Part shown: positions 1-64,000 of the stretch, one piece after another
Numbering within the stretch: position 1 is the first letter of the stretch
Layout of the letters: every line of letters starts with the position of its first letter
NCBI GenBank assembly: GCA_016176465.1
Contig: JACOXD010000003.1
Location: 1,824-65,823 of the forward strand
Length of the DNA: 64,000 nt
Source: Candidatus Daviesbacteria bacterium
GTDB lineage: Bacteria; Patescibacteriota; Microgenomatia; Daviesbacterales; UBA10151
Direction of reading: 5' to 3'
Position numbers and translations under genes: made by a program
Notes under the pieces: generated by a model
Database searches by the model: none
What the model was told of the DNA's origin: nothing
Seen by the model: only the letters and a program-made list of their open reading frames with translations

Positions 1-1293
1 CTCTTGTACTAATGAAGGAGCTTCTTTTAGCTGTTTTGGCCCTTTTACTCTTTTAATCCTATACCTTACCAACTCAACAGGAATTGCTCTTTTCCCAAAC
101 CATCCATTATGAGGATTTAAAACTTCTTCAACTTGCTCTTTAGTTACTTCTTTTCCTGCATCAGCTACTGTTACTGCTGGATGGTTTAAAATTGCCTCTT
201 CTGCTACTCTACTTGCCTGCTCAACGCTCACAAACTCACCTTTTCTACTAATTTCTTCCTTTATTAAAGGAATTGTTCCATCTTCCCCTTCTTTAACTAA
301 TCCACTTGTTTGGGCTCTATTACCAACTAAAACCGATGCAACTTTTCTGGCATCAATTTTTTCATCGCCTGCTGCCTGCCTTAAAACCTCTCCTCCTACA
401 TCTTTTATTCTTTGCTCAATTACCTGCCCATCTTCTACTAATTTTCTAACTTCTGCTTCTACTTGAACTCTATCTCCAGTTATTTCTTCTTTTTCTTTAT
501 TTCCCTCAGCAATAATAACTTCTTCCTCAACATCTTCTTCCAGCGCCAAAGCAGTTGCTTCCAAAGGTTTTACTGAAATTTTAGGAGCTGTTGATCCAGC
601 TGGTTGAGTTTCCACACCCACCTCATCTAAAGTTCCAACTTCTATACCTGCCTTGGCAAAAGCTTCTCTAACAACTTGTACTTGTCTGGCATTGGCTTGT
701 GCTTCAAGCGCTGCCACTGCCTGGGTAACTAATTCAACTTGAGCATTTCTTTGTGGAACTTCAACGCGAGTCGGTCTTTCCAAACTTACTATTTTTGGCT
801 CTACTTCTGCTTGTGGGTTTTCTACTAACTCCTCCACCTTTGCTACCAGCTCTTCTTTTTTACTTAAATGTTCTGGAAAAGTTTGAGCAACAATAAACTC
901 ATTTGGGTCAAACCCTCTAACAGATTTCTCTTCAACAATTGGTACAGGTATATAAAGAGTAGCAATTTTAGCACTCAAAGGGTTTTCTAAATTTAAAAAG
1001 TTTTCTACAGGAGCAATGTATCTTTCAAATTCTGAAATATTAAATACAGGTTTTGCATCAGATAAGAGAATGGTATTCCAAAGCTCACTTCTCCCAATTG
1101 GAGAATCAACACCTAAAGGAGATGGAAAATTCAAGGGATTTGCAAAAGTTTCCGCTTTAAAACCACCGGTTGGCGTTAATCCTGGGGTGTTTAAGGAAAT
1201 TGATGGAGATGCGACAAAACTCTCTCTTCCGCCTGCTATGGCGGCCGGAGCTGCCGCTACTTGACCTAATCCTGGGCTAATCTCTGCGCCCAT
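1..1293 (-). CDS. hypothetical protein, truncated by the window edge (Met at 1293; RBS aaggagg just upstream on the minus strand)
   Basis: Continuous minus-strand reading frame from 1293 to the window start, read by eye. Acidic, Val/Glu-rich product with no recognisable motif. Absent from the ORF track because no stop codon falls inside the window. Confidence 0.4.
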   Translation of the reverse strand, partial: MGAEISPGLGQVAAAPAAIAGGRESFVASPSISLNTPGLTPTGGFKAETFANPLNFPSPLGVDSPIGRSELWNTILLSDAKPVFNISEFERYIAPVENFLNLENPLSAKIATLYIPVPIVEEKSVRGFDPNEFIVAQTFPEHLSKKEELVAKVEELVENPQAEVEPKIVSLERPTRVEVPQRNAQVELVTQAVAALEAQANARQVQVVREAFAKAGIEVGTLDEVGVETQPAGSTAPKISVKPLEATALALEEDVEEEVIIAEGNKEKEEITGDRVQVEAEVRKLVEDGQVIEQRIKDVGGEVLRQAAGDEKIDARKVASVLVGNRAQTSGLVKEGEDGTIPLIKEEISRKGEFVSVEQASRVAEEAILNHPAVTVADAGKEVTKEQVEEVLNPHNGWFGKRAIPVELVRYRIKRVKGPKQLKEAPSLVQE

Positions 1294-1406
1294 TTTGGTT
1301 CCTCCTTTTGTAGCTAAATGCTACCATAAAATCCCGAAATAGCAAGCAAATACTTAAGTGTAATCGAAGTATTGACATTTAATTAAATAAAGCCAATAGT
1401 TAATAC

Positions 1407-2627
1407 ATGCGGGGTTTTGCCCATCTGGGTTTATTAATATTGCTTTTAATTGGGATTATAGCAGGAGTTTACTTGGTGACATCAGGCAATTTAAACTTTT
1501 TACCCATAGCCAAAAATGGAGAGATAAAGTTTGTTGATTACAATAATCCTAGCCAAGAGATAACCAGTACTTATATCCCTAGGGTAAAGGTGCGCTTAAG
1601 CGCTCCCTGGCCATTTAAAACAATTAGCTCCCCTATTAAAGATGTAACCACAGTTAAAATTACCCTTGCTGAGGATCCTAAATTTAGTAGAAATACAAAA
1701 TCTCTGGAATCACCATTTGATTTAACAAACAAAGGGCAACTAATTGTTGATTACTCCTTCAGCGAGGCGACTACAAGTACAAAAACTAATACCAAAAAAA
1801 CTAAAAAGGAAGAAAAGCCCAAAGGGGAGAAAAAAGTTTTATACGCCAAATTTGAGTCATCAAATAATAAAAGTAAAGTAAAAAATGCTACCATCAAGCT
1901 TTTGCCCGCTCCAGATAGTATTGCAAACCTCCTTTTAAGTACAACTGCGGCTGATTTATTACCTGATGAAGAATTTAGTGTTAACCTATTAGCAAGGTCG
2001 GACCAGGCTGAGGCTAATTTATTTGTAGCCAAATTAAATTTTAGCAAAGAATTTGCCGAGGTCACCTCCATAGAGACATCTGATTCATTTATCAGCCCTT
2101 CTTTTTTTACTGAGAAAAAATTTGATAACAGTGAGGGGACAATTTCTTTGGTAGGCGGAGTCCCAGCTCCAGGCTATAAAACCCAAGGGGAAGATAAAGT
2201 AATGGCAAAAATCAACTTTAAAGCTAAAAACAATGGTCTTTTTGACTTGCAATTTGCTAGTGATTCAGCAATCTATCGCAACTTAGACAATAAAAATATT
2301 TTGGATCTTAAAAACGGTATTAAAATCCCCATAGGTGGTGTAACAGTTTCTCCTTCCCCGCAATCCTCAGACACTGAATCCTCAACTAGCCCCACTCCTT
2401 CTTCCAGCCCTGGGGAAGGTGGCTCAACAGATGGCTCAACTAAGGGTGATGGCAATGGTGATGGAAAAATTGACTTGGAAGACTTATCTATTTTACTCAC
2501 CTATTTTGGATCAAGTGATTTGGATGAAAATATCATTAACTTGGATATAAATAATGATGGAAAAATAAATACCTTTGATTATTCAGGTTTGGTAGCTCTT
2601 CTCAAAAGTTCTGGGGTAATATCTTAA
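1407..2627 (+). CDS. secreted or membrane-anchored protein with a C-terminal type-I dockerin-like duplicated Ca-binding repeat
   Basis: N-terminal hydrophobic helix (LGLLILLLIGIIAGVYLV). Ser/Thr/Pro-rich linker. C-terminus DGNGDGKIDLEDLSILLTYF ... DINNDGKINTFDYSGLVALL matches the dockerin DxNxDGxIxxxD tandem loops. Confidence 0.6.
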   Translation: MRGFAHLGLLILLLIGIIAGVYLVTSGNLNFLPIAKNGEIKFVDYNNPSQEITSTYIPRVKVRLSAPWPFKTISSPIKDVTTVKITLAEDPKFSRNTKSLESPFDLTNKGQLIVDYSFSEATTSTKTNTKKTKKEEKPKGEKKVLYAKFESSNNKSKVKNATIKLLPAPDSIANLLLSTTAADLLPDEEFSVNLLARSDQAEANLFVAKLNFSKEFAEVTSIETSDSFISPSFFTEKKFDNSEGTISLVGGVPAPGYKTQGEDKVMAKINFKAKNNGLFDLQFASDSAIYRNLDNKNILDLKNGIKIPIGGVTVSPSPQSSDTESSTSPTPSSSPGEGGSTDGSTKGDGNGDGKIDLEDLSILLTYFGSSDLDENIINLDINNDGKINTFDYSGLVALLKSSGVIS

Positions 2628-3235
2628 TTATTTTTTTCTAACACCTCATATAGTACTATCCCCAAACTAACAATGACATTCAAGCTTTTATTTACTCCAA
2701 ACATAGGCAATTCTACTATTGCATCAGAGGCGTCTAGTACTTCTTTTGATACCCCTGTTGATTCATTTCCCACAACAAGACATACAGGTAATTTGTACTC
2801 AAATTTATCATAAAGAACTGATTTAGAGGTTTGTTCAACAGAAATTACTTGTAAATTTGAAATTTTAAGTTTTAAGTTTGAAATTGCCTCACTTGCCGAG
2901 GCACAATACTCCCAGTCTACCCACTCGGTTGTATTAATAGAAGCTTTTTTTATCCGATGATTAGGTGGGGTCTCTGTTGCCCCACAAAGGTAAATTTTTT
3001 TAGCTGCCACAGCATCAGCTAACCTAAAAATAGAGCCTATATTATAAGTGTCCAAAACATTGTCCAAAATAATATAGATATTTTGCTTTTTAAGTTTTTT
3101 ATTCATCCCTCGTAGCTTTAGCGAGGTGGGACCCTTTCTCAGTTGATCTGCGTTTAGCTTTAATTTCATTGCAAAATTATATATTTTTATAAATCTAAGC
3201 TCAACTTTCTTGACTAATAATCTTGATTGAGTCAC
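2624..3235 (-). CDS. SpoU/TrmH-family RNA 2'-O-methyltransferase
   Basis: Motifs LDNVLDTYNIGSIFRLADA, LVVGNESTGVS and LPMFGVNKSLNVIVSLGIVLYE are typical of SPOUT methyltransferases. Confidence 0.75.
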   Translation of the reverse strand: MTQSRLLVKKVELRFIKIYNFAMKLKLNADQLRKGPTSLKLRGMNKKLKKQNIYIILDNVLDTYNIGSIFRLADAVAAKKIYLCGATETPPNHRIKKASINTTEWVDWEYCASASEAISNLKLKISNLQVISVEQTSKSVLYDKFEYKLPVCLVVGNESTGVSKEVLDASDAIVELPMFGVNKSLNVIVSLGIVLYEVLEKNN

Positions 3236-5961
3236 AATTAAAATTAATGAGTGCTGCCCGACTATTATCCACTGTTGTGACCTTGGTTTTATTTTTCTTT
3301 TTTCTTCCTAAGCTTTCTCACGCTGAAACAATTAGCTCGTATAATGGTTCACAAGAGCATATATATTCCTTAGCTGAATATAATGGTAAGCTATATGCTG
3401 GGCAAGGTGCTGGCGGAGGTGATGGAGATATTTATGTTTGTACTTCTGGTATTAATTTAACGTGTGATCCATCAGATTGGGCTATCTCTTACAATGGAAC
3501 CCAGGAAGCAATTTATGATTTAGTAGTTTTTAATGGCAAACTTTATGCCGGACAAGGAGATAGTACTGGTGATGGAGATGTTTTAGTTTTTGATGGTACT
3601 TCCTGGACTACATCCTTTAATGGCTCTCAAGAAAGAATTTATAGCCTAGTTGTATTTAATAATAAGTTATATGCGGGTCAAGGAAGTGGTGGTGGAGATG
3701 GAGATATCTTTGTTTGTAACCCCGCAACCTCTAGTAACTCTACAAGTTGTGAAGCTGGAGATTGGACAAAAAGTTATGAGGGTGGCCAAAATGACATCCT
3801 CTCTCTGGCAGTATTTAACAATAAACTCTATGCTGGTCAAGGAAGTGGTGGCGGAGATGGAGATGTTTTAGTTTTTGATGGTACTTCCTGGACTACCTCA
3901 TATAATGGTGCACAAGAAACAATTAGATCTTTGGGTGTATTTAGTGGCAAACTTTATGCGGGAGTAGGACTTAACGGTGGAGATGGGGATATTCTAAAAT
4001 TTGATGGTACTTCCTGGAGTACTTCTTATGATGGAGGCAATGAGGAGATTCGTTCCTTTGCGGTTTATAACAATAGATTGTACGCAGGACAAGGAGTCAG
4101 TGGTAATGATGCAATTGTATTGGTTTGTAATCCAGGAGGAACTACCTGTGATCCAGGAGATTGGTCCCAGTATGAAAATTATCCAGAGGAAACGATTGAT
4201 GATCTTATAGTGTTTAATGATAAACTTTACGGTGGTCAAGGAAAAGATACTAATAACGGAGATATTTTTATTGTCGCCCAAGCTCCGGGCGCCTTTACCC
4301 TAGAACAACCCACCGCTATATGTAAAATACCTCCTCCAGTAATCTGGTCAACTTCCTTTGATAGTAGTCACAACGAGGTTAATAACCCCACAGCTTTCAA
4401 CAATAAATTATATGTTGGAGAGGGCACTGGCAATAATGAAGGAGACATATGGGCTTGTAACCCAGGGACAAATGGGCTTTGTGATCAACAGTCAGAGTGG
4501 ACTAAATCCTATGACGGACCTGACTCTAAAGACTCTATTGAAGCTATAGAAGTTTTGAAAGACAGATTATACGCAGGTGAAGGCAGCCAAGAAGGCGACG
4601 GTGATACCCAACTATTGAACTCTAGTGGAACATCTTGGAGTAAAGTCCATGATCCAGGATCACCAGATCAGATGCGAGCTTTTGTTGAGTATAAAGGCAA
4701 GTTGTACTCTGGTACAGGAGGTGGAGATGATGAAGGAGATTTATATGTTTGTACACCAGCTGCAGATGGATCCTGTACTTCTTGGAGTAAAACCAAGGAT
4801 TTTGGAAGCGGTATTAGAAAAGTGGAATCACTTCTGGCATACAACGAATATCTATATGTTGGACTTGGTAATCAAGGAGGAGATTCAGATGTTCAAAGAT
4901 TTGATGGGACAACCTGGACTAAAGTTTATGATGGAAGTGTTCAAAGAGTAAAATCACTGATTGAGTATAATGGCATACTTTATTTAGGACTCGAAGGTGG
5001 GGCTAATGAAGGAGATATTATGGCTTGTAATCCAGGACCAAATGGAGCTTGTGACTCTGGGGAGTGGAATATTACTGCGTTTGACGGGAACAATAGTTCA
5101 GTTGATGCTATGACTATATTCGAGAATAAGCTTTATATTGTTGAAGGTACAAATGTCCGCTATTGTACACTGGATGCAGATGGCATTTGTAATACTGATG
5201 ATTGGATAAATATTGACAACTTTCCAGGAGACAATGGTCGAGGTATTGAAGTATTCCAGGATAATCTTTATGTAGCAGGTGGAGACAAGTTGTATTTAGG
5301 TACCCCAAATCCTCAAACCAACCCTTATCCTAGTATAACCCTTGATTGGAGTGCCTCTTTGGGCCTTGATACCAATTCTAGACCCGCCAGTGATTATTAT
5401 GAAGTTTACCGCTCAACTAATGGTATTGACTATAGCTTTGTTGCCTCAACCGGTGCTACCTCCTATGTTGATGAAAATAGTTTACTTCCTAACACTTTAT
5501 ATTATTACTATATCAGAGCAGTCAACCAAATTGGTTCAATTAACTCAAACTCGATCTCTATTCTCAGTACTAATTGTGATACTATTCCACCTTCAGGCTC
5601 TATCAGTTTAGTTGATGAGGAGTGTTATACAAAAGTTACTTTTCCTAATCCTTTAAAAATATACGCGCAAGACGACTACAAAGTAACTGAGGTTACTTAT
5701 AATTTGAGGGGTCCGATAGACCAAAACGGATCTGCAAGTTTAGGTGAGGGTAGCGCTCAAGCAGGCTATTGGTATATTCCAAACCTTGTTAATAATTTAA
5801 TCAATGGTTATTATAGATTGCAAGCGCACATAAAAGACATTGGCGGGAATACTTCTGGAACCCAACCTAGGAATTTCACAATTGCTGATAAGTGTAAGAT
5901 TCCTTTTTTAGAAACCACAGGCGGGAATATTCATTCAAATGAGTCAATAGATTTGCCTTAG
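3223..5961 (+). CDS. large secreted repeat protein: about 15 tandem ~47-aa repeats (beta-propeller-like) followed by FN3-like and Ig-like C-terminal modules
   Basis: Signal/TM segment (LLSTVVTLVLFFFFLP). Repeat unit roughly YNG.QE.IYSL.VFN.KLYAGQG.GGGDGDI.V. The C-terminal ~130 aa are paralogous to the end of CDS 6510..7808 and finish with PFLETTGGNIHSNESIDLP at the stop. Confidence 0.7.
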   Translation: MIESQLKLMSAARLLSTVVTLVLFFFFLPKLSHAETISSYNGSQEHIYSLAEYNGKLYAGQGAGGGDGDIYVCTSGINLTCDPSDWAISYNGTQEAIYDLVVFNGKLYAGQGDSTGDGDVLVFDGTSWTTSFNGSQERIYSLVVFNNKLYAGQGSGGGDGDIFVCNPATSSNSTSCEAGDWTKSYEGGQNDILSLAVFNNKLYAGQGSGGGDGDVLVFDGTSWTTSYNGAQETIRSLGVFSGKLYAGVGLNGGDGDILKFDGTSWSTSYDGGNEEIRSFAVYNNRLYAGQGVSGNDAIVLVCNPGGTTCDPGDWSQYENYPEETIDDLIVFNDKLYGGQGKDTNNGDIFIVAQAPGAFTLEQPTAICKIPPPVIWSTSFDSSHNEVNNPTAFNNKLYVGEGTGNNEGDIWACNPGTNGLCDQQSEWTKSYDGPDSKDSIEAIEVLKDRLYAGEGSQEGDGDTQLLNSSGTSWSKVHDPGSPDQMRAFVEYKGKLYSGTGGGDDEGDLYVCTPAADGSCTSWSKTKDFGSGIRKVESLLAYNEYLYVGLGNQGGDSDVQRFDGTTWTKVYDGSVQRVKSLIEYNGILYLGLEGGANEGDIMACNPGPNGACDSGEWNITAFDGNNSSVDAMTIFENKLYIVEGTNVRYCTLDADGICNTDDWINIDNFPGDNGRGIEVFQDNLYVAGGDKLYLGTPNPQTNPYPSITLDWSASLGLDTNSRPASDYYEVYRSTNGIDYSFVASTGATSYVDENSLLPNTLYYYYIRAVNQIGSINSNSISILSTNCDTIPPSGSISLVDEECYTKVTFPNPLKIYAQDDYKVTEVTYNLRGPIDQNGSASLGEGSAQAGYWYIPNLVNNLINGYYRLQAHIKDIGGNTSGTQPRNFTIADKCKIPFLETTGGNIHSNESIDLP

Positions 5962-6010
5962 TCCTGAGCGTACCTGTACTGAGTGAAGTCGAAGTAGTCG
6001 AAGGATTGAC
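5959..6010. repeat. intergenic, degenerate copy of the short palindromic repeat family (tcctgagcg...cgaaggattgac)
   Basis: GC-rich island directly after the stop at 5961. It shares ctgagcg, gtgaagtcgaag and cgaaggat with the intragenic copies in TatD, PolA and SucC. Confidence 0.4.
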
Positions 6011-6041
6011 AAGAAGGCTGAGTTGAGCAACAATTAAAGTA

Positions 6042-6506
6042 ATGGAACAAACTGCCCCAGTAAAATCTAATTCCAACCTAGGATGGATTGTTGGTATTGT
6101 CCTTACCCTCGCAGCTTTGGCTTTAGGTTTTTTTATGGGAAGAGGATTACTAGCAACTAATCCAGGAAGCATTAATAACCAGGCTTCAGGCAGTGCCACC
6201 ATGGTGAAAACCTCACCTTTATTTAAAGCCCAAACAGCAACTATCCAGGGAAAAATAACTAAAATTGACGGATCAACCATCACTGTAACCTCCCAAGATA
6301 ACCAGGCTGAAACTTTTCCTCTTGATAGCAATTTTACTATTTATAAACATACCTCAGGTACATCTTTTGCAGCAGCCTTACCCGGCTCTGATAAGCAGAT
6401 TGAACTAAATAAAGATTCAATAATTGTTTTAAACGTCAAAGATGGTGATTATAAAGTCTCCTCTATCTCATATCTTTCTCCCCCACCAAAACCGCCGGGG
6501 AGGTAA
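6042..6506 (+). CDS. membrane-anchored hypothetical protein
   Basis: N-terminal TM helix (LGWIVGIVLTLAALALGFFMG) and a Pro-rich C-terminus (PPPKPPGR). Lies in the plus-strand secreted-protein gene string. Confidence 0.5.
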   Translation: MEQTAPVKSNSNLGWIVGIVLTLAALALGFFMGRGLLATNPGSINNQASGSATMVKTSPLFKAQTATIQGKITKIDGSTITVTSQDNQAETFPLDSNFTIYKHTSGTSFAAALPGSDKQIELNKDSIIVLNVKDGDYKVSSISYLSPPPKPPGR

Positions 6507-6509
6507 AAA

Positions 6510-7808
6510 GTGAAATTTTTTTGGGCAATTTTTTTATCCTCATTTTTATTTTCGGGATACCTTTTTTTAACACCATTAAAAGTAAATGCAGACTTTAAAG
6601 GGGAAGGATGTACTATTAAACTTACTGACCCTGGAACAAATAGAGAACCAACCTCTTTGGTAATTGGCAAAACTTATGATTTGGAATCTAGCTTAATTGG
6701 CAGCTGGCAACAGGGCTGCTCTGATTGTGGGAATAGCCATAGTATTAGCTTTAGGGAAGTCAGCGAAAGCTATAATGGAATCTACAGTGATGGTGCGCCT
6801 AGATTACCTGTGCCTGGGACTTCGAAAAAAGCGAAGGGGGATTATATCTCACATGGGCAGTGGGACCCTAGTATAATTGTAAATGGACAGTGTAGAGCAG
6901 GAGGAAAAAGAGCTAGTGGTAAGCGTAATCATGAAGCATGTATTGTCTTTAAGAGTTTTAGTCCAGGAAAAGCTCCTCTTGCTCCAGGCGGCAATGGCAA
7001 AAATGGACCCTGGAGAATTAAATTTACCCCCACAGAAGAAGGGACAACAGCTTTTAATGTCAGAATGTCCAATAACATTAATAACTACTCTGGCGGAGCG
7101 AAATGTTTACGAACAACCCGGGTCTTTAATATCATTGGCCAAAATCTTAGTATAAGATCTAATACTAGCTGTAACTTGGGAACTCCTATTGTTAATTTAA
7201 GCTGGGATGCTAACTCTGGAACTGATCCTCAAAACAGACCAGATTCGGATTACTACGAAGTTTATCGCTTGAGTGGCAATAACTATAGTTTATTGGGTAA
7301 TACCCCAAATTTAAATTACCAGGACCGCTCAAATTTAAACCAAAATTCATCTTATAATTACTACATTCGTGCTGTCAATCCAAATGTCTCTACTAATTAT
7401 CCTGCAATGTCAATCAGAACTCCAAATTGCAGCTCCCCTACTATTGTATCAGTGGAGTTAACCAATAAATGTTATAACCGCTCTACATTTCCTAACCCTT
7501 TAAGGATTTATGCCCAAAACGCCTCAGGCATCAATCGAGTAACTTATGAGCTAATTGGAGACCAAAATGCATCCGGTAGCGCCTCATTAAGAGAAGGAAC
7601 TGCAGAGTCAGGTTATTGGCACACTCCCTTTAACTTAAGCAACCTAACTTTTGGGGAATACCAAATATCTGCGCAGGCTAGTGATAATACAGGGGGCTTA
7701 ACTTCCTCAGCGCCCATTGATTTTAGCTTTGCCCAAAGCTGTGAGCAACCCTTCTTGGAAACAACAGGTGGAAATGTTCACTCAAATAGAGAGATTAATC
7801 TACCTTAA
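6510..7808 (+). CDS. secreted protein, paralog of the C-terminal FN3/Ig module of CDS 3223..5961
   Basis: Signal peptide (FFWAIFLSSFLFSGYLFL). C-terminus (SDYYEVYR ... YYIRAVN ... FPNPLRIYAQ ... PFLETTGGNVHSNREINLP) aligns along its full length with the end of the 912-aa protein. Confidence 0.7.
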   Translation: MKFFWAIFLSSFLFSGYLFLTPLKVNADFKGEGCTIKLTDPGTNREPTSLVIGKTYDLESSLIGSWQQGCSDCGNSHSISFREVSESYNGIYSDGAPRLPVPGTSKKAKGDYISHGQWDPSIIVNGQCRAGGKRASGKRNHEACIVFKSFSPGKAPLAPGGNGKNGPWRIKFTPTEEGTTAFNVRMSNNINNYSGGAKCLRTTRVFNIIGQNLSIRSNTSCNLGTPIVNLSWDANSGTDPQNRPDSDYYEVYRLSGNNYSLLGNTPNLNYQDRSNLNQNSSYNYYIRAVNPNVSTNYPAMSIRTPNCSSPTIVSVELTNKCYNRSTFPNPLRIYAQNASGINRVTYELIGDQNASGSASLREGTAESGYWHTPFNLSNLTFGEYQISAQASDNTGGLTSSAPIDFSFAQSCEQPFLETTGGNVHSNREINLP

Positions 7809-8659
7809 TGAATTTAATTACTGTTAAAAAATTTTTAATTACTTTTCTTTTGTTTCTTGAAACAGCTATTTTATTTTTCATGGTTTATTATAGTCAAGTT
7901 TTTGCCCAAAGTTCGGGCAATTGCCTAAAAGATAATATTGGAGCGAGGGTTGATGGTTTGGTCTCTACCCCCAATTTAGTAAGCGATTTAAAAACAAAAA
8001 CTGGTGAATGTATCATTGACAATGCTGCTATCTCTCCATTACAAGAAGCCAGGATAACCAAAATCAAATCTTATGCTGATTTAAAATCTATCTTTTATGA
8101 TCAGGCAAAAACCACATCATTTGTAGAAAAACACCCCCCATTAGTTGGAAACAAAACTCATTCTGATTTAGATTTAGGAGCACTTGGCGGAAAAGATCAC
8201 CTCTATTTAATTCAAGGAGATCTCTCAATAACTGGAAATATTTCTGGAAGCTCAACTGGAATCATATTTGTTGATGGAAACTTAACTATTGGGGATCCAA
8301 CTTTGCCAAGTTATAAATTGCAGTATGGAAATGATGCATCTGGTTTGGTCTTTGTTGTGGGTAAAGATATAAGAATAGATAAGCTTGTCTCACAAATTGA
8401 CGGGGTGATGATCTCCTCAGGAACTATTTGCACTGCTTGGGATAATGGGGTCTGTCCCCAAGGGGATGTGTTGGTTAATGAAGCACTAGTAATTTATGGT
8501 AGCTTAATCTCCTTAGATGAAAGTAAACCTATTAAGTTTAAAAGAACTTTAACAATAAATACAGATGCATCTGAAATAATTAAGACTCAATTTAAATATT
8601 TGGTAATTTTAAAAAACTCTTTTTCTCAGGATTTATTAATTTCTACAGAGATAAATTAA
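7808..8659 (+). CDS. secreted hypothetical protein (possible beta-helix repeats)
   Basis: N-terminal TM/signal segment. Start overlaps the upstream stop (TAATG). Gly/Ser-rich repetitive strands (GNISGSSTGIIFVDGNLTIGD). Confidence 0.5.
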   Translation: MNLITVKKFLITFLLFLETAILFFMVYYSQVFAQSSGNCLKDNIGARVDGLVSTPNLVSDLKTKTGECIIDNAAISPLQEARITKIKSYADLKSIFYDQAKTTSFVEKHPPLVGNKTHSDLDLGALGGKDHLYLIQGDLSITGNISGSSTGIIFVDGNLTIGDPTLPSYKLQYGNDASGLVFVVGKDIRIDKLVSQIDGVMISSGTICTAWDNGVCPQGDVLVNEALVIYGSLISLDESKPIKFKRTLTINTDASEIIKTQFKYLVILKNSFSQDLLISTEIN

Positions 8660-8664
8660 ATTTA

Positions 8665-9210
8665 TCACTTTCCAAAATTCCTTATTTGCTGCTGATACCA
8701 AACAATCGCTTTTTTTAATTCAATCTTATTAAAATCAGGCCATAAAACTTTAGTGAAATTTTTTACTGCTCGCAATATCTCTGATCTGCCACCATATGAT
8801 AGAGCTAAATTAACTGTAATTGTCTTATTATTAGATGTAGCCTGAATAGTTTCTTTTAAAATTTCCTGAATATCTTGTGGAAAGCGCTCAATCTCGCCAA
8901 TTACAAGTAACCTCACCCCATTTTTTTGCAAATCAGATAATACTCTTTTGCCATGTCGGCGCAGGATATTAAAAATAGCCTCTTTCTCCTCATCTGATCG
9001 GTTCCAATTCTCCGTTGAAAATGCCCAAAAAGTTAAAAATTTTACTCCTAATTTAGCAGCCTCCCTAATGACTGGTTTTAGTTGCCTCCTACCAAATTCA
9101 TGCCCCATAAATGATGGCATTAATCTTTTTTTGGCCCATCTTCTATTACCATCCATAATAATTGCAATATGGGAGGGAATATTATTAGGATCAAGCTTTA
9201 AATTAGACAT
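8665..9210 (-). CDS. uppS: undecaprenyl-diphosphate synthase (cis-isoprenyl transferase), short form
   Basis: Signature motifs HIAIIMDGNRRWAKK, FLTFWAFSTENWNR and the RR-x-G region. At 181 aa it is shorter than the canonical ~250 aa. Confidence 0.75.
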   Translation of the reverse strand: MSNLKLDPNNIPSHIAIIMDGNRRWAKKRLMPSFMGHEFGRRQLKPVIREAAKLGVKFLTFWAFSTENWNRSDEEKEAIFNILRRHGKRVLSDLQKNGVRLLVIGEIERFPQDIQEILKETIQATSNNKTITVNLALSYGGRSEILRAVKNFTKVLWPDFNKIELKKAIVWYQQQIRNFGK

Positions 9211-9227
9211 AAGAGAATTTTACACTT

Positions 9228-9773
9228 TTAGAGGTAGGTTATGCGGGGTACAGAAAAAATCCATATTTGTACAACCCTCTCTCTTAAAGGATTAACTCCT
9301 TGCCCATTTCTGCCATCAAATTCAAAAATACCCACCTGTTGATACCTTCCAAGCTCTAATGCTCCATTTTTAAATGGTATCCAAACAGTTGGGTTCGCAA
9401 AAATTAAAGCCCTTATGTGCCTACCAGTATTATGGTCATTATCCAGTTCAGTAGGTGGTCTAAGAGGGCTGTCAGCACAGTTGTGGGTAAAGTCTAGTGT
9501 CGGATAAGGATAGGGAGGTTCCTGCCCCACAACCCACGTTGATCTGGCATCCTCCGGAACTAACACCCTAGAAAACCTTAAAATATCATCTAGCAACTTC
9601 GTTTCTGCTAGTTCATTTACTAACATCCCTAGCGTAGTGTGCTTTGAATGAACCCCTAATATGCCATGCTTCGCTTTTGATTTTTTCAAAGCCGCGTCCA
9701 CATCAGCGGTTAAATCCCAAATAGCACTAGGATTAGGCGATTCAAAATGTAGTTCTTTTATATACAGACCCAT
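9228..9773 (-). CDS. YjbQ/UPF0047-family protein
   Basis: HTTLGMLVNE ... ALELGRYQQVGIFEFDGRNGQ resembles the YjbQ signature (HTSASL...LGTWQGIYLCEFDG). Confidence 0.5.
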   Translation of the reverse strand: MGLYIKELHFESPNPSAIWDLTADVDAALKKSKAKHGILGVHSKHTTLGMLVNELAETKLLDDILRFSRVLVPEDARSTWVVGQEPPYPYPTLDFTHNCADSPLRPPTELDNDHNTGRHIRALIFANPTVWIPFKNGALELGRYQQVGIFEFDGRNGQGVNPLRERVVQIWIFSVPRITYL

Positions 9774-9814
9774 TTAGTTGCAGGTTATGTTACACTATCT
9801 AATTAGACGATTCT

Positions 9815-10393
9815 ATGAGTAAAGACCCACAATTGCCGGATCCGAAATCTATAACTCATCAAAGCTTTGAAATCTTATATAAAAAATTTGCTCTGCCTTT
9901 AATGAAATTTTTAGTTAAAAGAATGGGTGGCAATATGGATGCTGCTGAGGAGGTTTTTTCTCACACTGTGATGGCTGCCTGGAGGGGGTATCACACTTTT
10001 GAACATAAGAGTAAATTTTTTACCTGGCTTTGTAGGATTGGCTTAAATAAAATGGCTGATTATTATAGAGCTGAGATTAATAGAAGATCAGGTTGGATTG
10101 CACCAGGATTAGAAGAACTAGCTAATATTGGTAGTAAAGAGATCTCTCATGAGGAAAGATTAATCTTAAACGAGCTTCGCCAGTCTGTTAAAGATTGTAT
10201 TGCACTGCTACCACCTGAAAAACAACAACTTCTTCATCTTCGCTACTATAAGGAGATGACTCTTAAAAAAATTGCCGAGGCTTTGGGGATCTCTGAGCGA
10301 GCTGCAGAGGGAAAATTATATAGAGCAAGGATTGAGCTAAGAGAGATTATAATTAATAAATATCCTGAATACTCCCCATTTTCCAAAAAATAA
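9815..10393 (+). CDS. RNA polymerase sigma-70 family (ECF-type) sigma factor
   Basis: Region 2 helix (RIGLNKMADYYRAE) and region 4 HTH (LRYYKEMTLKKIAEALGISERAAEGKLYRAR). Confidence 0.8.
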   Translation: MSKDPQLPDPKSITHQSFEILYKKFALPLMKFLVKRMGGNMDAAEEVFSHTVMAAWRGYHTFEHKSKFFTWLCRIGLNKMADYYRAEINRRSGWIAPGLEELANIGSKEISHEERLILNELRQSVKDCIALLPPEKQQLLHLRYYKEMTLKKIAEALGISERAAEGKLYRARIELREIIINKYPEYSPFSKK

Positions 10394-10433
10394 ATTAGCA
10401 ATCTTTTAAAAATAAATATATAATCGGCCGGTT

Positions 10434-11237
10434 ATGAAAAAGGATTTAATTGTTATTAAAGTGGGTGGGAGTGTTGTAACAGATAAGGATAAGGTCAACC
10501 CTACCCCTAGGTTAGACGTTATTACCAATTTAACTAAGCAAGTAAAAAAAGTTTATTCATCTAAAAAATATAGTTTAGTTTTAGTACACGGGGCTGGCTC
10601 TTTTGCTCATCCATTAGCTAAAAAATATAACTTGCATCAAGGTATGAAAACCAAAGAGCAAAAATTAGGAATGGCTTTGACTCATCAATCACTATATAAC
10701 CTAAATAAATTGGTTCTTTCCGCTTTAATAAAACAATCCCTACCGGCAATAACACTAACCCCCCACTCTTTTATTACGCAATCAGGAGGTAAACTAAATG
10801 ACTTTAATTATCAAATTATTAAAGATTTATTAGGAAAAGATTTAATACCGCTACTTTATGGAGATGTAGTGCTAGATAATAAATGGGGATGCTCTATTCT
10901 TTCAGGAGATACTATTGTTTCTTATTTAGCAAAAAAACTTAAAGCGAAAAAGGTAATTTTTTTATCAGATGTTGATGGAATATATGATTGCGATCCTAAA
11001 AAAAATCCTCACGCTAAATTAATTCCTTTAATAAATAATCAAAATTTTAAAAAAGTTTTAGCGGGAATAACTTCAACAAATAAAGATGATGTAACTGATG
11101 AAATGAGAGGAAAAATTTTATCTATTAAAAATAATCTTGCAGGAGCAAAAGTTATAATTATAAACGGTTTTAAGCAGATAAGCCTAGACCTGGTTGTAGA
11201 TGGACACCAATTGGGGACAAGACTGGAATTCTCCTAG
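10434..11237 (+). CDS. isopentenyl phosphate kinase (amino-acid-kinase fold)
   Basis: IKVGGSVVTDK and LVLVHGAGSFAHP are the IPK / amino-acid-kinase glycine-rich and His motifs. About 267 aa. Confidence 0.6.
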   Translation: MKKDLIVIKVGGSVVTDKDKVNPTPRLDVITNLTKQVKKVYSSKKYSLVLVHGAGSFAHPLAKKYNLHQGMKTKEQKLGMALTHQSLYNLNKLVLSALIKQSLPAITLTPHSFITQSGGKLNDFNYQIIKDLLGKDLIPLLYGDVVLDNKWGCSILSGDTIVSYLAKKLKAKKVIFLSDVDGIYDCDPKKNPHAKLIPLINNQNFKKVLAGITSTNKDDVTDEMRGKILSIKNNLAGAKVIIINGFKQISLDLVVDGHQLGTRLEFS

Positions 11238-11823
11238 CATCAACTTCTAGTTGATCAAACACTTCTTGAGGAATTTGATTGCGCACTTCGTAATGCCTAT
11301 AAACTCCAGGAATAAAGTGTGAATTTGATGATTTAAAAGCTAAATAACCTGTAACTACCTCAAATACTCCTGGTCTAAAACTAAGATTGCCTAGCGGCAA
11401 ATTTAAAACCTCATCTATCCTTGCCCAACGAGGACTATCTACTTCATGAGAATGGGATCCAAGGGACAATCTTGCTCCAGGTGCAGTCTCGATTAGGTAG
11501 GCATGTAAGACTATTCCAGGGCTCAACTCGCACGCTCCTAGTCTGATCGAGGCTAAATCATCAGGATCTTTTAATCCCTTAACTTGCAGTTCTTCTCTAA
11601 AAATCCTCTCTGCTGCACTTTGATGGCTCTCTCCTGGCTCAACAGTCTCACAAGGTATCGCCCACATACCCCTAAGTTTGGCTGTCGCCCTTTTATCTTC
11701 TCGTTCTCTCACTGCTGCGAATTGTCCGGGTCTAGCTGGATCAACTACAAAAGCTCCTACGCCTGCAACTCGCTCTAATACTGCGCCCATATATATTAGT
11801 CGTTTAATATTACAAATCCCCAT
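11170..11823 (-). CDS. Nudix hydrolase
   Basis: Nudix box-like GMWAIPCETVEPGESHQSAAERIFREELQV. GC content is visibly higher than the flanks. The 3' end overlaps the convergent IPK gene by 68 nt. Confidence 0.5.
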   Translation of the reverse strand: MGICNIKRLIYMGAVLERVAGVGAFVVDPARPGQFAAVREREDKRATAKLRGMWAIPCETVEPGESHQSAAERIFREELQVKGLKDPDDLASIRLGACELSPGIVLHAYLIETAPGARLSLGSHSHEVDSPRWARIDEVLNLPLGNLSFRPGVFEVVTGYLAFKSSNSHFIPGVYRHYEVRNQIPQEVFDQLEVDARRIPVLSPIGVHLQPGLGLSA

Positions 11824-11890
11824 AATATTGTGTAAAGCAACAAAATTTTTCGTCTAATTAGAGATGGAGCGTTATAGAAAAAGCTCTTAA

Positions 11891-12427
11891 TCAAAAAAAT
11901 TTTTTTTCTTTTAATAAAGTTATTGCTTTGATAGCCCAAGGTGTATAGTTTTGGGGATTTTTTTCTATATCTTTTAAAAAATTATTTTTATCTTCCCACC
12001 TATATTCATAAGCTACTTGCAGATTTAGCCTAACTTCACCATCATATCTGGCTGTAAAAATAATATCATGCTCGTTCTCACAAAAGTCTCCATACTCTGC
12101 AAAATAATTCACTCCCCCATAATTTTTTAAATTTTCAACTTTTTTTATTCCATATTCTTTACCTAAACAACGCAAAGTTGCCTCCTCATCAGTTTCATCC
12201 TTACCATCTTTTTTATGAAGTTGGTGAGTTGAACCTGTAATATCCCAAATATTGTCAAATATTTGATGTTTTCTTCTCTGTAACAATATTTCTCCCTGGG
12301 AGTTATAGACTAAAACAGTGATAGCAAAATGTCGTTTACCTAATCCAGTATGTCCTACACTTTTGGGAAAATACTCACCGCTAAACTTCCCGTTTTCATC
12401 AGCACCCAAAATTATCTGATCAATCAT
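11891..12427 (-). CDS. idi: isopentenyl-diphosphate delta-isomerase, type 1 (Nudix-fold), divergent
   Basis: Aligns with E. coli Idi: [19 protein letters not shown] against [32 protein letters not shown] against NEVCPVFAAR, and a C-terminal PWA. The catalytic Cys position is Ser here. Confidence 0.6.
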   Translation of the reverse strand: [178 protein letters not shown]

Positions 12428-12430
12428 AGG

Positions 12431-13435
12431 TTAAAAAATTTTCCGTGGATTTTTTTCAACAGGAGCAAACCTGATCCTTCTTTCTCTTTCTACTAATTCA
12501 GCTAAACCATCCTCTCTTATATCTTGGACTCCCATCTGCCAGAAAAAGTTTACTACACCTTCCACTAAAACTTCAGGAGTTGAGGCAGCAGAGGTAACAG
12601 CAACTACTTGAGTACCATACATTTCAGGACTTAGATCTTGCCAGCCAGCAATCAACTGTGCAGGAGTTCCCTCTTGCCAAGAAGTCTTGCCTAGCATTTT
12701 ACCATTATGACTTCTTGTACCTGTTACTACTAAAAATTTACCTGCTTTTTTGGCAAGAAATCTCACAGCTTCTTGCCTATCGTCAGTAGCATGACATATA
12801 CCATCGACAATCACCGCATGAGGAAATATTTTACATAAAGCAGATCTCGTTGCCTCAGTTTCAGTCGTACTTAATGTAGTTTGATTCGTAATAATAATCC
12901 CTCTTTCTGTATGATCGTTAGGAAGTTGTAAATTACGAGCTTGATCTATATCCTCTACTGGATAAACTCTATCCGGTGCTACCCCATAAACAGCTAACTG
13001 CTCGGGATGTCCTCTTTTAGAAATATCAATCACATAAGACCCATTTTGGGAAGCCCTTTGCCAAACAATTCTTTGTCTAGTCATAACATAAGGACAAGCA
13101 GTATTAGCCCAGTCTAGTCCTAACTCATCAGCTAACTTAAATTGATAAGGAGGAGTTCCGTGGGCTCTAAAAATTGTTCGGGAACCTTGGGGAATTGAGG
13201 CTAGATCTTCTGGTTCTACCACCCTTACCCCTAATGCTTTTAACCTAGCTATCTCATACTCATTATGAATTGGTTGACCTACGACAGTAGGTCCAGGTTT
13301 CCCTTCTTCTCTTGCTTTTATTGCCTCACCTTCAATAAATTCAACTGTGCGAATTACACCTGCACATTGACCACGAGGATTGGCAAGAAGTATTGTTTCC
13401 GGAATAATTCCCCATGGACGAATTATTTCTGCCAT
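12431..13435 (-). CDS. ispH: 4-hydroxy-3-methylbut-2-enyl diphosphate reductase
   Basis: LLANPRGQCAGV (first Fe-S Cys motif), IFRAHGTPP and NTACPYV match the LytB/IspH signatures. Confidence 0.85.
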   Translation of the reverse strand: MAEIIRPWGIIPETILLANPRGQCAGVIRTVEFIEGEAIKAREEGKPGPTVVGQPIHNEYEIARLKALGVRVVEPEDLASIPQGSRTIFRAHGTPPYQFKLADELGLDWANTACPYVMTRQRIVWQRASQNGSYVIDISKRGHPEQLAVYGVAPDRVYPVEDIDQARNLQLPNDHTERGIIITNQTTLSTTETEATRSALCKIFPHAVIVDGICHATDDRQEAVRFLAKKAGKFLVVTGTRSHNGKMLGKTSWQEGTPAQLIAGWQDLSPEMYGTQVVAVTSAASTPEVLVEGVVNFFWQMGVQDIREDGLAELVERERRIRFAPVEKNPRKIF

Positions 13436-13454
13436 ATATTATTAGTCTTAAAAC

Positions 13455-14210
13455 TTAATTAGATCCCTCAAGCAGGGAAACAGCAAAATAAACCACTAAA
13501 ACCCCAAGGATTAAAAGACAAACTTGGATAAAAGATACACTTCTTTTATCCTGGCTGTGAATCTCTGGGATTAAATCTGAGGCTGCTATATAAATAAAAA
13601 AACCTGCAGATATTGCCAGCACTATTGGCAATAATCCCTCTATGGAATCTTTTATAAAAAAAGTAAGTACTGCTCCAACCATGGCAGTCAGCGCAGAAAA
13701 AAAGTTCCAAAATAAAACTTTTTTAGGTTTAATTCCCCGATGCAACATTACACCAAAGTCCCCTATTTCTTGAGGAATTTCATGAGCTGCAACAGCTAGT
13801 GAGGTTATAACTCCTAAAGGAATATTCACTAAAAAAGTAGCTGCGATAACCACTCCATCTATAAAATTATGGATTGAATCCCCAAAAATAATTAAAGGAA
13901 CAGTTGAGGGTTTTTCCTTGGGAGAATGCTCGTGATGATGGTGAAACCAGGAGATAAAGTGCTCTAAGATAAAAAAGGTTAATATTCCAAAAAGCACCCA
14001 GAAAAATATATTAACTTCCTTTTCTGCTTCAAAAGCTTCAGGCATTAAATCAAAAAAAGCAGTTCCAAGCAAAGTTCCAGCTGCAAAAGAAGCTAAGAAG
14101 TGAGAAATATTGGTAGCAATTTTTTCCTTTGCTATAAGCAATACTCCCCCAACTAGGGAGACCACACTTCCTATAAAACTAAACACTAAAATATATGTAA
14201 AAGTATCCAT
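13455..14210 (-). CDS. ZIP-family metal (Zn/Fe) transporter
   Basis: Multi-TM protein with a His-rich loop (HHHHEHSPKEK) and the ZIP signature AHEIPQEIGDFGVML. Confidence 0.75.
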   Translation of the reverse strand: MDTFTYILVFSFIGSVVSLVGGVLLIAKEKIATNISHFLASFAAGTLLGTAFFDLMPEAFEAEKEVNIFFWVLFGILTFFILEHFISWFHHHHEHSPKEKPSTVPLIIFGDSIHNFIDGVVIAATFLVNIPLGVITSLAVAAHEIPQEIGDFGVMLHRGIKPKKVLFWNFFSALTAMVGAVLTFFIKDSIEGLLPIVLAISAGFFIYIAASDLIPEIHSQDKRSVSFIQVCLLILGVLVVYFAVSLLEGSN

Positions 14211-14219
14211 TAAATTAAT

Positions 14220-14855
14220 TTACTCCATTGTCTGTTCAGGACCTTTATCTCTTAATTTATCAATAAATACTCCAACTCTATTTTCATCAAATTGATCAAA
14301 TTTATCCATTCTCCCCCAGGCAGTTAGAGCAATTTGAGTATCCAGATTAGGTCTTGGGGTAATAATAATTTTTCTCTTACCCTTTTTCTCATAAATTGAG
14401 ATTAACTTATCAACTAAATCATGGCACTCTTTGGATCTAAAATTTAAAGATAATACAGCAGAACTTGTAGCCTCAGTGGCTGAACTTGTTGCCTCATTTA
14501 CTTTATCTTCAATACCATGTGCTTTAGCTTGGGGAATTAACCTAAAACTGCTTATTTTTTTATCACAGTTATAGGAAATAATTATATAACCATGTTCAAG
14601 GGAGTGAACTAAGTTTCTATCATCTTGTGGCTCTGAATAAACTCCTGGCTTTGTCCAAACTTCATAATGGGGTCCTGAGGTAGGAGGATTTGAGTTGTAA
14701 TCTATTTTGCTACCTTCAGCTACATGCCCTCTTCCTAGATCCGCAATTAATTCTCCAGGTAGTGGTTTTGCTGATTCAATAAATGCCCAACCTAAAATAG
14801 CTGCAATGATTACTCCTGTACTTATAAAAACATGAATTTTTTTAATTTTGCTCAT
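14220..14855 (-). CDS. DUF3105-family exported protein
   Basis: Signal/TM N-terminus. The PPTSGPHY ... HSLEHGY motif pair is characteristic of DUF3105. Confidence 0.5.
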   Translation of the reverse strand: MSKIKKIHVFISTGVIIAAILGWAFIESAKPLPGELIADLGRGHVAEGSKIDYNSNPPTSGPHYEVWTKPGVYSEPQDDRNLVHSLEHGYIIISYNCDKKISSFRLIPQAKAHGIEDKVNEATSSATEATSSAVLSLNFRSKECHDLVDKLISIYEKKGKRKIIITPRPNLDTQIALTAWGRMDKFDQFDENRVGVFIDKLRDKGPEQTME

Positions 14856-15454
14856 TAGTTATACTGATTTTGTACTTTTTCCAAACCTTCATCAATTAGA
14901 GTTTGTAAGGCTTTAATTGAATGTTTAATCATCTGTTTTACTTTTGATTTATCCCTTGTGTGAAAAGGAGTTAGTACAAACTGATCAGCTGAAAAATGCT
15001 CCCCTCCACGCTCTCCTAATTTTGACCTTAAATTACCAATGCCTAACCTTATCCTAATAAATTTATCATTCTGTAGCGATTTAATGATTGATTCTACACC
15101 ATGATGACCAGCTGCTGCACCACCTAGGCGGATTTTAATTTTACCCAAAGGCAAATCAAGTTCATCATGAACTATAACTAAATCCTCCAAACCTATTTTA
15201 AAATAATCCGCCAGCAATCTGACTGCCATACCTGAGTTATTCATAAAGGTAAGGGGTTTAACCAATAAAGTATTATCTAATTTAATAATCTCAGATTTAA
15301 ATTTTTCCTCTTTAGTCCAAATCCCCCTACCAGCTGGGGTGTGTTTTTGAACATATTCATCTAAAACATCAAAGCCTAAATTATGTTTAGTACCAGCATA
15401 CTTTTCTTCAGGATTTCCCAATCCTACAATGATTTTCATATTAACTATTAACAA
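14855..15454 (-). CDS. pth: peptidyl-tRNA hydrolase
   Basis: N-terminal IIVGLGNPEEKYAGTKHNLGFDVLD is the canonical Pth motif. Confidence 0.85.
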   Translation of the reverse strand: MLIVNMKIIVGLGNPEEKYAGTKHNLGFDVLDEYVQKHTPAGRGIWTKEEKFKSEIIKLDNTLLVKPLTFMNNSGMAVRLLADYFKIGLEDLVIVHDELDLPLGKIKIRLGGAAAGHHGVESIIKSLQNDKFIRIRLGIGNLRSKLGERGGEHFSADQFVLTPFHTRDKSKVKQMIKHSIKALQTLIDEGLEKVQNQYN

Positions 15455-16090
15455 TTAACTACTAGCCATTAATGCTATTACTTCCTCATCTGAGATTGGA
15501 TGAAAATCCTCATAAAAACTTCCTACAGCTCCCAGGTATTCTACGAGTTGTAAAATTATCATCTCATCAATATTCGAATCGAGAATATTTAAAACTTCTT
15601 TAGACAAAACAGGGATAGCTAAAATTATTCTACCCGCTTTAAGATATTTTAGATAATTAATTGCAGCTTGGACTGTAGCACCTGTTGCTATTCCATCATC
15701 TACTAAAATAACCACTTTTCCTGTAATATCTAAAGGAAGTCTGTCTTTTCTATATAGAGTTTCTCTTCTTTGAATTTCCTTTTTTTGCGCCTCAATCTCA
15801 TCTACTAATTGATCCTTCTTAATTCCAAGTTCCATCAATAAATTTTGATCCCAAAAAACCTCTCCCCTGGGATCAAGTGCACCTAATGCTAGTTCAGGTT
15901 GAGTTGGGGCACCAATTTTGCGGGTAATAACAATATCTAATGGTATATTTAATTTTTTGGCAATTTGGTACGCTACAACAACCCCACCTCTGGGAATGCC
16001 TAAAACTAAGGTATTTTCTTTATTAGCATAATTACTTAACCTCAAAGCAAGCAACTGTCCAGCAGCTTCTCTATTTTTATAAATTTGCAT
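15455..16090 (-). CDS. type I phosphoribosyltransferase-domain protein
   Basis: PRPP-binding motif VVILVDDGIATGAT. Confidence 0.65.
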   Translation of the reverse strand: MQIYKNREAAGQLLALRLSNYANKENTLVLGIPRGGVVVAYQIAKKLNIPLDIVITRKIGAPTQPELALGALDPRGEVFWDQNLLMELGIKKDQLVDEIEAQKKEIQRRETLYRKDRLPLDITGKVVILVDDGIATGATVQAAINYLKYLKAGRIILAIPVLSKEVLNILDSNIDEMIILQLVEYLGAVGSFYEDFHPISDEEVIALMASS

Positions 16091-17361
16091 TAAAACATAC
16101 TAATTTGTGCTTCTTCAACAGATTTTTCTTCTTTATCCCAAATTTTTACTACACCATAAGTATTATCAAAACCAGGTTTTATTTTTAATTTTCCTTCCCT
16201 TACTCTTTTTACTCCTTCTGCTACCTTTTCCCCTGCTACTTTGGCAATTTCTTCGATCTTTCTTTTAGTTAAAATCATTAATTCATTATCAAAAGTTTTT
16301 ACTAATCTTACGTATTCATTTTTGACCTTTTGGGTTGATACGCTAGTATTAAACGCTTCTGCTAAAATTTCCTCCAGTTGCACTAACATTCTAAATCCTG
16401 ATCTTTTGGGAAATTCTTTAGATTTTATTATTCCTTCCTTATCGCTCATTACTCCTATCTCATCACTAGATCTATCTGCTAAATCTTCCACCCTAGTCAT
16501 TACCCCTACAGTTAATCTTCTTTTACATTTTGGGCAAATTTCACCCTTTTCTTTTAATTCCTTGGGAGAATAAACAATTCCACAACTTCTATGACCACTG
16601 TAGTGGTATTTTCCCTCTTCCGGGAAAAATTCAATTGTGCCAACTATATTTTGATTTTTTAAATCATATCTTAAGCTATCAAAAGTCAAATTTCCTCCCA
16701 TAATAGTCACCTCTCTTCCTAACCTAGGTAGTGAATGGGCATCAGAGAAAGAAACAATGGATTTTTTATCTAAATCTTTAATTCGCCAATTCATTGCAGG
16801 CTCACTGGATAATCCTGTTTCAATTGCATAAATTTGATCACTAAACTCTCCAAAACAATCTTCCAATAAGTCGTAGCCGGACTCTGATCCAAATAGAGAA
16901 AACCAGGGCGTAAAAATATGGGCTGGAATAATTAATGCGCCAGGTTCAATTTGAAATACTATTTCACATAAAGCCTTTGTAGATAAACCCAAAATGGGCC
17001 TGCCATCGGAGGAAAGATTCATTCCTTTTTTAGTTAATACACTTGATAAATTTATGGCAGATTCAAAACTGGGTAGCATTATTAAAGTATGGATTCTTCT
17101 TACTTTTCCACCCTCTGAGTAAATACAAGCTACCTCTGTTGTTAATACAAATTTGACTCCCTCAAATTCAAAAAAGCCATCTTGTTCTTTTTTTAATACA
17201 CTTTTTAACTCTGTTTGCCATAAAGGATGCAAACAATCCCCAGTTCCCATTAAATCTATTCCTTTATATTTGGCCCATAAAGATAAATTAGGGATATTTA
17301 AAGCGCTGGAGCAAGCTCTGGAGAATCTGGAGTGGATGTGCAAATCTGCAACATAAGCCAT
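16090..17361 (-). CDS. endonuclease Q-like protein (PHP domain plus C-terminal Zn finger)
   Basis: ADLHIHSRFS, MGTGDCLHPLW, IPAHIFTPWFSLF, SDAHSLPRLGRE and the CPKCKRR finger parallel the archaeal EndoQ motif order. About 423 aa. Confidence 0.65.
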   Translation of the reverse strand: MAYVADLHIHSRFSRACSSALNIPNLSLWAKYKGIDLMGTGDCLHPLWQTELKSVLKKEQDGFFEFEGVKFVLTTEVACIYSEGGKVRRIHTLIMLPSFESAINLSSVLTKKGMNLSSDGRPILGLSTKALCEIVFQIEPGALIIPAHIFTPWFSLFGSESGYDLLEDCFGEFSDQIYAIETGLSSEPAMNWRIKDLDKKSIVSFSDAHSLPRLGREVTIMGGNLTFDSLRYDLKNQNIVGTIEFFPEEGKYHYSGHRSCGIVYSPKELKEKGEICPKCKRRLTVGVMTRVEDLADRSSDEIGVMSDKEGIIKSKEFPKRSGFRMLVQLEEILAEAFNTSVSTQKVKNEYVRLVKTFDNELMILTKRKIEEIAKVAGEKVAEGVKRVREGKLKIKPGFDNTYGVVKIWDKEEKSVEEAQISMF

Positions 17362-17546
17362 AAATTAGCGATTAGCGTATAGGGTATAGCGTTAAGTACA
17401 AAAAAGCAATATTATTTATTGACGAAGAGGGTGGCAGGGAGGAGAGACTCAAAACGTACCGCAAACTTGCATTGTTTCGTAGAAATCAATACTTTAAGTT
17501 GAGGAACGGCTTTGAGAAACCGAGCTGACAGGACCCGGAGCCTAAG

Positions 17547-18407
17547 ATGCTTTTTGACACTCATACCCATTTAAACTTTAAAGCTTTTGAAAATAATTTT
17601 GATCAGGTAATTAAAGACTCTCTTAAAGCAGGGATTAGATACATAAACATTGTTGGAACAGATATAGATTCATCAAAAAAAGCAGTCGAAATTGCAGAGA
17701 AATATGTAGATACCTTTGCTTCAGTAGGCATACATCCTCATCACATTTTTAATTATCTAACCAGTAATGTCATTCTGAGTGAAACGAAGAATCTAGGTCC
17801 TTCCTCCCCTAAGGGGCCCGCGCTTCAGGATGACTTACAGGAATTAGAAAAATTGTTAAAGAATCCAAAAGTAATTGCTGTTGGTGAAACTGGAATGGAC
17901 CGGCATATATATAAAAAAACAAGATATAAGAGATACGGGATAAGTGATAAGTTAATAAACTTGCAAAAAAAGGCTTTTATTGCTCAAATAAAGTTAGCTT
18001 TAAAATACCAAAAATCTTTAATTATACATAACAGAGATGCAGTAAATGAGTTATTAGAAGTTCTTACATCACACCTCGGAGGTGTTACAAAACTTAGGGC
18101 AGTTTTTCATTGTTGTGAGCCTGATCAAAAACTCCTAGATTTTGCTATTAAAAATAAAATTTACATAGGAATAGATGGAGATGTTACATATGATAAAAAA
18201 AAACAAGAATTTATTAAAAAAATCCCTCTAGATTTATTAGTTTTAGAAACCGACTCCCCTTTTTTAACACCAGAGGGTTTAAAAAATCCAAATATACCAT
18301 CAAATTTAAATTATATAGCTGAATATATTGCAGAAAAGTTAAAAATTGATATAAAAAAGTTAAAAGAAGTTACTTTGAAGAATAGTAAAAAGTTATTTAA
18401 GCTTTAA
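17547..18407 (+). CDS. tatD: TatD-family metal-dependent DNase/hydrolase carrying an in-frame 22-codon palindromic insert
   Basis: MLFDTHTHLNF, GIHPHH and GETGMD motifs. The insert encodes VILSETKNLGPSSPKGPALQDD. Confidence 0.8.
   Translation: MLFDTHTHLNFKAFENNFDQVIKDSLKAGIRYINIVGTDIDSSKKAVEIAEKYVDTFASVGIHPHHIFNYLTSNVILSETKNLGPSSPKGPALQDDLQELEKLLKNPKVIAVGETGMDRHIYKKTRYKRYGISDKLINLQKKAFIAQIKLALKYQKSLIIHNRDAVNELLEVLTSHLGGVTKLRAVFHCCEPDQKLLDFAIKNKIYIGIDGDVTYDKKKQEFIKKIPLDLLVLETDSPFLTPEGLKNPNIPSNLNYIAEYIAEKLKIDIKKLKEVTLKNSKKLFKL
17769..17834. repeat. short palindromic repeat element, in frame in tatD
   Basis: gtcattctgagtgaaacgaagaatc...cttcaggatgac. The terminal inverted repeats gtcattctga / tcaggatgac flank a GC-rich core (cccctaaggggcccgcgc). 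66 nt, 22 codons. Confidence 0.6.
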
Positions 18408-18446
18408 GTTGTATAATCATTATAATTTTTATAATCGTTATAACTA

Positions 18447-20186
18447 TTATTTTTTAAATTGCATTTTATACATCTCTTTTAACTCTTTAACGGTAGTTGC
18501 ATCTTCTGCTACCTTGTCTTTTTCTCTAAATTTAACTAGCCTTGGAAATCTAAGGGCATAGCCTATCCCATCTTTATCTTTACCTGCACTATGGTTTGGG
18601 GATCTGGTTATTTCATCTGCTAAAACTTCAATTACAATTTCTGGTGCTATCCAAACAGAAGGTTCTAAAATAGAGTTGACTCTGGCAGGTTTTTTATCTA
18701 CCTTAATTTTATCTGCCCTCTTGTGAATCTCTCTCCATTCTTCATCCGTTAAACCTGTACCAATTTTGGAAACAGTTACAAATTCATCTTTTTGAGAATC
18801 ATAAACTCCAACAAGCAGTGCTCCTGCACCAAAGGATGCTCTTTTACCCCTACCATAGATATATCCCAAAATTACACAATCTATTGTATCTTTAAGCTCT
18901 CCATCTGAGTGTCTTTTTAGTTTTACCCAATTAAAATTTCTTGCCCCTGCCTCATATGTTGAATCCACTCTTTTTGCAATTATACCCTCTAAACCTTTTG
19001 TTAAAGCATCTTGAAAAAGCTCATTTAACCTTCTAATATCTGTCACAACTTCTCCAGGTTGTGGAATTAATACTTCATCCCCTTTAATGTTTTTTTCAAG
19101 AATTTTGATTCTTTCTTCTAGTGTCTCATCTATCAAAGATTTCCCATTTAGATACATTGCGTCAAAAACAAAAGCCCTAAGTGGAAGCTTTTTAGCCATT
19201 TCTTCTATGCCGTGTTTTCTTCTACGTTTTGTAGTTTCCTGAAATGGTAAAAATTCTTCAGACTCTGGATTAAAGGCTAGGGCTTCTGAATCAAAAATAG
19301 CTGAGTTGGCTTTAACTTGAGAGAGCACACCTTTAATAATATCAGGGAACATATGTGTTGTTTCCTCCAAATTCCTTGAAAAAAGTCTTACATCATTACC
19401 CTTTTTGTGAATTTGTACTCTAAAGCCATCGAATTTTTGCTGGATATGGGCGCGACCGCCAAATTTTTCCATTATTTTCTCAGCACTAGGCAATCTTTCA
19501 GCAAGCTGAGATCTTAATGGCTTTCCTACTTCTACTTTTAAATCCTTTACCCCTTTTAAGCCCTTTTTCCAAAGCGTTTCTCCAATTAACCCTAAATCAG
19601 AGACTTTATTATATGCTCCCTCCAAAAGTTTACGTTTTGATTTGTCCCCTAATTTTAGTTTTGCAAAAGAATCTAAAATTGTTGGATCACCAATGCCCAA
19701 TCTTGAGGTGCCCAGAGGAACTCTTATTAAATGCTTTGCCTCAATTGTGCTTGATTTTTTAAGTAAATCAGAAAGTGCTGAAACTTTATTTTCAACCGTG
19801 CCATCACCGGAAAATTTAGCGATTTTTAAAAGAGATTCAAAAACTTCTGTGACTGTCATCCCCGATTTAATCGGGGATCCATGTTTTTTTGAAGCGAGTT
19901 CCTCCGCCACAGATCCTAAATCCCCAACTCTTCCATATTTTTCCAAAACCTCTTCTCTATCAACGTTATATGCTCTGGCTATAGCAGCAGCAACCGACCT
20001 CTCCGCCATCCCTATCTCAACTGCCTCATAAAAAGGCCCTACTCTTCCTTGAAGTAAATAACTTACCATCGCAATCTCTTCTTTTTTAACCCTTCTGAAA
20101 AGCTCTCCTAAAATCTCAATCAATTTAAGTCTAGAGGAAGTTTCCTCTAACTTTTCAAAATACTCTGCTAATTTAGAAAAAGTCAT
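18447..20186 (-). CDS. ATP-dependent DNA ligase (archaeal/eukaryal Lig1-like)
   Basis: Motif I KFDGFRVQIH (KxDGxR), an adenylation domain, and an OB domain. About 579 aa. Confidence 0.85.
   Translation of the reverse strand: MTFSKLAEYFEKLEETSSRLKLIEILGELFRRVKKEEIAMVSYLLQGRVGPFYEAVEIGMAERSVAAAIARAYNVDREEVLEKYGRVGDLGSVAEELASKKHGSPIKSGMTVTEVFESLLKIAKFSGDGTVENKVSALSDLLKKSSTIEAKHLIRVPLGTSRLGIGDPTILDSFAKLKLGDKSKRKLLEGAYNKVSDLGLIGETLWKKGLKGVKDLKVEVGKPLRSQLAERLPSAEKIMEKFGGRAHIQQKFDGFRVQIHKKGNDVRLFSRNLEETTHMFPDIIKGVLSQVKANSAIFDSEALAFNPESEEFLPFQETTKRRRKHGIEEMAKKLPLRAFVFDAMYLNGKSLIDETLEERIKILEKNIKGDEVLIPQPGEVVTDIRRLNELFQDALTKGLEGIIAKRVDSTYEAGARNFNWVKLKRHSDGELKDTIDCVILGYIYGRGKRASFGAGALLVGVYDSQKDEFVTVSKIGTGLTDEEWREIHKRADKIKVDKKPARVNSILEPSVWIAPEIVIEVLADEITRSPNHSAGKDKDGIGYALRFPRLVKFREKDKVAEDATTVKELKEMYKMQFKK
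19855..19880. repeat. short palindromic repeat element (gtcatccccgatttaatcggggatcc), in frame in the ligase gene
   Basis: Near-perfect palindrome ccccgatt/aatcgggg after a gtcatc terminus. It encodes SPIKSGMT. The same KSGM(T/D) peptide and gtcatccccga motif recur in the GT4 gene. Confidence 0.5.
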
Positions 20187-20189
20187 AAT

Positions 20190-20759
20190 TTATTCAAGAT
20201 ATACTGTTAATCTTTTAGCCCCCTCTCTACTGTCAGGTAATGCTTCCGCAGTATAATGGATTCCAAGTCTATCATAAAGATTTATTGCCGCGGGCCGGGC
20301 ATTTGTCTGATAAATTTTAATTCCCAACCTCTTTAAGGTTTCAATTCTAATTCTTAAGATTTCTGTCCCAATACCCTGTTTTTGAACATCGGATCTTACA
20401 CTAATAAAAGTTTCATTTAGGGAATCTAGAGCACTATGAGGTGTTTTATTTATAACGACCATGCTATATCCCATTAGTTCACCCTGTTGATCCCTTGCTA
20501 AGACTATAGATGCAGGATTATTGTTGAGTTTTGCAGTTTTTACAGCAGTCAATGCTTTGCTATTTACATAGGCTGTTTCCCAGCTATCTTCCCATTTTTC
20601 AGTTTTACCTTCCACTTCCTCTAAAGCTAAGTTTATTGATTTGTCACTAAATTGACGTAAATCTTCTAGATCTTGATCAGTGATCTCCTGCGCTCCCTTT
20701 ACTTGAAATTGTATGCGGGTCAGTAACTCACTATTTTGCGGACTAGACTCATCAACCAT
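20190..20759 (-). CDS. GNAT-family N-acetyltransferase
   Basis: Acetyl-CoA-binding motif VRSDVQKQGIGTEIL (R/Q-x-x-G-x-G/A). Confidence 0.7.
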   Translation of the reverse strand: MVDESSPQNSELLTRIQFQVKGAQEITDQDLEDLRQFSDKSINLALEEVEGKTEKWEDSWETAYVNSKALTAVKTAKLNNNPASIVLARDQQGELMGYSMVVINKTPHSALDSLNETFISVRSDVQKQGIGTEILRIRIETLKRLGIKIYQTNARPAAINLYDRLGIHYTAEALPDSREGAKRLTVYLE

Positions 20760-20806
20760 ATTACTAAAGAGAAGTTGATTATATAACGAAAATCTTCAAA
20801 TATTAC

Positions 20807-21883
20807 CTACTTTAAAATATATATAGCTCTTTTAGTCCCCCCTACTTTTTTAAGTAATCCTTTTTTCCTTAAAAATCTAAGTTCCCTTAAAACTGTATCA
20901 TCTGAGAAATCTGGAAAGATTTTTCTAAAATCTTTATTCATCATTTTAGAATGGCGGTGTAAATACTCCATTATTGCCATTTGCCTTTCATTTAGTTCAA
21001 CCTGCTCTCCTAATTTATCTTTAACATGAGAATCAAGGGAAATTTTTCTGACCCTCTCTTTAATTCTATTTAACTCAATTGCCACCCCTTCTACAAAATA
21101 TTCTATCCAAGGAGTTAAATCCCGTTCATGAATATCTAAAACTAACTGATTAGAAACAGCTTGCAGTGTTAAGTAATAATCCATTGGATTAGAATCGAAA
21201 TATTCCTCAAATGAAAAAAACTTTCTGATATCGTATCCATCTAAAAATAAAATTAAGGTCGCAACAGCCCTAGCTGCCCTGCCATTACCATCCACAAAAG
21301 GGTGAATCCTGGCTAGTTCATAGTGAATAATTCCAGCTTTTACCACAGGATGTACATCCTTGCATTCGTCTGAGTTGATCCAATTAATTAAATCCTCAAC
21401 CAAATATGGTACTTCTGCTGCTGGAGGAGGAGTGTAGGAAATAGTTCCTGTTTTAGTATTTTTGATTACTACTTGTTTAGACCTAAATTGACCTGATTGT
21501 TCAGGAGCCAAAATTCTCTCTGTTGTAATCCGATGAATTTCAAGGAGTGTTTCAATTGTTAAAAAATATGGAGTTCCTGCACCAATTTTAGATGAGATCT
21601 CATCAATAAATTTTAAAACATTTCGATAGTTTATAACCTCTTGGATATCCCGCTCTCTGGCAATTACTTCTCTACCCTCTAAGACATCAATGACTTCTTC
21701 CTCGGATAACTTGTTACCTTCTAAATGAGTCCCATGGTGAATTGTTCTTTCAATTGCTTCTTTCCTAAATTTTGCTTCCCAAGCAGGGATTAAAGGAGAA
21801 TTTAAAATTACCTCCCTTGAGGCCTCGATTATTCCTATATTTTTTAAAATTTTATTAGTAATAGTAAATTTTGTTATAAACAT
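20807..21883 (-). CDS. Fic/DOC-family protein (putative AMPylase) with a C-terminal wHTH
   Basis: Canonical Fic motif HPFVDGNGRAARAV. Confidence 0.8.
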   Translation of the reverse strand: MFITKFTITNKILKNIGIIEASREVILNSPLIPAWEAKFRKEAIERTIHHGTHLEGNKLSEEEVIDVLEGREVIARERDIQEVINYRNVLKFIDEISSKIGAGTPYFLTIETLLEIHRITTERILAPEQSGQFRSKQVVIKNTKTGTISYTPPPAAEVPYLVEDLINWINSDECKDVHPVVKAGIIHYELARIHPFVDGNGRAARAVATLILFLDGYDIRKFFSFEEYFDSNPMDYYLTLQAVSNQLVLDIHERDLTPWIEYFVEGVAIELNRIKERVRKISLDSHVKDKLGEQVELNERQMAIMEYLHRHSKMMNKDFRKIFPDFSDDTVLRELRFLRKKGLLKKVGGTKRAIYILK

Positions 21884-21886
21884 AGC

Positions 21887-22603
21887 TTAATTTTGCCTCT
21901 TTAAACTTTTAGTTTTCCAAAATCTCATCAAGAAAATTCCCGCTATAACTATTATAAAGAATAAAATAGTATAGCGGATCAAAAGTAGGAGTAATATTTC
22001 TCCAAATATATAAAAAATCACTCCCCAGATACTCATCCAAAAAAGGGTTGAAATTAAAGACAGAGTAAAAAAATTATAAAATTTCATACCAGCTGTACCA
22101 GCAGCTAAAGATAAAAATGAGGCAATTGTTGGATTAATAAAGCCTAAAATTAACCCCCTATAGCCTAATTTATTCAGTTGATCCTCTGATGTTTGCAAAA
22201 AATTTTTATAGCCTAGTTTTTTGACAACTTCACCAAAACCATAATAACCTAATATATAATCTAAACTATAGCCTAAAACTACACCTGATGAGGCAGATAA
22301 AATAGATAAAGTTAAATCAACTTGACCGGTTCGCGCAAAGATTGCACCCATTGCCATGCCCAAAGTTCCAGGTACAAAAAAATTAACCAAGACTGAAGCT
22401 TCAAGTAAAGCTGAGGTAAAGATTATTTGATAGCCAAAGCTTTCATATAAATGCCCAAAACTTTTTACTACCTCAGATGCAGTTGGAAAATAACCTCTGG
22501 CAATTATTAAAAATACAATATATATAGTGAGTAAAAGAAGCGGTAGTATTAAATCTCCTTGAAAGATTTTGGCCAAAAAGGAACTTTTAGTATTCTTTTC
22601 CAT
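21887..22603 (-). CDS. DedA/TVP38-like integral membrane protein
   Basis: Polytopic protein. FFVPGTLGMAMGAIF resembles the DedA re-entrant loop motif. Confidence 0.4.
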   Translation of the reverse strand: MEKNTKSSFLAKIFQGDLILPLLLLTIYIVFLIIARGYFPTASEVVKSFGHLYESFGYQIIFTSALLEASVLVNFFVPGTLGMAMGAIFARTGQVDLTLSILSASSGVVLGYSLDYILGYYGFGEVVKKLGYKNFLQTSEDQLNKLGYRGLILGFINPTIASFLSLAAGTAGMKFYNFFTLSLISTLFWMSIWGVIFYIFGEILLLLLIRYTILFFIIVIAGIFLMRFWKTKSLKRQN

Positions 22604-22648
22604 TGTATAATCAGTTGATTATACAATTCCTGCAGAATTACCGCAAAA

Positions 22649-23071
22649 TTACCTCAGAGATCTCTCCTTTGTCTGTACGTGTCCATTTGTTGGATAGCCC
22701 TCCACCACAACTAGCCTATCCTCAGGTATGAACTGGGTAGCATCTGCCTGATGCGAAAGAAGTACTCTCCTCCTCTTGATTAGTTCCACCACTTCTAAAA
22801 TCGGTCTACCATCGCTATAATACCTAAATTCTTCGGGGGTTGCTAACTTACGATCATCCGGCGATATTAACTCATAAATAGAAGGTCGAGGTAATCCACT
22901 AGTTCGTCTAATACTGTCAATTACCTCCTTGAGTGATCTACCATCATATCTACCGAATCCACCGGTTAATACCTTAAGAGGTATCGGATTAGGGTTTCTT
23001 ATAGCTTCCAATGCATTTCTTTGTTGCTCTGTTAATCCTGTTGTTCCATCCTTAACTTCAACTGCAGGCAT
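22649..23071 (-). CDS. hypothetical protein (GC-rich ORF downstream of pyrB)
   Basis: 140-aa ORF with a clean coding frame. No Cys residues and no match to PyrI. GC content is higher than the surroundings. Confidence 0.4.
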   Translation of the reverse strand: MPAVEVKDGTTGLTEQQRNALEAIRNPNPIPLKVLTGGFGRYDGRSLKEVIDSIRRTSGLPRPSIYELISPDDRKLATPEEFRYYSDGRPILEVVELIKRRRVLLSHQADATQFIPEDRLVVVEGYPTNGHVQTKERSLR

Positions 23072-23086
23072 CTTTTTTACCTTTAA

Positions 23087-24028
23087 TTAAATCCTTCCTA
23101 AAACTAATGCTAGTAGTGCTTCTCTAATATACATCCCATTTCTGGCCTGTTTAAAATAAATTGCTTTGGGATTTGAATCTACCTCTGGATCCATTTCATC
23201 AACCCTAGGTAGTGGATGCATTAAAATACTATGCTTGGGCAATATATCCATAGTAGCCTTATTAATTAAATAAGAGAACTCTTTAACCTTTTTCTTCATA
23301 TATTCTTTGGGGATTCGACCGGCGTAAACCACATCTGGTTTAATCTGCTCTAAAGTTTTATCTAAATCTTTCATATTGATTGCAAGATCGTTATAACTTT
23401 CACTTTTAAACTGATTGTCCATCTCTAAACCAGCGGGAGAAATGCCAAATATTTTATTTTTGGCAAATTTAAATAAAGCAACTGCTAAACTTCTCATGGT
23501 GCGATAATGTTTTGGATCGCCTACAAAAGCAACTTTTAATCCCTCAAGTCTTTGAAAAACTTTTTGAATGGTATAAAGATCAAGCAGGGTTTGGGTTGGA
23601 TGCTGATTAGGACCATCACCGGCATTGATGACTGGAATTTCAGCGATATCGGCAGCTCTTTTTGCAGATCCGACCTCAGGATGTCTGATAATTAAGACAT
23701 TAGCGTAGGATTCCATAATTCTAATTGTGTCATTAAAGGTTTCCCCTTTATGCATTGAAGTTACATTTAAGTCGTTAAACCCAATGACTCCCATTCCTAT
23801 TTTTTGGGCGGCCGATCTAAAGGATTGTTCAGTTCTGGTTGATGGTTCAAAAAAAAGATGAGCTGCAATTTCACCTTGAGCTATAGTGTAGTTAGATCTT
23901 TTAGACCTTTTTAAAAAATCCGGATCAAATTTTCTGGCTATTTTTAAAAGAAAAAGCAACTCCTCTTTTGAAAAATCATTAATATCTATTATGTCCCTAC
24001 CTTCAAATGCCTTCGATAGTTTCACCAT
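23087..24028 (-). CDS. pyrB: aspartate carbamoyltransferase catalytic subunit
   Basis: STRTEQSF (STRTR-type carbamoyl-phosphate site) and HPTQTLLDLYTI (HPxQ) motifs. Confidence 0.85.
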   Translation of the reverse strand: MVKLSKAFEGRDIIDINDFSKEELLFLLKIARKFDPDFLKRSKRSNYTIAQGEIAAHLFFEPSTRTEQSFRSAAQKIGMGVIGFNDLNVTSMHKGETFNDTIRIMESYANVLIIRHPEVGSAKRAADIAEIPVINAGDGPNQHPTQTLLDLYTIQKVFQRLEGLKVAFVGDPKHYRTMRSLAVALFKFAKNKIFGISPAGLEMDNQFKSESYNDLAINMKDLDKTLEQIKPDVVYAGRIPKEYMKKKVKEFSYLINKATMDILPKHSILMHPLPRVDEMDPEVDSNPKAIYFKQARNGMYIREALLALVLGRI

Positions 24029-24083
24029 ATCTTTTTATCGTTAAAGTATCTGCAAAGCCTGTTGCGAAAATGCCAAAAATCCT

Positions 24084-24106
24084 AAAAAAAACCGCCTCCT
24101 CGGCGG
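24084..24106 (-). terminator. rho-independent terminator downstream of recF
   Basis: Minus-strand hairpin ccgcc-gagga-ggcgg followed immediately by UUUUUUUU. Confidence 0.55.
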
Positions 24107-24392
24107 TCAATATTTATTAAATCAATCAAGTATTAAATTTTTGATACATTTTACTTAAAGGTAAGTTTACAAAAAAAATAAACTCTCTGTCAAGTAGTTT
24201 TTTGCAATCAAAACAATAATTTATTAAAATCTTGGCATGGCACAAAAAGAAACCCAAAAAGAGAAAGCTTTTCACCAACAATTAATAACTCAACTTATAA
24301 CTTTATCTACCTCAGGGAACCTAGTATTCCAGGTTCAGGATTAATCTATAAACTGCTCTATGCTCTTTTGGTAACACTTTTAGCAGTTTTCA

Positions 24393-25505
24393 TTACTTAT
24401 CAGTTATCTCGTTTAGCTGCCCGTTTTCAACACTAAAAATATTTGCCTCTTTCAGCTTATCTTTCAAATAATAATCCAATTCTATAGCAGTAATTATAGT
24501 TTGTTGTAACTCAGTTAAAGCAATTACATGCTCTCTATGATTTAAATCTAACTCAGAGAATACATCATCCAAAAGTAAAATAGGACGCTTACCTAAAATT
24601 TTTTCTACAAATGAAGCTTCAGCTATTTTTAGATCTAAAACTGCTGTCCTTTGTTCTCCTCTAGATCCAAAATGCGCTAGGTCTTTATTTTCTCCATTAT
24701 CTAGTGCAATAAATTTGAAATCATCCCTGTGCGGTCCTATCAAAGAAGAAGCAGATGCTATTTCTCTTGGAAGATACTCCTCTAACCTTTCTTTTGAAGT
24801 TTCACTTTTTAAATATTCAAACTGATAATCTCCAAATTTTTTCTCAACACTGTTAATGAATTTAAAAAAATCTGCCCTCTTGAGAGTAACAATTTGCCCT
24901 AAATTAATTTGTTGGTTTAGCCAAAAAGTTAGCTCATCCATTTTGCCAAGCCCTTCTTTAATTTTTTTTAAGATTCTATTTTTTTTAATTACAACTTCTT
25001 CATACTGCGTTAAAACTTTTTTATACTCCTTATCAATTTGGGCTAAAGTTAAATCAATATGCCAGCGCCGCAAAGACGGGGCTCCTGTAACTAAATTAAT
25101 ATCTTCAGGTGAAAAACTAACCACAGCTAAATTTCCAATATAGTCTAAAATTCTTTTTGGAATCTTATTTACCTTTACTCTTTTTGTTAATCCTCTTTGT
25201 TTATCCTGAGGGCTTCGACTGAGCTCAGCCGAATGTCCGGAGCCGAAGGACATCATTACAATTTCTAAAGATGTTTTATCTTCCAACTCCCCCTCCACCC
25301 TTAAAACAACTTGTCTTTTTTTAATTAACTCCTCATCTTTATCCGCTTTAGGGGATTTCGTAGTTGCTAAAAAATAAATGCTTTCCAAAAAATTAGATTT
25401 TCCCTTTGCATTATCCCCAACTAAAATAGTTAAGGGAGATTTAAATTTAAAATCCAATTTAGAATAAGTTCTAAAATTAGTAAGTTTTAGAGAATTTAAA
25501 AACAT
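24393..25505 (-). CDS. recF: DNA replication and repair protein RecF (carries an in-frame palindromic insert)
   Basis: N-terminus LTNFRTYSKLDFKFKSPLTILVGDNAKGKSNFLESI (Walker A) and an ABC-ATPase signature region. Confidence 0.85.
   Translation of the reverse strand: MFLNSLKLTNFRTYSKLDFKFKSPLTILVGDNAKGKSNFLESIYFLATTKSPKADKDEELIKKRQVVLRVEGELEDKTSLEIVMMSFGSGHSAELSRSPQDKQRGLTKRVKVNKIPKRILDYIGNLAVVSFSPEDINLVTGAPSLRRWHIDLTLAQIDKEYKKVLTQYEEVVIKKNRILKKIKEGLGKMDELTFWLNQQINLGQIVTLKRADFFKFINSVEKKFGDYQFEYLKSETSKERLEEYLPREIASASSLIGPHRDDFKFIALDNGENKDLAHFGSRGEQRTAVLDLKIAEASFVEKILGKRPILLLDDVFSELDLNHREHVIALTELQQTIITAIELDYYLKDKLKEANIFSVENGQLNEITDK
25204..25254. repeat. GC-rich palindromic repeat element, in frame in recF
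   Basis: tcctgagggcttcgactgagctcagccgaatgtccggagccgaaggacatc, with a perfect ctgagctcag palindrome. It shares ctgagctca / cgaagggctt with the PolA copy at 34250. It encodes SFGSGHSAELSRSPQDK. Confidence 0.5.
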
Positions 25506-25506
25506 C

Positions 25507-26874
25507 CTACTTTTCCCAGTGTCCCAATCCTAAAAATTCCCTTACTTTAAAGGGTAAGTGTTTTTTCTCAAAATAAAAATCTGGTTTTAAAATTAAAAGT
25601 CCAAATAAAATTATAAATCCTCCAATTCCAATAAATATAGGAATTGTCCCTACTTTATCCGCCACTACTCCTGTTAACAAAACAGGGATTAAAGATAAAC
25701 CAGACATTAGGGCAATTAAAGCACCATATACCTTTCCTCTATTTTCCTCAGGAGTATTTTGCTGCAGTACGGTTTGGGATGGAATAATAATAGCAACTAC
25801 CGCAGCGCCTATTAGAAAAGATCCCAAAGACATCACTCCTGATAAAAAAGGCTGGGAGAAAAAAGGTGCTGGTTGAGTAGGAATATATTTAATAGCAGGA
25901 GAAAGTAGTGGAACTAACCCAATTAGAAAAAGGAATAACCCTCCTGCCAAAATTGCTCTTCCAACCAAAATTCTTTTTGGAAAAAAATGACCAAACTTTC
26001 CAATAAGGAATGCTCCTAAAACAGTACCCAAACCTAACGGTAATATAACAATATATGATGCATCTGTGGCACTTACCTTTAACCTAGTTTCTAAGAAAGC
26101 GGGCAGTAATGTAGCAGATACACCAATCACAGTTTGGACACCAGCTAAGATAATAATAGAGTATAAAACAGCTAATTTCCCTTTAATCATTTGGAGGGTT
26201 TTTTTAATTTGAACAGTTGAGTGATCAAACAATTTAGCTAAATTTCTTTTTTGAATATCTTTGATTAGTCTTTTATTATATGAATCTGCCTTGGCAGTAA
26301 TGGATGGAAACTTCAGCGCTAAAATAAAGGCTATTACTAAAGAGACTCCCCCGATTATAAAAACAAAATCAATTCCCAAGTATACAATTATTGGACCGGA
26401 AAGTCCAAAACCGATTAAAAACATGGCAAAAAGTGTAATAGAAAATAAAGAATTGGCCCTGAAAAATTGATTTGGTCTAACTATTAAAGGGAGTGCTGAT
26501 GATTCAGCAGGAATATAAAATTGAACTAAAGAATTTACTAAAAAAACCAAAATTAAAATAGCCGGGAAATAAAACTTAAGGAACAAAAATAAAAAAAATA
26601 GTATAGCTAGTAAAATATCAATAGATAAAATAATTTTTTTACGATCAATTAAATCAGCTAAAACACCAGAGATCACTCCAAATAAAGTGGCCGGTAAATA
26701 GATACAAAAAAGTAGTGCAGCAACTGCTAGATTAGAACTTGTTAAATAATATACCCAAAAAAGGAGGGCAAAGTTTAAGCTATTTTGAGAAAATTGGACT
26801 AGGATTTGATTTAACCAAAGATTTAAAAATCCCCTATTTTTAAGTACCGGGCTGAAAGATTGAACATTTTCCAT
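25507..26874 (-). CDS. MFS-type transporter
   Basis: About 12 predicted TM helices in a 6+6 arrangement with a basic central loop. Confidence 0.55.
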   Translation of the reverse strand: MENVQSFSPVLKNRGFLNLWLNQILVQFSQNSLNFALLFWVYYLTSSNLAVAALLFCIYLPATLFGVISGVLADLIDRKKIILSIDILLAILFFLFLFLKFYFPAILILVFLVNSLVQFYIPAESSALPLIVRPNQFFRANSLFSITLFAMFLIGFGLSGPIIVYLGIDFVFIIGGVSLVIAFILALKFPSITAKADSYNKRLIKDIQKRNLAKLFDHSTVQIKKTLQMIKGKLAVLYSIIILAGVQTVIGVSATLLPAFLETRLKVSATDASYIVILPLGLGTVLGAFLIGKFGHFFPKRILVGRAILAGGLFLFLIGLVPLLSPAIKYIPTQPAPFFSQPFLSGVMSLGSFLIGAAVVAIIIPSQTVLQQNTPEENRGKVYGALIALMSGLSLIPVLLTGVVADKVGTIPIFIGIGGFIILFGLLILKPDFYFEKKHLPFKVREFLGLGHWEK

Positions 26875-26934
26875 ACTGGATTTTTTATTGTCTTAAAATT
26901 TTGGAAGCTTTGGTATTGGGGTATTTTAGCACTT

Positions 26935-27279
26935 CTAGAATAAGCCAGCTCTACTTGCAAAAAGTGATGCCCGGCATACAGCAGACACTGCTCTTTCTGG
27001 CAAATTCTGAAGACTTGCAAGTAATGGCCTCAAAGTTGATGTAGGTTGCCCAAAAAGCTCATTTATAATCTCATCTACAGGAGGTAAATCTTCCTCTTTA
27101 ATAAAAGGAAGATCTATTTTTTTGATTCCATTTGTAGGATCCCATAAACTGGAATCAACCATATCTTTTGGATCTTGTGTAGATGAAGCAAACCCTTCTA
27201 TTTTCAATTCCCTAACAACCGGTCCCATACCCGAGAAAACTCTAGCTATTGTTTCTCCATCTTCCATAATAAATGCCAT
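26935..27279 (-). CDS. hypothetical protein
   Basis: 114-aa ORF with no recognisable motifs. Confidence 0.35.
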   Translation of the reverse strand: MAFIMEDGETIARVFSGMGPVVRELKIEGFASSTQDPKDMVDSSLWDPTNGIKKIDLPFIKEEDLPPVDEIINELFGQPTSTLRPLLASLQNLPERAVSAVCRASLFASRAGLF

Positions 27280-27314
27280 ATATATTTAGTCTAAACCCTA
27301 ATATCCTTTTTCTG

Positions 27315-28490
27315 TCAAGACTTAATATTTTCATTTACTAACTCTAAAACTTCCTTTTTAAACTTATTCTTAGAAAATTTTTCTGCATGTTTTCTAAGAA
27401 AAGATGAACTATACTTATCTTGATCAAATTTTTCTAATACCTTAACTAGTTCCTCTACTTTTGCCTCCTTGAAAAACTCACCTGTTTTCCCATTAATCAT
27501 AGTTTCTAAATACCCTCCTGCTTTAACAGCTATTACAGGGGTACCTGAGGCAAATGCTTCGACTACTGTTATTCCAAAATCCTCATCCTCAGATGAGACA
27601 ATTAACGCCTTAGCATTGGAAAGTAAACTTACTCTTTCTTCATCCGTTACTTCTCCTAAAAACTCAACATTTTTCCCTGCAAAAGCTTTTAACTCATCCA
27701 TTTGTGGCCCCACTCCTGCCACTTTTAATGGTAAATTCAATTTAGTTGCTGCTGCAACAGCTATCTCGGTCCCTTTCCCTCTCACTAATCTTCCCAGTGA
27801 TAAGAAATACTCACCTTTATCTGTCATCCCCGACTTGACAACCGAAGGTTGCAAGGTTTTAAGCGTAGCGAGAGTTCTTATCGGGGATCTATTAGATTCC
27901 CGCTTTCGCGGGAATGACGAAATATCAACCGGCGGATAAATTACCAAAGAGTCTCTTCTATAGAATTTTTTAATTCTTTCTTGAACATTTTTAGAATTAG
28001 CCACTAAGATACTTGGCCGCTGTGATACTTCAAAATCCCAAATTCTTAAAAAGTGGTTTAAAATTTCCCCTCCAATTCTGGTTAGCATATGCTTTTTATA
28101 GTTAAAAGAAGTGGTATATCCATATAAATATCTGGGAGGAGTATGGATGTAGCTAATGTGTAGTTGACTGGGTTTAGTTAAAACAGCTTTAGCAAAGTAA
28201 GTATTACAAGATGAAATCACTACATCAAAGGAAGATAAATCAAAACTTTCAAAAATTTTCTTTGCAAAAATCCTAGAGGGTGAAATAAATTTTGAGGCAA
28301 ATGGAAAGTTTTGCAGCCAGGAGGATCTTAAATCCCAATTTTTTATCCTATTTTTATGAGGGCCTAACTTATCTAAATTATAGTAAGCAGTAAAAATTGG
28401 AGCTTGCGGGAAAATTTCATGTAAAGCCTCTAGAACTCGCTCAGCCCCACCAAATTCCCATAAATAATCATGTACCAAGGCAACTTTCAC
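27315..28490 (-). CDS. GT4-family glycosyltransferase with a 32-codon palindromic insert
   Basis: MKVALVHDYL ... GGAERV at the N-terminus. The E-x7-E region (VSSEDEDFGITVVEAFASGTPVIA). Confidence 0.75.
   Translation of the reverse strand: MKVALVHDYLWEFGGAERVLEALHEIFPQAPIFTAYYNLDKLGPHKNRIKNWDLRSSWLQNFPFASKFISPSRIFAKKIFESFDLSSFDVVISSCNTYFAKAVLTKPSQLHISYIHTPPRYLYGYTTSFNYKKHMLTRIGGEILNHFLRIWDFEVSQRPSILVANSKNVQERIKKFYRRDSLVIYPPVDISSFPRKRESNRSPIRTLATLKTLQPSVVKSGMTDKGEYFLSLGRLVRGKGTEIAVAAATKLNLPLKVAGVGPQMDELKAFAGKNVEFLGEVTDEERVSLLSNAKALIVSSEDEDFGITVVEAFASGTPVIAVKAGGYLETMINGKTGEFFKEAKVEELVKVLEKFDQDKYSSSFLRKHAEKFSKNKFKKEVLELVNENIKS
27823..27918. repeat. palindromic repeat element, in frame in the GT4 gene
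   Basis: gtcatccccgacttgac...tcggggatc...ttcccgctttcgcgggaatgac. Terminal inverted repeats gtcatcccc / gggaatgac, with an internal perfect palindrome ttcccgc-tttc-gcgggaa. 96 nt, 32 codons. Confidence 0.55.
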
Positions 28491-28507
28491 TTCTAAATTG
28501 TAGCAAA

Positions 28508-29260
28508 TTAAAGGCCCCTAAATTCATCTAAAGTAAGCGAAGCAACCTGATCCTCCAAATAAGCAGTAAAACCTCTAAAAGTTAACCGGCCGGCAACTTG
28601 TTTTTTTACCTGATTAAAAGTAGTTGGTGGGCCCAGTAAAATTCGAATTGGTATTAATAAATCCAGCGGAGATCTAACTTTATTATGGAAAATCCTAAAA
28701 GCTTGAAAAGGAACATCAGGATTTTGATGAGCTATAAATGCTACCCCTCTCATAAATCCTCTCACTTCCCCTACCGGATAGCGAGTCCCTTGGGGAAAGA
28801 TTCCTAACATTTGATCTGAAGCGAATACGGCATTTACAGCTTCAAAAAATTCCTCGGTATACTCTAATCTATCTACTGCCAGTGGAGCTCCGATGTTTAA
28901 AGTAGCAGCTATAACTTTACGCACTAAAGGAGGAGCATTATTTAAAGAATCATTTTTATTACCTGCCCACTCCTTTACTTTAGGATCTTCTTGATAGTTA
29001 GGATCAACTAAATCTCTTCTAGCAACTCCTCTTATAGATCTTCTTGCTTTAGAGGCAGCTAGCCAATATAAAATAAGTGGATCACTCTCATCATGATGTG
29101 GACCATACAAAACTGCAGGCCCCTCCCTAGGGATTCTATGACCTCTTACACTCGCTCCTCTAAGTACCGCTAAAACTTCTGAAACGCAAATAAAAGCAGT
29201 TGCTCCAACTGCAGGAATGCTTTCCTCTTCTATCCTAACTCCTAAAATCCTACGTTCCAT
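28508..29260 (-). CDS. PlsC-like lysophospholipid acyltransferase
   Basis: HHDESD matches the acyltransferase H(x4)D motif. Relatively GC-rich. Confidence 0.45.
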   Translation of the reverse strand: MERRILGVRIEEESIPAVGATAFICVSEVLAVLRGASVRGHRIPREGPAVLYGPHHDESDPLILYWLAASKARRSIRGVARRDLVDPNYQEDPKVKEWAGNKNDSLNNAPPLVRKVIAATLNIGAPLAVDRLEYTEEFFEAVNAVFASDQMLGIFPQGTRYPVGEVRGFMRGVAFIAHQNPDVPFQAFRIFHNKVRSPLDLLIPIRILLGPPTTFNQVKKQVAGRLTFRGFTAYLEDQVASLTLDEFRGL

Positions 29261-29269
29261 AGTAAATTA

Positions 29270-29911
29270 TTAAATCTCTGTTTCCTCACCAAAGTTTAAA
29301 ACCCTTACTTCTATTCCATTAATTCTAGCCATTTCTTTAAGTTTCTCCGTATTGGCTTCATATACATCGTAGTGTATAGGAATAACTACTTTAGCCTTTA
29401 AGCTTCTAGCAAAATTTATAGAATCCTCTAAAGTAATCGCGGGATGAGCAATTGGTATAGCTGCATTTGGAGAGGTTAATCCTTCCAGTTTTATCCCATC
29501 CCCAGCATGAAAGAATACTCCATTAATTAAAAAACCAGTATTGTGAGGTCCCGGTTTATTTGGCCCGATAGGAAAATGAGGTAGGTCGAAAGCTTTTATT
29601 TTAAATCCTGCTACTTCAAACTCATCTCCATTATTAACTGGATTGACATTTATTCCCTGATTAAAAAAATGCCCTAATGCTGCACAAACATCATTATTTC
29701 CATACACTGGTTTATCTCCTACTACTTCTTTAATGTTAGCTGAATCAACATGGTCCCTATGAATATGGGTTATTAAGTAAGCATCCGCATTTTGAAATTC
29801 TTGGGGTTTGAATCCTTTCTCAAATGTGGGGTATCCTGGATCAATAATTAATTTTTTACCTAAAGAATTTGTAATTATAAGATGTGATTGAGGAAACTTC
29901 TTAATTTTCAT
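29270..29911 (-). CDS. MBL-fold metallo-hydrolase
   Basis: THIHRDHVD is the HxHxDH motif. Confidence 0.7.
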   Translation of the reverse strand: MKIKKFPQSHLIITNSLGKKLIIDPGYPTFEKGFKPQEFQNADAYLITHIHRDHVDSANIKEVVGDKPVYGNNDVCAALGHFFNQGINVNPVNNGDEFEVAGFKIKAFDLPHFPIGPNKPGPHNTGFLINGVFFHAGDGIKLEGLTSPNAAIPIAHPAITLEDSINFARSLKAKVVIPIHYDVYEANTEKLKEMARINGIEVRVLNFGEETEI

Positions 29912-30386
29912 TTAATTTTTTTCTTTTTAGCAAATAAAGAACAAATAACCCTAGACCTAATCCACCTAAAGCTGCTACTAAGATTAAATTAGTTCTACTA
30001 CCTTCCCCTAAACTTTTTACCTCCTCTTCATTATTAAGCTCTCTATTTCCCATACATGAGTTAGTTTTTAAAATTCCCTCAGTCGATTGTTTTAGAAAAA
30101 GTAGATATTTTTTATCTTCTTCAAATGTAAAATCTACGGAAGTAATGGCTTCTTTGCTTTCCTGTCCTGTTATCTTAATTTCTTTTTCTCCTTGACTTTT
30201 TAAATATTTTTCTACCTCAAAGTTTGCAAAGCTATTATTTATGGAAGTTACCTTTCCTACAACGACTACATCTGCCATGTTTTTATACTCGTTTAAAGAA
30301 AATGGCCCAGCGCAAGATGCAAAAGCTGTGGGTGCAAAAAAAGTTAAGAAGAAAGATATTAGTAATATAGTTACTAGTTTCTTCAT
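29901..30386 (-). CDS. exported protein with a C-terminal TM anchor and basic tail
   Basis: N-terminal signal peptide. C-terminus LILVAALGGLGLGLFVLYLLKRKK. Confidence 0.45.
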   Translation of the reverse strand: MKKLVTILLISFFLTFFAPTAFASCAGPFSLNEYKNMADVVVVGKVTSINNSFANFEVEKYLKSQGEKEIKITGQESKEAITSVDFTFEEDKKYLLFLKQSTEGILKTNSCMGNRELNNEEEVKSLGEGSRTNLILVAALGGLGLGLFVLYLLKRKKLNEN

Positions 30387-31195
30387 AATGTTTTGACTGT
30401 TTCTATTAACTGCTCAAAAGAAAGCTTTGTTTTTTTAGAATCAGGTGCAGAGCCTGAACCACAAATAACCATATGATGTGATTGGTGTAAGAACCAATCT
30501 GCATCAGGATCTAGATCTTTTAGCTTTTTATAAATTGGTTCTAAATCTATATCTTTAGGGCTAAAGTATTGGACTGATTTAAATTTTGGATCATACATTA
30601 AAAAAAGATCCCCTTCTATACTTTTGCAAAAAGCCCTATCTATAGTTTCAGATATTACTGCAAAACTTTGTCCAAATTTTGATTCAAAATTAACTCTTTC
30701 TTCCCAATCTAACTTAGATTGCTGTTTTTTTATTAAGCTTTTTAAAACTCTATTTAAAATTTCCTCACCTAATTTAATTGATTCTTGTGAGCTTTCATTG
30801 GTTGATTCATCAGCCCTTATAAAACTTTGTACGCTATATTCTGAGAATTCATAACTGGGAGCTTTGCCTGTATCAATCAAAGTATTCCACTCTACTAATT
30901 CATCAAGGGCTCTAGTTTCCAGCTCATTTTTAGGTGCCAAATTTTTACTCTTTATATCTTTCCAAACTAAAGATCCAGCACTCTCATCCTTGTCTCCTTT
31001 ATGTTCATCATATTTGCCCATCCCTACCCCAACATACAATCTATTTTCGCTATCTTCAAAACCACTTTTTCCTTTATCAGCACTAATAAATTCTATACTT
31101 GCATTAGCAAAATTTGGGATAAACTTTTTTATTAACCAAATACCAACAATATCATCCAAATGTGGGTTAATATGTGTTATTAATGTCTTTACCAT
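30383..31195 (-). CDS. hypothetical protein (possibly MYG1/UPF0160-like metal-dependent hydrolase)
   Basis: N-terminus THINPHLDDIVGIWLI is His/Asp-rich. The assignment is weak. Confidence 0.4.
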   Translation of the reverse strand: MVKTLITHINPHLDDIVGIWLIKKFIPNFANASIEFISADKGKSGFEDSENRLYVGVGMGKYDEHKGDKDESAGSLVWKDIKSKNLAPKNELETRALDELVEWNTLIDTGKAPSYEFSEYSVQSFIRADESTNESSQESIKLGEEILNRVLKSLIKKQQSKLDWEERVNFESKFGQSFAVISETIDRAFCKSIEGDLFLMYDPKFKSVQYFSPKDIDLEPIYKKLKDLDPDADWFLHQSHHMVICGSGSAPDSKKTKLSFEQLIETVKTL

Positions 31196-31236
31196 TATTA
31201 ATTCTCAAATAGTATAGCAAATGCTAGTATTAAATA

Positions 31237-32130
31237 ATGGATCTAGCTAAAAAATTAGCCTTTGCTCCAATATTTTTAATCTTTTTAGCATTATTTTTCT
31301 ACCTATTAAACCCTTTGCTTAAATCAACAGATTTACTTTTTTTAACTGATTTGAGTAATTTAACTCAGATTTTATTTTTAGTATTAACCTTGGTTTTGAC
31401 TTCCCTCTTTTTTGCAGTATTTGCATCTCTTGCCTCTGATCTAAAAATAGTTTTAGCAATTGGAGCGATAGCTTCCAGCCTATCTATTATCCTACTTCCT
31501 TTACCCATTAACTTTTTAATAGCAGTTTTAATTTTTGCTTCTATTTTTTTAAGTTATTATTTACTTTCACAAAAATTAAAAAGTTATCTAACTTTTCAAC
31601 CCACACTTTTAATTTCTCCCACCGCAAAACACTTTGCAGCAACATTAATAATTTTATCCTCTCTAGCTTATTTTTTATCTGTTAACCAGGAAATCAAACA
31701 AAATGGATTTAAAATTCCAGATAGTTTACTAGAAACTGCCTTAAAGTTTATACCTCAACCTCAAGAAAGCGATCTTAACCTACCCACAATAAACTCAAAT
31801 CAACTAGATTTATTAAGAGAAAATTCAAATCTTCTGGAGCAGCTTGGTTTGGGCTCTGGTGTTTTAGATTCCCTTCCCTCTAAAACTGATAGTACTCAGG
31901 ATTTAATAAAACAAACTATTAATTCTCAAATTCAAAGTTTAATTAAACCCTACTTAGATTGGATTCCCCTAATACTAGCTTTACTCTTTTTTATCACTTT
32001 ACAATCAATATTTTTTATCTTTTCTTTTTTAATATCTCCTTTGATTTGGTTAACTTTTTATCTTTTAGAAAAAACAGGCTATATTAGGTTTGAGATAGAG
32101 ATGAGAGAAGCTAAAAAAATGATGGTTTAA
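31237..32130 (+). CDS. polytopic membrane protein, hypothetical
   Basis: Multiple hydrophobic helices. Leu/Ile/Phe-rich. Confidence 0.5.
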   Translation: MDLAKKLAFAPIFLIFLALFFYLLNPLLKSTDLLFLTDLSNLTQILFLVLTLVLTSLFFAVFASLASDLKIVLAIGAIASSLSIILLPLPINFLIAVLIFASIFLSYYLLSQKLKSYLTFQPTLLISPTAKHFAATLIILSSLAYFLSVNQEIKQNGFKIPDSLLETALKFIPQPQESDLNLPTINSNQLDLLRENSNLLEQLGLGSGVLDSLPSKTDSTQDLIKQTINSQIQSLIKPYLDWIPLILALLFFITLQSIFFIFSFLISPLIWLTFYLLEKTGYIRFEIEMREAKKMMV

Positions 32131-32169
32131 ATTTCTAGCTTTTCCATCTCTCCCCAGTTTGGGCAATTA

Positions 32170-32550
32170 CTATATTAGCTTTAACCTACTAATTCCTTTA
32201 AAATCTTTTTTGTTTAAAGTAAAAAGTTTGGCTTTATTCAAAATAGCAGTAGCAGCAATTGCTGCATCTGCAAATTGGACTCTCGGTCTAATATCTCTCA
32301 TGATTTCTCCAGCTAGTTTGGCTACTTCGTATTCATATGGTAATATCGTCAACATATTGATTAATTTCAGGAAGAATTCTTCTTTACGAGCCACTTTACT
32401 GCTTTCACCTACATAGAGTTCTTGGATGGTAATTATTGAAACAGCAAAGTCCTGTGCTGGCATAAACTCGAGTAATTTTGCTAAATGACTATTTTTGTTT
32501 CCTAGCTGTCTGATGTAGTCAATTATTAAATCTGTATCTAATATTACCAT
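32170..32550 (-). CDS. vapC: PIN-domain toxin VapC
   Basis: MVILDTDLIIDY (conserved Asp), FADAAIAATA, and a size of ~126 aa. Confidence 0.75.
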   Translation of the reverse strand: MVILDTDLIIDYIRQLGNKNSHLAKLLEFMPAQDFAVSIITIQELYVGESSKVARKEEFFLKLINMLTILPYEYEVAKLAGEIMRDIRPRVQFADAAIAATAILNKAKLFTLNKKDFKGISRLKLI

Positions 32551-32729
32551 GCCCTTCTCATCTTCTTAGCAGCTTCAATTTCTAACTTTCTCCTTATTTT
32601 TTGCTCCTTATCATACGCTTCCCAGTCTTCGTCTTTAAAGATCCCCTTTGCTTCTTCTAAAATCTCCAGTAAACTTTGCTTTTTTTCTAACTTTAAAGTG
32701 GCTCCATTTTTAGATTTTTTAATTTCCAT
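32544..32729 (-). CDS. VapB-like antitoxin (putative)
   Basis: 61-aa charged protein whose stop overlaps the vapC start by 7 nt (translationally coupled pair). Confidence 0.5.
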   Translation of the reverse strand: MEIKKSKNGATLKLEKKQSLLEILEEAKGIFKDEDWEAYDKEQKIRRKLEIEAAKKMRRAW

Positions 32730-32777
32730 CTTTGTCCCAGGTTTAATCCCTCCATTTCTCCCCAGCTATTATATCCC

Positions 32778-33455
32778 TTAAAGCTCATAATAGGGAATAT
32801 TAGCAACCCCTGATATATTATAATCCTCCAAAAGAATATGAATTTTTCTTTGATAAGTTTCCCATTGAGTTGCTAATCTTTTTCTCAAATCATCATTTAC
32901 TACAGAAGGTGCACTGTCAAAAAAGGCATGACAAACTAAACCTAATAATTGATAGACACTTGCTCTGAATTTGAGACTTTCTCTATTCACCTCTACTAAA
33001 TTATATTTATTCTCTTGTTCACGAATAACGGCTGAACCTTCATGCTCCTTTATAACTAATCCTTCAGGCTCAACAACTCTGGGTAAACGTTCAATAAAAT
33101 CTGTTCTTCCGTCAACATTTTTCCAATGAGGGTTTAGCGAGCGCCATGTCCTCCCCCCATCGTGGACTAAAGGAGCAAACCTTGCCCATGGCTTATCAAA
33201 AAATGGCTCCTCCCAATTATTTAAATATGTTCCAGTTAAGAGTAACCCTATGGCGCTGTATTTGAAAGCATCCGGCAACCTACCCTGAACTGTCAACTGA
33301 TGCATAACATCATCAACAGTTCCATATTCTCCTAATAAAGAAAGAGCATCTTCTGCATGCTCAAGAGCAGTTGTCCTAGCAGAAAGAATCCTTAGCTCCT
33401 CTTTTTTGCCTATTTTTACTGAAAGTTTCCCACCTAAAGGTGGAAGATAATTCAA
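32778..33455 (-). CDS. hypothetical protein
   Basis: 225-aa ORF with no clear motif. Confidence 0.4.
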   Translation of the reverse strand: MNYLPPLGGKLSVKIGKKEELRILSARTTALEHAEDALSLLGEYGTVDDVMHQLTVQGRLPDAFKYSAIGLLLTGTYLNNWEEPFFDKPWARFAPLVHDGGRTWRSLNPHWKNVDGRTDFIERLPRVVEPEGLVIKEHEGSAVIREQENKYNLVEVNRESLKFRASVYQLLGLVCHAFFDSAPSVVNDDLRKRLATQWETYQRKIHILLEDYNISGVANIPYYEL

Positions 33456-33547
33456 AGCATCAAAAAAAGCATAAACTTCACTACGAGAAGGACGGAATAC
33501 ATCCCATTCTGGGTGATAAAGCGAAACTAATTTATCATGATATGCAT

Positions 33548-34102
33548 CTAATTTTTCTTGATGAGATTGTTTTTTTCAAGAGTTTCACTAGTAGCTATCG
33601 ATACTCCTCCTATTGCAATTAATGTTCCACTAATAACACCTACGAAATCTAAGACAGACCTCCAAAATGTCCATTCACTATTTTCTATCCTTGATCTAAA
33701 ACTTTGATATAATTGCCAACGTGCCTTTTCTTGGATTTTTAAATCATAGGCCTTTTTAAATTCTTCAGATGAAATTATTTCTCTTGCTTTTCCAGGGTTT
33801 TGATTAACATATTCACTTGCAGCCTGATTATCTAATTCACCCAGAGTTTGTTCAGATTTCTCAACTTCTACTGGTTTTGAAGGAGGAATAGCCTCATCAA
33901 TTTGAGACCCAATATGAAGTTCTTGCTTACGAGATTCACCCAGCATTCTTGCAAAATCTATTATTGATGCGCAGTCAAGCGCAACTCCTCCTAATACCAC
34001 CCAACCTGCTGTTAAAAATTTTCTTCTGGATCTATTATAATTTTCGTTTTGAGCAGCACTTGAGTGTTCTCGAGAATTACCCATGAGGAGATTATAGGAC
34101 AT
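33548..34102 (-). CDS. hypothetical membrane protein
   Basis: Two TM segments near the N-terminus and one at the C-terminus. Confidence 0.4.
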   Translation of the reverse strand: MSYNLLMGNSREHSSAAQNENYNRSRRKFLTAGWVVLGGVALDCASIIDFARMLGESRKQELHIGSQIDEAIPPSKPVEVEKSEQTLGELDNQAASEYVNQNPGKAREIISSEEFKKAYDLKIQEKARWQLYQSFRSRIENSEWTFWRSVLDFVGVISGTLIAIGGVSIATSETLEKNNLIKKN

Positions 34103-34114
34103 TCAAACTGGGAG

Positions 34115-36385
34115 TCAAATATCGAGCTTTTCCATCTCTCCCCAGTTTGGCCCTACTTTTAAATCTACAACCACTGGAACAGAAAGAGCTAGTGCATTTT
34201 CCATTTTTTCTCTAATCATTTTAGCAGCTTTTTGGACTTGTGGTGAGCAGTTCGGCCCTGAGCTCACTGCCGAAGGGCTTGTCGAACCATCACACTCAAA
34301 TAAAAGCTCATCATGAACCTGGAGGATCATTTGGCAGGAGGAAGATTGCTTCGCTTCGCTCGCAATGACGTCATTGCGAGGAGTCTTTGACGACGAAGCA
34401 ATCTTATTGAGCGCTTTCTCTATTTCCACCATAGCTTTTTTGATCATATCAGCAGCAGTCCCTTGTACTGGCATATTAATAGCCATCCTCTCTCCTGCTG
34501 CTTTGAGCATCTTATTAGCGGCTTGCAACTCTGGGATATATCTTTTTCTCCCCCAAATTGTTTCAACATATCCTTCCTTATATCCTTGATCCAAAATTTT
34601 CTCCATCCACTCTCTTACCTTTGGAAACTGGGCAAAATATTCTTCTATATAAAGTTTAGCAACTGCATACTCTACTCCTAGTTGTTGAGATAATGCTCTT
34701 GGACCTTGACCATATAAAGTGGCAAAGTTCATAGTTTTTCCAACCATTCTTTGTTCTTTAGTGACTTTCTCAATTGGTACTTTAAATATCTTTGAGGCTG
34801 TGCCTGCATGGATATCCAATCCTTCTTGGAACACTTTTTTTAATCCCGGATCATCTGCTAAATGAGCCATGACTCTAAGCTCAATTTGAGAATAATCAGC
34901 AGATAATAAGACTTTCCCTTTTGGAGCAATAAAAGCTTTTCTCATCTCCCCTCCTAAATCACCTTTAACAGGAATGTTTTGAAGATTCGGATTTTGGGAG
35001 GAAAGCCTTCCTGTGGCAGCACCTTCTACATTAAACGTAGAGTGGATTCTCCCCTTTTTATCAGTATATTTTGGGAGAGCATCAATATAGGTTGAGATTA
35101 GTTTAAATAAAAATCTATACTCTAAAATTAAGGGGATTGCTGGATGCGCAGCTTTTAGCTCATTTAGCGTTGCTTCATCTGTTGATCTTCCTGTTTTAGT
35201 TTTTCTAATAACTGGTAAATTTAATTCATCAAATAAAACTTCTGATAGTTGCTTTGGGCTATTTAGATTAAACTGATGTCCAATATATGAGTAAATTTTT
35301 TTCTCTAAGCCTTTTAATTGTCTCTTTAGTTTAACCTCAAGCCTTTTTAGAAATCTTAAATCTATTAAAACTCCAAACTTGCTCATTTTTTGTAAAACTT
35401 TATCTGTTTCTAAATCAAGGTCAGTGGTATAAGAGTTTTGTACTCTGTCATTCTGATGGTCCACTGGACCAGAAGAATCTAATTTAGATCCTTCGCTTTC
35501 GCTCAGGATGACACTTATTCCTGGTAATCTGGAAATTAAACTTTTAAATTCCAACTCCTCAAAGAGTTTCTTAGCTTGTTCTATATCATAATCAGAAACT
35601 CGACATTTGGCTAAATCCAACCTTATAGGTGCATTTAAATCCAGGGTAGCTAATTTTTTGGATAAGGTTGCTGATTCAGCACCTTCTGCAAGTAGAGTTT
35701 GCATTCGCTCTGGTAAAGTTTTTAAGTTTTCTTTCTTGTAGATTTTTTCAACTGTCTCAAATTGTTTAATTAACTTAGTTGCAGACACCTCACCAATTCC
35801 TGATACTCCTGGGATATTATCTGATTGGTCCCCTGCCAGGCCTTTATAATCCACCATTTGCTTTGGCATAAAGCCATACCTGGCTAAAAATTCATCAACC
35901 CCATAAATCCCAACATCTGCTAGAGTTTTCCTAGGCATCAAAACTTTTATTCTTTTATCAATAAGTTGCATAATATCTCGATCCCCTGTCACTACAATTA
36001 CTTCTAGATTTTTCTCTTTTTTAGTAGCCTGCAAAGCTAGGGTGCCTATTAGATCATCAGCTTCAAACCCAGAAAGAGAAAACTCCGGAATGTTTAAAGT
36101 AGAAATAACTTCATGAACTCTTTTATATTGAGAAGATAAACCATCATCTGCTGGGCCCCGGGTAGCTTTATACTGGGTATATTGCTGGTGTCTAAAGGTT
36201 GGTCCTTTCTCATCCCAAGCAATCCCAATAAAATCAGGTTTTAAATCATTAATGGACCTTAAAAGCATTGAGGTAAACCCATAAACAGCATTAACTAATT
36301 CCCCACTAGAGGTAGTTAATGGAGGTGTTGCATGATAAGCCCTATGCAGCAGCGCGTTGCCGTCTATCAAAACTAAACGTTTCAT
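34115..36385 (-). CDS. polA: DNA polymerase I (5'-3' exonuclease plus polymerase domains), carrying three in-frame palindromic inserts
   Basis: N-terminus MKRLVLIDGNALLHRAYHA (FEN domain). Motif A around SADYSQIELR, motif B KTMNFATLYG, motif C QVHDELLFE. Confidence 0.9.
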   Translation of the reverse strand: MKRLVLIDGNALLHRAYHATPPLTTSSGELVNAVYGFTSMLLRSINDLKPDFIGIAWDEKGPTFRHQQYTQYKATRGPADDGLSSQYKRVHEVISTLNIPEFSLSGFEADDLIGTLALQATKKEKNLEVIVVTGDRDIMQLIDKRIKVLMPRKTLADVGIYGVDEFLARYGFMPKQMVDYKGLAGDQSDNIPGVSGIGEVSATKLIKQFETVEKIYKKENLKTLPERMQTLLAEGAESATLSKKLATLDLNAPIRLDLAKCRVSDYDIEQAKKLFEELEFKSLISRLPGISVILSESEGSKLDSSGPVDHQNDRVQNSYTTDLDLETDKVLQKMSKFGVLIDLRFLKRLEVKLKRQLKGLEKKIYSYIGHQFNLNSPKQLSEVLFDELNLPVIRKTKTGRSTDEATLNELKAAHPAIPLILEYRFLFKLISTYIDALPKYTDKKGRIHSTFNVEGAATGRLSSQNPNLQNIPVKGDLGGEMRKAFIAPKGKVLLSADYSQIELRVMAHLADDPGLKKVFQEGLDIHAGTASKIFKVPIEKVTKEQRMVGKTMNFATLYGQGPRALSQQLGVEYAVAKLYIEEYFAQFPKVREWMEKILDQGYKEGYVETIWGRKRYIPELQAANKMLKAAGERMAINMPVQGTAADMIKKAMVEIEKALNKIASSSKTPRNDVIASEAKQSSSCQMILQVHDELLFECDGSTSPSAVSSGPNCSPQVQKAAKMIREKMENALALSVPVVVDLKVGPNWGEMEKLDI
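34250..34288. repeat. palindromic repeat element in polA
   Basis: gttcggccctgagctcactgccgaagggcttgtcgaacc, an imperfect inverted repeat (gttcggccc / gggcttgtcgaac). It shares ctgagctca with the recF copy. Confidence 0.45.
34344..34403. repeat. palindromic repeat element in polA (20 codons, in frame)
   Basis: gattgcttcgcttcgctcgcaatgacgtcattgcgaggagtctttgacgacgaagcaatc. Terminal inverted repeats gattgcttcg / cgaagcaatc, and a central perfect palindrome cgcaatgacgtcattgcg. It shares ttcgcttcgctcg with the SucC copy. Confidence 0.6.
35472..35512. repeat. palindromic repeat element in polA
   Basis: gaagaatctaatttagatccttcgctttcgctcaggatgac, about 90% identical to 46840..46880 in the SucC-like gene. 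It encodes SVILSESEGS. Confidence 0.65.
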
Positions 36386-36471
36386 TGAATGAATTTTAGT
36401 TTAAATAGCCTTTAAACTCAATCTAAAGTTATTGACAAATTTATTAAGACAGCTAAAATGCTAAAAGATAA

Positions 36472-37281
36472 ATGGAAAGTTATTTGCTTTTAATAATAGA
36501 AAAGATTATTTTAACCTTCCCCAGACAACTAAATTCCACTTTTTTTAATTTAATCTCTTTTTTTGATAAAGATAATCAAGTCAGAACCTTAAATTATGGA
36601 TTTGCCGGAAAATTAAAAATTACTCTTTCCAAAGATGAAGAATCTCTTCGCTTTGGATTGCAAATGTATCATCACGTTGCCTCTAAAGTTTCTTTAAACA
36701 ATAAAAAGATTTTGGAAGTTGGCTGTGGCAGAGGTGGCGGAGCAAGCTATATTGCCAAAACTTTTAAAGTTAAATCTTATCTGGGAGTGGATTTTAGCTC
36801 TAGTGCTATTAAATTTTGCCAAAAATATTACAAAAATCAAAAAAATCTTAAATTCTCTTTTGCAGAAGCACATAACCTGCCTAGAGTTAGAGGTGGTTTT
36901 GATATCTTAATCAATGTGGAATCATCACAAACCTATCATGATGAGGTTGGTTTTTTTAAGGAAGTCTTTAAAATATTAAAAAAAGGAGGTTATTTTTTAT
37001 TGGTTACACCTAGAGCATCAGAAAAGGTTGATCCTTTAATTAATGATCTAAAAGATGTGGGTTTTCAGGTTAAAAATGTAGAGGATATTACCCCAAATGT
37101 AATAAAGGCACTAGATATTGATAGCAAACGCAAAGCTTCTTTAATTAGACAATACGCCCCAAGTAGATTTTTAAAAAAATCAATGGAAATATTCTCTGCC
37201 ATGCCTGGAACTTACCATTATAATAATTTTAAAAAAAGAGACTTTGTTTATTTACTAAAAATTTTGCAAAAACCTACTTAA
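36472..37281 (+). CDS. class I SAM-dependent methyltransferase
   Basis: SAM-binding motif I LEVGCGRGGGASYIA. Confidence 0.75.
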   Translation: MESYLLLIIEKIILTFPRQLNSTFFNLISFFDKDNQVRTLNYGFAGKLKITLSKDEESLRFGLQMYHHVASKVSLNNKKILEVGCGRGGGASYIAKTFKVKSYLGVDFSSSAIKFCQKYYKNQKNLKFSFAEAHNLPRVRGGFDILINVESSQTYHDEVGFFKEVFKILKKGGYFLLVTPRASEKVDPLINDLKDVGFQVKNVEDITPNVIKALDIDSKRKASLIRQYAPSRFLKKSMEIFSAMPGTYHYNNFKKRDFVYLLKILQKPT

Positions 37282-38008
37282 AATTTCCAAATTCATACTC
37301 CATTGGATTTCCTCTATAACCTTTCCTGGTAACATAAAAAAATGATTTTATTATTTTAATAGTAAAATTAACCCTGCCCTCTCTATGAAATCTTCTAGAG
37401 GATGAATAAATTTTGGGATTTTTAACAAAGATAAACTTCCCTCCACTGTTTACTACATCTTGTACTAATTTATGATCTTCTCCTACCAGTAACTGATCAT
37501 CAAATCCTCCTACTTTATTAAATACCTTCCTTTTTATAAATATATTCCTCCCATCTGCTGCAGGCCAAAAGGGCTTAATAATTTGATAGACAATATAAAT
37601 TAATCCATAGAAAAATTTATCCTGCCAATTGGATTCCAGAGGATAATTTCTGGCAGCTGCAATATCCGGATTTTTTTCTTTTACCTCATTTATATATTTT
37701 TCCAAAGTTTGCGGATCTCTAAGTTCTATATCAGCATCCAAAAATAAAATATTTTCTGCGGAAGTTTTTGCAGCCCCTAAGTTCCTTTGTCTGGAAATAG
37801 TGTAGCGAGGGATTCTAAAATATTTAAGTTGAGGTAGAATTTTTTGCCTTTTTTTTACTTCTTCAATGGTTTTATCTTTAGAGTTAGCATCAATGATTAC
37901 TATTTCTCTAGGTTGGCCGCTCTGAGCATAAATTGAATCAAGCAAATTTCCAATAAATAATTGCTCATTTAGAGTTGGAATGATGATTGCTAAATTTAAG
38001 TTTCCCAT
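37274..38008 (-). CDS. GT2-family glycosyltransferase
   Basis: IIIPTLNE ... IVIIDANSKD ... LFLDADIEL (DxD). Confidence 0.75.
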   Translation of the reverse strand: MGNLNLAIIIPTLNEQLFIGNLLDSIYAQSGQPREIVIIDANSKDKTIEEVKKRQKILPQLKYFRIPRYTISRQRNLGAAKTSAENILFLDADIELRDPQTLEKYINEVKEKNPDIAAARNYPLESNWQDKFFYGLIYIVYQIIKPFWPAADGRNIFIKRKVFNKVGGFDDQLLVGEDHKLVQDVVNSGGKFIFVKNPKIYSSSRRFHREGRVNFTIKIIKSFFYVTRKGYRGNPMEYEFGNFK

Positions 38009-38028
38009 AGCTAAATTTTACTATACAT

Positions 38029-39774
38029 TTATTTTTTTAACTCACTTTGCTTGACAATTTGGCTATAAATACCATCTTTTTTTACTAACTCATCATGTGT
38101 GCCCATCTCAACTAATTTTCCTTTTTCCATCACTAAAATCTGATCTGCCCGCTGCACTGTAGATAATCTATGTGCAATGATAATTTTAGTCATTAAGCGT
38201 TCCTTAGATAAATTCTCCAATGCTTTTTGAATTAAACTCTCAGAGATAGTATCTAAATGAGAAGTTGGTTCATCCATTATTAAAATCTTAGGTTTTTCAA
38301 ATAAGCTTCGGGCAATTGCTAGCCGCTGCCTTTGTCCTCCTGATAGTTTAACTCCCCGCTCGCCAATTTCTGTAAGATAGCCATCTTCAAATTCCATAAT
38401 AAACTCATGAGCATAAGCTAATTTTGAAGCTTCGATAACTTGCTCATTAACAACCTCATATGGCTTATCTCCTGCAGCGTAAGAAATAACCTGATAGATT
38501 TTTCTATTAGGTACAGGTGCATCTTGGAAAACTACGGCGGTTTGTTTTCTATAAGTTTCTAAATCAAGCATTTTTAAATCATAACCATCAATCAAGACTT
38601 TCCCTTGCTGGGGATCATAGTAGCGGGATAATAATTTGGCGATAGTTGATTTACCGGATCCGGATTTTCCTACCAAAGCGGTAAATGAACCGGCAGGTAC
38701 TCTAAAAGAAACATTTTTTAAAACATTTCTTTTAGAGTACGCAAATGAAACATTTTGAAATTTAATCTCTCCTTTAATGTCAACAAAAATAGGGTTAGGA
38801 GAATTCTCAACGCTTGGCTTTGCATCTATTAGTTCACTTAAGCGATCAACTGGCTCTCTGGCTTCTGATATTCGAACATAAATCCTACCTAACCTAAAAA
38901 TATTAGAATAAGCCCGCTCGGTTAAGCTGATTAGAAAAACTAAACTTCCAATAGTCAATGCATTGGCTCTAACTTCAAATAAGCCAATAATTAATATAAA
39001 GATATAAAAAACCTCAATTAAGATATTCCTACTAAAAGAGGTAAAGACTCTTTTTCTAAATTCCTCTAAAGAAACATCACTAATATATTTACGAAGCATC
39101 CCAAAAGATTCATTCTCCCTATTTTCCTGAGCAAAACCTTTGACAACCGAGATATTGCTCATAGTATCTCCTATTTCAGAGGAGGAAAGTTCATAAGCTT
39201 CGTGGCGATCTTCTCTTAATTTCTGAGTAGATTTAAAAATATGGAAAGTAATTAAAACAAACGGTATTAGAGATAAAGAATAAATTAAACCAATTTTTAT
39301 ATTAGTTAAAAAAATTAAAACAGCAGTTACAAGAAGCTGCAGTACTGTTGGTTGAAATTCAAAGGTAAAATGATTAACTAATTCTATTAATTTATCTGTT
39401 CCTTTATTAAGCAAAGTAATCTTTTTACCAGTAGGTATTTTTTCATGATAATCTAGCGATAGATCAATCATTTTTTTATAAGCACTAGTTGAAATAAAGC
39501 GTTCTGTTTTAATTAAAAAATTTAAAATAATCCAATCTGCCAGGTGATCAATAACTAGAGAAATCACTCTTACTCCCCCCAAACCTGCTAAAACCACAAT
39601 TGCAGTTTCTATTGTTATTAAACCTTTAGTTGCAACCAATAAATCTAAGATTTTCCCAAAAAGATAAGGGCCTGTTAACCTAACAGCCTCAAAAATTACA
39701 GTTATAAAAAAGATAAAATATAGCCTTTTATGGAAGGGATTTAAAAGCTTCCATACTTTTTTAACAAATTCCAT
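38029..39774 (-). CDS. ABC transporter, fused permease/ATPase (MsbA-like exporter)
   Basis: Six TM helices. Walker A GKSGSGKST, signature LSGGQRQRLAIARS, Walker B ILIMDEPTS. Confidence 0.85.
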   Translation of the reverse strand: MEFVKKVWKLLNPFHKRLYFIFFITVIFEAVRLTGPYLFGKILDLLVATKGLITIETAIVVLAGLGGVRVISLVIDHLADWIILNFLIKTERFISTSAYKKMIDLSLDYHEKIPTGKKITLLNKGTDKLIELVNHFTFEFQPTVLQLLVTAVLIFLTNIKIGLIYSLSLIPFVLITFHIFKSTQKLREDRHEAYELSSSEIGDTMSNISVVKGFAQENRENESFGMLRKYISDVSLEEFRKRVFTSFSRNILIEVFYIFILIIGLFEVRANALTIGSLVFLISLTERAYSNIFRLGRIYVRISEAREPVDRLSELIDAKPSVENSPNPIFVDIKGEIKFQNVSFAYSKRNVLKNVSFRVPAGSFTALVGKSGSGKSTIAKLLSRYYDPQQGKVLIDGYDLKMLDLETYRKQTAVVFQDAPVPNRKIYQVISYAAGDKPYEVVNEQVIEASKLAYAHEFIMEFEDGYLTEIGERGVKLSGGQRQRLAIARSLFEKPKILIMDEPTSHLDTISESLIQKALENLSKERLMTKIIIAHRLSTVQRADQILVMEKGKLVEMGTHDELVKKDGIYSQIVKQSELKK

Positions 39775-39812
39775 ACATATATTTTCTCATAAATTGGAAG
39801 ATCAGGAGTGGA

Positions 39813-41768
39813 TTATGCCATCACCGGAGTGGCTGTAGCTCTACTATTACCGTTTCTTTTTTTACCGACAATTTTTTCAAACTCCGGAGTATCAAGAGTT
39901 TCTACCTCAAGTAGCTTTTTAGCAACTTTATCTAACTTTTCTCTATTTTTGCGTAAAATAGCTAATGCTTGCTGATAGGCTGTATCTATTATTTTTTTTA
40001 TTTCTACATCTATTTTAGATTGCAAAGCCTCAGATATACCTGATCCTTCATCAGGAGACCTTTGCCACATCCCAAACAAGGCTCTTGGTCTAATATTTAT
40101 AGGTCCAAGGGAGCTCATTCCATATTCCGTTACCATTTCCCTAGCAATATTAGTTGCTACCTCTAAATCATTAGCAGCCCCGGTTGAAATATCTTTAAAG
40201 ACTAACTCCTCGGCTGCTCTTCCTCCTAAAGCTGTGGCGATTTGCTCTAAGAGGCGTGATTTGGTCTCATTGGAGCGATCCTCGGTTGGTGGAAACATGG
40301 TGTGTCCCCCTGTCATACCACGAGATACTATAGTAATCCTATGGACAGGATCCACATGAGGCAGTGAGTGACCCACCATTGCATGCCCTCCTTCATGATA
40401 AGCAGCTAATTTTCTATCTTCTTCTGATTGCATTCTTTTTCTCTGTGGGCCTAACTTAACTTTAGTAGCTGCCTCTTCTAAATCTTTAGAATCAATTGCT
40501 TTTTTAGCTTCTCTGGCTGCTAAGATTGCTGCCTCATTTAACATATTAGCTAAATCAGCCCCAGAAAACCCAACAGTCCGCCTAGCAATCCTCTCAATAT
40601 CTACATCAGCAGTAAATGGTTTTCCCTTCATGTGCAGCTTAATAATTGCTTTTCTCTCTTCCAAATCAGGCATGTTTAAAACAACTCTTCGATCAAATCT
40701 ACCAGGTCTAACTAATGCCGGATCCAAGAGATCTGGTCTATTTGAGGCCCCGATTACGATTACAGATTCATTTGGAGCAAAACCATCCATCTCAACTAAT
40801 ATTTGATTTAGAGTTTGTTCCCGCTCATCATGCCCCCCAGAAAAACCCATGCCCCTCATCCTGCCAATACTCTCAATTTCATCTATAAAAATAATTGCCG
40901 GAGCGTTTTTCTTAGCCTGAGCAAACATATCCCTAACTCTTGCTGCTCCAACCCCAACCAACATCTCCATAAATTCAGATCCAGCTATAGAGTAAAAAGG
41001 TACCCCAGCCTCACCTGCTACACTGCGCGACAAGAGGGTTTTCCCCGTTCCGGGTGGACCCACCAGTAATACTCCTTTAGGAGTTCTGGCTCCTATCTCT
41101 TTATACTTTTGCGGGCTTTTTAAAAAGTCAACTATTTCTTCAAGCTCTTTTTTAGCCTCATTTACTCCGGCCACATCAGAAAATTTAATTTGTGGTTGAT
41201 CCTTGGTAAAAATTCTTGCTTTTGATTGACCAAATGAGAAAATTCCCTGAGCTCCTTCTCTGGCTTGGCGAATGATTAAAATAAAAAATATAACCATGAC
41301 AATAATAGGTAAAACAGTACCTAAAACTCCAAGCCATGCTTGCTGCATGGAGATATCCTTAACCTCAATTTCTACTTTTTTAGGATCAACTTTGGCACTT
41401 TCTAAAATTTTATAAATAGATTCCCCTGATTCTTTTCTGGAACTGGCAAATCTTTCCTCATCATTACCTTTTTTACCTTCGCTAGAAGGCAAGCTTTGCT
41501 TATATTCAACAAAAACTTTATCCCCCTCAAGGGTAATTTTTTTCACCTTTTCAGTTTTTATATCCGCTAAAACTTGAGATAATGGAACATCTTTGCCAGG
41601 GTTAATTCCACCTGTTAAATTAACAAAAAGAAAAAAAGCGACCAAGGCAATCAAGGCATAAATTCCAAAGCCTTTTAAAAAAGAAATTAAGCGGTTTTGG
41701 GGAAGTTTAGGAAGCTTTTTTTTACCATTATCAAAGGATAAAAAACCTTTTTTTCCGGGATTTACCAT
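39813..41768 (-). CDS. ftsH: ATP-dependent zinc metalloprotease FtsH
   Basis: AAA Walker [12 protein letters not shown] region, and zinc-binding HEGGHAMVG. Confidence 0.9.
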
Positions 41769-41823
41769 GGGCGAAATATACCATATTAGCCTTGGAAAAA
41801 CCAGGGGTCTAACTTAAAAAAAA

Positions 41824-42141
41824 TTAGCGAAGTTTGCTTCCTGCTGGAACCTTTTTAGAAGGTTTAATAATAATTGGTGGGTCTGTATCTGTTGCCAATA
41901 CCATAGCTTGTGACTCAATCCCCATTATTACTCTTGGCTCTAGATTAGTTACATATACAAATTGCTTGCCTACTAAATCTTTAGGTTTATACCATTTTTT
42001 AATTCCAGATAACACTTGTCTTTTTTCATCTCCAAAATCTACTATTTGTTTAATTAACTTATCAGATCCATCAACTGCCTCAGCTTCTACTACAGTTCCC
42101 ACTTTTAGTTCTAATTTTGCAAAATCATTGATGCTTATCAT
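41824..42141 (-). CDS. tRNA-binding domain protein (CsaA/Trbp111-like)
   Basis: FAKLELKVGTVVEAE ... LVGKQFVYVTNLEPRVIMGIESQAMVLA is an OB-fold tRNA-binding signature. Confidence 0.7.
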   Translation of the reverse strand: MISINDFAKLELKVGTVVEAEAVDGSDKLIKQIVDFGDEKRQVLSGIKKWYKPKDLVGKQFVYVTNLEPRVIMGIESQAMVLATDTDPPIIIKPSKKVPAGSKLR

Positions 42142-43159
42142 GGTAAAAATAATCTATCTTCATTGCAATTTTTACTTCCTTCATAGTTTTTTCTGCCTCT
42201 GCTATTGCTTTTTTTGTACCTTCCTTTAAGATTTTTTCTATTAAATGAGGTTGATTCTCATACTCTTTTCTTTTTTCCCTAATGGGATCTAAAAAATTAT
42301 TTAATACTTTTACTAAGTATTGTTTTACCTCCACATCCCCTACTTTACCCTCTTTGTACCTAGATTTAAAATCATCTAGCTTATGTTTATCAGTCTCAGT
42401 GGTAAAAGCATCTAAATAAATAAAGACAGGGTTTCCCTCAACAGTTCCTAGATCTGTTGGTTTAATCCTTTTGGGGTCTGTATACATATCCATTACTTTT
42501 TTTTCAACCTCTTCAGAAGAATCAGCTAAAAAAATTGCATTATTTAACGATTTACTCATTTTAGCTTGGCCATCAGTACCAACTAAGCGGGGAAAATCTC
42601 CAACTAAAGGCTCTGGTTCCACTAAAATCTGCCCATAAATACTATTAAATTTACGGACAATTTCTCTTGTTTGCTCAATCATTGGTACTTGATCTGCTCC
42701 AACGGGTACTAAATCTGCTTTGCAAAAAGTAATATCAGCAGCTTGGGATACAGGGTAAGCTAAAAACCCTAAAGTTACATTTTCTTCGATCCCTTTTTGT
42801 TTCATCTCCTCTTTAACTGTGGGGTTTCTATATAACCTAGCAACTGTTACTAAGTTCATATAAAAAACAGTTAATTCTGCAATTTGGGGAATTTGGGATT
42901 GGATAAAAATTGTGGTTTTTTGAGGATCAATACCTACAGATAAATAGTCTAAGGTAACTTCTTTAATAGAATCCCTTACTTTTTGGGGATTATCAAAGTT
43001 ATCAGTTAGAGCTTGAACATCTGCAAGCATTACAAACTGATCATATTCATCTTGCAGCTTGACTCTATTTTTTAATGAACCAACAAAGTGGCCCAAATGC
43101 AGCCTTCCTGTTGGCCTATCACCAGTTAGGATTCTCTTCATACTTATGTAGAATATCAC
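42125..43159 (-). CDS. trpS: tryptophanyl-tRNA synthetase
   Basis: HIGH-type motif TGDRPTGRLHLGHFVG and KMSKS. Confidence 0.9.
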   Translation of the reverse strand: MIFYISMKRILTGDRPTGRLHLGHFVGSLKNRVKLQDEYDQFVMLADVQALTDNFDNPQKVRDSIKEVTLDYLSVGIDPQKTTIFIQSQIPQIAELTVFYMNLVTVARLYRNPTVKEEMKQKGIEENVTLGFLAYPVSQAADITFCKADLVPVGADQVPMIEQTREIVRKFNSIYGQILVEPEPLVGDFPRLVGTDGQAKMSKSLNNAIFLADSSEEVEKKVMDMYTDPKRIKPTDLGTVEGNPVFIYLDAFTTETDKHKLDDFKSRYKEGKVGDVEVKQYLVKVLNNFLDPIREKRKEYENQPHLIEKILKEGTKKAIAEAEKTMKEVKIAMKIDYFYHDKHQ

Positions 43160-43179
43160 TTGAGGCTAAAAAAAGCGAA

Positions 43180-43797
43180 TTAGGATCTTGCAGTTTGTTT
43201 AGTTTGGCTAAGGACTCTCTGTTTGACTGCATTAACTACTGCTGAAACTTTGCCTGTCCATGATCTTTTAGGAGCAACTCCATCTACCCTTTTACCGCGC
43301 ATTTCTACCCCATTAATTTTAGGTTCAGGAAACCCTTCAATAACTCCATTTGCAACATGGATTCTGACAAGACCTGTACGCTGAAAAGTAAGCACTGCTG
43401 CATCTACTGGAGGTGGTTCATTGGGAGCTGTTTTGATCCCATTTATACGAACAAAAGACTCTCCATCTGGCAACCTAGCAATTAAAGAATCAAATCTAAG
43501 TATACCGTTTCTCCCATCAAAAAATAATTCTTTCGCGGTTACATATAATAATCTCTCTGATCCAGTTAAGCCTTCTGTACCACTAGGGTATAAGTTTAGG
43601 CCATAAACAAACTCACCTGATTCATTAACTCCTACTAATTCCACAGGAAGTCTTACTCCTGCCTGCTCCTCTGTAATCTGGCTACCAAGAGGGTAATCAA
43701 ATCTCCCTCTAATAACATCACCGACATTAATATCCGCAGGCGAGACCTGGTTTAAAGGAAGTTCAATAGTTTGTAATGACTCAACTTTTAAAGACAT
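43180..43797 (-). CDS. hypothetical protein
   Basis: 205-aa ORF with no motif. Confidence 0.4.
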   Translation of the reverse strand: MSLKVESLQTIELPLNQVSPADINVGDVIRGRFDYPLGSQITEEQAGVRLPVELVGVNESGEFVYGLNLYPSGTEGLTGSERLLYVTAKELFFDGRNGILRFDSLIARLPDGESFVRINGIKTAPNEPPPVDAAVLTFQRTGLVRIHVANGVIEGFPEPKINGVEMRGKRVDGVAPKRSWTGKVSAVVNAVKQRVLSQTKQTARS

Positions 43798-43867
43798 AAT
43801 TTTAATTTAACCTATAGTGCTATTATAGCACAAGGAGTAAACTTTGGTCAAGCTAAAGTTAACTTCA

Positions 43868-44566
43868 TTAGGGTGAACTTATGGGGCTAGCAGTATTGTT
43901 AAGGTAATGAGCACAAAGCCCAGGTGTTCTGGCAATAATAAACACTGCATTAGCTAACTTTGCTTCCCAGCCAAAGCTACAAAGTACAACAGCAATAGCT
44001 GCATCTATATTAGCAGGCAAAGTTATCCCTTTTTGAGCTTTAAGCTCTGCTTCTAAATCTTTAGCTACTTTAATAAATTCCCCACCAAGTCCTGCTTCCT
44101 CAAGCTTTTTAAAAATTAGCTGGGTCCTAGGATCAGCCTCTTTGTAAACTCTATGCCCAAACCCAGGCATCCTTTTCCCCTCTTTTAAATATTCTTCTAC
44201 CAAATTTCCTATTTCGTATTTCGTATTTCGTATTTTATATAGAATCTCCATACAAGGTTCTATTGCACCCCCATGAGACTCATTTATCTGTAAAATCCCA
44301 GCTGCAATAGCCTCAGATAAAGTTTTTCCATCTTTTGCAGCATTAACTGTTGCTACTCCAGATGGAGAGTTTGGACCATGATCTATAGAAAGATTTAAAA
44401 TAAGCTCAAATATTTTTTCTTCCTGCTTAGAAGGAGTTTTTTCTGATAAAAGTTCAAAAATTAGTGAGGCAAAGCTTCTCTGCTGAGAGATCTCCAAATG
44501 ATTTTCTTCCCCAAACAATGCGGGTTTGCTTTCATCATTATCTTGATGTGTTATTGTCCTAGCCAT
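43868..44566 (-). CDS. truncated citrate-synthase-fold protein (citryl-CoA lyase-like module)
   Basis: Citrate synthase signature MPGFGHRVYK and GPNSPSGVA. At 232 aa it is about half a citrate synthase, like the ATP-citrate-lyase CCL module. Confidence 0.6.
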   Translation of the reverse strand: MARTITHQDNDESKPALFGEENHLEISQQRSFASLIFELLSEKTPSKQEEKIFELILNLSIDHGPNSPSGVATVNAAKDGKTLSEAIAAGILQINESHGGAIEPCMEILYKIRNTKYEIGNLVEEYLKEGKRMPGFGHRVYKEADPRTQLIFKKLEEAGLGGEFIKVAKDLEAELKAQKGITLPANIDAAIAVVLCSFGWEAKLANAVFIIARTPGLCAHYLNNTASPISSP

Positions 44567-45460
44567 TTATAATGCTCCTTTCACTAAACTTGCTATTTGA
44601 TCAAAATCATCAGCTACTAAAACTCCTGCATCTTTTAAAATTTGCCTTTTTATATCTGGTTTCCCTCTATCCCCTTCAATTATTGCTCCTGCGTGTCCAA
44701 ATTGTACATCAGATGGCAAGCGTTCTGTAAATTCCCCACCAATATATGCAACCACAGGCTTTTTAATTTTACCCTGTTTTTTTAAGATACTTACTCTCTC
44801 CTCATAAGTTCCACCTAATTCACCAAAAATAACAGAGGCTTTTGTTTTAGGATCATCTTCAAGGGCCAACAAAAAGTCCCCAAAGTCAGTGCCAATTATC
44901 CTATCTCCACCAATCCCAACAGCCCAAGATATACCTAAACCATGGTTTTTTAAATGAATCCCAATTTCAGATGTCATCCCTCCTGATTTAGAAATAATAG
45001 CTACTTCTCCATCTATAAATGCTCTCTCAGGAGTTGCACCTCCAATTGAGCCTATCTTTATTTTTCTACTTGGACAAATCATCCCAACTGAGCTTGGGCC
45101 AACTAAGCTAATTCCATTTTTTTTAGCTAAAGCATAGATATAAGATTCATCCTTAGTAGGGACTTTTTCTGTAACAATGAGTATAAATTTTACTCCAGCC
45201 TCTATTGCCTCTACTGCTGCACCTTTTACAAAAAGAGGTGGTACATAAAGGACTGTTCCATCAATTTCCCCCACAACTTCTTTGGCTTCTCCAACTGAAT
45301 TAAAAACTGGTAAACCTAAGATTTCTTGTCCACCTTTTCTAGGAGTTACCCCAGCCATAACTTTTGTTCCATAATCAAGCATGGTTGGTAAGGCAGTAGA
45401 CCCTTCAGAACCTGTAATACCTTGACCAATAATTTTTGCTCCCTCTGGTAAAAGTAACAT
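44567..45460 (-). CDS. succinyl-CoA synthetase alpha-like subunit (CoA-binding, phospho-His)
   Basis: GITGSEGS (CoA-binding Gly loop) and the phosphohistidine loop QFGHAGAII. Confidence 0.8.
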   Translation of the reverse strand: MLLLPEGAKIIGQGITGSEGSTALPTMLDYGTKVMAGVTPRKGGQEILGLPVFNSVGEAKEVVGEIDGTVLYVPPLFVKGAAVEAIEAGVKFILIVTEKVPTKDESYIYALAKKNGISLVGPSSVGMICPSRKIKIGSIGGATPERAFIDGEVAIISKSGGMTSEIGIHLKNHGLGISWAVGIGGDRIIGTDFGDFLLALEDDPKTKASVIFGELGGTYEERVSILKKQGKIKKPVVAYIGGEFTERLPSDVQFGHAGAIIEGDRGKPDIKRQILKDAGVLVADDFDQIASLVKGAL

Positions 45461-46095
45461 TATTTAACAACCTCCTGTGCTTGTATACTGTAAAGTTGAG
45501 AAGGCTTTTTTTCTGGATATTTTTCTAAGTACTTCTTAACTATATTGAAACCTAAAGTATAACCAGTCCATTTAGGAATGTTTCTATCCCCCATTCCAAA
45601 AAACCATTCGTTATGATCGTATTCTTTTGTAAATTCCTTTTTAGCTAACTCACTAAACTTTTGTAGTTGTTTTTCAGTTAATGCTAAGTCCCATTTTTCT
45701 GGTTCGCCATCTAAATATTCCATTTCAAAATGGTCTGCCAAACCTTCGCTTACAAGAGCTTCAAGTAAAGTCTTACCATACCCAGGATTTTGCCAGCGAA
45801 TTGCATGATGAAGTTCATGTGCAAGAATTCTAGGCAAATTTTTAGCAATAGAGTTATTAATATTAGGGAATTTGGGATCTAAATAAAGATTAATAAGATA
45901 AGTGTTTTGAGCATATCCTCCAATTCCTAGATGTTCTATCGCTCCCAATGGATTGTCTTCAACAATAACGTCTAAATCAGGCAAAGGAAGTAATTGTACA
46001 ACTTCACTTTTAACTTTTTTTATAATTTCTTCAATTTTTTTTGAGAATGGAATTAATCTACCGCTAGCTTTTAATATATAGATTCCTCCGTTCAT
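45460..46095 (-). CDS. HExxH-motif protein (DUF2268-like putative Zn hydrolase)
   Basis: The only motif is LAHELHHAIRW. It sits between the SucC-like and SucD-like genes with a start/stop overlap. Confidence 0.4.
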   Translation of the reverse strand: MNGGIYILKASGRLIPFSKKIEEIIKKVKSEVVQLLPLPDLDVIVEDNPLGAIEHLGIGGYAQNTYLINLYLDPKFPNINNSIAKNLPRILAHELHHAIRWQNPGYGKTLLEALVSEGLADHFEMEYLDGEPEKWDLALTEKQLQKFSELAKKEFTKEYDHNEWFFGMGDRNIPKWTGYTLGFNIVKKYLEKYPEKKPSQLYSIQAQEVVK

Positions 46096-47306
46096 AAATT
46101 TTTCCTTTGGGCATATTCTTTAGCTAAATCAACTATTACTTTTGCACTCTCAGCTATAGATGTTTCTTGACCATAAAGGTGCAAATCAAAATCTTTTACT
46201 TTTTTTAACATCTCAAATGCTTCCTCGTCCCTTGGTCCTCCTCTTCTTATCACAATAGGATAATCAGGTTTTGAAGTAATTTTTCTTAATGCGTCTAAAA
46301 ATCCAGATAAAGTTTCATAGATATCTGTAAAGTTAGCTACTCCTCCAACTACCCATAATCCATTTAAATTAGGCTTAGAAAGTACAATTTGAGTTAATTT
46401 TTCCACCTTCTCTTTGGGAGGATTGCCAGAGTACTCTGTATAGTTTGCAGGCTTTCCACCTATTTTAAATAAAGCATCCATTGCAGTTAAGGATGCCCCA
46501 CCACCTGAAGCTAAAACTGCTATATCACCATCAAAATCAAAATAAGTTGAACCTGCTACTCCTCTATAATCTTCTTCATCTATTTTTTTAGCTTCAATTT
46601 CTCTATCTGATGGAGTATAACCTGGGACTGCTCGAGGTGGATACTGTTGCCACTCCTCATGTCTTTTGATAGCACTATCATCTAATTTTATCTTTGCATC
46701 TAGTGCTACCCAACCATTTTTTGTTTTAACCAAAGGATTAATCTCTAAAAGTAAACAATCTTGTTCAAAAAAAAGGTTAATCAGCTTTTCTAAGATGTCA
46801 TTCTGAACCCTTCGCTTCGCTCGAGGGTAAACTCCGTGAAGAATCTCTAAGTTGGATCCTTCGCTTTCGCTCAGGATGACAGATTGAGTAATTGGATCTA
46901 CCGGAAAACTTTTTACTCCTCTTTCTTCTATTCCTATCCCTCCTTTATTGGAAATATTTAACACAGGTCCCCTTGTATCAGTATCATAAGAAAGAGAAAC
47001 ATAGTATTCCTTTGCTATATCTACTTTTTCTTCTACCAACACCTTCTCAACTTTTTCTTTATTGATTACTTTACTAAAAAGATCCTTTAAACTAGACGCT
47101 ACACCCTCTATGCTATCCTCTACTATTATTCCTCCTGCATCTGCTCTTTTTCCTGATAGCACTTGGGCTTTTAAAACTACTTCTCCTGTCATTCTGAGGG
47201 CGAAGCCTGAAGAATCTAAATCAGAGGATTCAATAAGTTGGAAGTTGGGAATATTTATCCCAGCATCTTTAAGTAGTTTTTTCCCCTCATATTCATAAAG
47301 AATCAT
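46092..47306 (-). CDS. succinyl-CoA synthetase beta / ACL-beta-like ATP-grasp subunit with two in-frame palindromic inserts
   Basis: MILYEYEGKKLL (ATP-grasp N-terminus), LLEINPL, GGGASL...PANYTEYSGNP. Confidence 0.75.
   Translation of the reverse strand: MILYEYEGKKLLKDAGINIPNFQLIESSDLDSSGFALRMTGEVVLKAQVLSGKRADAGGIIVEDSIEGVASSLKDLFSKVINKEKVEKVLVEEKVDIAKEYYVSLSYDTDTRGPVLNISNKGGIGIEERGVKSFPVDPITQSVILSESEGSNLEILHGVYPRAKRRVQNDILEKLINLFFEQDCLLLEINPLVKTKNGWVALDAKIKLDDSAIKRHEEWQQYPPRAVPGYTPSDREIEAKKIDEEDYRGVAGSTYFDFDGDIAVLASGGGASLTAMDALFKIGGKPANYTEYSGNPPKEKVEKLTQIVLSKPNLNGLWVVGGVANFTDIYETLSGFLDALRKITSKPDYPIVIRRGGPRDEEAFEMLKKVKDFDLHLYGQETSIAESAKVIVDLAKEYAQRKNL
46797..46880. repeat. composite palindromic repeat element (28 codons) in the sucC-like gene
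   Basis: gtcattctgaacccttcgcttcgctcgagggtaaactccgtgaagaatctctaagttggatccttcgctttcgctcaggatgac. Terminal inverted repeats gtcattctga / tcaggatgac. It encodes SVILSESEGSNLEILHGVYPRAKRRVQN. Confidence 0.65.
47188..47216. repeat. short palindromic repeat unit in the sucC-like gene
   Basis: gtcattctgagggcgaagcctgaagaatc is the same unit as the tatD copy gtcattctgagtgaaacgaagaatc. It encodes (L)DSSGFALRMT. Confidence 0.55.
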
Positions 47307-47351
47307 GGGTATATATTAGGGTAATAGGTTATAGGTAGCAAGTAATAGATG

Positions 47352-47423
47352 TGGCAGCGACAGGGATCGGACCTGTGACCTAAGCTTTATGAGGGCTCCG
47401 CTCTACCACTGAGCTACGCTGCC
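47352..47423 (-). tRNA. tRNA-Met (anticodon CAU), elongator-type (could instead be Ile2/lysidine)
   Basis: Hand-folded cloverleaf. Acceptor GGCAGCG/CGCUGCC is perfect. D-arm GCUC-AGUGGUA-GAGC. Anticodon loop CUCAUAA. T-loop UCCGAUC is atypical. Confidence 0.65.
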
Positions 47424-47463
47424 ATTCATTTGAATTTTAGCACAATTTGAGGCTAAAAGATAT

Positions 47464-47790
47464 TTAAGAAGGCTTAACTGCTTGTTCTTTTTGATATTCT
47501 TGTAAAAACCCTTCTGCAAAATTATCAAAAAATTTTAATGCTTCCTGATCTGGATCTTTATTTGTTCTTAATTTATATCTTTTTCTTATCTCCTCATTAG
47601 CCTGCCTTTGATCAATGCATTTTTCAATTGCTTTAAAATCCTCATCAGTAAATGAAAGCATAGCTTCAGAGTAAAGTTTAGAAAAAGAAGTGCTGGTTAA
47701 ATCTTGGGTAAACTCTACAATTTGTGAATCACTGTAACCTTTTTCTTTTAAAACAGCTATTACTTGCTGATACTTAGTTGATTGATCCAT
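47464..47790 (-). CDS. hypothetical protein
   Basis: 108-aa acidic, helical ORF immediately downstream of the 648-aa gene. Confidence 0.4.
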   Translation of the reverse strand: MDQSTKYQQVIAVLKEKGYSDSQIVEFTQDLTSTSFSKLYSEAMLSFTDEDFKAIEKCIDQRQANEEIRKRYKLRTNKDPDQEALKFFDNFAEGFLQEYQKEQAVKPS

Positions 47791-47792
47791 AA

Positions 47793-49739
47793 TTACTTTA
47801 CTCTCAAAGCTGCTTCTTTTGCTTTTAGATAGGCTTCCCAGACTGCATTGACTTTACCTGGATGTACTAACTTGATTTGGTCATTTACCATAATATAATG
47901 ATTCGCTTCTATTAATTTTTTCATTGCTGCGTGAGCCACTACTGGATCAGAGCTTTGTGATTGCTCCACCAACTGATCCAAGTTGTTAATATCTACTGGA
48001 AAATGCGCTCCCTCTGGTAAATGCCCTGCCTCTGCCATCGCTCCCCAATTGTCAATGAAAGTATCTTTATTGGCAAGGATATGTACAGCAAAAGTTTTAG
48101 CATCCTGCGGCCCCCAAGTTATATTATGCCCATGATCTATCAAGATTTGTCCCATGGTATTCCCTTGATGAACTTCTACTATATTGCCCATTTCTGGATG
48201 AGCATCGAAATCTGTAATTTCATTTATCTTGTTCAATATCAAATGCTGTTGGTATAAGTAATCCCTTAAAGCCTCCTTCGCAGTGTCCTGAAGGTGTTGG
48301 GAATAGAATGAGTCTGGAGATTTTAACTTATTTTCTAGGTACTCCTTACCTAAACTTTTTATTTCTTCAAAATTATCAAGATCGGGATTAGATGTATCCT
48401 CAGCTGCCTGTATAAGGTTTGCTCCAGCACTAGCTCTTAACTGCCCATAAGTATCCTGCCAGATTTGAGAGTAAGCTTCATTAGAGATTTGATCTGGAAC
48501 CATTCCTTTGGCTCTAATAGTTTCATCAACTATTTTATTAACTGTCTGAAAATTAGCCCTAGCTAACTCATCTTTTGCCTGAGCAAATTCAGGACTTTTA
48601 ATCATTTCTTTAACTGCTTCTGTTTCCGATGGAGTAAGAGCATCTTTATCTGGGTCAATAAGAGCTCCTGAGGTACCCACATTCTCATCTACTGGAGCAC
48701 CTTGGCCTACTACTTCATGAGGTTCGCTTATACCACTTCCTAACCTGCCTAAACTTTCCCTAACGCTAATTTGAGTTTCAGGAGCAGCGGGCACGGGTTC
48801 TGGAACATTAGGAAATTTAGGTGTTTCAGCCAATTCCCTTATAGGAGTAGTCACTGGAGTTGGTGTACCTTCAATAGTTGGTGTGGTTGGAGGAGTAGCA
48901 CTTTCAGTAGGAACTGGAGTTTCTACAGTAGTCGGAGTACTTTCAGGAGTTGGTGTATTCTCCAAAGCTTCTGCAGTAACAGTATCTGTAGGTTCTGGTG
49001 TGAGAGTAGCTGGCACTGTAGCAGTTGATGTAGCTTCAGGGGAAGGAGTGGCCTCTGGGGTAGGGGTTGCATCAGCAACAGTCTCAGAACTAGACCCTAT
49101 TGAACGAATGCTTCTTAATAAATTTCCTCCACTGTCCATTACATTTTGAAGTACATTACCAGGAGAAGGGAGGGAAACTTTTGGTAGTCTTTCTGCTGCG
49201 ACAGCCAAATTAATTCTAGAGATATACTCACTAATAGGAACACTTAAACCCATCTCAGCACTAATCTCTGGAGCAACAGCTGCAAAAACTCCCTCAATTG
49301 AAACTAAAGCAGCTCCTGCTGAAACTCCCAAAGCAAATTCTTTTAGATGGTGTGCAACTTTAGGATGGCTACTCTCAAGTACGCTTATCTTACTTAACAC
49401 TCCTCTTTCGCTTGCAAATACTGCTCCACTTAAAGCAAGCCTAAGACCAGTTCTTGCCAAAGGACTACCATTAAGCAAAACGCCACTCCCTACTCCAATG
49501 CCATATCCCACTCCCCAGGAATACCTACCTTCAGTAAATACTTTACGGGGAGCATCTAGAGGATTTGCATTTTGGGCCCATTTACCTAAACCTCTAGCAA
49601 AAGCTTTGCCAATACCGGCTGCAGAAATTCCTCTTCTTTCTGCTATAGGATTTTGGGCGGCATTTTCTGCTTCTATTTGGGCTGCAAAATTACCCCAGTC
49701 ATCTGCTCCTGGATTTGGCGCTTCTGCTGTTCTTGCCAT
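47793..49739 (-). CDS. large hypothetical protein with a Thr/Pro-rich low-complexity linker
   Basis: 648 aa. Gly-rich hydrophobic N-terminal region (GVGYGIGVGSGVLL...), a central (TPxPE)n linker, and a C-terminal domain with an HQGNTMGQILIDHGHNITWG motif of unknown function. Confidence 0.5.
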   Translation of the reverse strand: MARTAEAPNPGADDWGNFAAQIEAENAAQNPIAERRGISAAGIGKAFARGLGKWAQNANPLDAPRKVFTEGRYSWGVGYGIGVGSGVLLNGSPLARTGLRLALSGAVFASERGVLSKISVLESSHPKVAHHLKEFALGVSAGAALVSIEGVFAAVAPEISAEMGLSVPISEYISRINLAVAAERLPKVSLPSPGNVLQNVMDSGGNLLRSIRSIGSSSETVADATPTPEATPSPEATSTATVPATLTPEPTDTVTAEALENTPTPESTPTTVETPVPTESATPPTTPTIEGTPTPVTTPIRELAETPKFPNVPEPVPAAPETQISVRESLGRLGSGISEPHEVVGQGAPVDENVGTSGALIDPDKDALTPSETEAVKEMIKSPEFAQAKDELARANFQTVNKIVDETIRAKGMVPDQISNEAYSQIWQDTYGQLRASAGANLIQAAEDTSNPDLDNFEEIKSLGKEYLENKLKSPDSFYSQHLQDTAKEALRDYLYQQHLILNKINEITDFDAHPEMGNIVEVHQGNTMGQILIDHGHNITWGPQDAKTFAVHILANKDTFIDNWGAMAEAGHLPEGAHFPVDINNLDQLVEQSQSSDPVVAHAAMKKLIEANHYIMVNDQIKLVHPGKVNAVWEAYLKAKEAALRVK

Positions 49740-49789
49740 AATTTGCTTCCTATCTATAAATTACTATATACTAATGATACAGTATTCAT

Positions 49790-52700
49790 ATGGCTATGGC
49801 AAATGAAACCCAACATGAAGGAGAAAGTATTCAACCTCCTGTGTTTACAGAGGTGATGAGTAGTATCGGTGAAAAAATTAGTGCAGGGATTACTGATCAA
49901 AATGCTGCTTCTTTATTAAAAGATGTGTTAAATTTAGATCAAACTTTTCTACCTAATGGCAATAAAGCTACAACCAATGAAAAAGTACTAGCAAGAATAA
50001 GAGAGCCTCTATCTGGAAACCCAAGTGTTTTAAAAGAATTGGGAAAAAGGGGCTCAACAGCTATCTCTCTTGATCAATTGAGGCAAGTTGTTCGTCTTGC
50101 TGAAATTTTAGATATTAAAAATTTAGATGAATATCCCGGATTACTTGCAGCAATTAAAAGAGATATTGCTAGGGAGGAGTCTGCTCAAACTTCTCCTTCC
50201 CAAGCACATAAAGCAGCTATTCCCATTACCCCAGCTGAACCAGTTGTTACTTCTGCTTCTGAATTAAAACTAGAAGAATATTTATTACAAGAACTATTTA
50301 GGGAAGCTGCTCAACAAATAACAGAAAATGGTAGAGCAGAAATTCCTGCAAGTACTAAAATGCTTGGATGGTTAGTAGATGGAGCCTTAACAAGAGCTCT
50401 TGAAGAAAGAAGTATCCAACTTAGAGAACACTATGTTGATGCTTTTATTTTAGATCCTAAAACCCCTGGATTAATAAGATTTCAAACTAATATAGAGATG
50501 CAGAAACCTAATAAAATCATCAATTTAGATTTCGATGCCGTGATATCAGGAGCAAACTTAAGCGCAATATATTTCGTAAGTGATAAGGTAAGACAAGGAG
50601 TGCTTAGTAGAATAGCTAAACCATTTTTTAAAGACAGGTTTACAGAAGAACAGGAAATAAAGGAGATGCTTAGAACTAGGAAAGAAGCAAGAGCAAGTGG
50701 CGAAACTCCTCCCCTTCATAAAATTGTAGAATACTATCTTGCTTATCAATTCCAAAATTTGGGAGTAAAATTTGCTGGTTTGCAACTTAGGTGGGAAGGC
50801 CGACAATTAAAACTAATTTTTCAAGGCTCTGATTTATCTTCTACTATAGATGTCCCTGCTGATAGAGGTTCAACTAGGTTGGGGATCCCAGAAGATGGTT
50901 CTAGGGTTGTATTAGCTGATGCTACATCCCCTGAAGCAATATCTTCTCCTGCAGAAGAGGTTGAAGTGATTCCAGAAAATGTTAGAAAAATTATTGAGGA
51001 TTTAAGGAGTGCATACAAGGCTTATAATGATGCCTACTCCACTCAACCTGGAACGCAAACAGAGGAAGCCCTAGCAGATGTTCGTACCAAAGAAAGAGAG
51101 CTTAGTGAGGCATTAGGTTTAACAGGTGCTGAAAGTTATAAAGAGGTTGAGCTACTAAAAAAACTAGAATTGGAAGCTAAATATAATGATCTAGCATTAA
51201 CAGACACGAATAGAACATCTACATACCCTAATCCTCACTTAATCCTTGAGCTTTTTTCAGGTGCCCCCAATTACCTACGGCAAGCTGCTGCAGATTACTT
51301 CCAACATGCTAAATTGGCCACTCCTGCGGAGCACAGTGCCCAACTTGAGGAAGATTTAATGAAAATAGAAAAACTAACTAAACAGGCTGCAGTTGATATG
51401 GCCAAAAGAGCTGGTAGAGTGATAGGCGATATACTTTCATGGCGTATGTCAGTAGGACCATCATTTGATTATGACCAGGCCTTACGTAGATCAGACACTA
51501 TTCCCGAGCAGATAATAGCACTTTTTAAAGCTAAAAATAAAGCGGAATATAATAAGCTTAAACCAGCAGTAGATTTACAACAAGCAGTGAATGAGTTTAT
51601 TGATAGCTTAGCCAATCGAGCGCTACTTCGATTAGAATCCACCAATTTTCACTACCGGGATTTAATTGATCCATTTGAGAGTCATCAAGGACACGTTATT
51701 AAACTATTTGGTTGGATTAGAGATTCATATGGAGACCTAAAAACATATCCTCCCGAGTCCGATAATTATAATAATATTAAAAAAGGTATTAGAGCAGATG
51801 AGGAACAAATTTTAAATATCCTAGGTGTTACAATGCACCCTGAATATAGACAGCTTCTGTATGCTCATATAGGAGTTTTGCAGAAAATCTCTGAAGATAC
51901 TCCTCAAGAAAAATCTAATAAAGAACTTAATGATAAGTATACAAAAGCCTTAGAAAATTATAAAAAACTTCTTTTATCTGATAGTCCAAATTTTAAGAAT
52001 GTAGCTAGAGCTTTAAAGGTTGCCAGTATGGCCAGGATGAGAATGGAAAACGAGATGATGGAACGGGCTTTAGCTGCTCCAACACTCCGAGATGAATATA
52101 ATAGTGCTGATGGCGCTCGAAGGGCAGTTTTAGAAGATGAGTTAAGTACTCTTCTAGGATTATCCCCTGAAGATAATGGAAGAAGAATACACGAATTATA
52201 TATGCAATATAAATCTACAATTTTTAAAACTTTTGATCTCTCAGCTGAAATACCAATCCCTCCTGATGATTTTACAGGAAGGTTATTTAAGAAAGACACC
52301 GGAACTACAGATGCCTTTTTCAGATATCAATACATCTCAAAGAATATACTAGCTTTGCAAGCACAAGGAATAGAAGTATCGGATGAAGAATTGGCAGAAT
52401 ATCAAAGGGTTTTAGAAGAGCTAATAAATCTTTTTTATTTTGAAGCTGATGTTTCAGGAAGGCCTATATACTACAAACAAGGTGGGGAGTGGGCTGGTCA
52501 AGATTTAGTTGCAGCTATTGAGGGAGGAGAAAGTGAAGAAATGATCAAAACACTCTACATTAGGAGAAACCAGAGTATGATTAGGTTTTATCAGGAATTA
52601 TTAGATCAATCTACCTCCACAAAAATTAATGAGTACTTAAAAAATTTAGCACATGATGCAGGATTAGAATTTAGAACCTCAAGTATCCCTGGCCAACCAG

Positions 52701-53308
52701 CAAAATTAGTGGAGCTCCCTCCTTTGCCACAGCCCATTGTTGTGCCCCCACAAGCTCCAGCAATCGAACCTGCTCCAGCTGAGAGGAGATTGGATATTGA
52801 TATTGTTAATGTCATCAGCCAACTTGGAAAGCTTTATAAGGGTAAATCTGCAAAAACCTTGGAAGAAAGAGAGCAGCTGGAAGATCAAATTGCCAAATCC
52901 TTTGGGTTTGATGCAGACCGCGGATATCGCTCTTTGGTTGAGACCCTCAAATATCTCACGGACTTAATATCTTCTCGGGGATTAAAATTACCTAAGGCAA
53001 ACGAAGATTTAGGAATAATGTTTGTTACAAATAGAGATGAATATCTATCTTTGTTAGAGCAGGTTATACAGAAATTAGAAAAAAATGAGGATATTAAGCA
53101 AGATATACCACTTTTAGTAGGGGCTTTGCGAGATAGAAATTATGCTTTCCTTGCCAGAGAAATCGACAGATATGAACGTGCACTTCCCCCTGAGGAAAGA
53201 GAAAGGCTAATCACTGCTGGCATACTTCCTACACCAGCCGCAGTTTTATCTGAAAGTGGCTTTGTTCTAGGTAATGCCCACTTAGGTGAGCCTCAATCAG
53301 GAGAATAA
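49790..53308 (+). CDS. very large hypothetical protein (1172 aa), predominantly helical
   Basis: Uninterrupted ORF with no TM segments, signal peptide or catalytic motifs. Divergent from the 648-aa gene. Confidence 0.5.
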   Translation: MAMANETQHEGESIQPPVFTEVMSSIGEKISAGITDQNAASLLKDVLNLDQTFLPNGNKATTNEKVLARIREPLSGNPSVLKELGKRGSTAISLDQLRQVVRLAEILDIKNLDEYPGLLAAIKRDIAREESAQTSPSQAHKAAIPITPAEPVVTSASELKLEEYLLQELFREAAQQITENGRAEIPASTKMLGWLVDGALTRALEERSIQLREHYVDAFILDPKTPGLIRFQTNIEMQKPNKIINLDFDAVISGANLSAIYFVSDKVRQGVLSRIAKPFFKDRFTEEQEIKEMLRTRKEARASGETPPLHKIVEYYLAYQFQNLGVKFAGLQLRWEGRQLKLIFQGSDLSSTIDVPADRGSTRLGIPEDGSRVVLADATSPEAISSPAEEVEVIPENVRKIIEDLRSAYKAYNDAYSTQPGTQTEEALADVRTKERELSEALGLTGAESYKEVELLKKLELEAKYNDLALTDTNRTSTYPNPHLILELFSGAPNYLRQAAADYFQHAKLATPAEHSAQLEEDLMKIEKLTKQAAVDMAKRAGRVIGDILSWRMSVGPSFDYDQALRRSDTIPEQIIALFKAKNKAEYNKLKPAVDLQQAVNEFIDSLANRALLRLESTNFHYRDLIDPFESHQGHVIKLFGWIRDSYGDLKTYPPESDNYNNIKKGIRADEEQILNILGVTMHPEYRQLLYAHIGVLQKISEDTPQEKSNKELNDKYTKALENYKKLLLSDSPNFKNVARALKVASMARMRMENEMMERALAAPTLRDEYNSADGARRAVLEDELSTLLGLSPEDNGRRIHELYMQYKSTIFKTFDLSAEIPIPPDDFTGRLFKKDTGTTDAFFRYQYISKNILALQAQGIEVSDEELAEYQRVLEELINLFYFEADVSGRPIYYKQGGEWAGQDLVAAIEGGESEEMIKTLYIRRNQSMIRFYQELLDQSTSTKINEYLKNLAHDAGLEFRTSSIPGQPAKLVELPPLPQPIVVPPQAPAIEPAPAERRLDIDIVNVISQLGKLYKGKSAKTLEEREQLEDQIAKSFGFDADRGYRSLVETLKYLTDLISSRGLKLPKANEDLGIMFVTNRDEYLSLLEQVIQKLEKNEDIKQDIPLLVGALRDRNYAFLAREIDRYERALPPEERERLITAGILPTPAAVLSESGFVLGNAHLGEPQSGE

Positions 53309-53319
53309 TTAATTTTTTG

Positions 53320-53636
53320 TTGCGGGGGTTGGATTCGAACCAACGACCTCGAGATTATGCCTAGATATCTAGTTAGACTATACCTTCACCCCGATGTTAT
53401 ATATCGGGGGCTCGGCGTTTAATGGGAGTTTATATTCCAAAATATTTGGTACCTTCCATATAAGCAAAGCTTGATGCTTCGCATTAAGTCGTTACGGGGT
53501 CCGATGTTACATCGGACTTCCCACGGTATTATCCTTTAACTTAAGATTTCACCGTTATGAGCCGAGTTATCATTAAAGATTACTCTCTAATGAGCCCAAT
53601 TTTGAGCCTCGCGAGCTACCACTGCTCTACCCCGCG
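53320..53636 (-). tRNA. initiator tRNA-fMet (CAU) interrupted by a group I intron (exon 1 = 53605..53636; exon 2 = 53320..53359)
   Basis: Exon 1 CGCGGGG-UA-GAGC-AGUGGUA-GCUC-G-CGAGG-CU and exon 2 CAUAA-UCUCG-AGGUC-GUUGG-UUCGAAU-CCAAC-CCCCGCA-A fold into a cloverleaf. C1·A72 mismatch (initiator hallmark), U8, canonical T-loop. Confidence 0.65.
53360..53604 (-). other. group I self-splicing intron (~245 nt) in the anticodon loop of tRNA-fMet, between positions 33 and 34
   Basis: 5' exon ends in U. The intron starts CAAAAUUGGGCUC, an IGS-like sequence complementary to exon GAGGCU. P7-like pair GACUUAAUG ... GGUAUAGUC. Hairpins UCCGAUGUAACAUCGGA and CCCCGAUAUAUAACAUCGGGG. Terminal hairpin CUAGAUAUCUAG then omega-G. 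No ORF inside. Confidence 0.6.
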
Positions 53637-53675
53637 GTATAAGCTTTGACAGTATACAGGAATAAGGTATTGTTT

Positions 53676-54032
53676 TCAATAGAAGCCAAATAATTTTAGC
53701 CAGCCCTGCCAATTAGATAGTTTAATTTCTTCTTTCCCTTTATTTAAACTCAAAACCTTTTTCACCTCAGATTCGGGAATTATTACTATAACCTCATTTT
53801 CCTTGGCTAAACCAAGCTTATCGCGAGCCTGCTCCTCAATAAAATCTAACCTTTGGGTATCTTTTAATTTTTCCTTTAATAACCTATTTTCCTGCTGCAG
53901 CCTAACTAAGCGCTCAGTAGTAGTATCAAGCCTATCTCCAGCCTGCAATGCTCCTATAATCTGCCTTCCCAGACTGATTATTACTAAGATTATGAGCAAA
54001 GTTATGACAATAATTACTGCTTTTCTAATCAT
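53676..54032 (-). CDS. septum-formation initiator family protein (FtsB/DivIC-like)
   Basis: Single N-terminal TM, a coiled coil (LQQENRLLKEKL), then the FIEEQARDKLGLAKENEVIV motif. Confidence 0.55.
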   Translation of the reverse strand: MIRKAVIIVITLLIILVIISLGRQIIGALQAGDRLDTTTERLVRLQQENRLLKEKLKDTQRLDFIEEQARDKLGLAKENEVIVIIPESEVKKVLSLNKGKEEIKLSNWQGWLKLFGFY

Positions 54033-54063
54033 CTTTTTACCCTTAAGTTGCTAAACTTGCTGC

Positions 54064-55005
54064 TTGACAATAATATCCTTTTTTAATATTATATGGGATA
54101 ATAGATACATAAGTATGGTTACTCTGCGTGATGCCCATCAACAATTTATTGGCCATTTAAAGGGGCGCTCACGTGCCTCAGCTACTATCTTAGCTTATGG
54201 TAAGGATATTGAGCAACTCGTCTCCTATTTAGTCGAACAAGGCAAACAAAATGCCCAGGATATTATCTTAGAGGATTTGAATGCCTTCATGGCTAAACTC
54301 TCTAAAGAAGGCTATACCGCTAAATCAATCTCCAGGAAGACTAATTCCACAAAAACTTTCTTTAAATTCTTAAAAACTTCTAATTTAATTGAAAATGATC
54401 CAGCCGGCGCACTTGAGCATCCAAAATTTGAGAATAAACCTCCCAGAATTTTATCTAAATTAGAATATCGAGCGCTAAGAGATGCAGCCAGAGGGGATCT
54501 TCGAATTTTTGCCATTATTGAGCTACTTTTGCAAACCGGGATTAGAATTGGAGAACTAGCCCAACTTAGTGTAGATGATTTGGATTTATCCTCTGATTCC
54601 CCCACTCTTCATGTCCCAGAAGGTGAAGGCAGCAATGCCAGAGATATTCCACTTAATAAACCAGCAGTTGAAGCAGTACAAAAGTATTTAGAGGTTAGGC
54701 CTAAAACTCCAAATGATAGAAGCTCATCTTTGACTAAAGCATTATTTGTAACCAAAACAGGAAGGCCCTTACTTGTTAGAAATATAAGAACTGCAATTGA
54801 TAGATACTTTAAGTTAGCAGGGATAAAAGATGCTAAGGTAAATGATTTAAGACATACTTGGGTAGCTCATCATTTAGAGGCTGGCACTTCTTTGACTTTA
54901 ATCTCCAAACTAGCTGGGCATAAAAGAGTTTCTACTACTGAAAGATACCTACAATTTATCCAAAACCGCTCAACTGATAGCAAAGTAAAGCTAGAAGAAC
55001 TCTGA
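54064..55005 (+). CDS. tyrosine-type site-specific recombinase/integrase
   Basis: C-terminal catalytic region LRHTWVAHHLEAGTSLTLISKLAGHKRVSTTERYLQ (R...HxxR...Y), plus an N-terminal SAM-like domain. Confidence 0.8.
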   Translation: MTIISFFNIIWDNRYISMVTLRDAHQQFIGHLKGRSRASATILAYGKDIEQLVSYLVEQGKQNAQDIILEDLNAFMAKLSKEGYTAKSISRKTNSTKTFFKFLKTSNLIENDPAGALEHPKFENKPPRILSKLEYRALRDAARGDLRIFAIIELLLQTGIRIGELAQLSVDDLDLSSDSPTLHVPEGEGSNARDIPLNKPAVEAVQKYLEVRPKTPNDRSSSLTKALFVTKTGRPLLVRNIRTAIDRYFKLAGIKDAKVNDLRHTWVAHHLEAGTSLTLISKLAGHKRVSTTERYLQFIQNRSTDSKVKLEEL

Positions 55006-55107
55006 AATGGAACGCATTATTTGCCCACTTAATCGTAGTGCAGATTGTATACAAGTTCACACCCTCAGGGTGGGTTACGTTCACACCTTACTATACTAAT
55101 ACCCTAC

Positions 55108-55139
55108 TGGCGGACCCGGACTCGATCGAACCAGGAACC
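55108..55139 (-). repeat. degenerate duplicate of the tRNA-Ile 3' half (att-like direct repeat)
   Basis: ggcggacccggactcgatcgaaccaggaacc is near-identical to ggcggacctggactcgaaccaggaacc at 55444..55471, apart from a small internal insertion. It lies 100 bp downstream of the integrase gene. Confidence 0.5.
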
Positions 55140-55157
55140 AACCCTGCACTATAATAA

Positions 55158-55424
55158 CTAAACTGAATAGACTAATGTTCCTGGTTTGGTGGGCTGTGAA
55201 ACTTTTAGACCAAAGGAGTCACCTTTTTTAACAGAGTCTACCTGTTGATGATCAACTTGTAGTGATTCCACATTTTGATTAAACTCTTCCTCTTCCCCTC
55301 TTTTAAACTTTAGCTTATCTCCCACTTTTAATCCTCCAGAATCTAAATCTATAATTGCTACTCCTAATTTGTCATAGTAGTGGGTAACTTTACCTATTTG
55401 TTTATCCAAATTTCTCACCCCCAA
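55158..55424 (-). CDS. small hypothetical protein (beta-barrel-like)
   Basis: 88-aa ORF lying between the tRNA-fragment repeat and the intact tRNA. Confidence 0.3.
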   Translation of the reverse strand: MGVRNLDKQIGKVTHYYDKLGVAIIDLDSGGLKVGDKLKFKRGEEEEFNQNVESLQVDHQQVDSVKKGDSFGLKVSQPTKPGTLVYSV

Positions 55425-55442
55425 TCAAAATAGAGCCTGTTG

Positions 55443-55516
55443 TGGGCGGACCTGGACTCGAACCAGGAACCGGAAATGTATAAGATTTCTGCGCTAACCA
55501 ATTGCGCCATCCGCCC
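55443..55516 (-). tRNA. tRNA-Ile (anticodon UAU)
   Basis: Clean cloverleaf. Acceptor GGGCGGA/UCCGCCC. D-arm GCGC-AAUUGGUUA-GCGC. Anticodon stem GAAAU/AUUUC with loop CUUAUAC (U33, anticodon UAU, A37). T-loop UUCGAGU. A73. Confidence 0.75.
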
Positions 55517-55525
55517 TACCAGGGG

Positions 55526-56230
55526 CTAATTATACCAAAAGATTTCATCTTTAACTCCATAATAATTTGATACAGCTTTTATAGACATAGCTATTTTCTC
55601 ACTTAAATTAACCCTATGCGTATAAATCTGACATGTACCATACCCAAAGCTTTTATATATTAAACCTTCTCTAGTTGAGTCTTTAATATAAGGTCCTCCA
55701 AATTGATTTTTTGGCAAGTTTAAATGGTTTGACCAGAAATTAGTGACTTCTTCAAAATTCATATCTTTATAAATGTGTAGGCGTACTTTTATGGAGTTTT
55801 TTGGAACACCCAAAACCTTAGTCATCCAATATAGCGCAAACTTAATAACTCTTGGGTCCGTATTACTAATCGAGAATCTTCCATGTTTTTTCTCTCCCTC
55901 ACCCCAATACAAAAATACCCCTGCCAAAAAAAGCTCTTTTTTAGACAAAGGTAATAATTCTTTAACTTGTTTTTCAAAAACCTGCTTCAATCTAAATAAT
56001 CGCTTACTCTTGAACGTTTCAATAAACTTTTCTCTTGATAAATCTCTAGATAACATTTTGTTTTTTAGAAGTTTTACCTGTTGAGTTTTGTTTAAAGGAA
56101 GTCTTTTTAACCAATCACTTAATGTACTTTTGGAAACACCTAATTCTTTTTTAATTTGACCATAGGTTTTTCCTCTTAATCGAAGTTTAATCGCCTGCTC
56201 ACGAAGAAATATTTTAGACATCGTACCCAT
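55526..56230 (-). CDS. HTH-domain protein (possible LAGLIDADG-like C-terminal region)
   Basis: N-terminal HTH (YGQIKKELGVSKSTLSDWLKRL). C-terminal FLAGVFLYWGEGEKKHGRF only loosely resembles the LAGLIDADG core. Confidence 0.45.
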   Translation of the reverse strand: MGTMSKIFLREQAIKLRLRGKTYGQIKKELGVSKSTLSDWLKRLPLNKTQQVKLLKNKMLSRDLSREKFIETFKSKRLFRLKQVFEKQVKELLPLSKKELFLAGVFLYWGEGEKKHGRFSISNTDPRVIKFALYWMTKVLGVPKNSIKVRLHIYKDMNFEEVTNFWSNHLNLPKNQFGGPYIKDSTREGLIYKSFGYGTCQIYTHRVNLSEKIAMSIKAVSNYYGVKDEIFWYN

Positions 56231-56267
56231 AGATTGTATCCCCCAAGACAGTCAATGTAAAGTACAA

Positions 56268-58631
56268 TTATAGTTTTGCCCTAGATGCTATCTCTGCCTC
56301 TACTGCTCTTTTATCCCTTCCATAAGTTAACCTGGATAACTCTTTAATTGCCCTTCCCACCTCTGGCCTCATCATGGCATACCAAGCTTTCATATCTTTT
56401 TGAACGTTTAGAGAAAAAGGTGGAATTGGCTCTCCATGAACTTGGGTTTTAACATATAAAGTGTGAGCAGCAATATTAACTAAATCTTGTTCATTAAAAA
56501 TGGGTGCAAATTCATGTTGTAAAAAGTTAGCATCTGTTACACCTACCCTATATGCCATGACAGTTCCAACATTTCCAAAGATAGCATTTTTAATATTTTC
56601 ATCAATTTGTCCAATAAACTGGTTAGCTACTATTAAATTTAATTTATACTTTCTGGCTTCAGATAAAATGGAAGCAAAAGTGTCAGTGGCAAAGTTTTGG
56701 AATTCATCTACATAAAGGTAAAAATCCCGCCTTTTGTTCTCAGGTGTATCAGCCCGAGACATTGCTGTTGCTAAAATCCGAGGAACTAAAACTAATCCCA
56801 AAAAGTTAGAGTTATCCTCACCCATTTTTCCCTTGGATAAATTAACTATCAAGATTTTGCCATCATCCATAATTTTTCGTAAATCAAATGAAGGTTTTGA
56901 TTGACCAATTATATTTCTAATCATCATATTGGTAACAAATTTTCCAAACTTGGAAACAAAATAATCAAGCGTTTCAGATTTGTGAAACTCAGTTGTTTGA
57001 GCTATTTGATCTGTCCAGTATCTTCTAACAATAGGATCTGCTACTAAGGGCAAAATCTCTCTAACAAATTGTGGATCAGTTAGTGCCCTAACAACCTCAA
57101 TTAAAGTCCCACCAGGCATGGACATAACTGTTAAAAGCGAGTTTCGAACAGCATGCTCTAAGCGGGGACCAATAATCCCGGTATGGTTTGGATCATAAAG
57201 TTTATAAAGCAAACCAATGATTGATTCCACCACAAAATGTTTTTGCTGTTCGCTTATATGCTCCAGCATATTCATTCCAAAAGGACGCTCAACATCAGAG
57301 GGGTCCCAATAAACTACATCTTTTGCCCGATTTGGTGGAATTAAATTCAAAAGTTCATCTGCAGCATCACCGTGTGGATCAATAAAAGCCAAACCTTTAT
57401 TAGCTAAAACATCTTGCAAAGCAAGTGATAATAAAAACTGTGATTTACCAACGCCGGTTCTTCCAATAATGTACATATGACGCTGGCGATCGGAATCGGA
57501 AATATAAACCGGACGCTGTGTCCCTCTAAAAATAGACTTACCAAGGTATAGTCCAAACATTGGGATTTTCTCTGAAGCTGGAGCATGCCTGGCCGGAAGC
57601 CAGTAGATAAAGGGGGTTTCAATAGATTTATTTGGAAAATGAAAAATGGAGGCAATTTCATCTGATGTTAAAACAGGCAATTTTGAAAACATTGGCTGAT
57701 ACCGATAGATAAAATCAACCATGAATCCTTTTTCCGATCTAATTTTTGCCCCACTAAACCCATTGTAAGCTCCTGAGAATTGCTCAAAGGCTGAGCGTAT
57801 GTTAGATAAATGAGCTTTAGCAGTATCTTTGCTACTTGAGGAAACTACAATCCTTACTGCTACATTAAACCCAGGCTTAGAGAGTTTATTTTCTACAGCT
57901 TCCAGCTGTTTTTGATCAGGAGGAGCTTTAGGTTTATCTCCTGTTCCAGGATCCTTTTCTTTTTTCAAAAATGATTTACCCGAATCTTTCCAGTTACCCT
58001 CTGCTGGAGAGATCATAATTTGAATAGCGGCTCCCTCACCTGGTTGCATTTTGGCTAAGGCGGAGGTAATCGCGGATAAAGGATCAGTTGGTAATTCCCT
58101 ATATGTTTTAATTGGGAAGTAGTTGGTATTTTTTAGTTTTAACATGGCATAAGCTACTTGACCTTCTTCTGAGAAAATATTGTATTCTTGAACTTCCTTT
58201 ACTTCAGCATCAGGATAAGCTCCATTAATTTGTTTTTCGACTAAATCCTGGTGTTTTTTATGGCAAGCGATGTAAAATTTAATTGATTCATTTAAAGCAA
58301 TAATTTCAAAAGATAAATGCGGTTGGGGTTTTAAAAATCCAAATATTCCCCCGCCTGTTTTTATAGAATAAAAAGTAGCGAGAAGTTGCTCTGCGGCATC
58401 AATTTTTATCTCATTTCCCCTGGGAACCGATATTTGAAGTAAAACAAACTCCAAGGAATCTCTTTCTCTATTTTTATACTTAATCCAACCAATAATTAAA
58501 GGAGATAAAAAATATAAAGCTAAAGCTACACCTGCAAAAATAAATAAGAAAATAAAAATAGATCCCAGTAAGGATAAGAAATCTATGTTAGTAGTGGTGG
58601 TTTGACTTGTAACTGCTCCGGTATATTCCAT
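56268..58631 (-). CDS. TraG/VirD4/TraD-like (AAA_10) membrane-associated ATPase, conjugation-coupling-protein-like
   Basis: Two N-terminal TM helices. Walker A IIGRTGVGKSQFL followed by IDPHGD. Walker B-like LYVDEFQNF. About 787 aa. Confidence 0.55.
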   Translation of the reverse strand: MEYTGAVTSQTTTTNIDFLSLLGSIFIFLFIFAGVALALYFLSPLIIGWIKYKNRERDSLEFVLLQISVPRGNEIKIDAAEQLLATFYSIKTGGGIFGFLKPQPHLSFEIIALNESIKFYIACHKKHQDLVEKQINGAYPDAEVKEVQEYNIFSEEGQVAYAMLKLKNTNYFPIKTYRELPTDPLSAITSALAKMQPGEGAAIQIMISPAEGNWKDSGKSFLKKEKDPGTGDKPKAPPDQKQLEAVENKLSKPGFNVAVRIVVSSSSKDTAKAHLSNIRSAFEQFSGAYNGFSGAKIRSEKGFMVDFIYRYQPMFSKLPVLTSDEIASIFHFPNKSIETPFIYWLPARHAPASEKIPMFGLYLGKSIFRGTQRPVYISDSDRQRHMYIIGRTGVGKSQFLLSLALQDVLANKGLAFIDPHGDAADELLNLIPPNRAKDVVYWDPSDVERPFGMNMLEHISEQQKHFVVESIIGLLYKLYDPNHTGIIGPRLEHAVRNSLLTVMSMPGGTLIEVVRALTDPQFVREILPLVADPIVRRYWTDQIAQTTEFHKSETLDYFVSKFGKFVTNMMIRNIIGQSKPSFDLRKIMDDGKILIVNLSKGKMGEDNSNFLGLVLVPRILATAMSRADTPENKRRDFYLYVDEFQNFATDTFASILSEARKYKLNLIVANQFIGQIDENIKNAIFGNVGTVMAYRVGVTDANFLQHEFAPIFNEQDLVNIAAHTLYVKTQVHGEPIPPFSLNVQKDMKAWYAMMRPEVGRAIKELSRLTYGRDKRAVEAEIASRAKL

Positions 58632-59108
58632 TTATGCTGCTCCCCTTTGACCTTGGGATTTTAATTTATTTGGATCTACTAAAACAACTTTTGAACCTGG
58701 GTGGCGTTTATACATTTTCCCTTTTAATAATGTAAGGAAGGGTTTGTTCGCTCCGGTTTTGTCAGTGTGAGTAGGATCACCACTTTTTGTTAACTTATCA
58801 ATTGGATCACTGGCTACACTTCCTAAAACCTCTAAATGACCCTTTACTATATCAATTGGACCTTCTGACTCCTGAGCGCCTACACTTGTTTCTCCATCAT
58901 ATTGTGAACTTGTCTCAACTACTTCTTGAGTTGCTGGAGGTCTGGAATTATGTATTTCACTGGTAGCTTCCCTGGCTTGCTGATCTATTTTTTTATGAGA
59001 CTCTTCCAATTCCTCATCAACAACTGTTAAATAAGGAACTCTTTTTTCTTTTACAGATAGAGTATCACTTTCTTTTAGGGCAGATGACATAAAATAATTA
59101 TAGCGCAA
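58632..59108 (-). CDS. hypothetical protein
   Basis: 158-aa acidic ORF adjacent to the ATPase gene. Confidence 0.35.
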   Translation of the reverse strand: MRYNYFMSSALKESDTLSVKEKRVPYLTVVDEELEESHKKIDQQAREATSEIHNSRPPATQEVVETSSQYDGETSVGAQESEGPIDIVKGHLEVLGSVASDPIDKLTKSGDPTHTDKTGANKPFLTLLKGKMYKRHPGSKVVLVDPNKLKSQGQRGAA

Positions 59109-59150
59109 CAGAGTAAAAGTAAGGAGAACTAGCTTATTAATTATACTATT

Positions 59151-59957
59151 TTAAAGCTGCTCTAGACCTTCTAGAACCCTTATCCATCTTTGCACCTCAG
59201 GTTTTTGTGCCATTTCCGGAGACCACATTCTTCCTTCTTGTATATATCTATCCATCCCCACTCTCTCTGAAACAAACCCATATATAGTTTCATTAACCCT
59301 ACTTTTATATCCTTGGCTATCCCAGCGAAGTTGCCAAGGAGTACAGCCAGCAATAGTATCTAGCACAAAAAGCATGAATTCAGTAAGCTGAATAGCCCGT
59401 CGGTTATAGGCCGGGCTAGCCGATGAATGATGATAAAATTTAACAGCAAGTGTTTGTTTTACAAAATCCTTACTACTATTAAACCCATCTACAAATCTAG
59501 TCCAACTAAAGCGATCTTCGGGAAACTTCGATAGATTTACTATTGTTTCTGGATCTAAAATCGGAGGTTTAATCTCGGGTAACCGATTAAGCTGTTGCCA
59601 TGCCTGATCCAAGCTATCTTTTACCTTTGCAGGTAATTGCTGAAAGTTTTGAGCTCGCTCCAGCACCTCAGCAATCATATGTCGTCGTAACACCTGTAGG
59701 TTAGTATGTAGTAGGACAAACGGACTATTTATAAATGCCCCCACCGGATCCTCTACAGCTACCAGTCCACCACTATTCTCCATAACATAGGTAGCAACCT
59801 CTATAGTGGGGAATACTCCTACTATCAATTGCTCATAATATCCGCTCATCAACCTATCATCTCTAGGACTAACTGTTTTGACATTTAATCCATGTTCCCG
59901 CTGAGCCTGTCTCCATTCCAAAACTCGATCTAGCGCTTCTAAATAACCCCCATTCAT
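59151..59957 (-). CDS. hypothetical protein
   Basis: 268-aa ORF with GC content above the local mean. Contains a small palindrome agcccgtcgg...ccgggct. Confidence 0.4.
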   Translation of the reverse strand: MNGGYLEALDRVLEWRQAQREHGLNVKTVSPRDDRLMSGYYEQLIVGVFPTIEVATYVMENSGGLVAVEDPVGAFINSPFVLLHTNLQVLRRHMIAEVLERAQNFQQLPAKVKDSLDQAWQQLNRLPEIKPPILDPETIVNLSKFPEDRFSWTRFVDGFNSSKDFVKQTLAVKFYHHSSASPAYNRRAIQLTEFMLFVLDTIAGCTPWQLRWDSQGYKSRVNETIYGFVSERVGMDRYIQEGRMWSPEMAQKPEVQRWIRVLEGLEQL

Positions 59958-59990
59958 TGAGGCTGATAATATACTTAACTATAAGATATG

Positions 59991-60896
59991 TCAATCTAAA
60001 TATTCTTCTACATCTAAGGCTGCCATACACCCTGCTCCAGCTGCTGTTACTGCTTGCCTGTAGTGATGATCTGAAACATCCCCAGCTGCAAAAATCCCAT
60101 TTATGGATGTTTTAGTATGATTCTTAACAACTATATAGCCTTTTTCATCAAGCTCTATTTCTCCTGTTAAAAAGAAAGTGTTGGGTTTATGACCAATTGC
60201 GATAAATACTCCATCCATCTCTAGCTTACTAATCTTTCCTGTTTGAGTATTTTTTAATCTCACTCCCTTAACTTTTTCTTCTCCCAAAACTTCCTCTAAA
60301 GTAGTGTTCATCATAAATTCCACATTAGGTTTACTCCTAACCAAACTAACTAAAACAGGCTGAGCCCTAAACTCTTCACGACGATGGATTAAAATTATTT
60401 TTTTACCAAACTTGGCTAAATGTTGAGCCTCTCTCATTGCAGTATCTCCTCCTCCAACAACCAAAATATTTTTTTCCTTGAAAAAAAACCCATCACAAAC
60501 AGCACAGGCGGAAACCCCTTTACCAATAAGGCGTTGCTCCGATTCTAAATTCAACCACATTGCTGATGCTCCTGTGGCAATGATAACGCTTTTGGTTTTT
60601 AGCGTTTGGCTTTCGGTTTGGATTTCAAAAGGCCTATTCTTAAAATTAACTGACAAAACATCTTCATCTAAAAATTTTGTTTTGAATCTCTCTGCCTGGG
60701 CGCGCATTTTTAGCATTAAATCAGGACCCTGGATCCCCTCCGGAAATCCCGGGAAATCATCAACATCAGTTGTTAACATTAACTGCCCCCCAGCTCCTCT
60801 TCCAGAAATAACCAAAGGATCCAAATTTCCCCGGGATGCATAGATAGCAGCTGTTAAGCCAGCCGGACCAGAACCAATAATAACTACTTTTTCCAT
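59991..60896 (-). CDS. trxB: thioredoxin-disulfide reductase
   Basis: FAD-binding motif GSGPAGLTAAIY, redox-active CAVCDG, NADPH-binding motif GGGDTA. Confidence 0.9.
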   Translation of the reverse strand: MEKVVIIGSGPAGLTAAIYASRGNLDPLVISGRGAGGQLMLTTDVDDFPGFPEGIQGPDLMLKMRAQAERFKTKFLDEDVLSVNFKNRPFEIQTESQTLKTKSVIIATGASAMWLNLESEQRLIGKGVSACAVCDGFFFKEKNILVVGGGDTAMREAQHLAKFGKKIILIHRREEFRAQPVLVSLVRSKPNVEFMMNTTLEEVLGEEKVKGVRLKNTQTGKISKLEMDGVFIAIGHKPNTFFLTGEIELDEKGYIVVKNHTKTSINGIFAAGDVSDHHYRQAVTAAGAGCMAALDVEEYLD

Positions 60897-60960
60897 GAGA
60901 ATCTATCTTACTCTCATCTTTTTAAGAGAGCAACCTGGTAATCTATTTTGATTACCTAAT

Positions 60961-61224
60961 TTAACGAGGCGAAGCAGAAGTAGTGGCAACTATACCCGAG
61001 CTACTAGCTGGACTTCCCTTAGGAGTGATCTTAGGTGTAGCGCTGGGAGATGGTGATGGGCTAACCTGTATTGAGGGTGATGGACTTATCGTTACTTCTG
61101 GTTGTGGTGTCGGCGTCAGACTAACCTCGCCGGGGCTTAATACATAATTTCTTAGCCACCATAAATATAAGGCTAGCAAAACAACAATAACTATAATAAA
61201 TACTATTGTTAGGTTGCGGCTCAA
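60961..61224 (-). CDS. small membrane-anchored Ser/Pro-rich protein
   Basis: N-terminal TM (IVFIIVIVVLLALYLWW) followed by a (SPSP)n tail. Confidence 0.35.
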   Translation of the reverse strand: MSRNLTIVFIIVIVVLLALYLWWLRNYVLSPGEVSLTPTPQPEVTISPSPSIQVSPSPSPSATPKITPKGSPASSSGIVATTSASPR

Positions 61225-61354
61225 GTCAGATCACCCCCCTTAGGCAGAAATTTTCTCAAGTATATGATACCCTTGCAAATTTAGCAAAGCTTATTCGTAG
61301 AAAAGCTCTGCTTATTCCTGCTTGATTTTTTGACTTTGATATAATCTTAAAATC

Positions 61355-62062
61355 GTGAAGCTAAAACTAGTTAATAAAAAAGAGGAAACCCCCGGGGTTA
61401 TCTCTTTTTATTTTGCAAGCGAAATTCCAATTAATTGGACTGCCGGACAATTTTTATATTATGAAATATCTGATCCCAAACCAGATGATCGCTTAACCAG
61501 AAGATATTTCAGTATTTCCTCAGCTCCTTTTGAAAAATTAATCAGGCTAACTACCAAGTTTGTACCAGGAGATGGATCTACTTTTAAGAAAGACTTACTC
61601 AATTTAAAAATTGGTGATTTGGTTGAGGCTAGAGGGCCTAGCGGGGACTTTATACTGGAAGACACTAATGAGCAAAGTTCTCCTACGGATAAGGATTATG
61701 TATTTATAGCAGGAGGAATTGGTATTACCCCATTCCATTCTATTATTTTAGATCTAAATTATAAAAACTTACCCATTAATATTACCCTTTTATATGCCAA
61801 TAGAGATCAAAATATTTTATTTAAAAATGATTTAGAAGGAATTGCTAAATCCCACCCTGAATTTAAGATCTATTATGTTTTAGATCCACAAAGAATTGAT
61901 GCAAATATTATTAAACAATACATACCTGATATTTTAAAACCTATATACTATGTCTCTGGTCCTGAACCCATGGTTGAGGCAATGGAAAAAATAGTTTATG
62001 AGATGGGAGTGCCTAAAGAGCAGGTAAAAAGAGATTACTTCCCAGGATATACCTGGCCCTAG
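61355..62062 (+). CDS. FNR-like FAD/NAD(P)-binding oxidoreductase
   Basis: RRYFSISS (RxYS FAD motif) and FIAGGIGITPFHSI (NAD(P)-binding GxGxxP). Confidence 0.7.
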   Translation: MKLKLVNKKEETPGVISFYFASEIPINWTAGQFLYYEISDPKPDDRLTRRYFSISSAPFEKLIRLTTKFVPGDGSTFKKDLLNLKIGDLVEARGPSGDFILEDTNEQSSPTDKDYVFIAGGIGITPFHSIILDLNYKNLPINITLLYANRDQNILFKNDLEGIAKSHPEFKIYYVLDPQRIDANIIKQYIPDILKPIYYVSGPEPMVEAMEKIVYEMGVPKEQVKRDYFPGYTWP

Positions 62063-62820
62063 GCTACTTTCTTTAGCTCTGCTTGCTTTGGTATTTCTTT
62101 TGAATCTAATACCTTTTCCAACTCTTTTTCTTTCATAACTCCTACTTTAGTACTCAATGGTGGTAGCAGAGGAGTCTCTTTGGGTGGACTAATATCAGCT
62201 GGCTGGATGAGTCTTTGAATTTCTGCTCCTAGTTCTATCCTTTTTAAAGGGTTATCGTTATTTAAATCATCAACATATTTAGTTATTTGCTCCTCAGCAG
62301 CCAACATAAATGGTCTTACTCTTTTTAGGGTTGTTGTCTCATCAAACTCGCCTTGGTCATTAATTGCAACCAAGATTTCTATTCTGGGGCTAGCGGGATC
62401 TTCAAAACTATAGTCTGCTATTTTATGATTATCTTTGCCGTGATAGAGGGAACCAATCCTAGGGTCACCATTCAAAAGAGTCTTTGCTTGCCAACCATGA
62501 ACTGCCTGTACCATAAAACGGTTTAGCTCAGAAGAGATCTTTAAAGGCAAATAAAATGGTTTAAAGCTTTGGGTTTGTTCTTGTCCTTTTTGCTGCCTCT
62601 CATAATCTTCAGTTAAAAACCAATCAGCACTATAATCATCTGGGGTAGGTTTAACTATAAAACTTTTAATCCGTTTTATAAATTCTTCTTCAACTTTTCT
62701 AACTATTTCATACCTACACATTTGTCCAACTAATTCATCCGCTTCAGTTTCATCTTTTCTGGGATTTGGGTTTTCAACAGCTGGATCCATATGACGAGGT
62801 GTTAATTCCAAAACAGCCAT
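62059..62820 (-). CDS. hypothetical protein
   Basis: 253-aa ORF with no motif. Confidence 0.4.
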   Translation of the reverse strand: MAVLELTPRHMDPAVENPNPRKDETEADELVGQMCRYEIVRKVEEEFIKRIKSFIVKPTPDDYSADWFLTEDYERQQKGQEQTQSFKPFYLPLKISSELNRFMVQAVHGWQAKTLLNGDPRIGSLYHGKDNHKIADYSFEDPASPRIEILVAINDQGEFDETTTLKRVRPFMLAAEEQITKYVDDLNNDNPLKRIELGAEIQRLIQPADISPPKETPLLPPLSTKVGVMKEKELEKVLDSKEIPKQAELKKVA

Positions 62821-62903
62821 AAACTAAAGCCATTCCATCAGGGGGCAAATCTCTGCTCGTATATATAATAGCAAACCACTTTTTAGGATTCTTGTCAAGA
62901 AAG

Positions 62904-63110
62904 TTAAACAAGTTCTTCAATATAGGATTTTCTCTGATTATTAGCTCTTTTCTTGCCTCCAATTCTACCAATGTCAGAATAAAAAGTTTCACCTTGAGAC
63001 TTGGCTGTAGCTTGTCCTCCTAGCCTACCTGCGCTAGCATGACCTTTGGAATTTCCATGCCAACCCCGACCCTTTGAGGAGCTTGATCTTAATCTTTGCA
63101 TGTCCCTCAC
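62904..63110 (-). CDS. KGG-repeat small stress-protein-like
   Basis: 68-aa basic protein with SKGRGWHGNSKGH ... GRLGG ... IGGKK, which are KGG/GG repeats. Confidence 0.4.
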   Translation of the reverse strand: MRDMQRLRSSSSKGRGWHGNSKGHASAGRLGGQATAKSQGETFYSDIGRIGGKKRANNQRKSYIEELV

Positions 63111-63212
63111 CTCCTTAAAAAATTCTCTCTTAAGTTAGGATAATTAAAAAAGTTATGATAGTCACAAAAAATGGGTAAGGGTTTAGCAAGAAAATCTCTT
63201 AAAGGATTTTCA

Positions 63213-63563
63213 CTATACATGGACATGGCGATGCTTATCAGGATGTTCGTCTATAACGCGTGTTCTTCCGGCAGTTAGCGAATCAATAATTGCCATCAAT
63301 AGATAGCCAACTAATAAGTAAGCCAGAAGTGCCACAACTGCTACAGTATCTAGTATTGAATTGCCCTGTAATGATAGATTTGGGAAAATTCCAGAGAAAG
63401 GATAGACAAGCGTATCGCTAATAATATTAATCCAAGAAACTAAAGGAGTCGCTGGATTAGCACCAAATAGCCTTAAAACTATCCTCGCTCCCAAAAAAGC
63501 TACTACAACCAAAAGTACTAAATTAACTAATCTTGTTGCAGTTGATCTTATATCCCAGGCCAT
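63213..63563 (-). CDS. YggT-family membrane protein
   Basis: Two TM helices, with FGANPATPLVSWINIISDTLVYPF typical of YggT/Ycf19. Confidence 0.6.
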   Translation of the reverse strand: MAWDIRSTATRLVNLVLLVVVAFLGARIVLRLFGANPATPLVSWINIISDTLVYPFSGIFPNLSLQGNSILDTVAVVALLAYLLVGYLLMAIIDSLTAGRTRVIDEHPDKHRHVHV

Positions 63564-63655
63564 TTATCTATCACCTCCCATTTAGCTATTAGTTTAACTC
63601 TCATAAGATAAGTTTTTGCTAAGAGTTGGTAAGAATTAAGAAAGAATTTGCTTGC

Positions 63656-64000
63656 TTAAATTTTAGATAAAATACTACTAGATGAGTGGTTGGAAACTGA
63701 GGGAACTAACACTAGTTTACCTCCCACTTTTTGAGCGCTTCTTTTTAAATATTTTATATCACTATTTCCTTTAGTTGAAACTATTATCTGAGGCTTTATT
63801 TTAACAACCAGTTCATCATATTCTCTTTCACTATCTAAAAAAGGTAGCAATATAATAAAATCAATGCTTTGCAATCCTGATAAGACTATTGCCCTGCTTA
63901 ATTGATCATTAACAGGTCGATTTAGCCCTTTTAGTCTTTTAATTTTTTCATCTGACTCTAGTAAAACTAAAAGCTTATCCCCTTTTTCTTTAGCTTTCTC
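63656..64000 (-). CDS. cytidylyltransferase-like nucleotidyltransferase, N-terminal part lies beyond the window
   Basis: The reading frame continues upstream of the track's Met to the window edge (…LVLLESDEKIKRLKGLNRPVNDQLSRAIVLSGLQSIDFIILLPF…), resembling RfaE-domain-II / cytidylyltransferase C-termini. Confidence 0.4.
   Translation of the reverse strand, partial: EKAKEKGDKLLVLLESDEKIKRLKGLNRPVNDQLSRAIVLSGLQSIDFIILLPFLDSEREYDELVVKIKPQIIVSTKGNSDIKYLKRSAQKVGGKLVLVPSVSNHSSSSILSKI

Follow-up and report, generated by a model that had tools for sequence, protein, structure and literature searches.

What could account for two otherwise different secreted proteins, encoded in one gene cluster of the uncultured CPR bacterium Candidatus Daviesbacteria, ending in nearly the same peptide at the stop codon? 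The two genes belong to a surface-gene cluster at 1407-8659 of the window, by which we mean the whole 64,000-nucleotide stretch of DNA analyzed here. An earlier note, made from the letters of the DNA, had described five plus-strand genes for secreted or transmembrane (TM) proteins interrupted by a minus-strand SpoU gene. This layout was borne out, with every ORF at the coordinates which that note had reported and a hydrophobic N-terminal segment in all five plus-strand products. The features are as follows:

1407-2627, plus strand: 406-aa protein with an N-terminal TM anchor, a cohesin-like module (sub-threshold) and a C-terminal type I dockerin
about 2013-2300, plus strand: the cohesin-like module, sub-threshold against PF00963
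2624-3235, minus strand: SpoU-type RNA methyltransferase (PF00588, E=2e-33)
3247-5961, plus strand: tagged cargo protein 1, 904 aa from this ATG, or 912 aa from the TTG at 3223
5902-5958, plus strand: C-terminal tag 1, PFLETTGGNIHSNESIDLP, followed by the stop codon at 5959-5961; 69 bits against the tail profile (P0060)
6042-6506, plus strand: small single-pass membrane protein of 154 aa
6510-7808, plus strand: tagged cargo protein 2, 432 aa (HYS91_00405 of Candidatus Daviesbacteria)
7152-7418, plus strand: FN3-like domain of the 432-aa protein (AF2 beta-sandwich)
7443-7730, plus strand: Ig-like domain of the 432-aa protein (AF2 beta-sandwich)
7749-7805, plus strand: C-terminal tag 2, PFLETTGGNVHSNREINLP, followed by the stop codon TAA at 7806-7808; 72 bits against the tail profile
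7808-8659, plus strand: putative tag partner or hub, 283 aa
8665-9210, minus strand: undecaprenyl-diphosphate synthase (UppS) homologue

The ATG at 3247 is the likelier start of the first cargo protein because its 904-aa product equals P0060. The SpoU gene, which is also present in L018, L020, L022, L023 and the P0038 locus, is a housekeeping landmark bounding the surface-protein island in related genomes and stands outside the tag system. The other conserved boundary, likewise outside the tag system, is UppS, whose copy in the window is without about 55 internal residues; Prenyltransf genes flank the partner gene in L016, L018, L019, L022, L023, L025 and L026.

Both cargo proteins terminate in PFLETTGGN[IV]HSN..I[DN]LP with the stop codon directly after, and a six-frame translation of the window recovers this motif only in these two places. 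As the earlier note had maintained, the peptide is conserved on diverged DNA: the two tags share 15 of 19 residues, 9 of those 15 are specified by different codons, and identity over the whole C-terminal module amounts to 44% for the protein and 51% for the DNA. The synonymous divergence shows purifying selection on the tag. The shared module is likewise real and longer than the ~130 aa first ascribed to it, with 42% identity over 255 aligned positions (BLASTP, E=3e-53). Upstream of it the first protein has a signal peptide and about 13 propeller-like repeats (DUF6242, 39.2 bits against a Pfam threshold of 29), and the second a signal peptide and an N-terminal domain of unfamiliar fold; in both, an FN3-like and an Ig-like domain then precede the tag, as they also do in P0062, P0068 and P0090. 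The FN3 and Ig assignments of the earlier note are sub-threshold throughout in Pfam (fn3 at E=1e-3 and 0.05, Big_13 and Big_7 weak) and find their support in the AF2 model of the 432-aa protein (m3803fe33de26), in which residues 215-303 and 312-407 each form a confidently predicted beta-sandwich (pLDDT about 90). Structure prediction, which that note had also proposed, places the tag outside the Ig fold: the last Ig strand comprises residues 403-407, and residues 408-432 are modelled as coil with pLDDT falling from 76 to 53. The last 45 residues of both proteins contain neither a hydrophobic nor a basic tail.

A 30-column tail profile searched exhaustively against 1.84 billion proteins gave 55 matches at E<=1e-3. 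True carriers make up 52 of these, and in every one the motif falls in the final 13-20 residues. Scans for the pattern in DNA, unbiased in that no stop codon was demanded, uncovered 11 further true loci (all 10 found in metagenomes and one in GTDB genomes), and in 11/11 the motif lies at a stop codon, which follows the final proline by 0-6 residues. The other two GTDB matches were chance occurrences inside a cytidine-deaminase-like ORF. The consensus is P-[FWY]-[IL]-[QK]-T-T-G-G-D-V-H-[ST]-N-x-x-I-[ND]-x-P(GGP), with 0-7 residues after x-P; a logo built from 58 unique tails has T, G, H and N in all of them, P in 54/58 and I in 57/58. Against the docking reading given below, the invariant polar T, D, H, S/T and N of the tag could point to chemistry or ligand binding.

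About 60 proteins whose upstream domains are unrelated carry the peptide at their very C-terminal end, in line with the proposal that it is shared by otherwise different surface proteins; these domains include propeller repeats, PA14, CARDB and LamG-like modules and others, and P0070, P0071, P0088 and P0111 have a proline-rich linker before the tag. Since the upstream domains vary, proline-rich linkers can precede it and the modelled tail lies outside the Ig fold, the peptide is an autonomous tag, independent of the preceding domain. It is also locked to the C-terminus and under purifying selection. An N-terminal hydrophobic signal was detected in 43/52 carriers, and the other nine appear to be fragments or to have mis-called starts (checked for P0002 and P0072). 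A C-terminal TM segment occurs in 0/52 carriers, no C-terminal basic tail was found on them, and neither Pfam, NCBIfam nor the literature has an entry matching the tag; sorting-signal models and inspection of the tails thus agree with the earlier view that it is not of the LPXTG or PEP-CTERM type. Every tag carrier and every partner with a taxon name belongs to Daviesbacteria.

The 283-aa protein had been regarded simply as another secreted member of the cluster; it is indeed secreted, and what this description missed is its role as the likely partner of the tag. It comprises a Sec signal peptide (predicted to be cleaved after VFA and before QS), a conserved N-terminal region with two cysteines, a right-handed beta-helix and a conserved C-terminal helix. 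Its family contains 57 clusters, each with its own start codon and signal peptide; none passes a Pfam threshold, and one matches pAdhesive_15 at E=0.002. In fold it is similar to ice-binding proteins and choice-of-anchor-A domains (Foldseek E-values 0.1 or worse, TM-scores 0.34-0.44) and also to ComZ and tapirins, and some members have C-terminal extensions such as LamG or TSP1. The conserved N-terminal region modelled alone gave no confident fold (pLDDT <50). The hub looks structural rather than enzymatic. Only a single copy of its gene was seen per locus, in a constant chromosomal position flanked by SpoU and UppS, and neither hub nor cargo displays an evident cell anchor.

Cargo and hub genes are genetically linked. 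Of 13 partner loci, 11 also contain a tagged gene, with the partner immediately downstream of it in nine (the window, L007, L008, L010, L016, L019, L020, L025 and L026) and elsewhere in the locus in L011 and L023. The two genes overlap by their start and stop codons in L008, L016 and the window, where the stop of tag 2 runs into the hub ATG (TAATG). No tagged gene was found within ~10 kb of the partner in L018 and L022, and no partner in the available sequence of four tagged loci (L006, L009/L012, L013 and L024). Furthermore, P0011, P0049, P0052, P0056 and P0058 have the partner domain joined directly to the N-terminal domain of P0112, a tagged protein whose gene adjoins the partner gene of L010 (E=1e-10); the tag is absent from all five fusions, and no protein was found with both tag and hub domain. 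A resemblance between the tag and a rung of the partner beta-helix (TTGGDVHS and VVGGDVNI) was not significant by hhalign (P=0.067), with negative HMM scores. A predicted pairing of tag subtypes with partner subtypes did not hold in L026.

This comparative evidence makes the 283-aa protein the most likely partner of the tag. We therefore put at about one in two the probability that the terminal peptide is an autonomous, lineage-specific docking tag on Sec-secreted, adhesin-like Daviesbacteria proteins, with the downstream beta-helix protein as its likeliest receptor; the linkage points to an undescribed tag-and-receptor system for surface-protein assembly. We infer physical binding between tag and hub, and with it a binding site, a covalent or non-covalent mode of attachment and a hold on the cell. 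Cargo and hub would each be exported via Sec and lose their signal peptides, leaving the cargo tail exposed beyond the last folded domain or a proline-rich linker. The tail might then bind to the hub. It would probably do so by forming a strand-turn-strand rung or cap, likely near the conserved two-cysteine region and the last coil (INGSLISL, R246, E256 and K263), so that one common module could mount several different cargo proteins. Candidates for holding the complex on the cell would be the TM-anchored cohesin-like/dockerin protein and the small TM protein. In the latter an N-terminal TM segment is followed by a small beta domain and the end is rich in proline, and it matches no Pfam family; an iterated HMM search found homologues near tagged or partner genes in L009, L013, L020, L022, L023 (two copies) and L026. 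It is a candidate membrane anchor and, being linked to tagged genes comparably, also an alternative tag receptor.

We consider it rather unlikely that the tag is instead a sorting or processing signal for an enzyme encoded elsewhere, a transpeptidase or peptidase that would cleave in T-T-G-G and join the protein to the wall or a second protein; the beta-helix would then be a co-regulated island member or a substrate. The near-invariance of T, G, G, D, H, S/T and N is more like that of a recognition or catalytic site than of a simple strand, Q-T-T-G-G may loosely recall the T-G cleavage sites of sortases, some tagged genes are far from any partner gene (L006, L009 and L024), and the island always adjoins the gene for UppS, a lipid-carrier synthase. 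However, the tag offers no hydrophobic segment or basic tail for membrane retention of a substrate, no NCBIfam or Pfam sorting-signal model matches it, no conserved enzyme gene was seen in the window or in 20 related loci, and the cargo-hub fusions argue for direct physical association. The nearby sortase or peptidase envisaged by the earlier note did not materialize: a regex search and reading of ORF N-termini revealed no sortase or pilin motif in the window, and Pfam searches on 16 of its ~55 ORFs had FtsH (Peptidase_M41, 39813-41768) as the sole peptidase match.

That the tag binds something other than a protein encoded in the locus (the wall or S-layer of the cell itself, a glycan on host cells or a metal ion, for example), with the hub acting as an independent adhesin, appears unlikely. 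The adhesive character of the ice-binding and choice-of-anchor-A domains that share the hub fold, the ligand- or metal-binding habit of D, H, S and N, and the two hub loci without any tagged gene would suit such a role, but it leaves the tight gene adjacency, the start/stop overlaps and the fusions in need of another cause, and both families are confined to the same lineage wherever a taxon is named.

The dockerin of the first gene is genuine (Dockerin_1, 33.4 bits against a gathering threshold of 22.9, E=5e-8, residues 346-395, nt 2442-2591), which raises the possibility, quite improbable in our estimate, that the cluster is a cohesin-dockerin type assembly in which this protein organizes the other secreted proteins. 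The same protein has a cohesin-like module, and two homologues of it are encoded upstream of a small TM gene and a tagged gene in L009. Against this, the module scores 17.8 bits with a PF00963 threshold of 24.1 (nt 1890-2360 scanned alone), no cohesin was found above threshold, the profile recovered no cohesin from the PDB, Pfam detects neither domain in the other cluster proteins, and among L001-L025 homologues of the dockerin protein were found in L009 only (L009 only in L001-L022, none in L023-L025). The dockerin is tied to the tag by neighborhood alone. Dockerin modules outside cellulosomes are not unusual, and to call this one unexpected was an overstatement; its suggested relevance to an epibiotic lifestyle was speculation. 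Finally, that the motif is the mere conserved end of a homologous Ig domain, or what is left of a gene that once continued into the downstream ORF, is suggested by the common FN3-plus-Ig module and is largely refuted already, with scarcely any probability left to it, by the many carriers with unrelated preceding sequence or a proline-rich linker, the end of the modelled Ig fold at residue 407 before a coil tail, the separate start and signal peptide of the downstream family in 57/57 clusters and the lack of any protein uniting tag and hub domain.

The proposed tag-and-receptor system may be compared with sorting signals served by dedicated enzymes (LPXTG/sortase, PEP-CTERM/exosortase, GlyGly-CTERM/rhombosortase, PGF-CTERM/archaeosortase and the T9SS C-terminal domain). 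As in these, an extreme C-terminal signature marks many unrelated secreted proteins of one lineage and one cognate gene is seen per locus. Unlike them, the tag lacks both a transmembrane helix and a basic tail, does not amount to an 80-residue beta-sandwich and is not accompanied by a sortase-like partner, its cognate gene encoding a secreted beta-helix without a recognizable catalytic domain. The partner family differs from ice-binding (DUF3494) and choice-of-anchor-A/pAdhesive_15 beta-helix domains in falling below every Pfam threshold, and choice-of-anchor-A proteins bear LPXTG, PEP-CTERM or T9SS anchors whereas the partner has none of its own. ComZ of Thermus thermophilus and the tapirins of Caldicellulosiruptor are beta-solenoid proteins linked to type IV pili; in contrast, the Sec signal peptide of the partner is of the ordinary kind and lacks the prepilin G-F-T-L-x-E motif, and no pilin-motif ORF turned up in the window.

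In donor-strand and split-domain complementation (chaperone-usher and type V pili; SpyTag/SpyCatcher-type split CnaB) a terminal peptide completes or extends the beta structure of another protein, and the strand-turn-strand pattern of the tag is loosely like one beta-solenoid rung; this is a mechanistic analogy only, with no homology and no sign of strand insertion or an isopeptide bond. Set against cohesin-dockerin systems, the tag has 19-25 residues rather than ~70 and is without EF-hand calcium loops, and it would bind a beta-helix, its putative receptor, in place of a cohesin jelly-roll. The proposed system has the same logic, in which a conserved docking module ends a varied set of secreted cargo and a dedicated receptor is encoded nearby, and a genuine dockerin protein is present in this window too.

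Six genes make up the secreted-protein cluster of the window, and ORF calling placed all of them where the earlier note had put them; a UppS homologue follows.

1407-2627 (+): 406-aa dockerin protein
2624-3235 (-): SpoU methyltransferase
from TTG 3223 or ATG 3247 (+): 912-aa or 904-aa tagged protein
6042-6506 (+): 154-aa small transmembrane (TM) protein
stop overlapping the start at 7808 (+): 432-aa tagged protein
7808-8659 (+): 283-aa secreted partner, or hub
8665-9210 (-): UppS homologue

All five plus-strand products begin with a hydrophobic segment, and the minus-strand gene at 2624-3235 is the SpoU methyltransferase it had been taken for (PF00588, E=2e-33). Which codon opens the 912-aa ORF is uncertain: at TTG 3223 it would overlap the region around the GTG with which the divergent SpoU gene begins (at 3235), and ATG 3247, which gives the 904-aa database form P0060, is more plausibly the true start. 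Exact database matches of the window proteins (HYS91_00405 and HYS91_00410) come from a Candidatus Daviesbacteria MAG, Daviesbacteria being part of the Microgenomates group (CPR).

The 912-aa and 432-aa proteins were recognized from the outset as sharing a C-terminal module, which BLASTP recovers at 42% identity over 255 aligned positions (E=3e-53), and in both of them the motif PFLETTGGN[IV]HSN..I[DN]LP stands directly before the stop. The accompanying claim that the protein is conserved and the DNA diverged likewise holds, the whole module being 44% identical in protein versus 51% in DNA. The two tails are identical at 15 of 19 residues, 9 of these 15 being specified by different codons, which together with the values for the whole module indicates that the tail is under purifying selection and is not the outcome of a recent duplication. 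The FN3 profile (PF00041) scored below threshold on the shared module (19.4 and 14.2 bits vs 25), and a homology search with the 432-aa protein retrieved only itself and one relative, P0002.

An exhaustive search of 1.84 billion representative proteins with a 30-column profile made from three tails (E<=1e-3) returned 55 matches, and 52 of them are true carriers, all with the motif within their last 13-20 residues. The false matches are two LRR-like repeat proteins, P0064 and P0093 (LPKLETVGGDVYINS), and one low-complexity repeat, P0095. The LRR-like repeat of the former two, otherwise unrelated proteins (LPKLETVGGDVYINSDAK), resembles the tag core QTTGGDVHSN, and this resemblance suggests that the tag may be shaped like one rung of a beta-solenoid. 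Independent confirmation was obtained with degenerate DNA patterns that contained no stop codon, scanned in GTDB genomes and in metagenomes. Among the GTDB genomes a single locus was true; it belongs to a further Daviesbacteria MAG and encodes a LamG-like protein of 1008 aa with KKPFLKTTGGDVHTNEFINIP directly before the stop. The two remaining matches, both in Clostridia, were due to chance (cytidine-deaminase-like ORF/motif). All ten metagenomic loci were true, each ending 0-6 residues past the final proline, and no tag was found in the viral contigs searched.

Composition of the tag in 58 unique tails (a tag peptide: PFLETTGGNVHSNREINLP; consensus form: PWIQTTGGDVHSNTRINTPGGP)
Position 1: P 54/58
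Position 2: F 26, W 21, Y 10 of 58
Position 3: I 45, L 12 of 58
Position 4: Q 46, K 9, E 3 of 58
Position 5: T 58/58
Position 6: T 41/58
Position 7: G 52/58
Position 8: G 58/58
Position 9: D 53/58
Position 10: V 54/58
Position 11: H 58/58
Position 12: S 44, T 14 of 58
Position 13: N 58/58
Positions 14-15: any residue
Position 16: I 57/58
Position 17: N 34, D 8 of 58; others occur too
Position 18: any residue
Position 19: P 51/58

Past the final proline comes either the stop or a short extension, most commonly GGP, so that 0-7 residues follow the motif in these 58 tails. What precedes the tag varies: in 18 of the 58 tails it is an Ig-like domain whose closing Cys stands three residues ahead of the proline, in other carriers PA14, CARDB or LamG-like domains, and in P0070, P0071, P0088 and P0111 a plain proline-rich linker. 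The AF2 model of the 432-aa protein contains two confident beta-sandwiches, an all-beta domain at residues 215-303 and a second at 312-407. The earlier note had allowed that the tail might merely complete an Ig strand; this fails in the model, because residues 408-432 form a coil (pLDDT 76 falling to 53) beyond the last Ig strand (403-407). Hence the tail is distinct from the Ig fold, and it is an autonomous C-terminal tag, for which no Pfam or NCBIfam model gave a match.

The gene that follows that of the 432-aa protein, its ATG overlapping the preceding stop (TAATG), encodes the partner, whose family comprises 57 clusters at 90% identity, all taxon-named members being from Daviesbacteria. 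Across related loci from genomes and metagenomes the partner gene is repeatedly linked to tagged genes. A partner-family member is the next gene after a tagged one in L007, L008/L015, L010 and L020/L021, lies one gene further on in L011 and about 1.1 kb away in L023, and in L025, which has two tagged genes, follows the second. Seen from the other side, in L016/L017 (SWIQTIGGDVHSNTRINTPGGP-stop), L019 and L026 the tag terminates the gene directly upstream of the partner; in L018 there is no surface gene upstream. Altogether, 11 of 13 distinct partner loci have a tagged gene, in 9 directly upstream, and each of the 13 has a single partner gene. Tagged genes occur elsewhere too, in L006, L009/L012, L013 and L024, with no partner in the sequence available. 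In one Daviesbacteria genome (L022) the gene directly upstream (6543-10001, +), its stop overlapping the partner start, encodes a 1152-aa FN3-rich protein that ends ...ITVTTPS-stop and is untagged, with no tag remnant nearby in any frame; the partner there (P0054) is among the more divergent members, and the system may be degenerating in this genome. A further line of evidence comes from fusions. We found no protein combining tag and partner domain, and in five partner-family members (P0011, P0049, P0052, P0056 and P0058) an extra N-terminal domain is fused straight to the partner domain with no intervening tag. This domain is homologous (E=1e-10) to the N-terminal domain of the tagged protein P0112, whose gene adjoins the partner gene in L010. 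Such fusions constitute Rosetta-stone evidence that cargo, as we term the tagged proteins, and partner associate, with the cargo on the N-terminal side of the partner. Tag subtypes (H-T vs H-S; GGN vs GGD) were also compared with hub subtypes; the L026 pair broke the predicted H-T rule, and the pairs are too few for a correspondence to be drawn.

An ordinary signal peptide, its end reading ..(F/Y)A|Q, is common to all members of the partner family. It is followed in the mature protein by three parts that are all conserved, namely a region with two cysteines (C..RA.GLVSTP...G.C[VI]ID.KAAF.PFKIPSY), a repetitive beta segment and a terminal part (INGSLISL...PI.F.R.L...PAE.IN.QPKYLVILR.L.SDT.QKWSEI). 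In an AF2 model from the 57-sequence alignment (pLDDT 81, pTM 0.69), residues 85-270 form a beta-rich core predicted with confidence, and there are helices at 89-98 and 262-272; residues 33-83 are well conserved, yet have pLDDT <50. No member has a Pfam domain above threshold. Foldseek ranked ice-binding proteins at the top, but with E>=0.1 and TM-scores of 0.34-0.44, and weak matches were seen to pAdhesive_15 (choice-of-anchor-A, PF20597; 1/57, E=0.0023) and DUF7305 (1/57, E=0.074), with none of the 57 members matching DUF3494. From the Foldseek ranking and the pAdhesive_15 match we therefore read the partner as a predicted right-handed beta-helix resembling ice-binding/choice-of-anchor-A surface modules, with no demonstrable membership in those families. 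The fold of this class has been described (PMC11645318), as has its role at the surface (bioRxiv 10.1101/2023.03.06.531300). Mimicry by the tag of a rung of the hub itself was considered; the best matches fell on the VVGGDVNI rung, but scores were negative and not significant (hhalign P=0.067).

Between SpoU and UppS the island has a fixed place in the chromosome, and other genes also lie in or beside it. Homologues of the small TM protein lie beside tagged or partner genes in L009, L013, L020, L022, L023 and L026, that is, in at least seven loci including the window. These proteins of 130-190 aa, for which we found no Pfam family, combine a single TM segment with a small beta domain, which bears the motif GKIT.(I/V)(D/E)G, and are rich in proline at their end; they are candidates for the membrane anchor of the system or for an alternative receptor. 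Type IV pilin-like genes (TIGR02532, above cutoff) directly follow the partner in L019 (8786-9937, +) and L011 (2142-3368, +), their products bearing large C-terminal domains of DUF1554/endostatin-like or LamG-like type; this position hints that the hub may be connected to pili in some genomes. In L026 the partner is directly followed by a gene (11023-12744, +) for a 573-aa protein with Peptidase_S74, an intramolecular chaperone of phage tail-spike/endosialidase-type proteins, and then by a small TM protein and UppS. Toxin-antitoxin modules (PIN/MazE-like; HicAB; RelB/YafQ) occur in or beside the island in L020 (2371-4706) and L019 (1511-2652). The UppS homologue of the window has only 181 aa vs 236 in its L025 orthologue; missing from its interior are about 55 residues, the conserved IRTGG..RLSNFLLWQ..YSE segment among them, which would reflect either an in-frame deletion (probably inactivating) or an assembly collapse. 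Elsewhere in the window, the region of about 47800-58700, with raised GC (0.39-0.41) and a sign change of GC skew at 48-54 kb, is a possible integrated mobile element with the following genes.

47793-49739 (-): 648-aa ORF, no Pfam family
49790-53308 (+): 1172-aa ORF, no Pfam family
54064-55005: tyrosine integrase (Phage_integrase, E=1e-29)
56268-58631: TraG/VirD4-like coupling ATPase

Based on the linkage and the fusions we propose, with a probability of roughly 0.5, that the cargo tail docks on the hub. Cargo and hub would be secreted separately, and the exposed tail, probably taking a strand-turn-strand form, would then dock near the conserved N-terminal region of the hub, which is unfolded when modelled alone, and its conserved last coil; in this manner a single hub could present several interchangeable adhesin-like proteins. 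Quite improbable, in our estimate, is the stronger proposal that tag and hub form a hitherto undescribed protein-ligation or ultra-stable docking pair, in which the tail would add a rung or cap to the beta-helix and perhaps be covalently locked there. The invariant Asp/Asn, His, Ser/Thr and Asn of the tag may in that event lock against the invariant Lys263, Glu256 and Arg246 of the hub.

A peptide at the extreme C-terminus of secreted proteins could instead be read by a processing or sorting enzyme, which we regard as unlikely. An N-terminal signal-like hydrophobic segment is present in 43 of the 52 carriers, and the others seem to be fragments or to have mis-called starts (P0002 and P0072 were checked). 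A C-terminal TM segment is found in none of the 52, and the two with a hydrophobic stretch in the last 45 residues owe it to Pro/Val-rich linkers upstream of the tag. The initial impression that the tag has no TM/basic tail of LPXTG or PEP-CTERM type was correct, and the hydrophobic TM segment and basic tail of exosortase, rhombosortase or archaeosortase-type ends are likewise absent; NCBIfam/TIGRFAM sorting models matched neither the window proteins (E<=1) nor four further tagged proteins (E<=0.01). Likewise, there was no Pfam or NCBIfam match to the T9SS C-terminal domain (Por_Secre_tail, TIGR04183), a beta-sandwich of 70-100 residues, the conserved unit here having only about 19. Neither a sortase nor a pilin motif was detected in the 64-kb window by regular expressions, by reading of ORF N-termini or by Pfam searches of 16 ORFs. 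The partner itself has no recognizable catalytic domain, no NCBIfam match and no type IV pilin signature (prepilin leader, G|F-T-L-x-E, TIGR02532), and some members have C-terminal extensions of their own (LamG-like, TSP1 or Cys-rich), all of which is more in keeping with a structural hub than with an enzyme.

Binding of the tag to a non-protein ligand or a host surface is a further reading to which we assign a rather low likelihood.

It is very unlikely that the cluster is organized through cohesin-dockerin interactions. The dockerin reported in the first gene is real, Dockerin_1 (PF00404) scoring 33.4 bits against a gathering threshold of 22.9 (E=5e-8, residues 346-395), and its duplicated calcium-binding loop and helix segment is evident in translation as DGNGDGKIDLEDL and DINNDGKINTFDY, EF-hand models matching the first loop weakly. 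The protein combines an N-terminal TM anchor, a cohesin-like region and Dockerin_1, the Cohesin match being below threshold with the region scanned alone (17.8 bits vs 24.1, E=0.004). A profile of the protein found no cohesin among PDB sequences, and a Pfam scan of the cluster proteins disclosed no further one. Two homologues of the dockerin protein lie upstream of a small TM gene and a tagged gene in L009, and the other related loci searched (L001-L025) have none. Finally, the tail as a domain end or split-gene remnant is largely refuted, and with tails that follow plain linkers or lie beyond the last Ig strand we accord it a negligible probability.

The docking proposal bears on the presumed life of CPR/Patescibacteria as cells attached to others, and we know of little work on how they display and exchange surface proteins. 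The system is compact: a short C-terminal peptide marks variable adhesin-like proteins (with propeller repeats, PA14, CARDB, LamG or FN3/Ig), and these are genetically coupled to a single conserved protein, a predicted beta-helix. Neither Pfam, NCBIfam nor the literature searched describes the system; GGDVHS is absent from that literature, in which we found nothing relevant on the tag motif, on dockerin or cohesin in CPR, or on Patescibacteria sorting signals. The system is apparently confined to one lineage, all taxon-named examples being Candidatus Daviesbacteria, with metagenome contigs carrying no taxon name. Should cargo dock on the hub by its tag, this would be a new solution to surface display without sortase or cohesin-dockerin, and the adhesin repertoire of Daviesbacteria would become definable from sequence alone; the 19-residue tag and its 25-kDa receptor could moreover serve as an affinity or ligation pair. 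Were they a ligation pair in the cell, interchangeable adhesins would be mounted independently of sortase in CPR, and biotechnology would gain a new short-peptide tag-catcher pair.

Among known systems, the tag differs from dockerins in lacking calcium-binding repeats, from LPXTG and exosortase-type signals in lacking a TM segment and basic tail, and from T9SS substrates in lacking their type of C-terminal domain; unlike sortase systems, no sortase-like enzyme was seen in the 64-kb window and related locus fragments. It is nevertheless reminiscent of both cohesin-dockerin and sorting-signal systems, in that one C-terminal signature is found on many cargoes and is paired with one cognate gene.

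Follow-up and report, generated by a model that had tools for sequence, protein, structure and literature searches.

The window, a 64-kb stretch of a Candidatus Daviesbacteria contig, contained a cluster of isoprenoid genes beside a conserved block of neighbors. Gene calls combined the open reading frame (ORF) listing with Pfam and NCBIfam profile scans, and these confirmed the UppS, isopentenyl phosphate kinase (IPK), Nudix, IDI-1-like and IspH genes of the original prediction at the positions given in Table 1. Two further genes of the cluster, encoding a YjbQ family protein and an ECF-type sigma factor, had been overlooked. The ispH stop codon was 3 nt before the start codon of the IDI-like gene. 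The sigma-factor and IPK genes shared a strand, with IPK following after 40 nt, and the 3' ends of the IPK and Nudix (Nudix217) genes overlapped convergently by 68 nt. The ZIP gene was not a pathway gene but a conserved backbone neighbor at the upstream edge of a variable slot; most of the related loci, whether of the mevalonate or the mosaic type described below, also had it directly upstream of the IDI-like or IspH gene.

Table 1. Genes of the isoprenoid slot and its upstream border (positions in the window).
Gene product	Position	Strand	Profile match and remarks
UppS (cis-prenyltransferase)	8665..9210	-	PF01255, 172 bits, match in two stretches
YjbQ/UPF0047 family protein	9228..9773	-	PF01894, 69.4 bits; TIGR00149, 63.2 bits (cutoff 67.75); directly upstream of UppS
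ECF-type sigma-70 factor	9815..10393	+	Sigma70_r2 and r4_2; TIGR02937, 87.6 bits
Isopentenyl phosphate kinase (IPK)	10434..11237	+	NF040647 IPPK_Arch, 228.8 bits (cutoff 120)
Nudix-family protein (Nudix217)	11170..11823	-	PF00293, 42.6 bits
IDI-1-like protein	11891..12427	-	NF002995, 63 bits (cutoff 127); TIGR02150, 51.6 bits (cutoff 105.8)
IspH/LytB-type HMBPP reductase	12431..13435	-	PF02401, 188.9 bits; TIGR00216, 185.4 bits (equivalog cutoff 187.85)
ZIP metal transporter	13455..14210	-	PF02535, 156 bits

The earlier observation that no other MEP or mevalonate genes were in view held throughout the 64 kb. A further 30 ORFs of the window were scanned with Pfam and revealed none. Using tblastn on the window, the mevalonate proteins of relatives found no mevalonate enzyme, the E. 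coli MEP set matched only IspH, and the proteins of a related MEP operon found no Dxr, IspD, IspE, IspF, IspG or trans-prenyl diphosphate synthase (trans-IPPS); Dxs was likewise not found in the 64 kb. In relatives, a trans-IPPS gene adjoined uppS, and trans-IPPS was found in most related loci. The genome containing the window appears incomplete.

UppS had been named correctly, but a 54-aa deletion in the window's allele had gone unnoticed. This 181-aa allele carried an in-frame 162-bp deletion that removed ...RTGGVSRTSGFLPWQ... relative to a 235-aa allele (L001), which was 100% identical to it outside the gap. The deleted allele was found only in the GenBank contig, while the full allele was found in two independent assemblies.

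The window was compared with approximately 90 related loci, and counts were made on the 48 species-level loci with enough flanking sequence. The variable slot was between UppS and a backbone ordered …Fic–DNA ligase–PHP protein–PRT–Pth–[DUF3105]–ZIP, and it occurred in three states. In the first state, the slot contained an IDI-like gene and a full mevalonate operon (24 of the 48 species; the other 24 were without it). Three loci of this kind (L003, L004, L007), in the window's backbone, contained the IDI-like gene with MVD, PMVK, MVK, OB-fold, thiolase, HMGS and HMGR genes, polyprenyl_synt and UppS. In the second state, three Curtissbacteria-like Microgenomates contigs (L171, L174, L175) contained a full MEP operon, Dxr-IspD-IspF-IspE-IspG-IspH-polyprenyl_synt-UppS. 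These operons occupied the same slot and backbone upstream of UppS, and their backbone proteins were 38–55% identical to those of the window; however, the window lacked their Dxr, IspD, IspF, IspE, IspG and trans-IPPS genes, and contained IDI, IPK and Nudix genes that were absent from them. The third state was the mosaic seen in the window: IspH with or without IspG and Dxr, together with the IDI-like, Nudix, IPK, sigma-factor, YjbQ and UppS genes.

Mosaic genes and the mevalonate operon were mutually exclusive at the slot. IspH was found in 6 of the 24 mevalonate-less loci, close IPK homologues in 8, Nudix217 in 7, and YjbQ in 10 (p = 0.0006), while none of the four was found in any of the 24 mevalonate-type loci (Fisher p-values from 0.02 to 0.0006). 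Sigma-factor homologues with at least 50% identity were found in six of 24 operon-less loci and in none of the 24 mevalonate-type loci, recurring across mosaic loci. Upstream MEP genes also appeared in this state: IspG (GcpE, 401 bits) adjoined IspH and the IDI-like gene in L027 and L058, and Dxr (three Pfam domains) adjoined the same two genes in L025. Altogether, more than 110 Microgenomates Dxr proteins were 52–88% identical to that of L025, some of them named Daviesbacteria, Curtissbacteria or Blackburnbacteria, and in two Daviesbacteria assemblies Dxr stood alone amid unrelated genes. None of the Dxr proteins of the group's usual clade among these Microgenomates matches was assignable to the window's genome; the named Daviesbacteria proteins (MBI2021752, MBI2595761) came from other genomes, the window's proteins being MBI2011207-214. 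No IspH was found within ±10 kb in five of the eight well-covered mosaic loci carrying a close IPK.

The window's IspH, deposited in GenBank as 'hypothetical protein HYS91_00445', scored just under its equivalog threshold. Compared with the bacterial terminal MEP enzyme IspH (LytB), it had all of the Fe-S and catalytic residues (C12, C96, C197, E126, T167/168, H41, H74, H124, S225, N227 and S269), with a His at position S226. The Fe-S cysteines and E126 were retained in 10 of 10 IspH proteins from this slot. Judged by its sequence, the window's IspH is of a divergent, rare lineage: only two proteins (P0122 and P0123, 48–50%) exceeded 40% identity to it, the next best reached approximately 37%, and identity was only 24–29% to other IspH proteins at this slot and only about 32% to the IspH of the MEP operons. 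One related locus (L172) carried the same IspH type in the same order, ZIP-IspH-IDI. The composition of the ispH gene was raised in GC1 and GC2 and host-like in GC3.

The kinase was an IPK, as predicted, rather than a kinase acting on glutamate, aspartate or UMP. The protein exceeded the NCBIfam equivalog cutoff, contained an HGAGSFAH motif, and its top solved-structure matches were all IPKs (E-values of 1e-28 to 1e-44, versus 1e-11 for UMP kinase). It belongs to the same equivalog family as the IPK of the archaeal and Chloroflexi alternative mevalonate route (MVK to phosphomevalonate decarboxylase to IPK). In L048 and L071, two related loci, a divergent IPK accompanies a mevalonate operon that is itself divergent, but near the window's IPK and its close homologues there was no mevalonate kinase, decarboxylase or HMG-CoA synthase/reductase.

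Nudix217 homologues adjoined IPK in 13 related loci and were never found beside a mevalonate operon; in L016 Nudix217 was fused to a polyprenyl synthase. The protein carried a conserved C-terminal extension with an F/L-RPG-x-x-E motif, its Nudix box was partly degenerate (RE to RI), and its closest solved relative was only MutT2 (E-value 5e-5). A known counterpart is the plant regulatory pair of AtIPK and AtNudx1,3, acting between isopentenyl phosphate and diphosphate (Henry et al., 2015, 2018, as summarized in PMC8248349). In both cases IPK is dispensable to the main route of the organism and has a Nudix hydrolase as its partner. The pairing here is genomic, as convergent overlapping genes conserved in 13 or more loci; the sequence likeness seen is limited to the Nudix fold, and the substrate is putative.

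The IDI-like protein had been described as carrying Ser in place of the catalytic Cys67 and as perhaps not a true isomerase. The motif was present and aligned with the enterobacterial ...WTNSVCGHP, with Ser66 opposite Cys67. Cys67 was missing from all of approximately 200 family members examined, the position being Ser, Ala or Ile, and Cys116 was invariant. Among these Cys67-less proteins were 32 encoded next to a mevalonate operon that had no other IDI-like gene; an isomerase is needed in that setting, so that the doubt about isomerase activity is weakened. Loss of Cys67 co-varied with a Cys gained at position 116 or 121 (55/62 versus 11/55), and the thiol looks to have been relocated rather than lost.

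The AlphaFold model (pLDDT 95.5) shared the fold of type 1 IPP isomerase, with E. coli and human IDI-1 as the closest structures (TM 0.79–0.82, rmsd 2.2–3.2 Å), and the protein conserved H26, H33, H68, E117, E119, E91, Y108, W164, K22 and R52. It is rather doubtful that the protein is something other than an IPP isomerase, such as a candidate hydrolase or hydratase acting on C5 or prenyl diphosphates or, alternatively, an IP/DMAP monophosphate isomerase partnering IPK. Other chemistry would fit the universal replacement of Cys67, the scores under both curated equivalog cutoffs, the exchange of two diphosphate-binding cations of the E. coli enzyme (K55 to His and R83 to Cys or Ala in the subfamily; His54 and Cys87 in the window) and the new invariant residues Cys116, His54 and His71, the last on a 4-residue insertion. 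However, the IDI-1 fold is present, and the five ligands of the His3Glu2 metal site and the equivalents of E116, Y104, W161, E87, K21 and R51 are all conserved. The co-variation of the two cysteine positions and a fusion of the IDI-like protein to a trans-prenyl synthase in L085 also argue against it. Moreover, this is the sole IDI-like gene beside classical mevalonate operons ending in diphosphomevalonate decarboxylase, which yields IPP only, so that an isomerase is required there.

The synteny of IPK, IDI and UppS in this bacterial group is already known. Hoshino and Gaucher (2018; PMC6107057) described a CPR mevalonate cluster, also from Microgenomates, that shares with the window an IDI-I-like gene, IPK–IDI-I adjacency and a terminal UppS (cis-IPPS). 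They also reported that species without most mevalonate genes still keep IPK beside IDI-I, termed the function of IPK enigmatic, and found the MEP pathway sparse in the group. Their IDI-I was taken as ordinary, and the missing catalytic Cys was not remarked upon. The window differs from that cluster in having no mevalonate gene and in its IspH, ECF sigma-factor, YjbQ and dedicated Nudix genes, which are absent from the main text of PMC6107057, where 'IspH' occurs 0 times.

The reading that we favor, with somewhat better than even confidence, is that the window is a mosaic slot state recording a replacement of the mevalonate pathway by the MEP pathway, with scattered upstream genes. The ancestral state of the slot was presumably an IDI-like gene with the seven-gene mevalonate operon, trans-IPPS and UppS, and we infer the direction of slot evolution from there; the window's Daviesbacteria lineage no longer has the mevalonate operon in the slot. 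Since full mevalonate or MEP operons occupy the slot in relatives, IspG or Dxr occurs in mosaic loci and Dxr stands alone elsewhere, a swap is a simpler reading than salvage, and the empty 64 kb is weak evidence. Counting against a swap are the lack of Dxs, Dxr, IspD, IspE, IspF and IspG from those 64 kb, the lack of a usual-clade Dxr for this genome, the five of eight close-IPK mosaic loci without IspH nearby, and the window's missing trans-IPPS and damaged uppS allele. The window's IspH is rare and distant from the others at the slot, so that inference from those loci is indirect, and MEP needs no IDI, IPK or Nudix, so that a swap alone leaves their tight conservation unexplained.

The original prediction had instead proposed salvage rather than de novo synthesis, which appears unlikely. 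De novo synthesis would have been lost altogether, and late intermediates would be imported from a host or community: HMBPP or MEcPP for IspH (with or without IspG), and isopentenyl or dimethylallyl phosphate, or the alcohols, for IPK. IspH, IPK and the IDI-like protein would convert these to IPP and DMAPP, and the Nudix protein would trim diphosphates. As episymbionts, such organisms have small genomes and few biosynthetic pathways, which speaks for salvage, as does the absence of the mevalonate operon exactly where relatives carry one; yet related lineages have full MEP operons in the same slot. The window contained no upstream MEP gene, and no Dxr among the Microgenomates matches was assignable to its genome, but IspG and Dxr, of which the latter catalyzes the committed MEP step, are present beside IspH in sister mosaic loci, and the lone Dxr genes demonstrate that MEP genes are scattered in Daviesbacteria. 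The conserved core of operon-less loci, IDI-like–Nudix217–IPK with IspH in only some, the L173 locus (ZIP-IspH-Nudix217-IPK only), and the published retention of IPK–IDI-I with an enigmatic IPK (PMC6107057) are also consistent with salvage. However, no transporter or alcohol kinase was consistently linked to the module in the related loci compared. Bacteria are not known to take up diphosphorylated C5 compounds, which also counts against salvage.

It is quite improbable that the locus is a decaying relic of isoprenoid pathway loss in a host-dependent symbiont, with some genes, such as uppS with its deletion and perhaps also the highly divergent ispH, non-functional and the lipid carrier taken from the host: a conserved substrate-binding motif is among the 54 residues missing from the assembly's UppS, trans-IPPS is missing though present in most related loci, and IspH is a long branch under its equivalog cutoff, but all ORFs are intact, IspH retains every catalytic residue, two independent assemblies from the same population carry an intact 235-aa uppS allele in DNA that is otherwise identical, and conservation of gene order and of the IPK/Nudix overlap over many species implies selection.

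Under a mevalonate-to-MEP replacement, IspH, probably co-transcribed with the IDI-like gene, would turn HMBPP into IPP and DMAPP, the HMBPP most likely coming from upstream MEP enzymes whose genes are presumably elsewhere in the genome. The ratio of IPP to DMAPP would be tuned by the IDI-like protein. As with the plant pair, the products of the convergent IPK and Nudix genes may form a buffering or recycling loop between the monophosphates (IP/DMAP) and the diphosphates (IPP/DMAPP), and YjbQ may aid thiamin diphosphate supply for Dxs. UppS would use the products for the lipid carrier. Overall, the locus most likely documents a pathway swap, and not precursor salvage, at the site where relatives carry a mevalonate or MEP operon.

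Homologues of the IDI-1-like protein encoded in the window (hereafter IDI-like) were located in 80 species-representative genomes, and several more contigs were added by exact look-ups. Synteny was scored by tblastn, and 48 loci with adequate flanks were counted. The window and its relatives shared a backbone in which a slot was bounded at one end by CPSase/MFS/RecF–Fic–DNA ligase–PHP protein–PRT–Pth–(DUF3105/DsbA)–ZIP and at the other by UppS–SpoU methylase. This slot occurred in three states: a mevalonate state, an MEP state and a mosaic.

The mevalonate state was found in 24 of the 48 loci (L003, L007 and 22 others) and consisted of the IDI-like gene, MVD-PMVK-MVK-OB-fold-thiolase-HMGS-HMGR, trans-IPPS and UppS; overall, IDI-like orthologues flanked a mevalonate operon in 32 loci. 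The MEP state contained Dxr-IspD-IspF-IspE-IspG-IspH-trans-IPPS-UppS without IDI, IPK or Nudix genes, and was represented by L171 (a 677-kb contig), L174 (Curtissbacteria type) and L175. Backbone proteins of L171 were 38–55% identical to those of the window. The mosaic state, that of the window, read [ZIP]-[IspH]-IDI-like-Nudix217-[PLC-like]-[GT2-like]-IPK-[ECF sigma]-[trans-IPPS]-YjbQ-UppS, where Nudix217 denotes the window's Nudix-family protein and its homologues.

Five components were confined to the 24 loci lacking a mevalonate operon: IspH (six loci), an IPK close in sequence to that of the window (eight), Nudix217 (seven), YjbQ (ten, usually between trans-IPPS and UppS) and the sigma factor (six). 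Each was found in 0 of the 24 loci with the operon. Many of the Daviesbacteria-like species representatives (L009-L084) were titled 'uncultured Gammaproteobacteria bacterium' (binchicken assemblies), and a few bore the names Chloroflexi or Acidobacteriota; gene order in these genomes was that of Daviesbacteria, and the taxonomic titles are therefore unreliable.

The window (36% GC; host Candidatus Daviesbacteria bacterium, a member of the Microgenomates within the Candidate Phyla Radiation, CPR) contained all five isoprenoid genes named in the original prediction. The interval held seven ORFs rather than five, the additional two being YjbQ/UPF0047 and an ECF sigma factor. Identical copies of the window proteins are deposited in GenBank as MBI2011207–MBI2011214, from a contig of 69,688 bp. 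IspH and the IDI-like gene were separated by 3 nt, and the sigma factor and IPK genes ran in the same direction with 40 nt between them.

Coordinates of features in the window and in related loci (L-numbers), with profile scores in bits where available
Sequence	Feature	Position	Strand	Profile match or remark
Window	Run of large secreted/surface proteins	1407-8659	+	
Window	283-aa protein (cluster c7)	7808-8659		
Window	UppS	8665-9210	-	PF01255; TIGR00055 168.7 (cutoff 109.55)
Window	YjbQ/UPF0047	9228-9773	-	
Window	ECF sigma factor	9815-10393	+	
Window	IPK	10434-11237	+	NF040647 228.8 (cutoff 120)
Window	Nudix protein (Nudix217)	11170-11823	-	PF00293 42.6
Window	IDI-1-like protein	11891-12427	-	NF002995 63.2 (cutoff 127); TIGR02150 51.6 (cutoff 105.8)
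Window	IspH	12431-13435	-	PF02401 188.9; TIGR00216 185.4 (cutoff 187.85)
Window	ATP-citrate-lyase-like gene set	43868-47306	-	three ORFs
Window	Citrate-synthase-like C-domain	43868-44566	-	part of ATP-citrate-lyase-like set
Window	CoA-binding/succinyl-CoA-ligase-like	44567-45460	-	part of ATP-citrate-lyase-like set
Window	ATP-grasp + citrate-binding	46092-47306	-	part of ATP-citrate-lyase-like set
Window	tRNA-Ile, anticodon TAT (UAU)	55442-55516	-	
L001	Full-length uppS	5553-6260		235 aa
L013	ThiL/AIRS-like kinase	6172-7137		adjoins IspH
L016	Nudix217::polyprenyl_synt fusion	1264-2751		
L049	UppS::polyprenyl_synt fusion	10556-12364		cis-trans prenyltransferase, 602 aa
L050	THI5/NMT1-like binding protein and ABC transporter	11258-13814		
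L085	ThiL/AIRS-like kinase	7877-...		adjoins IspH
L085	IDI-like::polyprenyl_synt fusion	9989-11551		trans-prenyl synthase

Pfam scans of the 30 further window ORFs recovered no mevalonate, MEP or prenyl-synthase genes. The mevalonate enzymes of L003 gave no tblastn match within the 64-kb window, and neither tblastn nor Pfam detected a classical or alternative mevalonate pathway there (HMGS, HMGR, MVK, decarboxylase). E. coli Dxs, Dxr, IspD, IspE and IspF had no tblastn match in the window, and queries from a related MEP operon (Dxr, IspD, IspF, IspE, IspG and trans-IPPS) returned IspH as the sole match. Altogether, Dxs, Dxr, IspD, IspE, IspF and IspG were not found within the 64 kb. An Rfam scan for riboswitches (e.g., TPP upstream of YjbQ) recovered two tRNAs only, and promoter predictions did not rise above the level of shuffled sequence.

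GC content at the first and second codon positions was raised above that of the neighbours in IspH, Nudix217 and YjbQ (0.52-0.60 and 0.40-0.44, respectively) with a host-like GC3 of 0.22-0.34, which points to old acquisitions from GC-richer donors; the compositions fit such acquisition followed by amelioration. The IPK and IDI-like genes were native-looking in composition. A recent foreign island was ruled out by the host-like GC3 of all genes.

Elsewhere in the window, the ORFs of the ATP-citrate-lyase-like set had a DUF2268 peptidase gene between them; such a set is unusual in so small a bacterial genome. The tRNA-Ile(UAU), an uncommon bacterial way of reading AUA, adjoined a gene of unknown function. 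The run of surface proteins between SpoU and UppS included one dockerin-domain protein, a 912-aa repeat protein and two paralogues with similar C-terminal halves. The family of the 283-aa protein was found downstream of UppS in ten related loci.

The window copy of uppS carried an in-frame deletion of 162 bp (54 aa) covering RTGGVSRTSGFLPWQ, which struck the C-terminal R-T-x-G-E…R-x-S-x-F-x-x-W-Q region of UppS/cis-prenyltransferases and left an incomplete catalytic domain. The UppS domain was otherwise recognised above the curated cutoff. Microhomology at the deletion junction was only 1–2 nt. The GenBank contig alone had the short allele; two other contigs had the full-length gene, the DNA of independent assemblies being otherwise 100% identical. 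The deletion is thus an artefact of assembly or a minority allele. In L049, UppS was fused to a polyprenyl synthase.

The IspH protein, labelled a hypothetical protein in GenBank, matched the LYTB domain over its full length (residues 15-296 on profile positions 1-264 of 267). It fell just short of its curated equivalog cutoff, and other equivalogs were further below theirs. When aligned with 117 homologues and the E. coli enzyme (E. coli numbering), the window protein kept C12, C96 and C197, the ligands of the [4Fe-4S] cluster, as well as E126 and T167/168, of which E126 and T167 are catalytic, and H41, H74, H124, S225, N227 and S269, which bind the diphosphate. The sole change among the catalytic and binding positions checked was S226 to His.

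This IspH is a rare long-branch sequence: its two nearest homologues were 48–50% identical, all others were at or below 37%, and a metagenome scan with it recovered no relative. Only two other loci of its lineage are known, both on short contigs: L172 (Pth-DUF3105-ZIP-IspH-IDI-like) and L173 (ZIP-IspH-Nudix217-IPK, without IDI). Across the slot, IspH formed at least four groups that shared only 24–30% identity with one another and 29–41% with E. coli IspH. Insertions were seen on both sides of the IDI-like gene, suggesting that IspH was recruited repeatedly or diverged very fast.

The original prediction that the kinase is an IPK held. It scored far above its equivalog cutoff, the runner-up family being argB (60.5), and all top solved-structure matches were IPKs (E 3e-44 to 3e-28, against 6e-11 for UMP kinase). 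The profile score and these matches rule out a glutamate, aspartate or UMP kinase. The phosphate-binding motif G-S-F-x-H was present, with HGAGSFAH in the window aligning with HGGGSFGH of chain 8u0k, and its conserved His was kept.

The Nudix box of Nudix217 read ...EPGESHQSAAERIFREELQV, with RE changed to RI relative to the canonical GX5EX7REUXEEXGU. The EE pair and the upstream Glu residues were kept in 13 homologues in related loci, which also shared a conserved C-terminal extension. A solved-structure search gave weak MutT-like matches only and indicated no substrate class. The IPK and Nudix217 genes are convergent with 3' ends overlapping by 68 nt, a pairing seen again in L017, L025, L027, L057, L072-L074, L081 and L173. 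The fusion of Nudix217 to a polyprenyl synthase in L016 supports a prenyl-diphosphate-related substrate. Plants buffer and recycle IP/DMAP against IPP/DMAPP with IPK and Nudix hydrolases (PMC8248349); the conserved gene pairing and the L016 fusion make a cycle of that kind a candidate role for the IPK/Nudix217 pair.

More distant IPKs were also encountered. L048 and L071 combined a divergent mevalonate operon (MVD-like 44–45%, 'PMVK' 25–26%) with a divergent IPK 34–36% identical to that of the window, and may represent an IPK-dependent alternative mevalonate route in Microgenomates. L134, a small metagenome contig (Ga0247841_10031793, GC 0.33), has IspG in a row with distantly related IDI-like (28%) and IPK (36%) genes and is another lineage mixing MEP and IPK genes.

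The IDI-like protein was modelled by AlphaFold with a pLDDT of 95.5, and the nine best solved-structure matches of the predicted model were E. coli and human IDI-1 (TM 0.78-0.82). The metal ligands H25, H32, H69, E114 and E116 were all kept, as were the equivalents of E87, Y104, W161, K21 and R51; the ligands and E87, Y104 and W161 were invariant or nearly so in 120 close homologues and 81 species-level loci. The site of the catalytic Cys67 is Ser66 in the window protein. This site was Ala in 83, Ser in 36, Gly in one and Cys in none of the 120 homologues, and among the 81 loci it was Ala in 42, Ser in 30 and Ile in five, never Cys. On the Cys67 test the protein falls outside the curated IDI-1 family, and both curated IDI cutoffs were missed.

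The subfamily had features of its own: an invariant Cys116 directly before the E-N-E metal motif (V113 in E. coli), a four-residue insertion with a near-invariant His71, and the substitutions K55 to His and R83 to Cys or Ala. When 1.84 billion representatives were searched exhaustively, 117 proved to be IDI-1-like and to have kept the metal site intact. Among the 55 that had Cys67, Cys116 was present in two and a Cys at 116 or 121 in 11; among the 62 that lacked it, the corresponding numbers were 30 and 55 (Cys67 versus Cys116, Fisher p = 1.6e-8). The window protein thus belongs to a large coherent subfamily and is no one-off defect; judged by this covariation, the thiol of the subfamily seems to have been relocated. 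In the 32 loci with classical mevalonate operons the sole IDI-like gene was a member of this subfamily, and in L085 it was fused to a trans-prenyl synthase. Both observations argue that the IDI-like protein is probably an isomerase; a non-isomerase role, which the missing Cys67 might bring to mind, seems unlikely.

Upstream MEP genes were present in other mosaic genomes. L027 and L058 had an IspG (GcpE, 401 bits) either next to IspH and the IDI-like gene or flanked by them, and L025 had IspH on one side of its IDI-like gene and, directly against the other, a Dxr that matched all three Pfam domains. The clade of this Dxr is widespread in Microgenomates (>110 proteins, 52–88% identity), its named hosts including Daviesbacteria, Curtissbacteria and Blackburnbacteria. 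In two Daviesbacteria assemblies Dxr stood alone amid unrelated genes; MEP genes can thus be scattered, and a 64-kb window free of them proves little. No MEP genes beyond IspG and Dxr were found among the other ORFs of the mosaic loci, which encoded an MFS transporter, HAD hydrolases, purine genes, an ABC transporter, PRPP synthetase and a GreA-like protein. In a metagenome scan, the IspG of L027 and L058 matched mostly ordinary bacteria (GC 0.5-0.7, 52–61% identity), L134 being the sole related low-GC contig. These nearest relatives hint at a horizontal origin of this IspG, and the matches have no bearing on pathway completeness in the Microgenomates group.

YjbQ has, to our knowledge, no established primary function; a secondary thiamin-phosphate synthase activity is documented. 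Related loci carrying it were L012, L019, L022, L025, L027, L030, L050, L058, L072-L074 and L081. ThiL/AIRS-like kinases adjoined IspH in L013 and L085, and L050 encoded a THI5/NMT1-like binding protein with an ABC transporter. Together these suggest that YjbQ may be tied to the Dxs cofactor thiamin diphosphate.

On balance, we favour by a modest degree of belief a reading in which the MEP enzymes took over from the mevalonate operon in the window lineage, with the upstream genes at other genome positions. Co-transcribed IspH and IDI-like protein would supply and balance IPP and DMAPP, the IPK/Nudix217 pair would buffer or recycle IP/DMAP against IPP/DMAPP, and UppS would consume the products. 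The original prediction had the gene identities right; its proposal that the cluster salvages phosphorylated C5 intermediates in place of de novo synthesis is not the best reading, given the three-state slot and the scattered MEP genes.

Salvage of HMBPP and IP is judged improbable. In its favour, a Dxr for the window's genome was not found by accession range, and the named Daviesbacteria Dxr proteins (MBI2021752, MBI2595761) belong to other assemblies; with the two sister loci of the IspH lineage both short, the window lineage may have lost de novo synthesis altogether. The missing accession-range Dxr is itself uninformative: the window's genome may be incomplete, and the best match to its IDI-like protein among species representatives was 65%. 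A fuller version, in which there is no de novo pathway, IspH acts on HMBPP and IPK on C5 monophosphates taken from a host, an IPP isomerase of a hitherto unrecognised class with its thiol moved from 67 to 116 balances the products, and sister lineages with IspG also take MEcPP from the host, would be more doubtful still as a joint claim. A decaying relic is very improbable, the catalytic residues being intact in all IspH groups at the slot.

A complete mevalonate pathway together with IPK occurs in most Microgenomates, mevalonate genes cluster with cis-IPPS in CPR, the MEP pathway is sparse there and CPR IPK is functionally enigmatic (Hoshino & Gaucher 2018, PMC6107057); the IPK–IDI–UppS part of the finding was therefore already known. 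The searched literature held no description of a three-state slot with in-place MVA/MEP exchange, of IspH, Nudix217 and YjbQ exclusive to the operon-less state, or of a Cys67-less, Cys116 IDI-1 subfamily, and searches on IspH in CPR/Patescibacteria, Daviesbacteria isoprenoids and Cys67-less IDI returned nothing relevant.

Isoprenoid precursors supply the cell-wall lipid carrier and are for that reason essential. One slot holding a mevalonate operon, an MEP operon or a mosaic in close relatives is a rare in-place record of the replacement of an essential pathway, and points to IspH, IPK, a dedicated Nudix protein and YjbQ as the genes that accompany the switch. A large IDI-1-like subfamily that lacks the textbook catalytic Cys and has gained another poses a concrete question of enzymology, and the IPK–Nudix pair may be a bacterial equivalent of the loop that controls IP/IPP in plants. 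If salvage were true, this would be the first bacterium living on salvaged late MEP intermediates.

What the first reader, a model, noticed from the sequence alone, without database searches (positions are those of the whole stretch)
17769..47216. Family of short GC-rich palindromic elements inserted in frame into multiple essential genes (RPE-like)
At least ten copies of a related repeat lie in an otherwise AT-rich genome.
- Termini: gtcatYctga ... tcagRatgac inverted repeats.
- Cores: ttcgcttcgctcg, cgaaagcgaagga, ctgagctca.
- In-frame copies, with their encoded inserts: tatD 17769-17834 (VILSETKNLGPSS...); ATP-ligase 19855-19880 (SPIKSGMT); recF 25204-25254; GT4 27823-27918 (...VVKSGMTD); polA 34250-34288, 34344-34403 and 35472-35512 (SVILSESEGSKLDSSG...); sucC-like 46797-46880 (SVILSESEGSNLEIL...) and 47188-47216 (LDSSGFALRMT).
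- One intergenic copy at 5959-6010.
- The 35472-35512 and 46840-46880 copies are about 90% identical at the DNA level although they sit in unrelated genes.
- The PolA inserts fall between conserved motifs, around QVHDELLFE, where E. coli Pol I has no extra residues.
This is the signature of a selfish palindromic element that survives by in-frame insertion into surface loops, as described for Rickettsia RPEs. I am not aware of a description for this lineage.
Basis: seen in the sequence. Interest (0 to 1): 0.85.

Follow-up and report, generated by a model that had tools for sequence, protein, structure and literature searches.

The report
Tagged hairpin repeats inside CPR genes
The window, from a Candidatus Daviesbacteria (CPR) genome, carries short GTC-tagged hairpin repeats of an already described class that includes Rickettsia RPE-4 and RPE-6, sitting in frame in flexible loops of DNA polymerase I, DNA ligase, TatD and other genes; the class is known, but this host lineage and how far one subtype is spread across bacteria appear not to have been reported.

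Summary
The window holds 11 units of the form (T/C)GTC-AT[stem]-loop-[stem]AT-C, against about 2 in shuffles. Three further untagged relatives share a CTGAG...CGAAG core. All 11 tagged units lie in ORFs, mostly as inverted dimers of 60-96 nt, every one a multiple of 3.

Orthologs from other Daviesbacteria either lack the inserts or carry different units at the same hot spots. In an AlphaFold model the PolA inserts fall in low-confidence coil.

This is not a lineage-specific novelty. The units meet most of the defining features of the CGTC-tagged REPs of Di Nocera et al. 2013, though most copies depart from the stem and loop sizes that paper gives. That class includes Rickettsia RPE-4 and RPE-6 and Neisseria dRS3. 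It was already reported inside genes, notably DNA replication and repair genes, including the same Pol I linker. No transposase is known for it.

The commonest subtype here, GTCATYCTGAGCGNAGCGAAGRATC, occurs letter for letter in more than 20 bacterial phyla and in viral contigs, mostly between genes.

What may be new:
- the CPR host;
- almost purely intragenic residence in a genome that is 94% coding;
- nucleotide-level conservation of the stems;
- a striking, post hoc, enrichment in DNA-metabolism genes.

How the elements move is unresolved.

The parts
17769..17834 (+). Tags-outward dimer in tatD, 66 nt, 22 aa (VILSETKNLGPSS...QDD). The left unit 17769-17793 is canonical. The right unit is degenerate: its 3' arm reads AGGAC instead of AGGAT and its loop is expanded.
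   Evidence: The TatD alignment to 1j6o shows 27 aa against 5 aa at this point. The predicted DNA fold is weak (z = -0.13).
19855..19879 (+). Single unit GTC-ATCCCCGAT-TTA-ATCGGGGAT-C in the ATP-dependent DNA ligase gene (peptide GSPIKSGMT). The tagged strand is antisense to the mRNA.
   Evidence: DNA hairpin of -8.8 kcal/mol, z = -3.9. It lies in a variable loop of the ligase DNA-binding domain and adds no net length against 2hiv.
25204..25254 (.). Untagged, degenerate relative in recF. It has an ATCCTGAGGGC...GCCGAAGGA frame with a CTGAGCTCAG palindrome inside.
   Evidence: About 10 extra aa against RecF 5z69. Weak fold (z = -0.1). Membership is probable, not proven.
27823..27918 (+). Tags-outward dimer in the GT4 glycosyltransferase gene, 96 nt. 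The left unit 27823-27889 has an 8-bp stem ATCCCCGA/TCGGGGAT and a 47-nt loop that carries a further hairpin. The right unit 27895-27918 (-) is GTCATTCCCGCGAAAGCGGGAATC, the canonical CGTC-1 form.
   Evidence: Fold of -22 kcal/mol, z = -5.2. The right unit encodes SFPRKRES in the host frame; in another frame it reads DSRFRGND, as listed for R. conorii CGTC-1.
34250..34288 (.). Untagged hairpin GCCCTGAG...CGAAGGGC in polA, just after motif C (QVHDELLFE). It is a net +30 nt found only in this genome among the 120 homologs.
   Evidence: In L002 the flanking codons GGT TCG ACA ... TCA CCA CAA GTC are conserved around an empty site. +14 aa against Taq. pLDDT below 50 at aa 705-709.
34344..34403 (.). 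Tag-to-tag dimer in polA loop 2, 60 nt, 20 aa (KIASSSKTPRND|VIASEAKQS). Units are 34344-34369 (-) and 34370-34403 (+).
   Evidence: Fold z = -5.8. +20 aa against Taq. Shared with L001, where 75/75 aligned nt are identical in a gene that is 74.7% identical overall, and with L245, where the stems are intact and only one loop differs. pLDDT below 50 at aa 669-681.
35447..35512 (.). Tags-outward dimer in the polA linker between the 5' nuclease and polymerase domains, 66 nt (VILSESEGSKLDSSGPVDHQND). Units are 35447-35479 (+) and 35487-35512 (-).
   Evidence: Fold z = -4.75. The site is a hot spot that holds different units in L001, L002 and L245. pLDDT below 50 at aa 292-316. Its right unit and spacer are 94% identical to 46846-46881.
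46797..46880 (.). Tags-outward dimer in the SucC/citryl-CoA-synthetase-like gene, 84 nt, 28 aa. The loop of the left unit 46797-46845 holds a nested inverted hairpin, ACCCTTCGCTTCGCTCGAGGGT. The right unit 46855-46880 (-) is identical to 35487-35512.
   Evidence: This is a hot spot with many different element peptides among 120 homologs. The site is empty in L244 and holds a single different unit in L243.
47188..47216 (+). Single unit GTCATTCTGAGGGCGAAGCCTGAAGAATC in the same gene (peptide DSSGFALRMT).
   Evidence: A hot spot: other homologs have DSGQARMT, ERGSRMT or SSGLIIRMT here. Net +5 aa against L243 and L244.
5959..6010 (.). Degenerate or composite relative at the stop codon of ORF 3223-5961, extending downstream (GTCCTGAGCG...CTGAGTGAAGTCGAAG...CGAAGGAT). 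It is the only copy not wholly inside a gene.
   Evidence: No stable hairpin (z = +0.43). Membership rests on the shared core only.

Best explanation
**What they are.** These are CGTC-tagged REP-type elements, the superfamily that contains Rickettsia RPE-4 and RPE-6 and Neisseria dRS3. Each unit is a 24-35 nt imperfect palindrome. It has a (T/C)GTC tag, a stem that always opens with A-T then T-A, a short loop, and a closing C plus a short tail. The loop is often GNA or GAAA, closed by G-C pairs next to a tandem G.A. Units usually pair up, tags outward, into composites of 60-100 nt.

**How they come to sit in genes.** They are non-autonomous repeats copied to new sites by a machinery that is still unknown. 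It probably acts on the extruded single-strand hairpin. Tracts carrying an element may also pass between relatives by homologous recombination. This Daviesbacteria genome is about 94% coding, so nearly every landing site is a gene. A copy survives only if three conditions hold: the added length is a multiple of three, the frame has no stop (4 of the 6 frames are open), and the site is a disordered linker or surface loop. Such copies are translated as filler peptides (VILSE..., VIASEAKQS, SFPRKRES, ...SGMT, ...RND).

**Shown:**
- family membership;
- excess of copies over chance;
- covariation in the stem;
- insert or empty differences between orthologs;
- hot spots;
- loop placement;
- distribution across many bacterial phyla.

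**Inferred:**
- mobility;
- the single-strand DNA intermediate;
- translation of the peptides;
- neutrality of the peptides.
For: - **Anatomy and excess over chance.**
- **Stem covariation in 15 Daviesbacteria units.** Pairs 3 to 5 change only by double substitutions and are never unpaired. None of 500 shuffles reaches the observed score, and slid controls are far lower.
- **Covariation across phyla.** The sixth base pairs with the twenty-second as T..A in 89 units and C..G in 68, with 4 mixed, although the pattern allowed all four combinations.
- **Published definition and members.** Tag often TGTC, an A-T/T-A start to the stem, a tail, inverted dimers, RPE-4 and RPE-6 and dRS3 as members, intragenic copies in Pol I, ligase, uvr and rec genes, and no dedicated transposase (PMC3733652).
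- **Ortholog comparisons.**
- **Prevalence among homologs.** Signature peptides occur in 51 of 120 PolA and 32 of 120 SucC-like homologs, against 12.5 and 6.7 in shuffled controls.
- **Frame preservation.** All five dimers are 60, 66, 66, 84 or 96 nt.
- **No strand bias.** The tagged strand is sense to the mRNA in 5 units and antisense in 6. This points to a DNA-level element.
- **Loop placement.** Low-pLDDT coil at all three PolA sites.
- **Distribution.** The exact 25-mer occurs in at least 120 genome stretches from more than 20 phyla and in at least 120 viral contigs. One of the viral contigs carries a phage portal gene.
- **Location elsewhere.** Only 24 of 151 units lie inside long ORFs in other phyla.
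- **RNA families.** No Rfam family matches.
Against: - No transposase or other mobilising gene lies in the window (Pfam census). None lies between inverted units in ten sampled loci either.
- No target-site duplication was seen.
- No insertion event was caught within a population.
- Several copies fold weakly under nearest-neighbour DNA parameters. Those parameters do not, as far as I know, credit tandem G.A pairs or GNA loops.
- Stems and tags are conserved to the nucleotide in orthologous copies whose host genes are only 68-75% identical. Pure junk would not be expected to behave so. This hints at a constraint or at copy correction.
- The enrichment in DNA-metabolism genes (p about 1e-4) is not predicted by random insertion plus tolerance.
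Confidence: 0.78

Rival explanations
1. The hairpins are functional sites rather than passengers. On this reading they are DNA or RNA structures bound or processed by a conserved host protein, for example a replication, repair or topology enzyme or an RNase. They are kept in these genes because they regulate them or serve genome maintenance. Their spread is secondary.
For: - One 25-mer is identical to the nucleotide across more than 20 phyla with no transposase known (PMC3733652).
- Stems and tags are conserved while a loop drifts in orthologous PolA copies, even though third codon positions in the gene are only 54% identical.
- Four of five DNA-metabolism genes carry elements, against 2 of 57 others (Fisher p = 1.3e-4). 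Di Nocera et al. made the same remark independently.
- From memory: E. coli REPs bind DNA polymerase I, gyrase and IHF.
Against: - Most orthologs lack any given insert.
- The same site holds unrelated subfamilies in different genomes.
- Orientation relative to the mRNA is mixed.
- Copies decay (17794-17834, 25204-25254, 5959-6010).
- The enrichment is post hoc and rests on 6 host genes.
- No binding protein has been identified.
Confidence: 0.15
2. The segments are ancestral, lineage-specific loops of these proteins that merely look alike. Nothing was inserted.
For: - The hot spots are variable loops in all homologs.
- For the ligase copy and the first SucC copy there is no net length gain against distant homologs.
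Against: - Identical or near-identical DNA units sit in unrelated genes, in unrelated genomes and in other phyla.
- Empty sites keep conserved flanking codons.
- The stems covary.
- The shared peptides come from shared palindromic DNA, not from divergent codons.
Confidence: 0.02
3. The palindromes are made or kept uniform locally, by template switching at quasi-palindromes or by hairpin-templated repair. Variable loops then gather self-complementary DNA without any transposition.
For: - Loops of existing units hold nested hairpins (27823-27889, 46797-46845).
- An ortholog without a tagged unit has a perfect 24-nt palindrome at the same hot spot (L244 10079-10102).
- Arm-to-arm correction would produce covariation without selection.
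Against: - Local generation cannot explain the invariant strand-specific GTC tag, the A-T/T-A start, the tail, or a 25-mer that is identical across phyla.
- It cannot explain the 94% identity, spacer included, between the copies in polA and the SucC-like gene.
Confidence: 0.05

Closest known systems
CGTC-tagged REPs (families CGTC-1 to CGTC-4; Di Nocera, De Gregorio and Rocco 2013, BMC Genomics 14:522, PMC3733652), which include R. conorii RPE-4 and RPE-6 and Neisseria dRS3
   Same: - A (C/T)GTC tag.
- A stem that opens with A-T, T-A.
- A short loop and a C-containing tail.
- Inverted dimers with tags outward.
- In-frame intragenic copies encoding VIPAKAGI, DSRFRGND or SFxRKxES.
- Copies in Pol I (the same linker region), DNA ligase and other repair genes.
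- No associated transposase.
   Different: - Most copies here have only 5 Watson-Crick pairs, then a tandem G.A, then a GNA or GAAA mini-hairpin (CTGAG...CGAAG). The paper describes 8-9 bp stems with 4-5 nt loops.
- VILSEAK-type peptides are absent from the paper's intragenic list.
- The host is a CPR bacterium; the paper reports 5 phyla, mostly alpha-proteobacteria.
- Nearly all copies here are intragenic; there they are mostly intergenic.
Rickettsia palindromic elements, RPE-1 type (Ogata et al. 2000, Science 290:347; cited in PMC5896051 and PMC3733652)
   Same: Palindromic repeats inserted in frame in many unrelated, often essential genes of a small genome. They are tolerated in surface regions and decay over time.
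   Different: From memory, RPE-1 is about 100-150 bp and unrelated in sequence. The elements here are 24-35 nt units or 60-96 nt dimers of the CGTC type.
GTAG-tagged REPs, REPINs and their RAYT transposases (Nunvar 2010, PMC2817692; Bertels and Rainey 2011, PMC3116915)
   Same: Short tagged hairpins, inverted doublets, high copy number, and an inferred single-strand hairpin substrate.
   Different: The tag is GTC(AT), not GTAG. No RAYT or IS200-like gene was seen in the window or flanked by units. REPs of that kind are almost entirely extragenic.
Small dispersed repeats (SDR) of cyanobacteria (Elhai et al. 2008, Genome Res 18:1484; from memory, paper not held)
   Same: Very small (21-27 nt) hairpin-forming repeats that appear mobile, nest within one another and turn up in conserved genes, with no known transposase. 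The 25-mer here also occurs on Planktothrix, Calothrix and Oscillatoria plasmids.
   Different: Sequence relationship not tested, because the paper could not be read.
Bacterial MITEs with in-frame copies, e.g. Coxiella QMITE1 and QMITE2 (Wachter et al. 2018, PMC5896051)
   Same: Non-autonomous, with terminal inverted repeats, and occasionally extending or interrupting an ORF in frame.
   Different: From memory, MITEs are longer, derive from identifiable IS elements and make target-site duplications. None of these features was found here.

Membership tests
CGTC-tagged REP superfamily | Terminal tag CGTC (often TGTC) at one end of the palindrome | tested here: met
   All 11 units start with GTC. 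The preceding base is T in 7 and C in 4. Across phyla the preceding base is T in 81%.
CGTC-tagged REP superfamily | Stem whose first and second pairs are complementary A-T and T-A | tested here: met
   A-U in 15 of 15 and U-A in 15 of 15 units in alignment A2.
CGTC-tagged REP superfamily | Stem of 8-9 bp with a loop of 4-5 nt | tested here: inconclusive
   Met by 27895-27918 (8 bp, GAAA loop) and 19855-19879 (9 bp, 3-nt loop by the fold). The other units have 5 Watson-Crick pairs, then a tandem G.A, then a short inner stem with a GNA or GAAA loop, or enlarged loops.
CGTC-tagged REP superfamily | Short unpaired tail (consensus CCA) | tested here: inconclusive
   Tails here are C-TA(A/G), CCA or CTC. 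Across phyla the tail is C-T(79%)-C(56%). This is similar to the published consensus but not identical.
CGTC-tagged REP superfamily | Mostly arranged as inverted dimers | tested here: met
   Four tags-outward dimers, one tag-to-tag dimer and two singletons. 57% of units in other phyla have ATGAC within 150 nt downstream, against 15% upstream.
CGTC-tagged REP superfamily | Many dispersed copies per genome | not testable with these tools
   Only 64 kb of this genome is available, with 11 units (about 1 per 6 kb). Relatives have 1 to 10 units per 7-22 kb.
GTAG REP / REPIN-RAYT system | GTAG tag and a cognate RAYT (IS200-like Y1 transposase) flanked by the repeats | tested here: not met
   The tag is GTC. 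No Y1_Tnp domain occurs in the window's 62 ORFs. Genes between inverted units elsewhere are ordinary.
MITE derived from an insertion sequence | Terminal inverted repeats matching a parent IS, plus a target-site duplication | tested here: not met
   The dimers have inverted ends. However, no duplication appears at filled against empty sites and no parent IS was found.
Structured RNA family (Rfam) | Match to a curated covariance model | tested here: not met
   Only tRNAs reach the gathering score. Nothing overlaps the units at E up to 5.

The most novel reading that the evidence does not exclude
On this reading the CTGAG-GNA-CGAAG form of the GTC-tagged hairpin is one entity spread across bacteria. 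The sampled hits came from more than 20 phyla, plus viral contigs. Its sequence is held constant because a universal host enzyme of DNA replication or repair recognises or processes it. Its concentration inside polA, ligase, recF and tatD in this CPR genome, and inside Pol I, uvr, rec and ligase genes in Proteobacteria, would then reflect a functional or mechanistic coupling with those very enzymes rather than mere tolerance.
Probability: 0.07. Interest if true: 0.85.

Novelty: new member of a known kind. Interest (0 to 1): 0.42.

Why it matters
- **Annotation.** A good share of the length variation and the odd low-complexity peptides in CPR proteins comes from a known class of hairpin repeat. 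It need not reflect lineage-specific biology. This matters for annotating, aligning and modelling CPR proteins. About 40% of Daviesbacteria PolA homologs carry such peptides.
- **Reach of the class.** CGTC-type elements are extended here from a few, mainly proteobacterial, phyla to the CPR. One 25-nt subtype turns out to be conserved to the letter in a sample spanning more than 20 bacterial phyla.
- **An old open question.** What copies these elements, given that no transposase is associated? The gene-dense CPR genomes, and culturable carriers such as Hymenobacter, Mucilaginibacter, Pedobacter, Granulicella and Planktothrix, give material to test that.
- **An unexplained bias.** The repeated bias toward DNA replication and repair genes has no explanation and deserves a controlled census.

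Tried and rejected
- **General hairpin excess.** GC-rich islands and perfect GC-rich hairpins in general do not exceed chance in the window, so no such claim is made.
- **Literature search by sequence.** Searching for the DNA strings and peptides (GTCATTCCCGC, AGIQ, FAGMT, RGND) returned only noise.
- **Literature search for the lineage.** Searches combining 'palindromic element' or 'in-frame' with CPR terms, and REP or RPE terms with CPR terms, found no relevant paper.
- **Transposase search.** I looked for a REPtron-like arrangement, that is, a gene flanked by inverted units, in 240 loci. Ten candidate ORFs were MatE, an amidohydrolase, GroEL, a phage portal, NUDIX, CcmF or had no match. None was a transposase.
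- **Annotated names for the element.** A plasmid BLAST gave 12 records and no annotated repeat or mobile element.
- **Gene calls for the window.** The look-up of encoding contigs found no record for the window's own proteins, so I annotated the ORFs with Pfam directly.
- **Elhai 2008.** The paper could not be read.
- **Hammerhead, box C/D or kink-turn readings.** I considered these for the CUGA...GAAG core and dropped them, because orientation relative to the mRNA is mixed and Rfam finds nothing.
- **Not done.** I did not build a covariance model; the tagged-hairpin scan with shuffles and the pair counts already answered the question. The metagenome scan, one protein search and the representative search were left unused.

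Full report
**Source and hosts.** The PolA encoded at 34115-36385 (-) is 100% identical to a protein of a Candidatus Daviesbacteria MAG (CPR, Microgenomates). The window has about 36% GC. ORFs of at least 100 aa cover about 94% of it.
- TatD (17547-18407)
- ATP-dependent DNA ligase (18447-20186)
- RecF (24393-25505)
- a GT4 glycosyltransferase (27315-28490)
- PolA
- a SucC/citryl-CoA-synthetase-like ATP-grasp protein (46092-47306)

**The repeat.** Reading the copies side by side gives one architecture. It is GTC, then a stem that begins AT, then a loop, then the complementary arm ending AT, then C.

A scan for exactly this finds 12 instances, against 2.1 +/- 1.3 in shuffles. Eleven are convincing. 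The stems differ between copies but stay complementary: ATTCT/AGAAT, ATCCT/AGGAT, ATTGC/GCAAT, ATCCCCGA/TCGGGGAT and ATTCCCGC/GCGGGAAT.

On 15 distinct units from this and related genomes, pairs 3 to 5 change only by double substitutions and are never unpaired. None of 500 shuffles reaches the observed covariation score, and slid controls are far lower.

In most copies the next two positions are G.A and A.G, followed by a GC-closed GNA or GAAA loop (CTGAGCGAAAGCGAAG). From memory, GCGAAGC-type mini-hairpins are unusually stable in DNA. As far as I know, nearest-neighbour models do not credit this, which would explain why some copies fold weakly.

The core CTGAG...CGAAG occurs 9 times, against 0.8 expected. 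It links three untagged, partly decayed copies (5959-6010, 25204-25254, 34250-34288) to the family.

Units are arranged as:
- four tags-outward dimers: 17769-17834, 27823-27918, 35447-35512, 46797-46880;
- one tag-to-tag dimer: 34344-34403;
- two singletons: 19855-19879, 47188-47216.

The dimers at 35447-35512 and 46797-46880 share an identical right unit and a similar spacer (94% over 36 nt). They are therefore copies of one composite. Two left units carry further hairpins nested in their loops.

**In-frame residence.** All 11 tagged units are read through by the host ORF. The five dimers measure 66, 96, 60, 66 and 84 nt, all multiples of three. The tagged strand is sense to the mRNA in 5 units and antisense in 6. 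This argues against a strand-specific RNA role.

Against solved homologs:
- TatD has 27 residues where 1j6o has 5.
- PolA has +20 and +14 residues on either side of motif C relative to Taq.
- RecF has about 10 extra residues.
- In the ligase and at the first SucC site the unit replaces loop residues without net gain.

An AlphaFold model of PolA has mean pLDDT 80.9. It drops below 50, with no secondary structure, at aa 292-316, 669-681 and 705-709. These are the three element-encoded segments.

**Orthologs.** The length differences among 120 PolA homologs (67-78% identity, 703-774 aa) are concentrated at the same three places. The extra peptides there come from the same vocabulary: VILSEAKDL, VIASEAKQS, SVIPANAGIQ...SGMT...TPRND, DSGQARMT. 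The SucC-like family behaves the same way at both of its sites. Signature peptides occur in 51 of 120 and 32 of 120 homologs, against 12.5 and 6.7 in shuffled controls.

At the DNA level:
- L002 has an empty site with conserved flanking codons where the window has the 34250-34288 insert.
- L002 also lacks the loop-2 dimer.
- The linker holds a different dimer in each of four genomes.
- L244 is empty at the second SucC site, and L243 has a different single unit there.

No target-site duplication is visible.

The loop-2 dimer is shared with L001 and L245. Against L001 it is 75/75 nt identical, in a gene that is 74.7% identical overall and 54% identical at third codon positions. Against L245 (67.6% identical overall), the sense unit is 26/26 identical and the other unit differs only in its loop. 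Conservation is therefore at the nucleic-acid level. It could reflect selection on the hairpin or correction from other copies. The raised identity also extends a little into the flanks against L001, so recombinational transfer of the tract is possible too.

**What it is.** Di Nocera, De Gregorio and Rocco (2013, PMC3733652) sorted prokaryotic REPs into GTAG-tagged and CGTC-tagged superfamilies. Their CGTC elements have:
- a tag often changed to TGTC;
- stems of 8-9 bp that almost invariably start with complementary A-T residues;
- loops of 4-5 nt;
- a short tail;
- arrangement mostly as dimers.

The paper reports them in 5 phyla, mostly alpha-proteobacteria. Members include Neisseria dRS3 and R. 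conorii RPE-4 and RPE-6, and no dedicated transposase is known.

Their list of intragenic copies contains VIPAKAGI, DSRFRGND, WIPAFTGMT and SFLRKQES. It also contains dimers in the Pol I of Micavibrio (aa 304-325) and of R. palustris (aa 338-367), which is the same linker that is hit here.

The window's unit at 27895-27918 is GTCATTCCCGCGAAAGCGGGAATC. GT4 reads it as SFPRKRES, and another frame of the + strand gives DSRFRGND.

**Distribution.** The locus GC content there ranges from 0.29 to 0.68. Taxa hit include:
- Acidobacteriota
- Chloroflexota
- Nitrospirota
- Nitrospinota
- Bacteroidota, including isolates of Hymenobacter, Mucilaginibacter and Pedobacter
- Bacillota
- Planctomycetota
- Verrucomicrobiota
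- Gemmatimonadota
- Omnitrophota
- Fibrobacter
- Synergistota
- alpha-, gamma- and delta-proteobacteria
- Saccharibacteria, Gracilibacteria and other Patescibacteria

The free base N is the middle of the triloop. The sixth and twenty-second bases covary almost perfectly. Flanks extend the consensus to T-GTCAT...ATC-T-C, and 57% of units have a partner with tags outward.

Only 24 of 151 units lie within long open frames. Elsewhere the element is therefore mainly intergenic, as REPs usually are. Cyanobacterial and other plasmids carry it without any annotation. VILSEAK-type peptides are absent from the 2013 intragenic list. This subtype may therefore not have been catalogued, but I could not see that paper's figures.

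**Mechanism.**
- *Shown:* a tagged hairpin family with maintained pairing; presence/absence differences and turnover at hot spots; frame-preserving composites in disordered loops.
- *Inferred:* the units are copied in trans through a single-strand hairpin intermediate. In a genome with almost no intergenic DNA, only in-frame, stop-free copies in tolerant loops survive.

No mobilising gene was found in the window. None was found between inverted units in ten sampled loci either. This agrees with the literature.

**Unexplained.** Four of the window's five DNA-metabolism genes carry elements, against 2 of 57 other genes (Fisher p = 1.3e-4). By length, 6 of 9 insertion sites lie in 11.9% of the coding DNA (p = 1.7e-4). 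The category was chosen after seeing the data and the numbers are small. Even so, the 2013 paper made the same remark for other phyla. Together with the nucleotide-level conservation, this keeps a functional reading alive at low probability.

**Verdict.** The kind of element is already known. The CPR host, the almost purely intragenic lifestyle and the spread of one subtype across bacteria are additions to it, not a new category.

Noticed in passing
window 32129-32162 and 34117-34150: A 34-nt direct repeat, 94% identical. Both copies encode, on the - strand, the PolA C-terminus PNWGEMEKL(E/D)I followed by a stop. The 1,988 bp between them carry a PIN-domain gene (32170-32550) and two unannotated ORFs. 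It looks like a cassette inserted into the 3' end of polA that brought or duplicated a replacement gene end.
   Followed up: partly
window about 53316-53637, - strand: A tRNA gene split by an intervening sequence of about 250 nt in the anticodon region. The 5' half reads GCGGGGTAGAGCAGTGGTAGCTCGCGAGGCTCAAAA and the 3' half CTCGAGGTCGTTGGTTCGAATCCAACCCCCGCA. ARAGORN missed it and no Rfam intron model reached threshold. tRNA introns are reported for Patescibacteria (a bioRxiv 2025 title seen).
   Followed up: partly
window 9464-9557, inside ORF 9228-9773 (UPF0047): A 94-nt GC-rich stretch with a hairpin at 9480-9533 (8-bp stem). It coincides with about 29 extra residues relative to the Pfam model. 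It may be another, untagged palindromic insert.
   Followed up: no
L244 10079-10102; window 25219-25228 and 34258-34266: A perfect 24-nt palindrome, CAGAGCTCTGAGCTCAGAGCTCTG, sits at SucC hot spot 1 in an ortholog that has no tagged unit. The CTGAGCTCA core recurs in the window's recF and polA inserts (3 matches against 0.39 expected). This may be a second palindrome family or a shared loop module.
   Followed up: partly
window 54064-58631: A XerC/D-like tyrosine recombinase (54064-55005) and a weak VirD4/TraG-like coupling-protein match (56268-58631) lie next to tRNA genes (55442-55516 and the split tRNA near 53.5 kb). This may be an integrated element.
   Followed up: no
window 3223-5961: A 912-aa ORF built of diverged repeats of about 126 nt (42 aa), in 7 or more copies, with a weak DUF6242 match.
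   Followed up: no
window 34600-34100 compared with L001 and L002 (polA 3' third): A mosaic similarity pattern. The window is about 96% identical to L001 across the loop-2 dimer and motif C. Immediately downstream it resembles L002 rather than L001. This suggests recombination between lineages within polA.
   Followed up: partly
L056 (IMG/VR contig) 310-4796: A viral contig carries three units flanking an SPP1-type portal gene, so the hairpins also reside in phage genomes.
   Followed up: no
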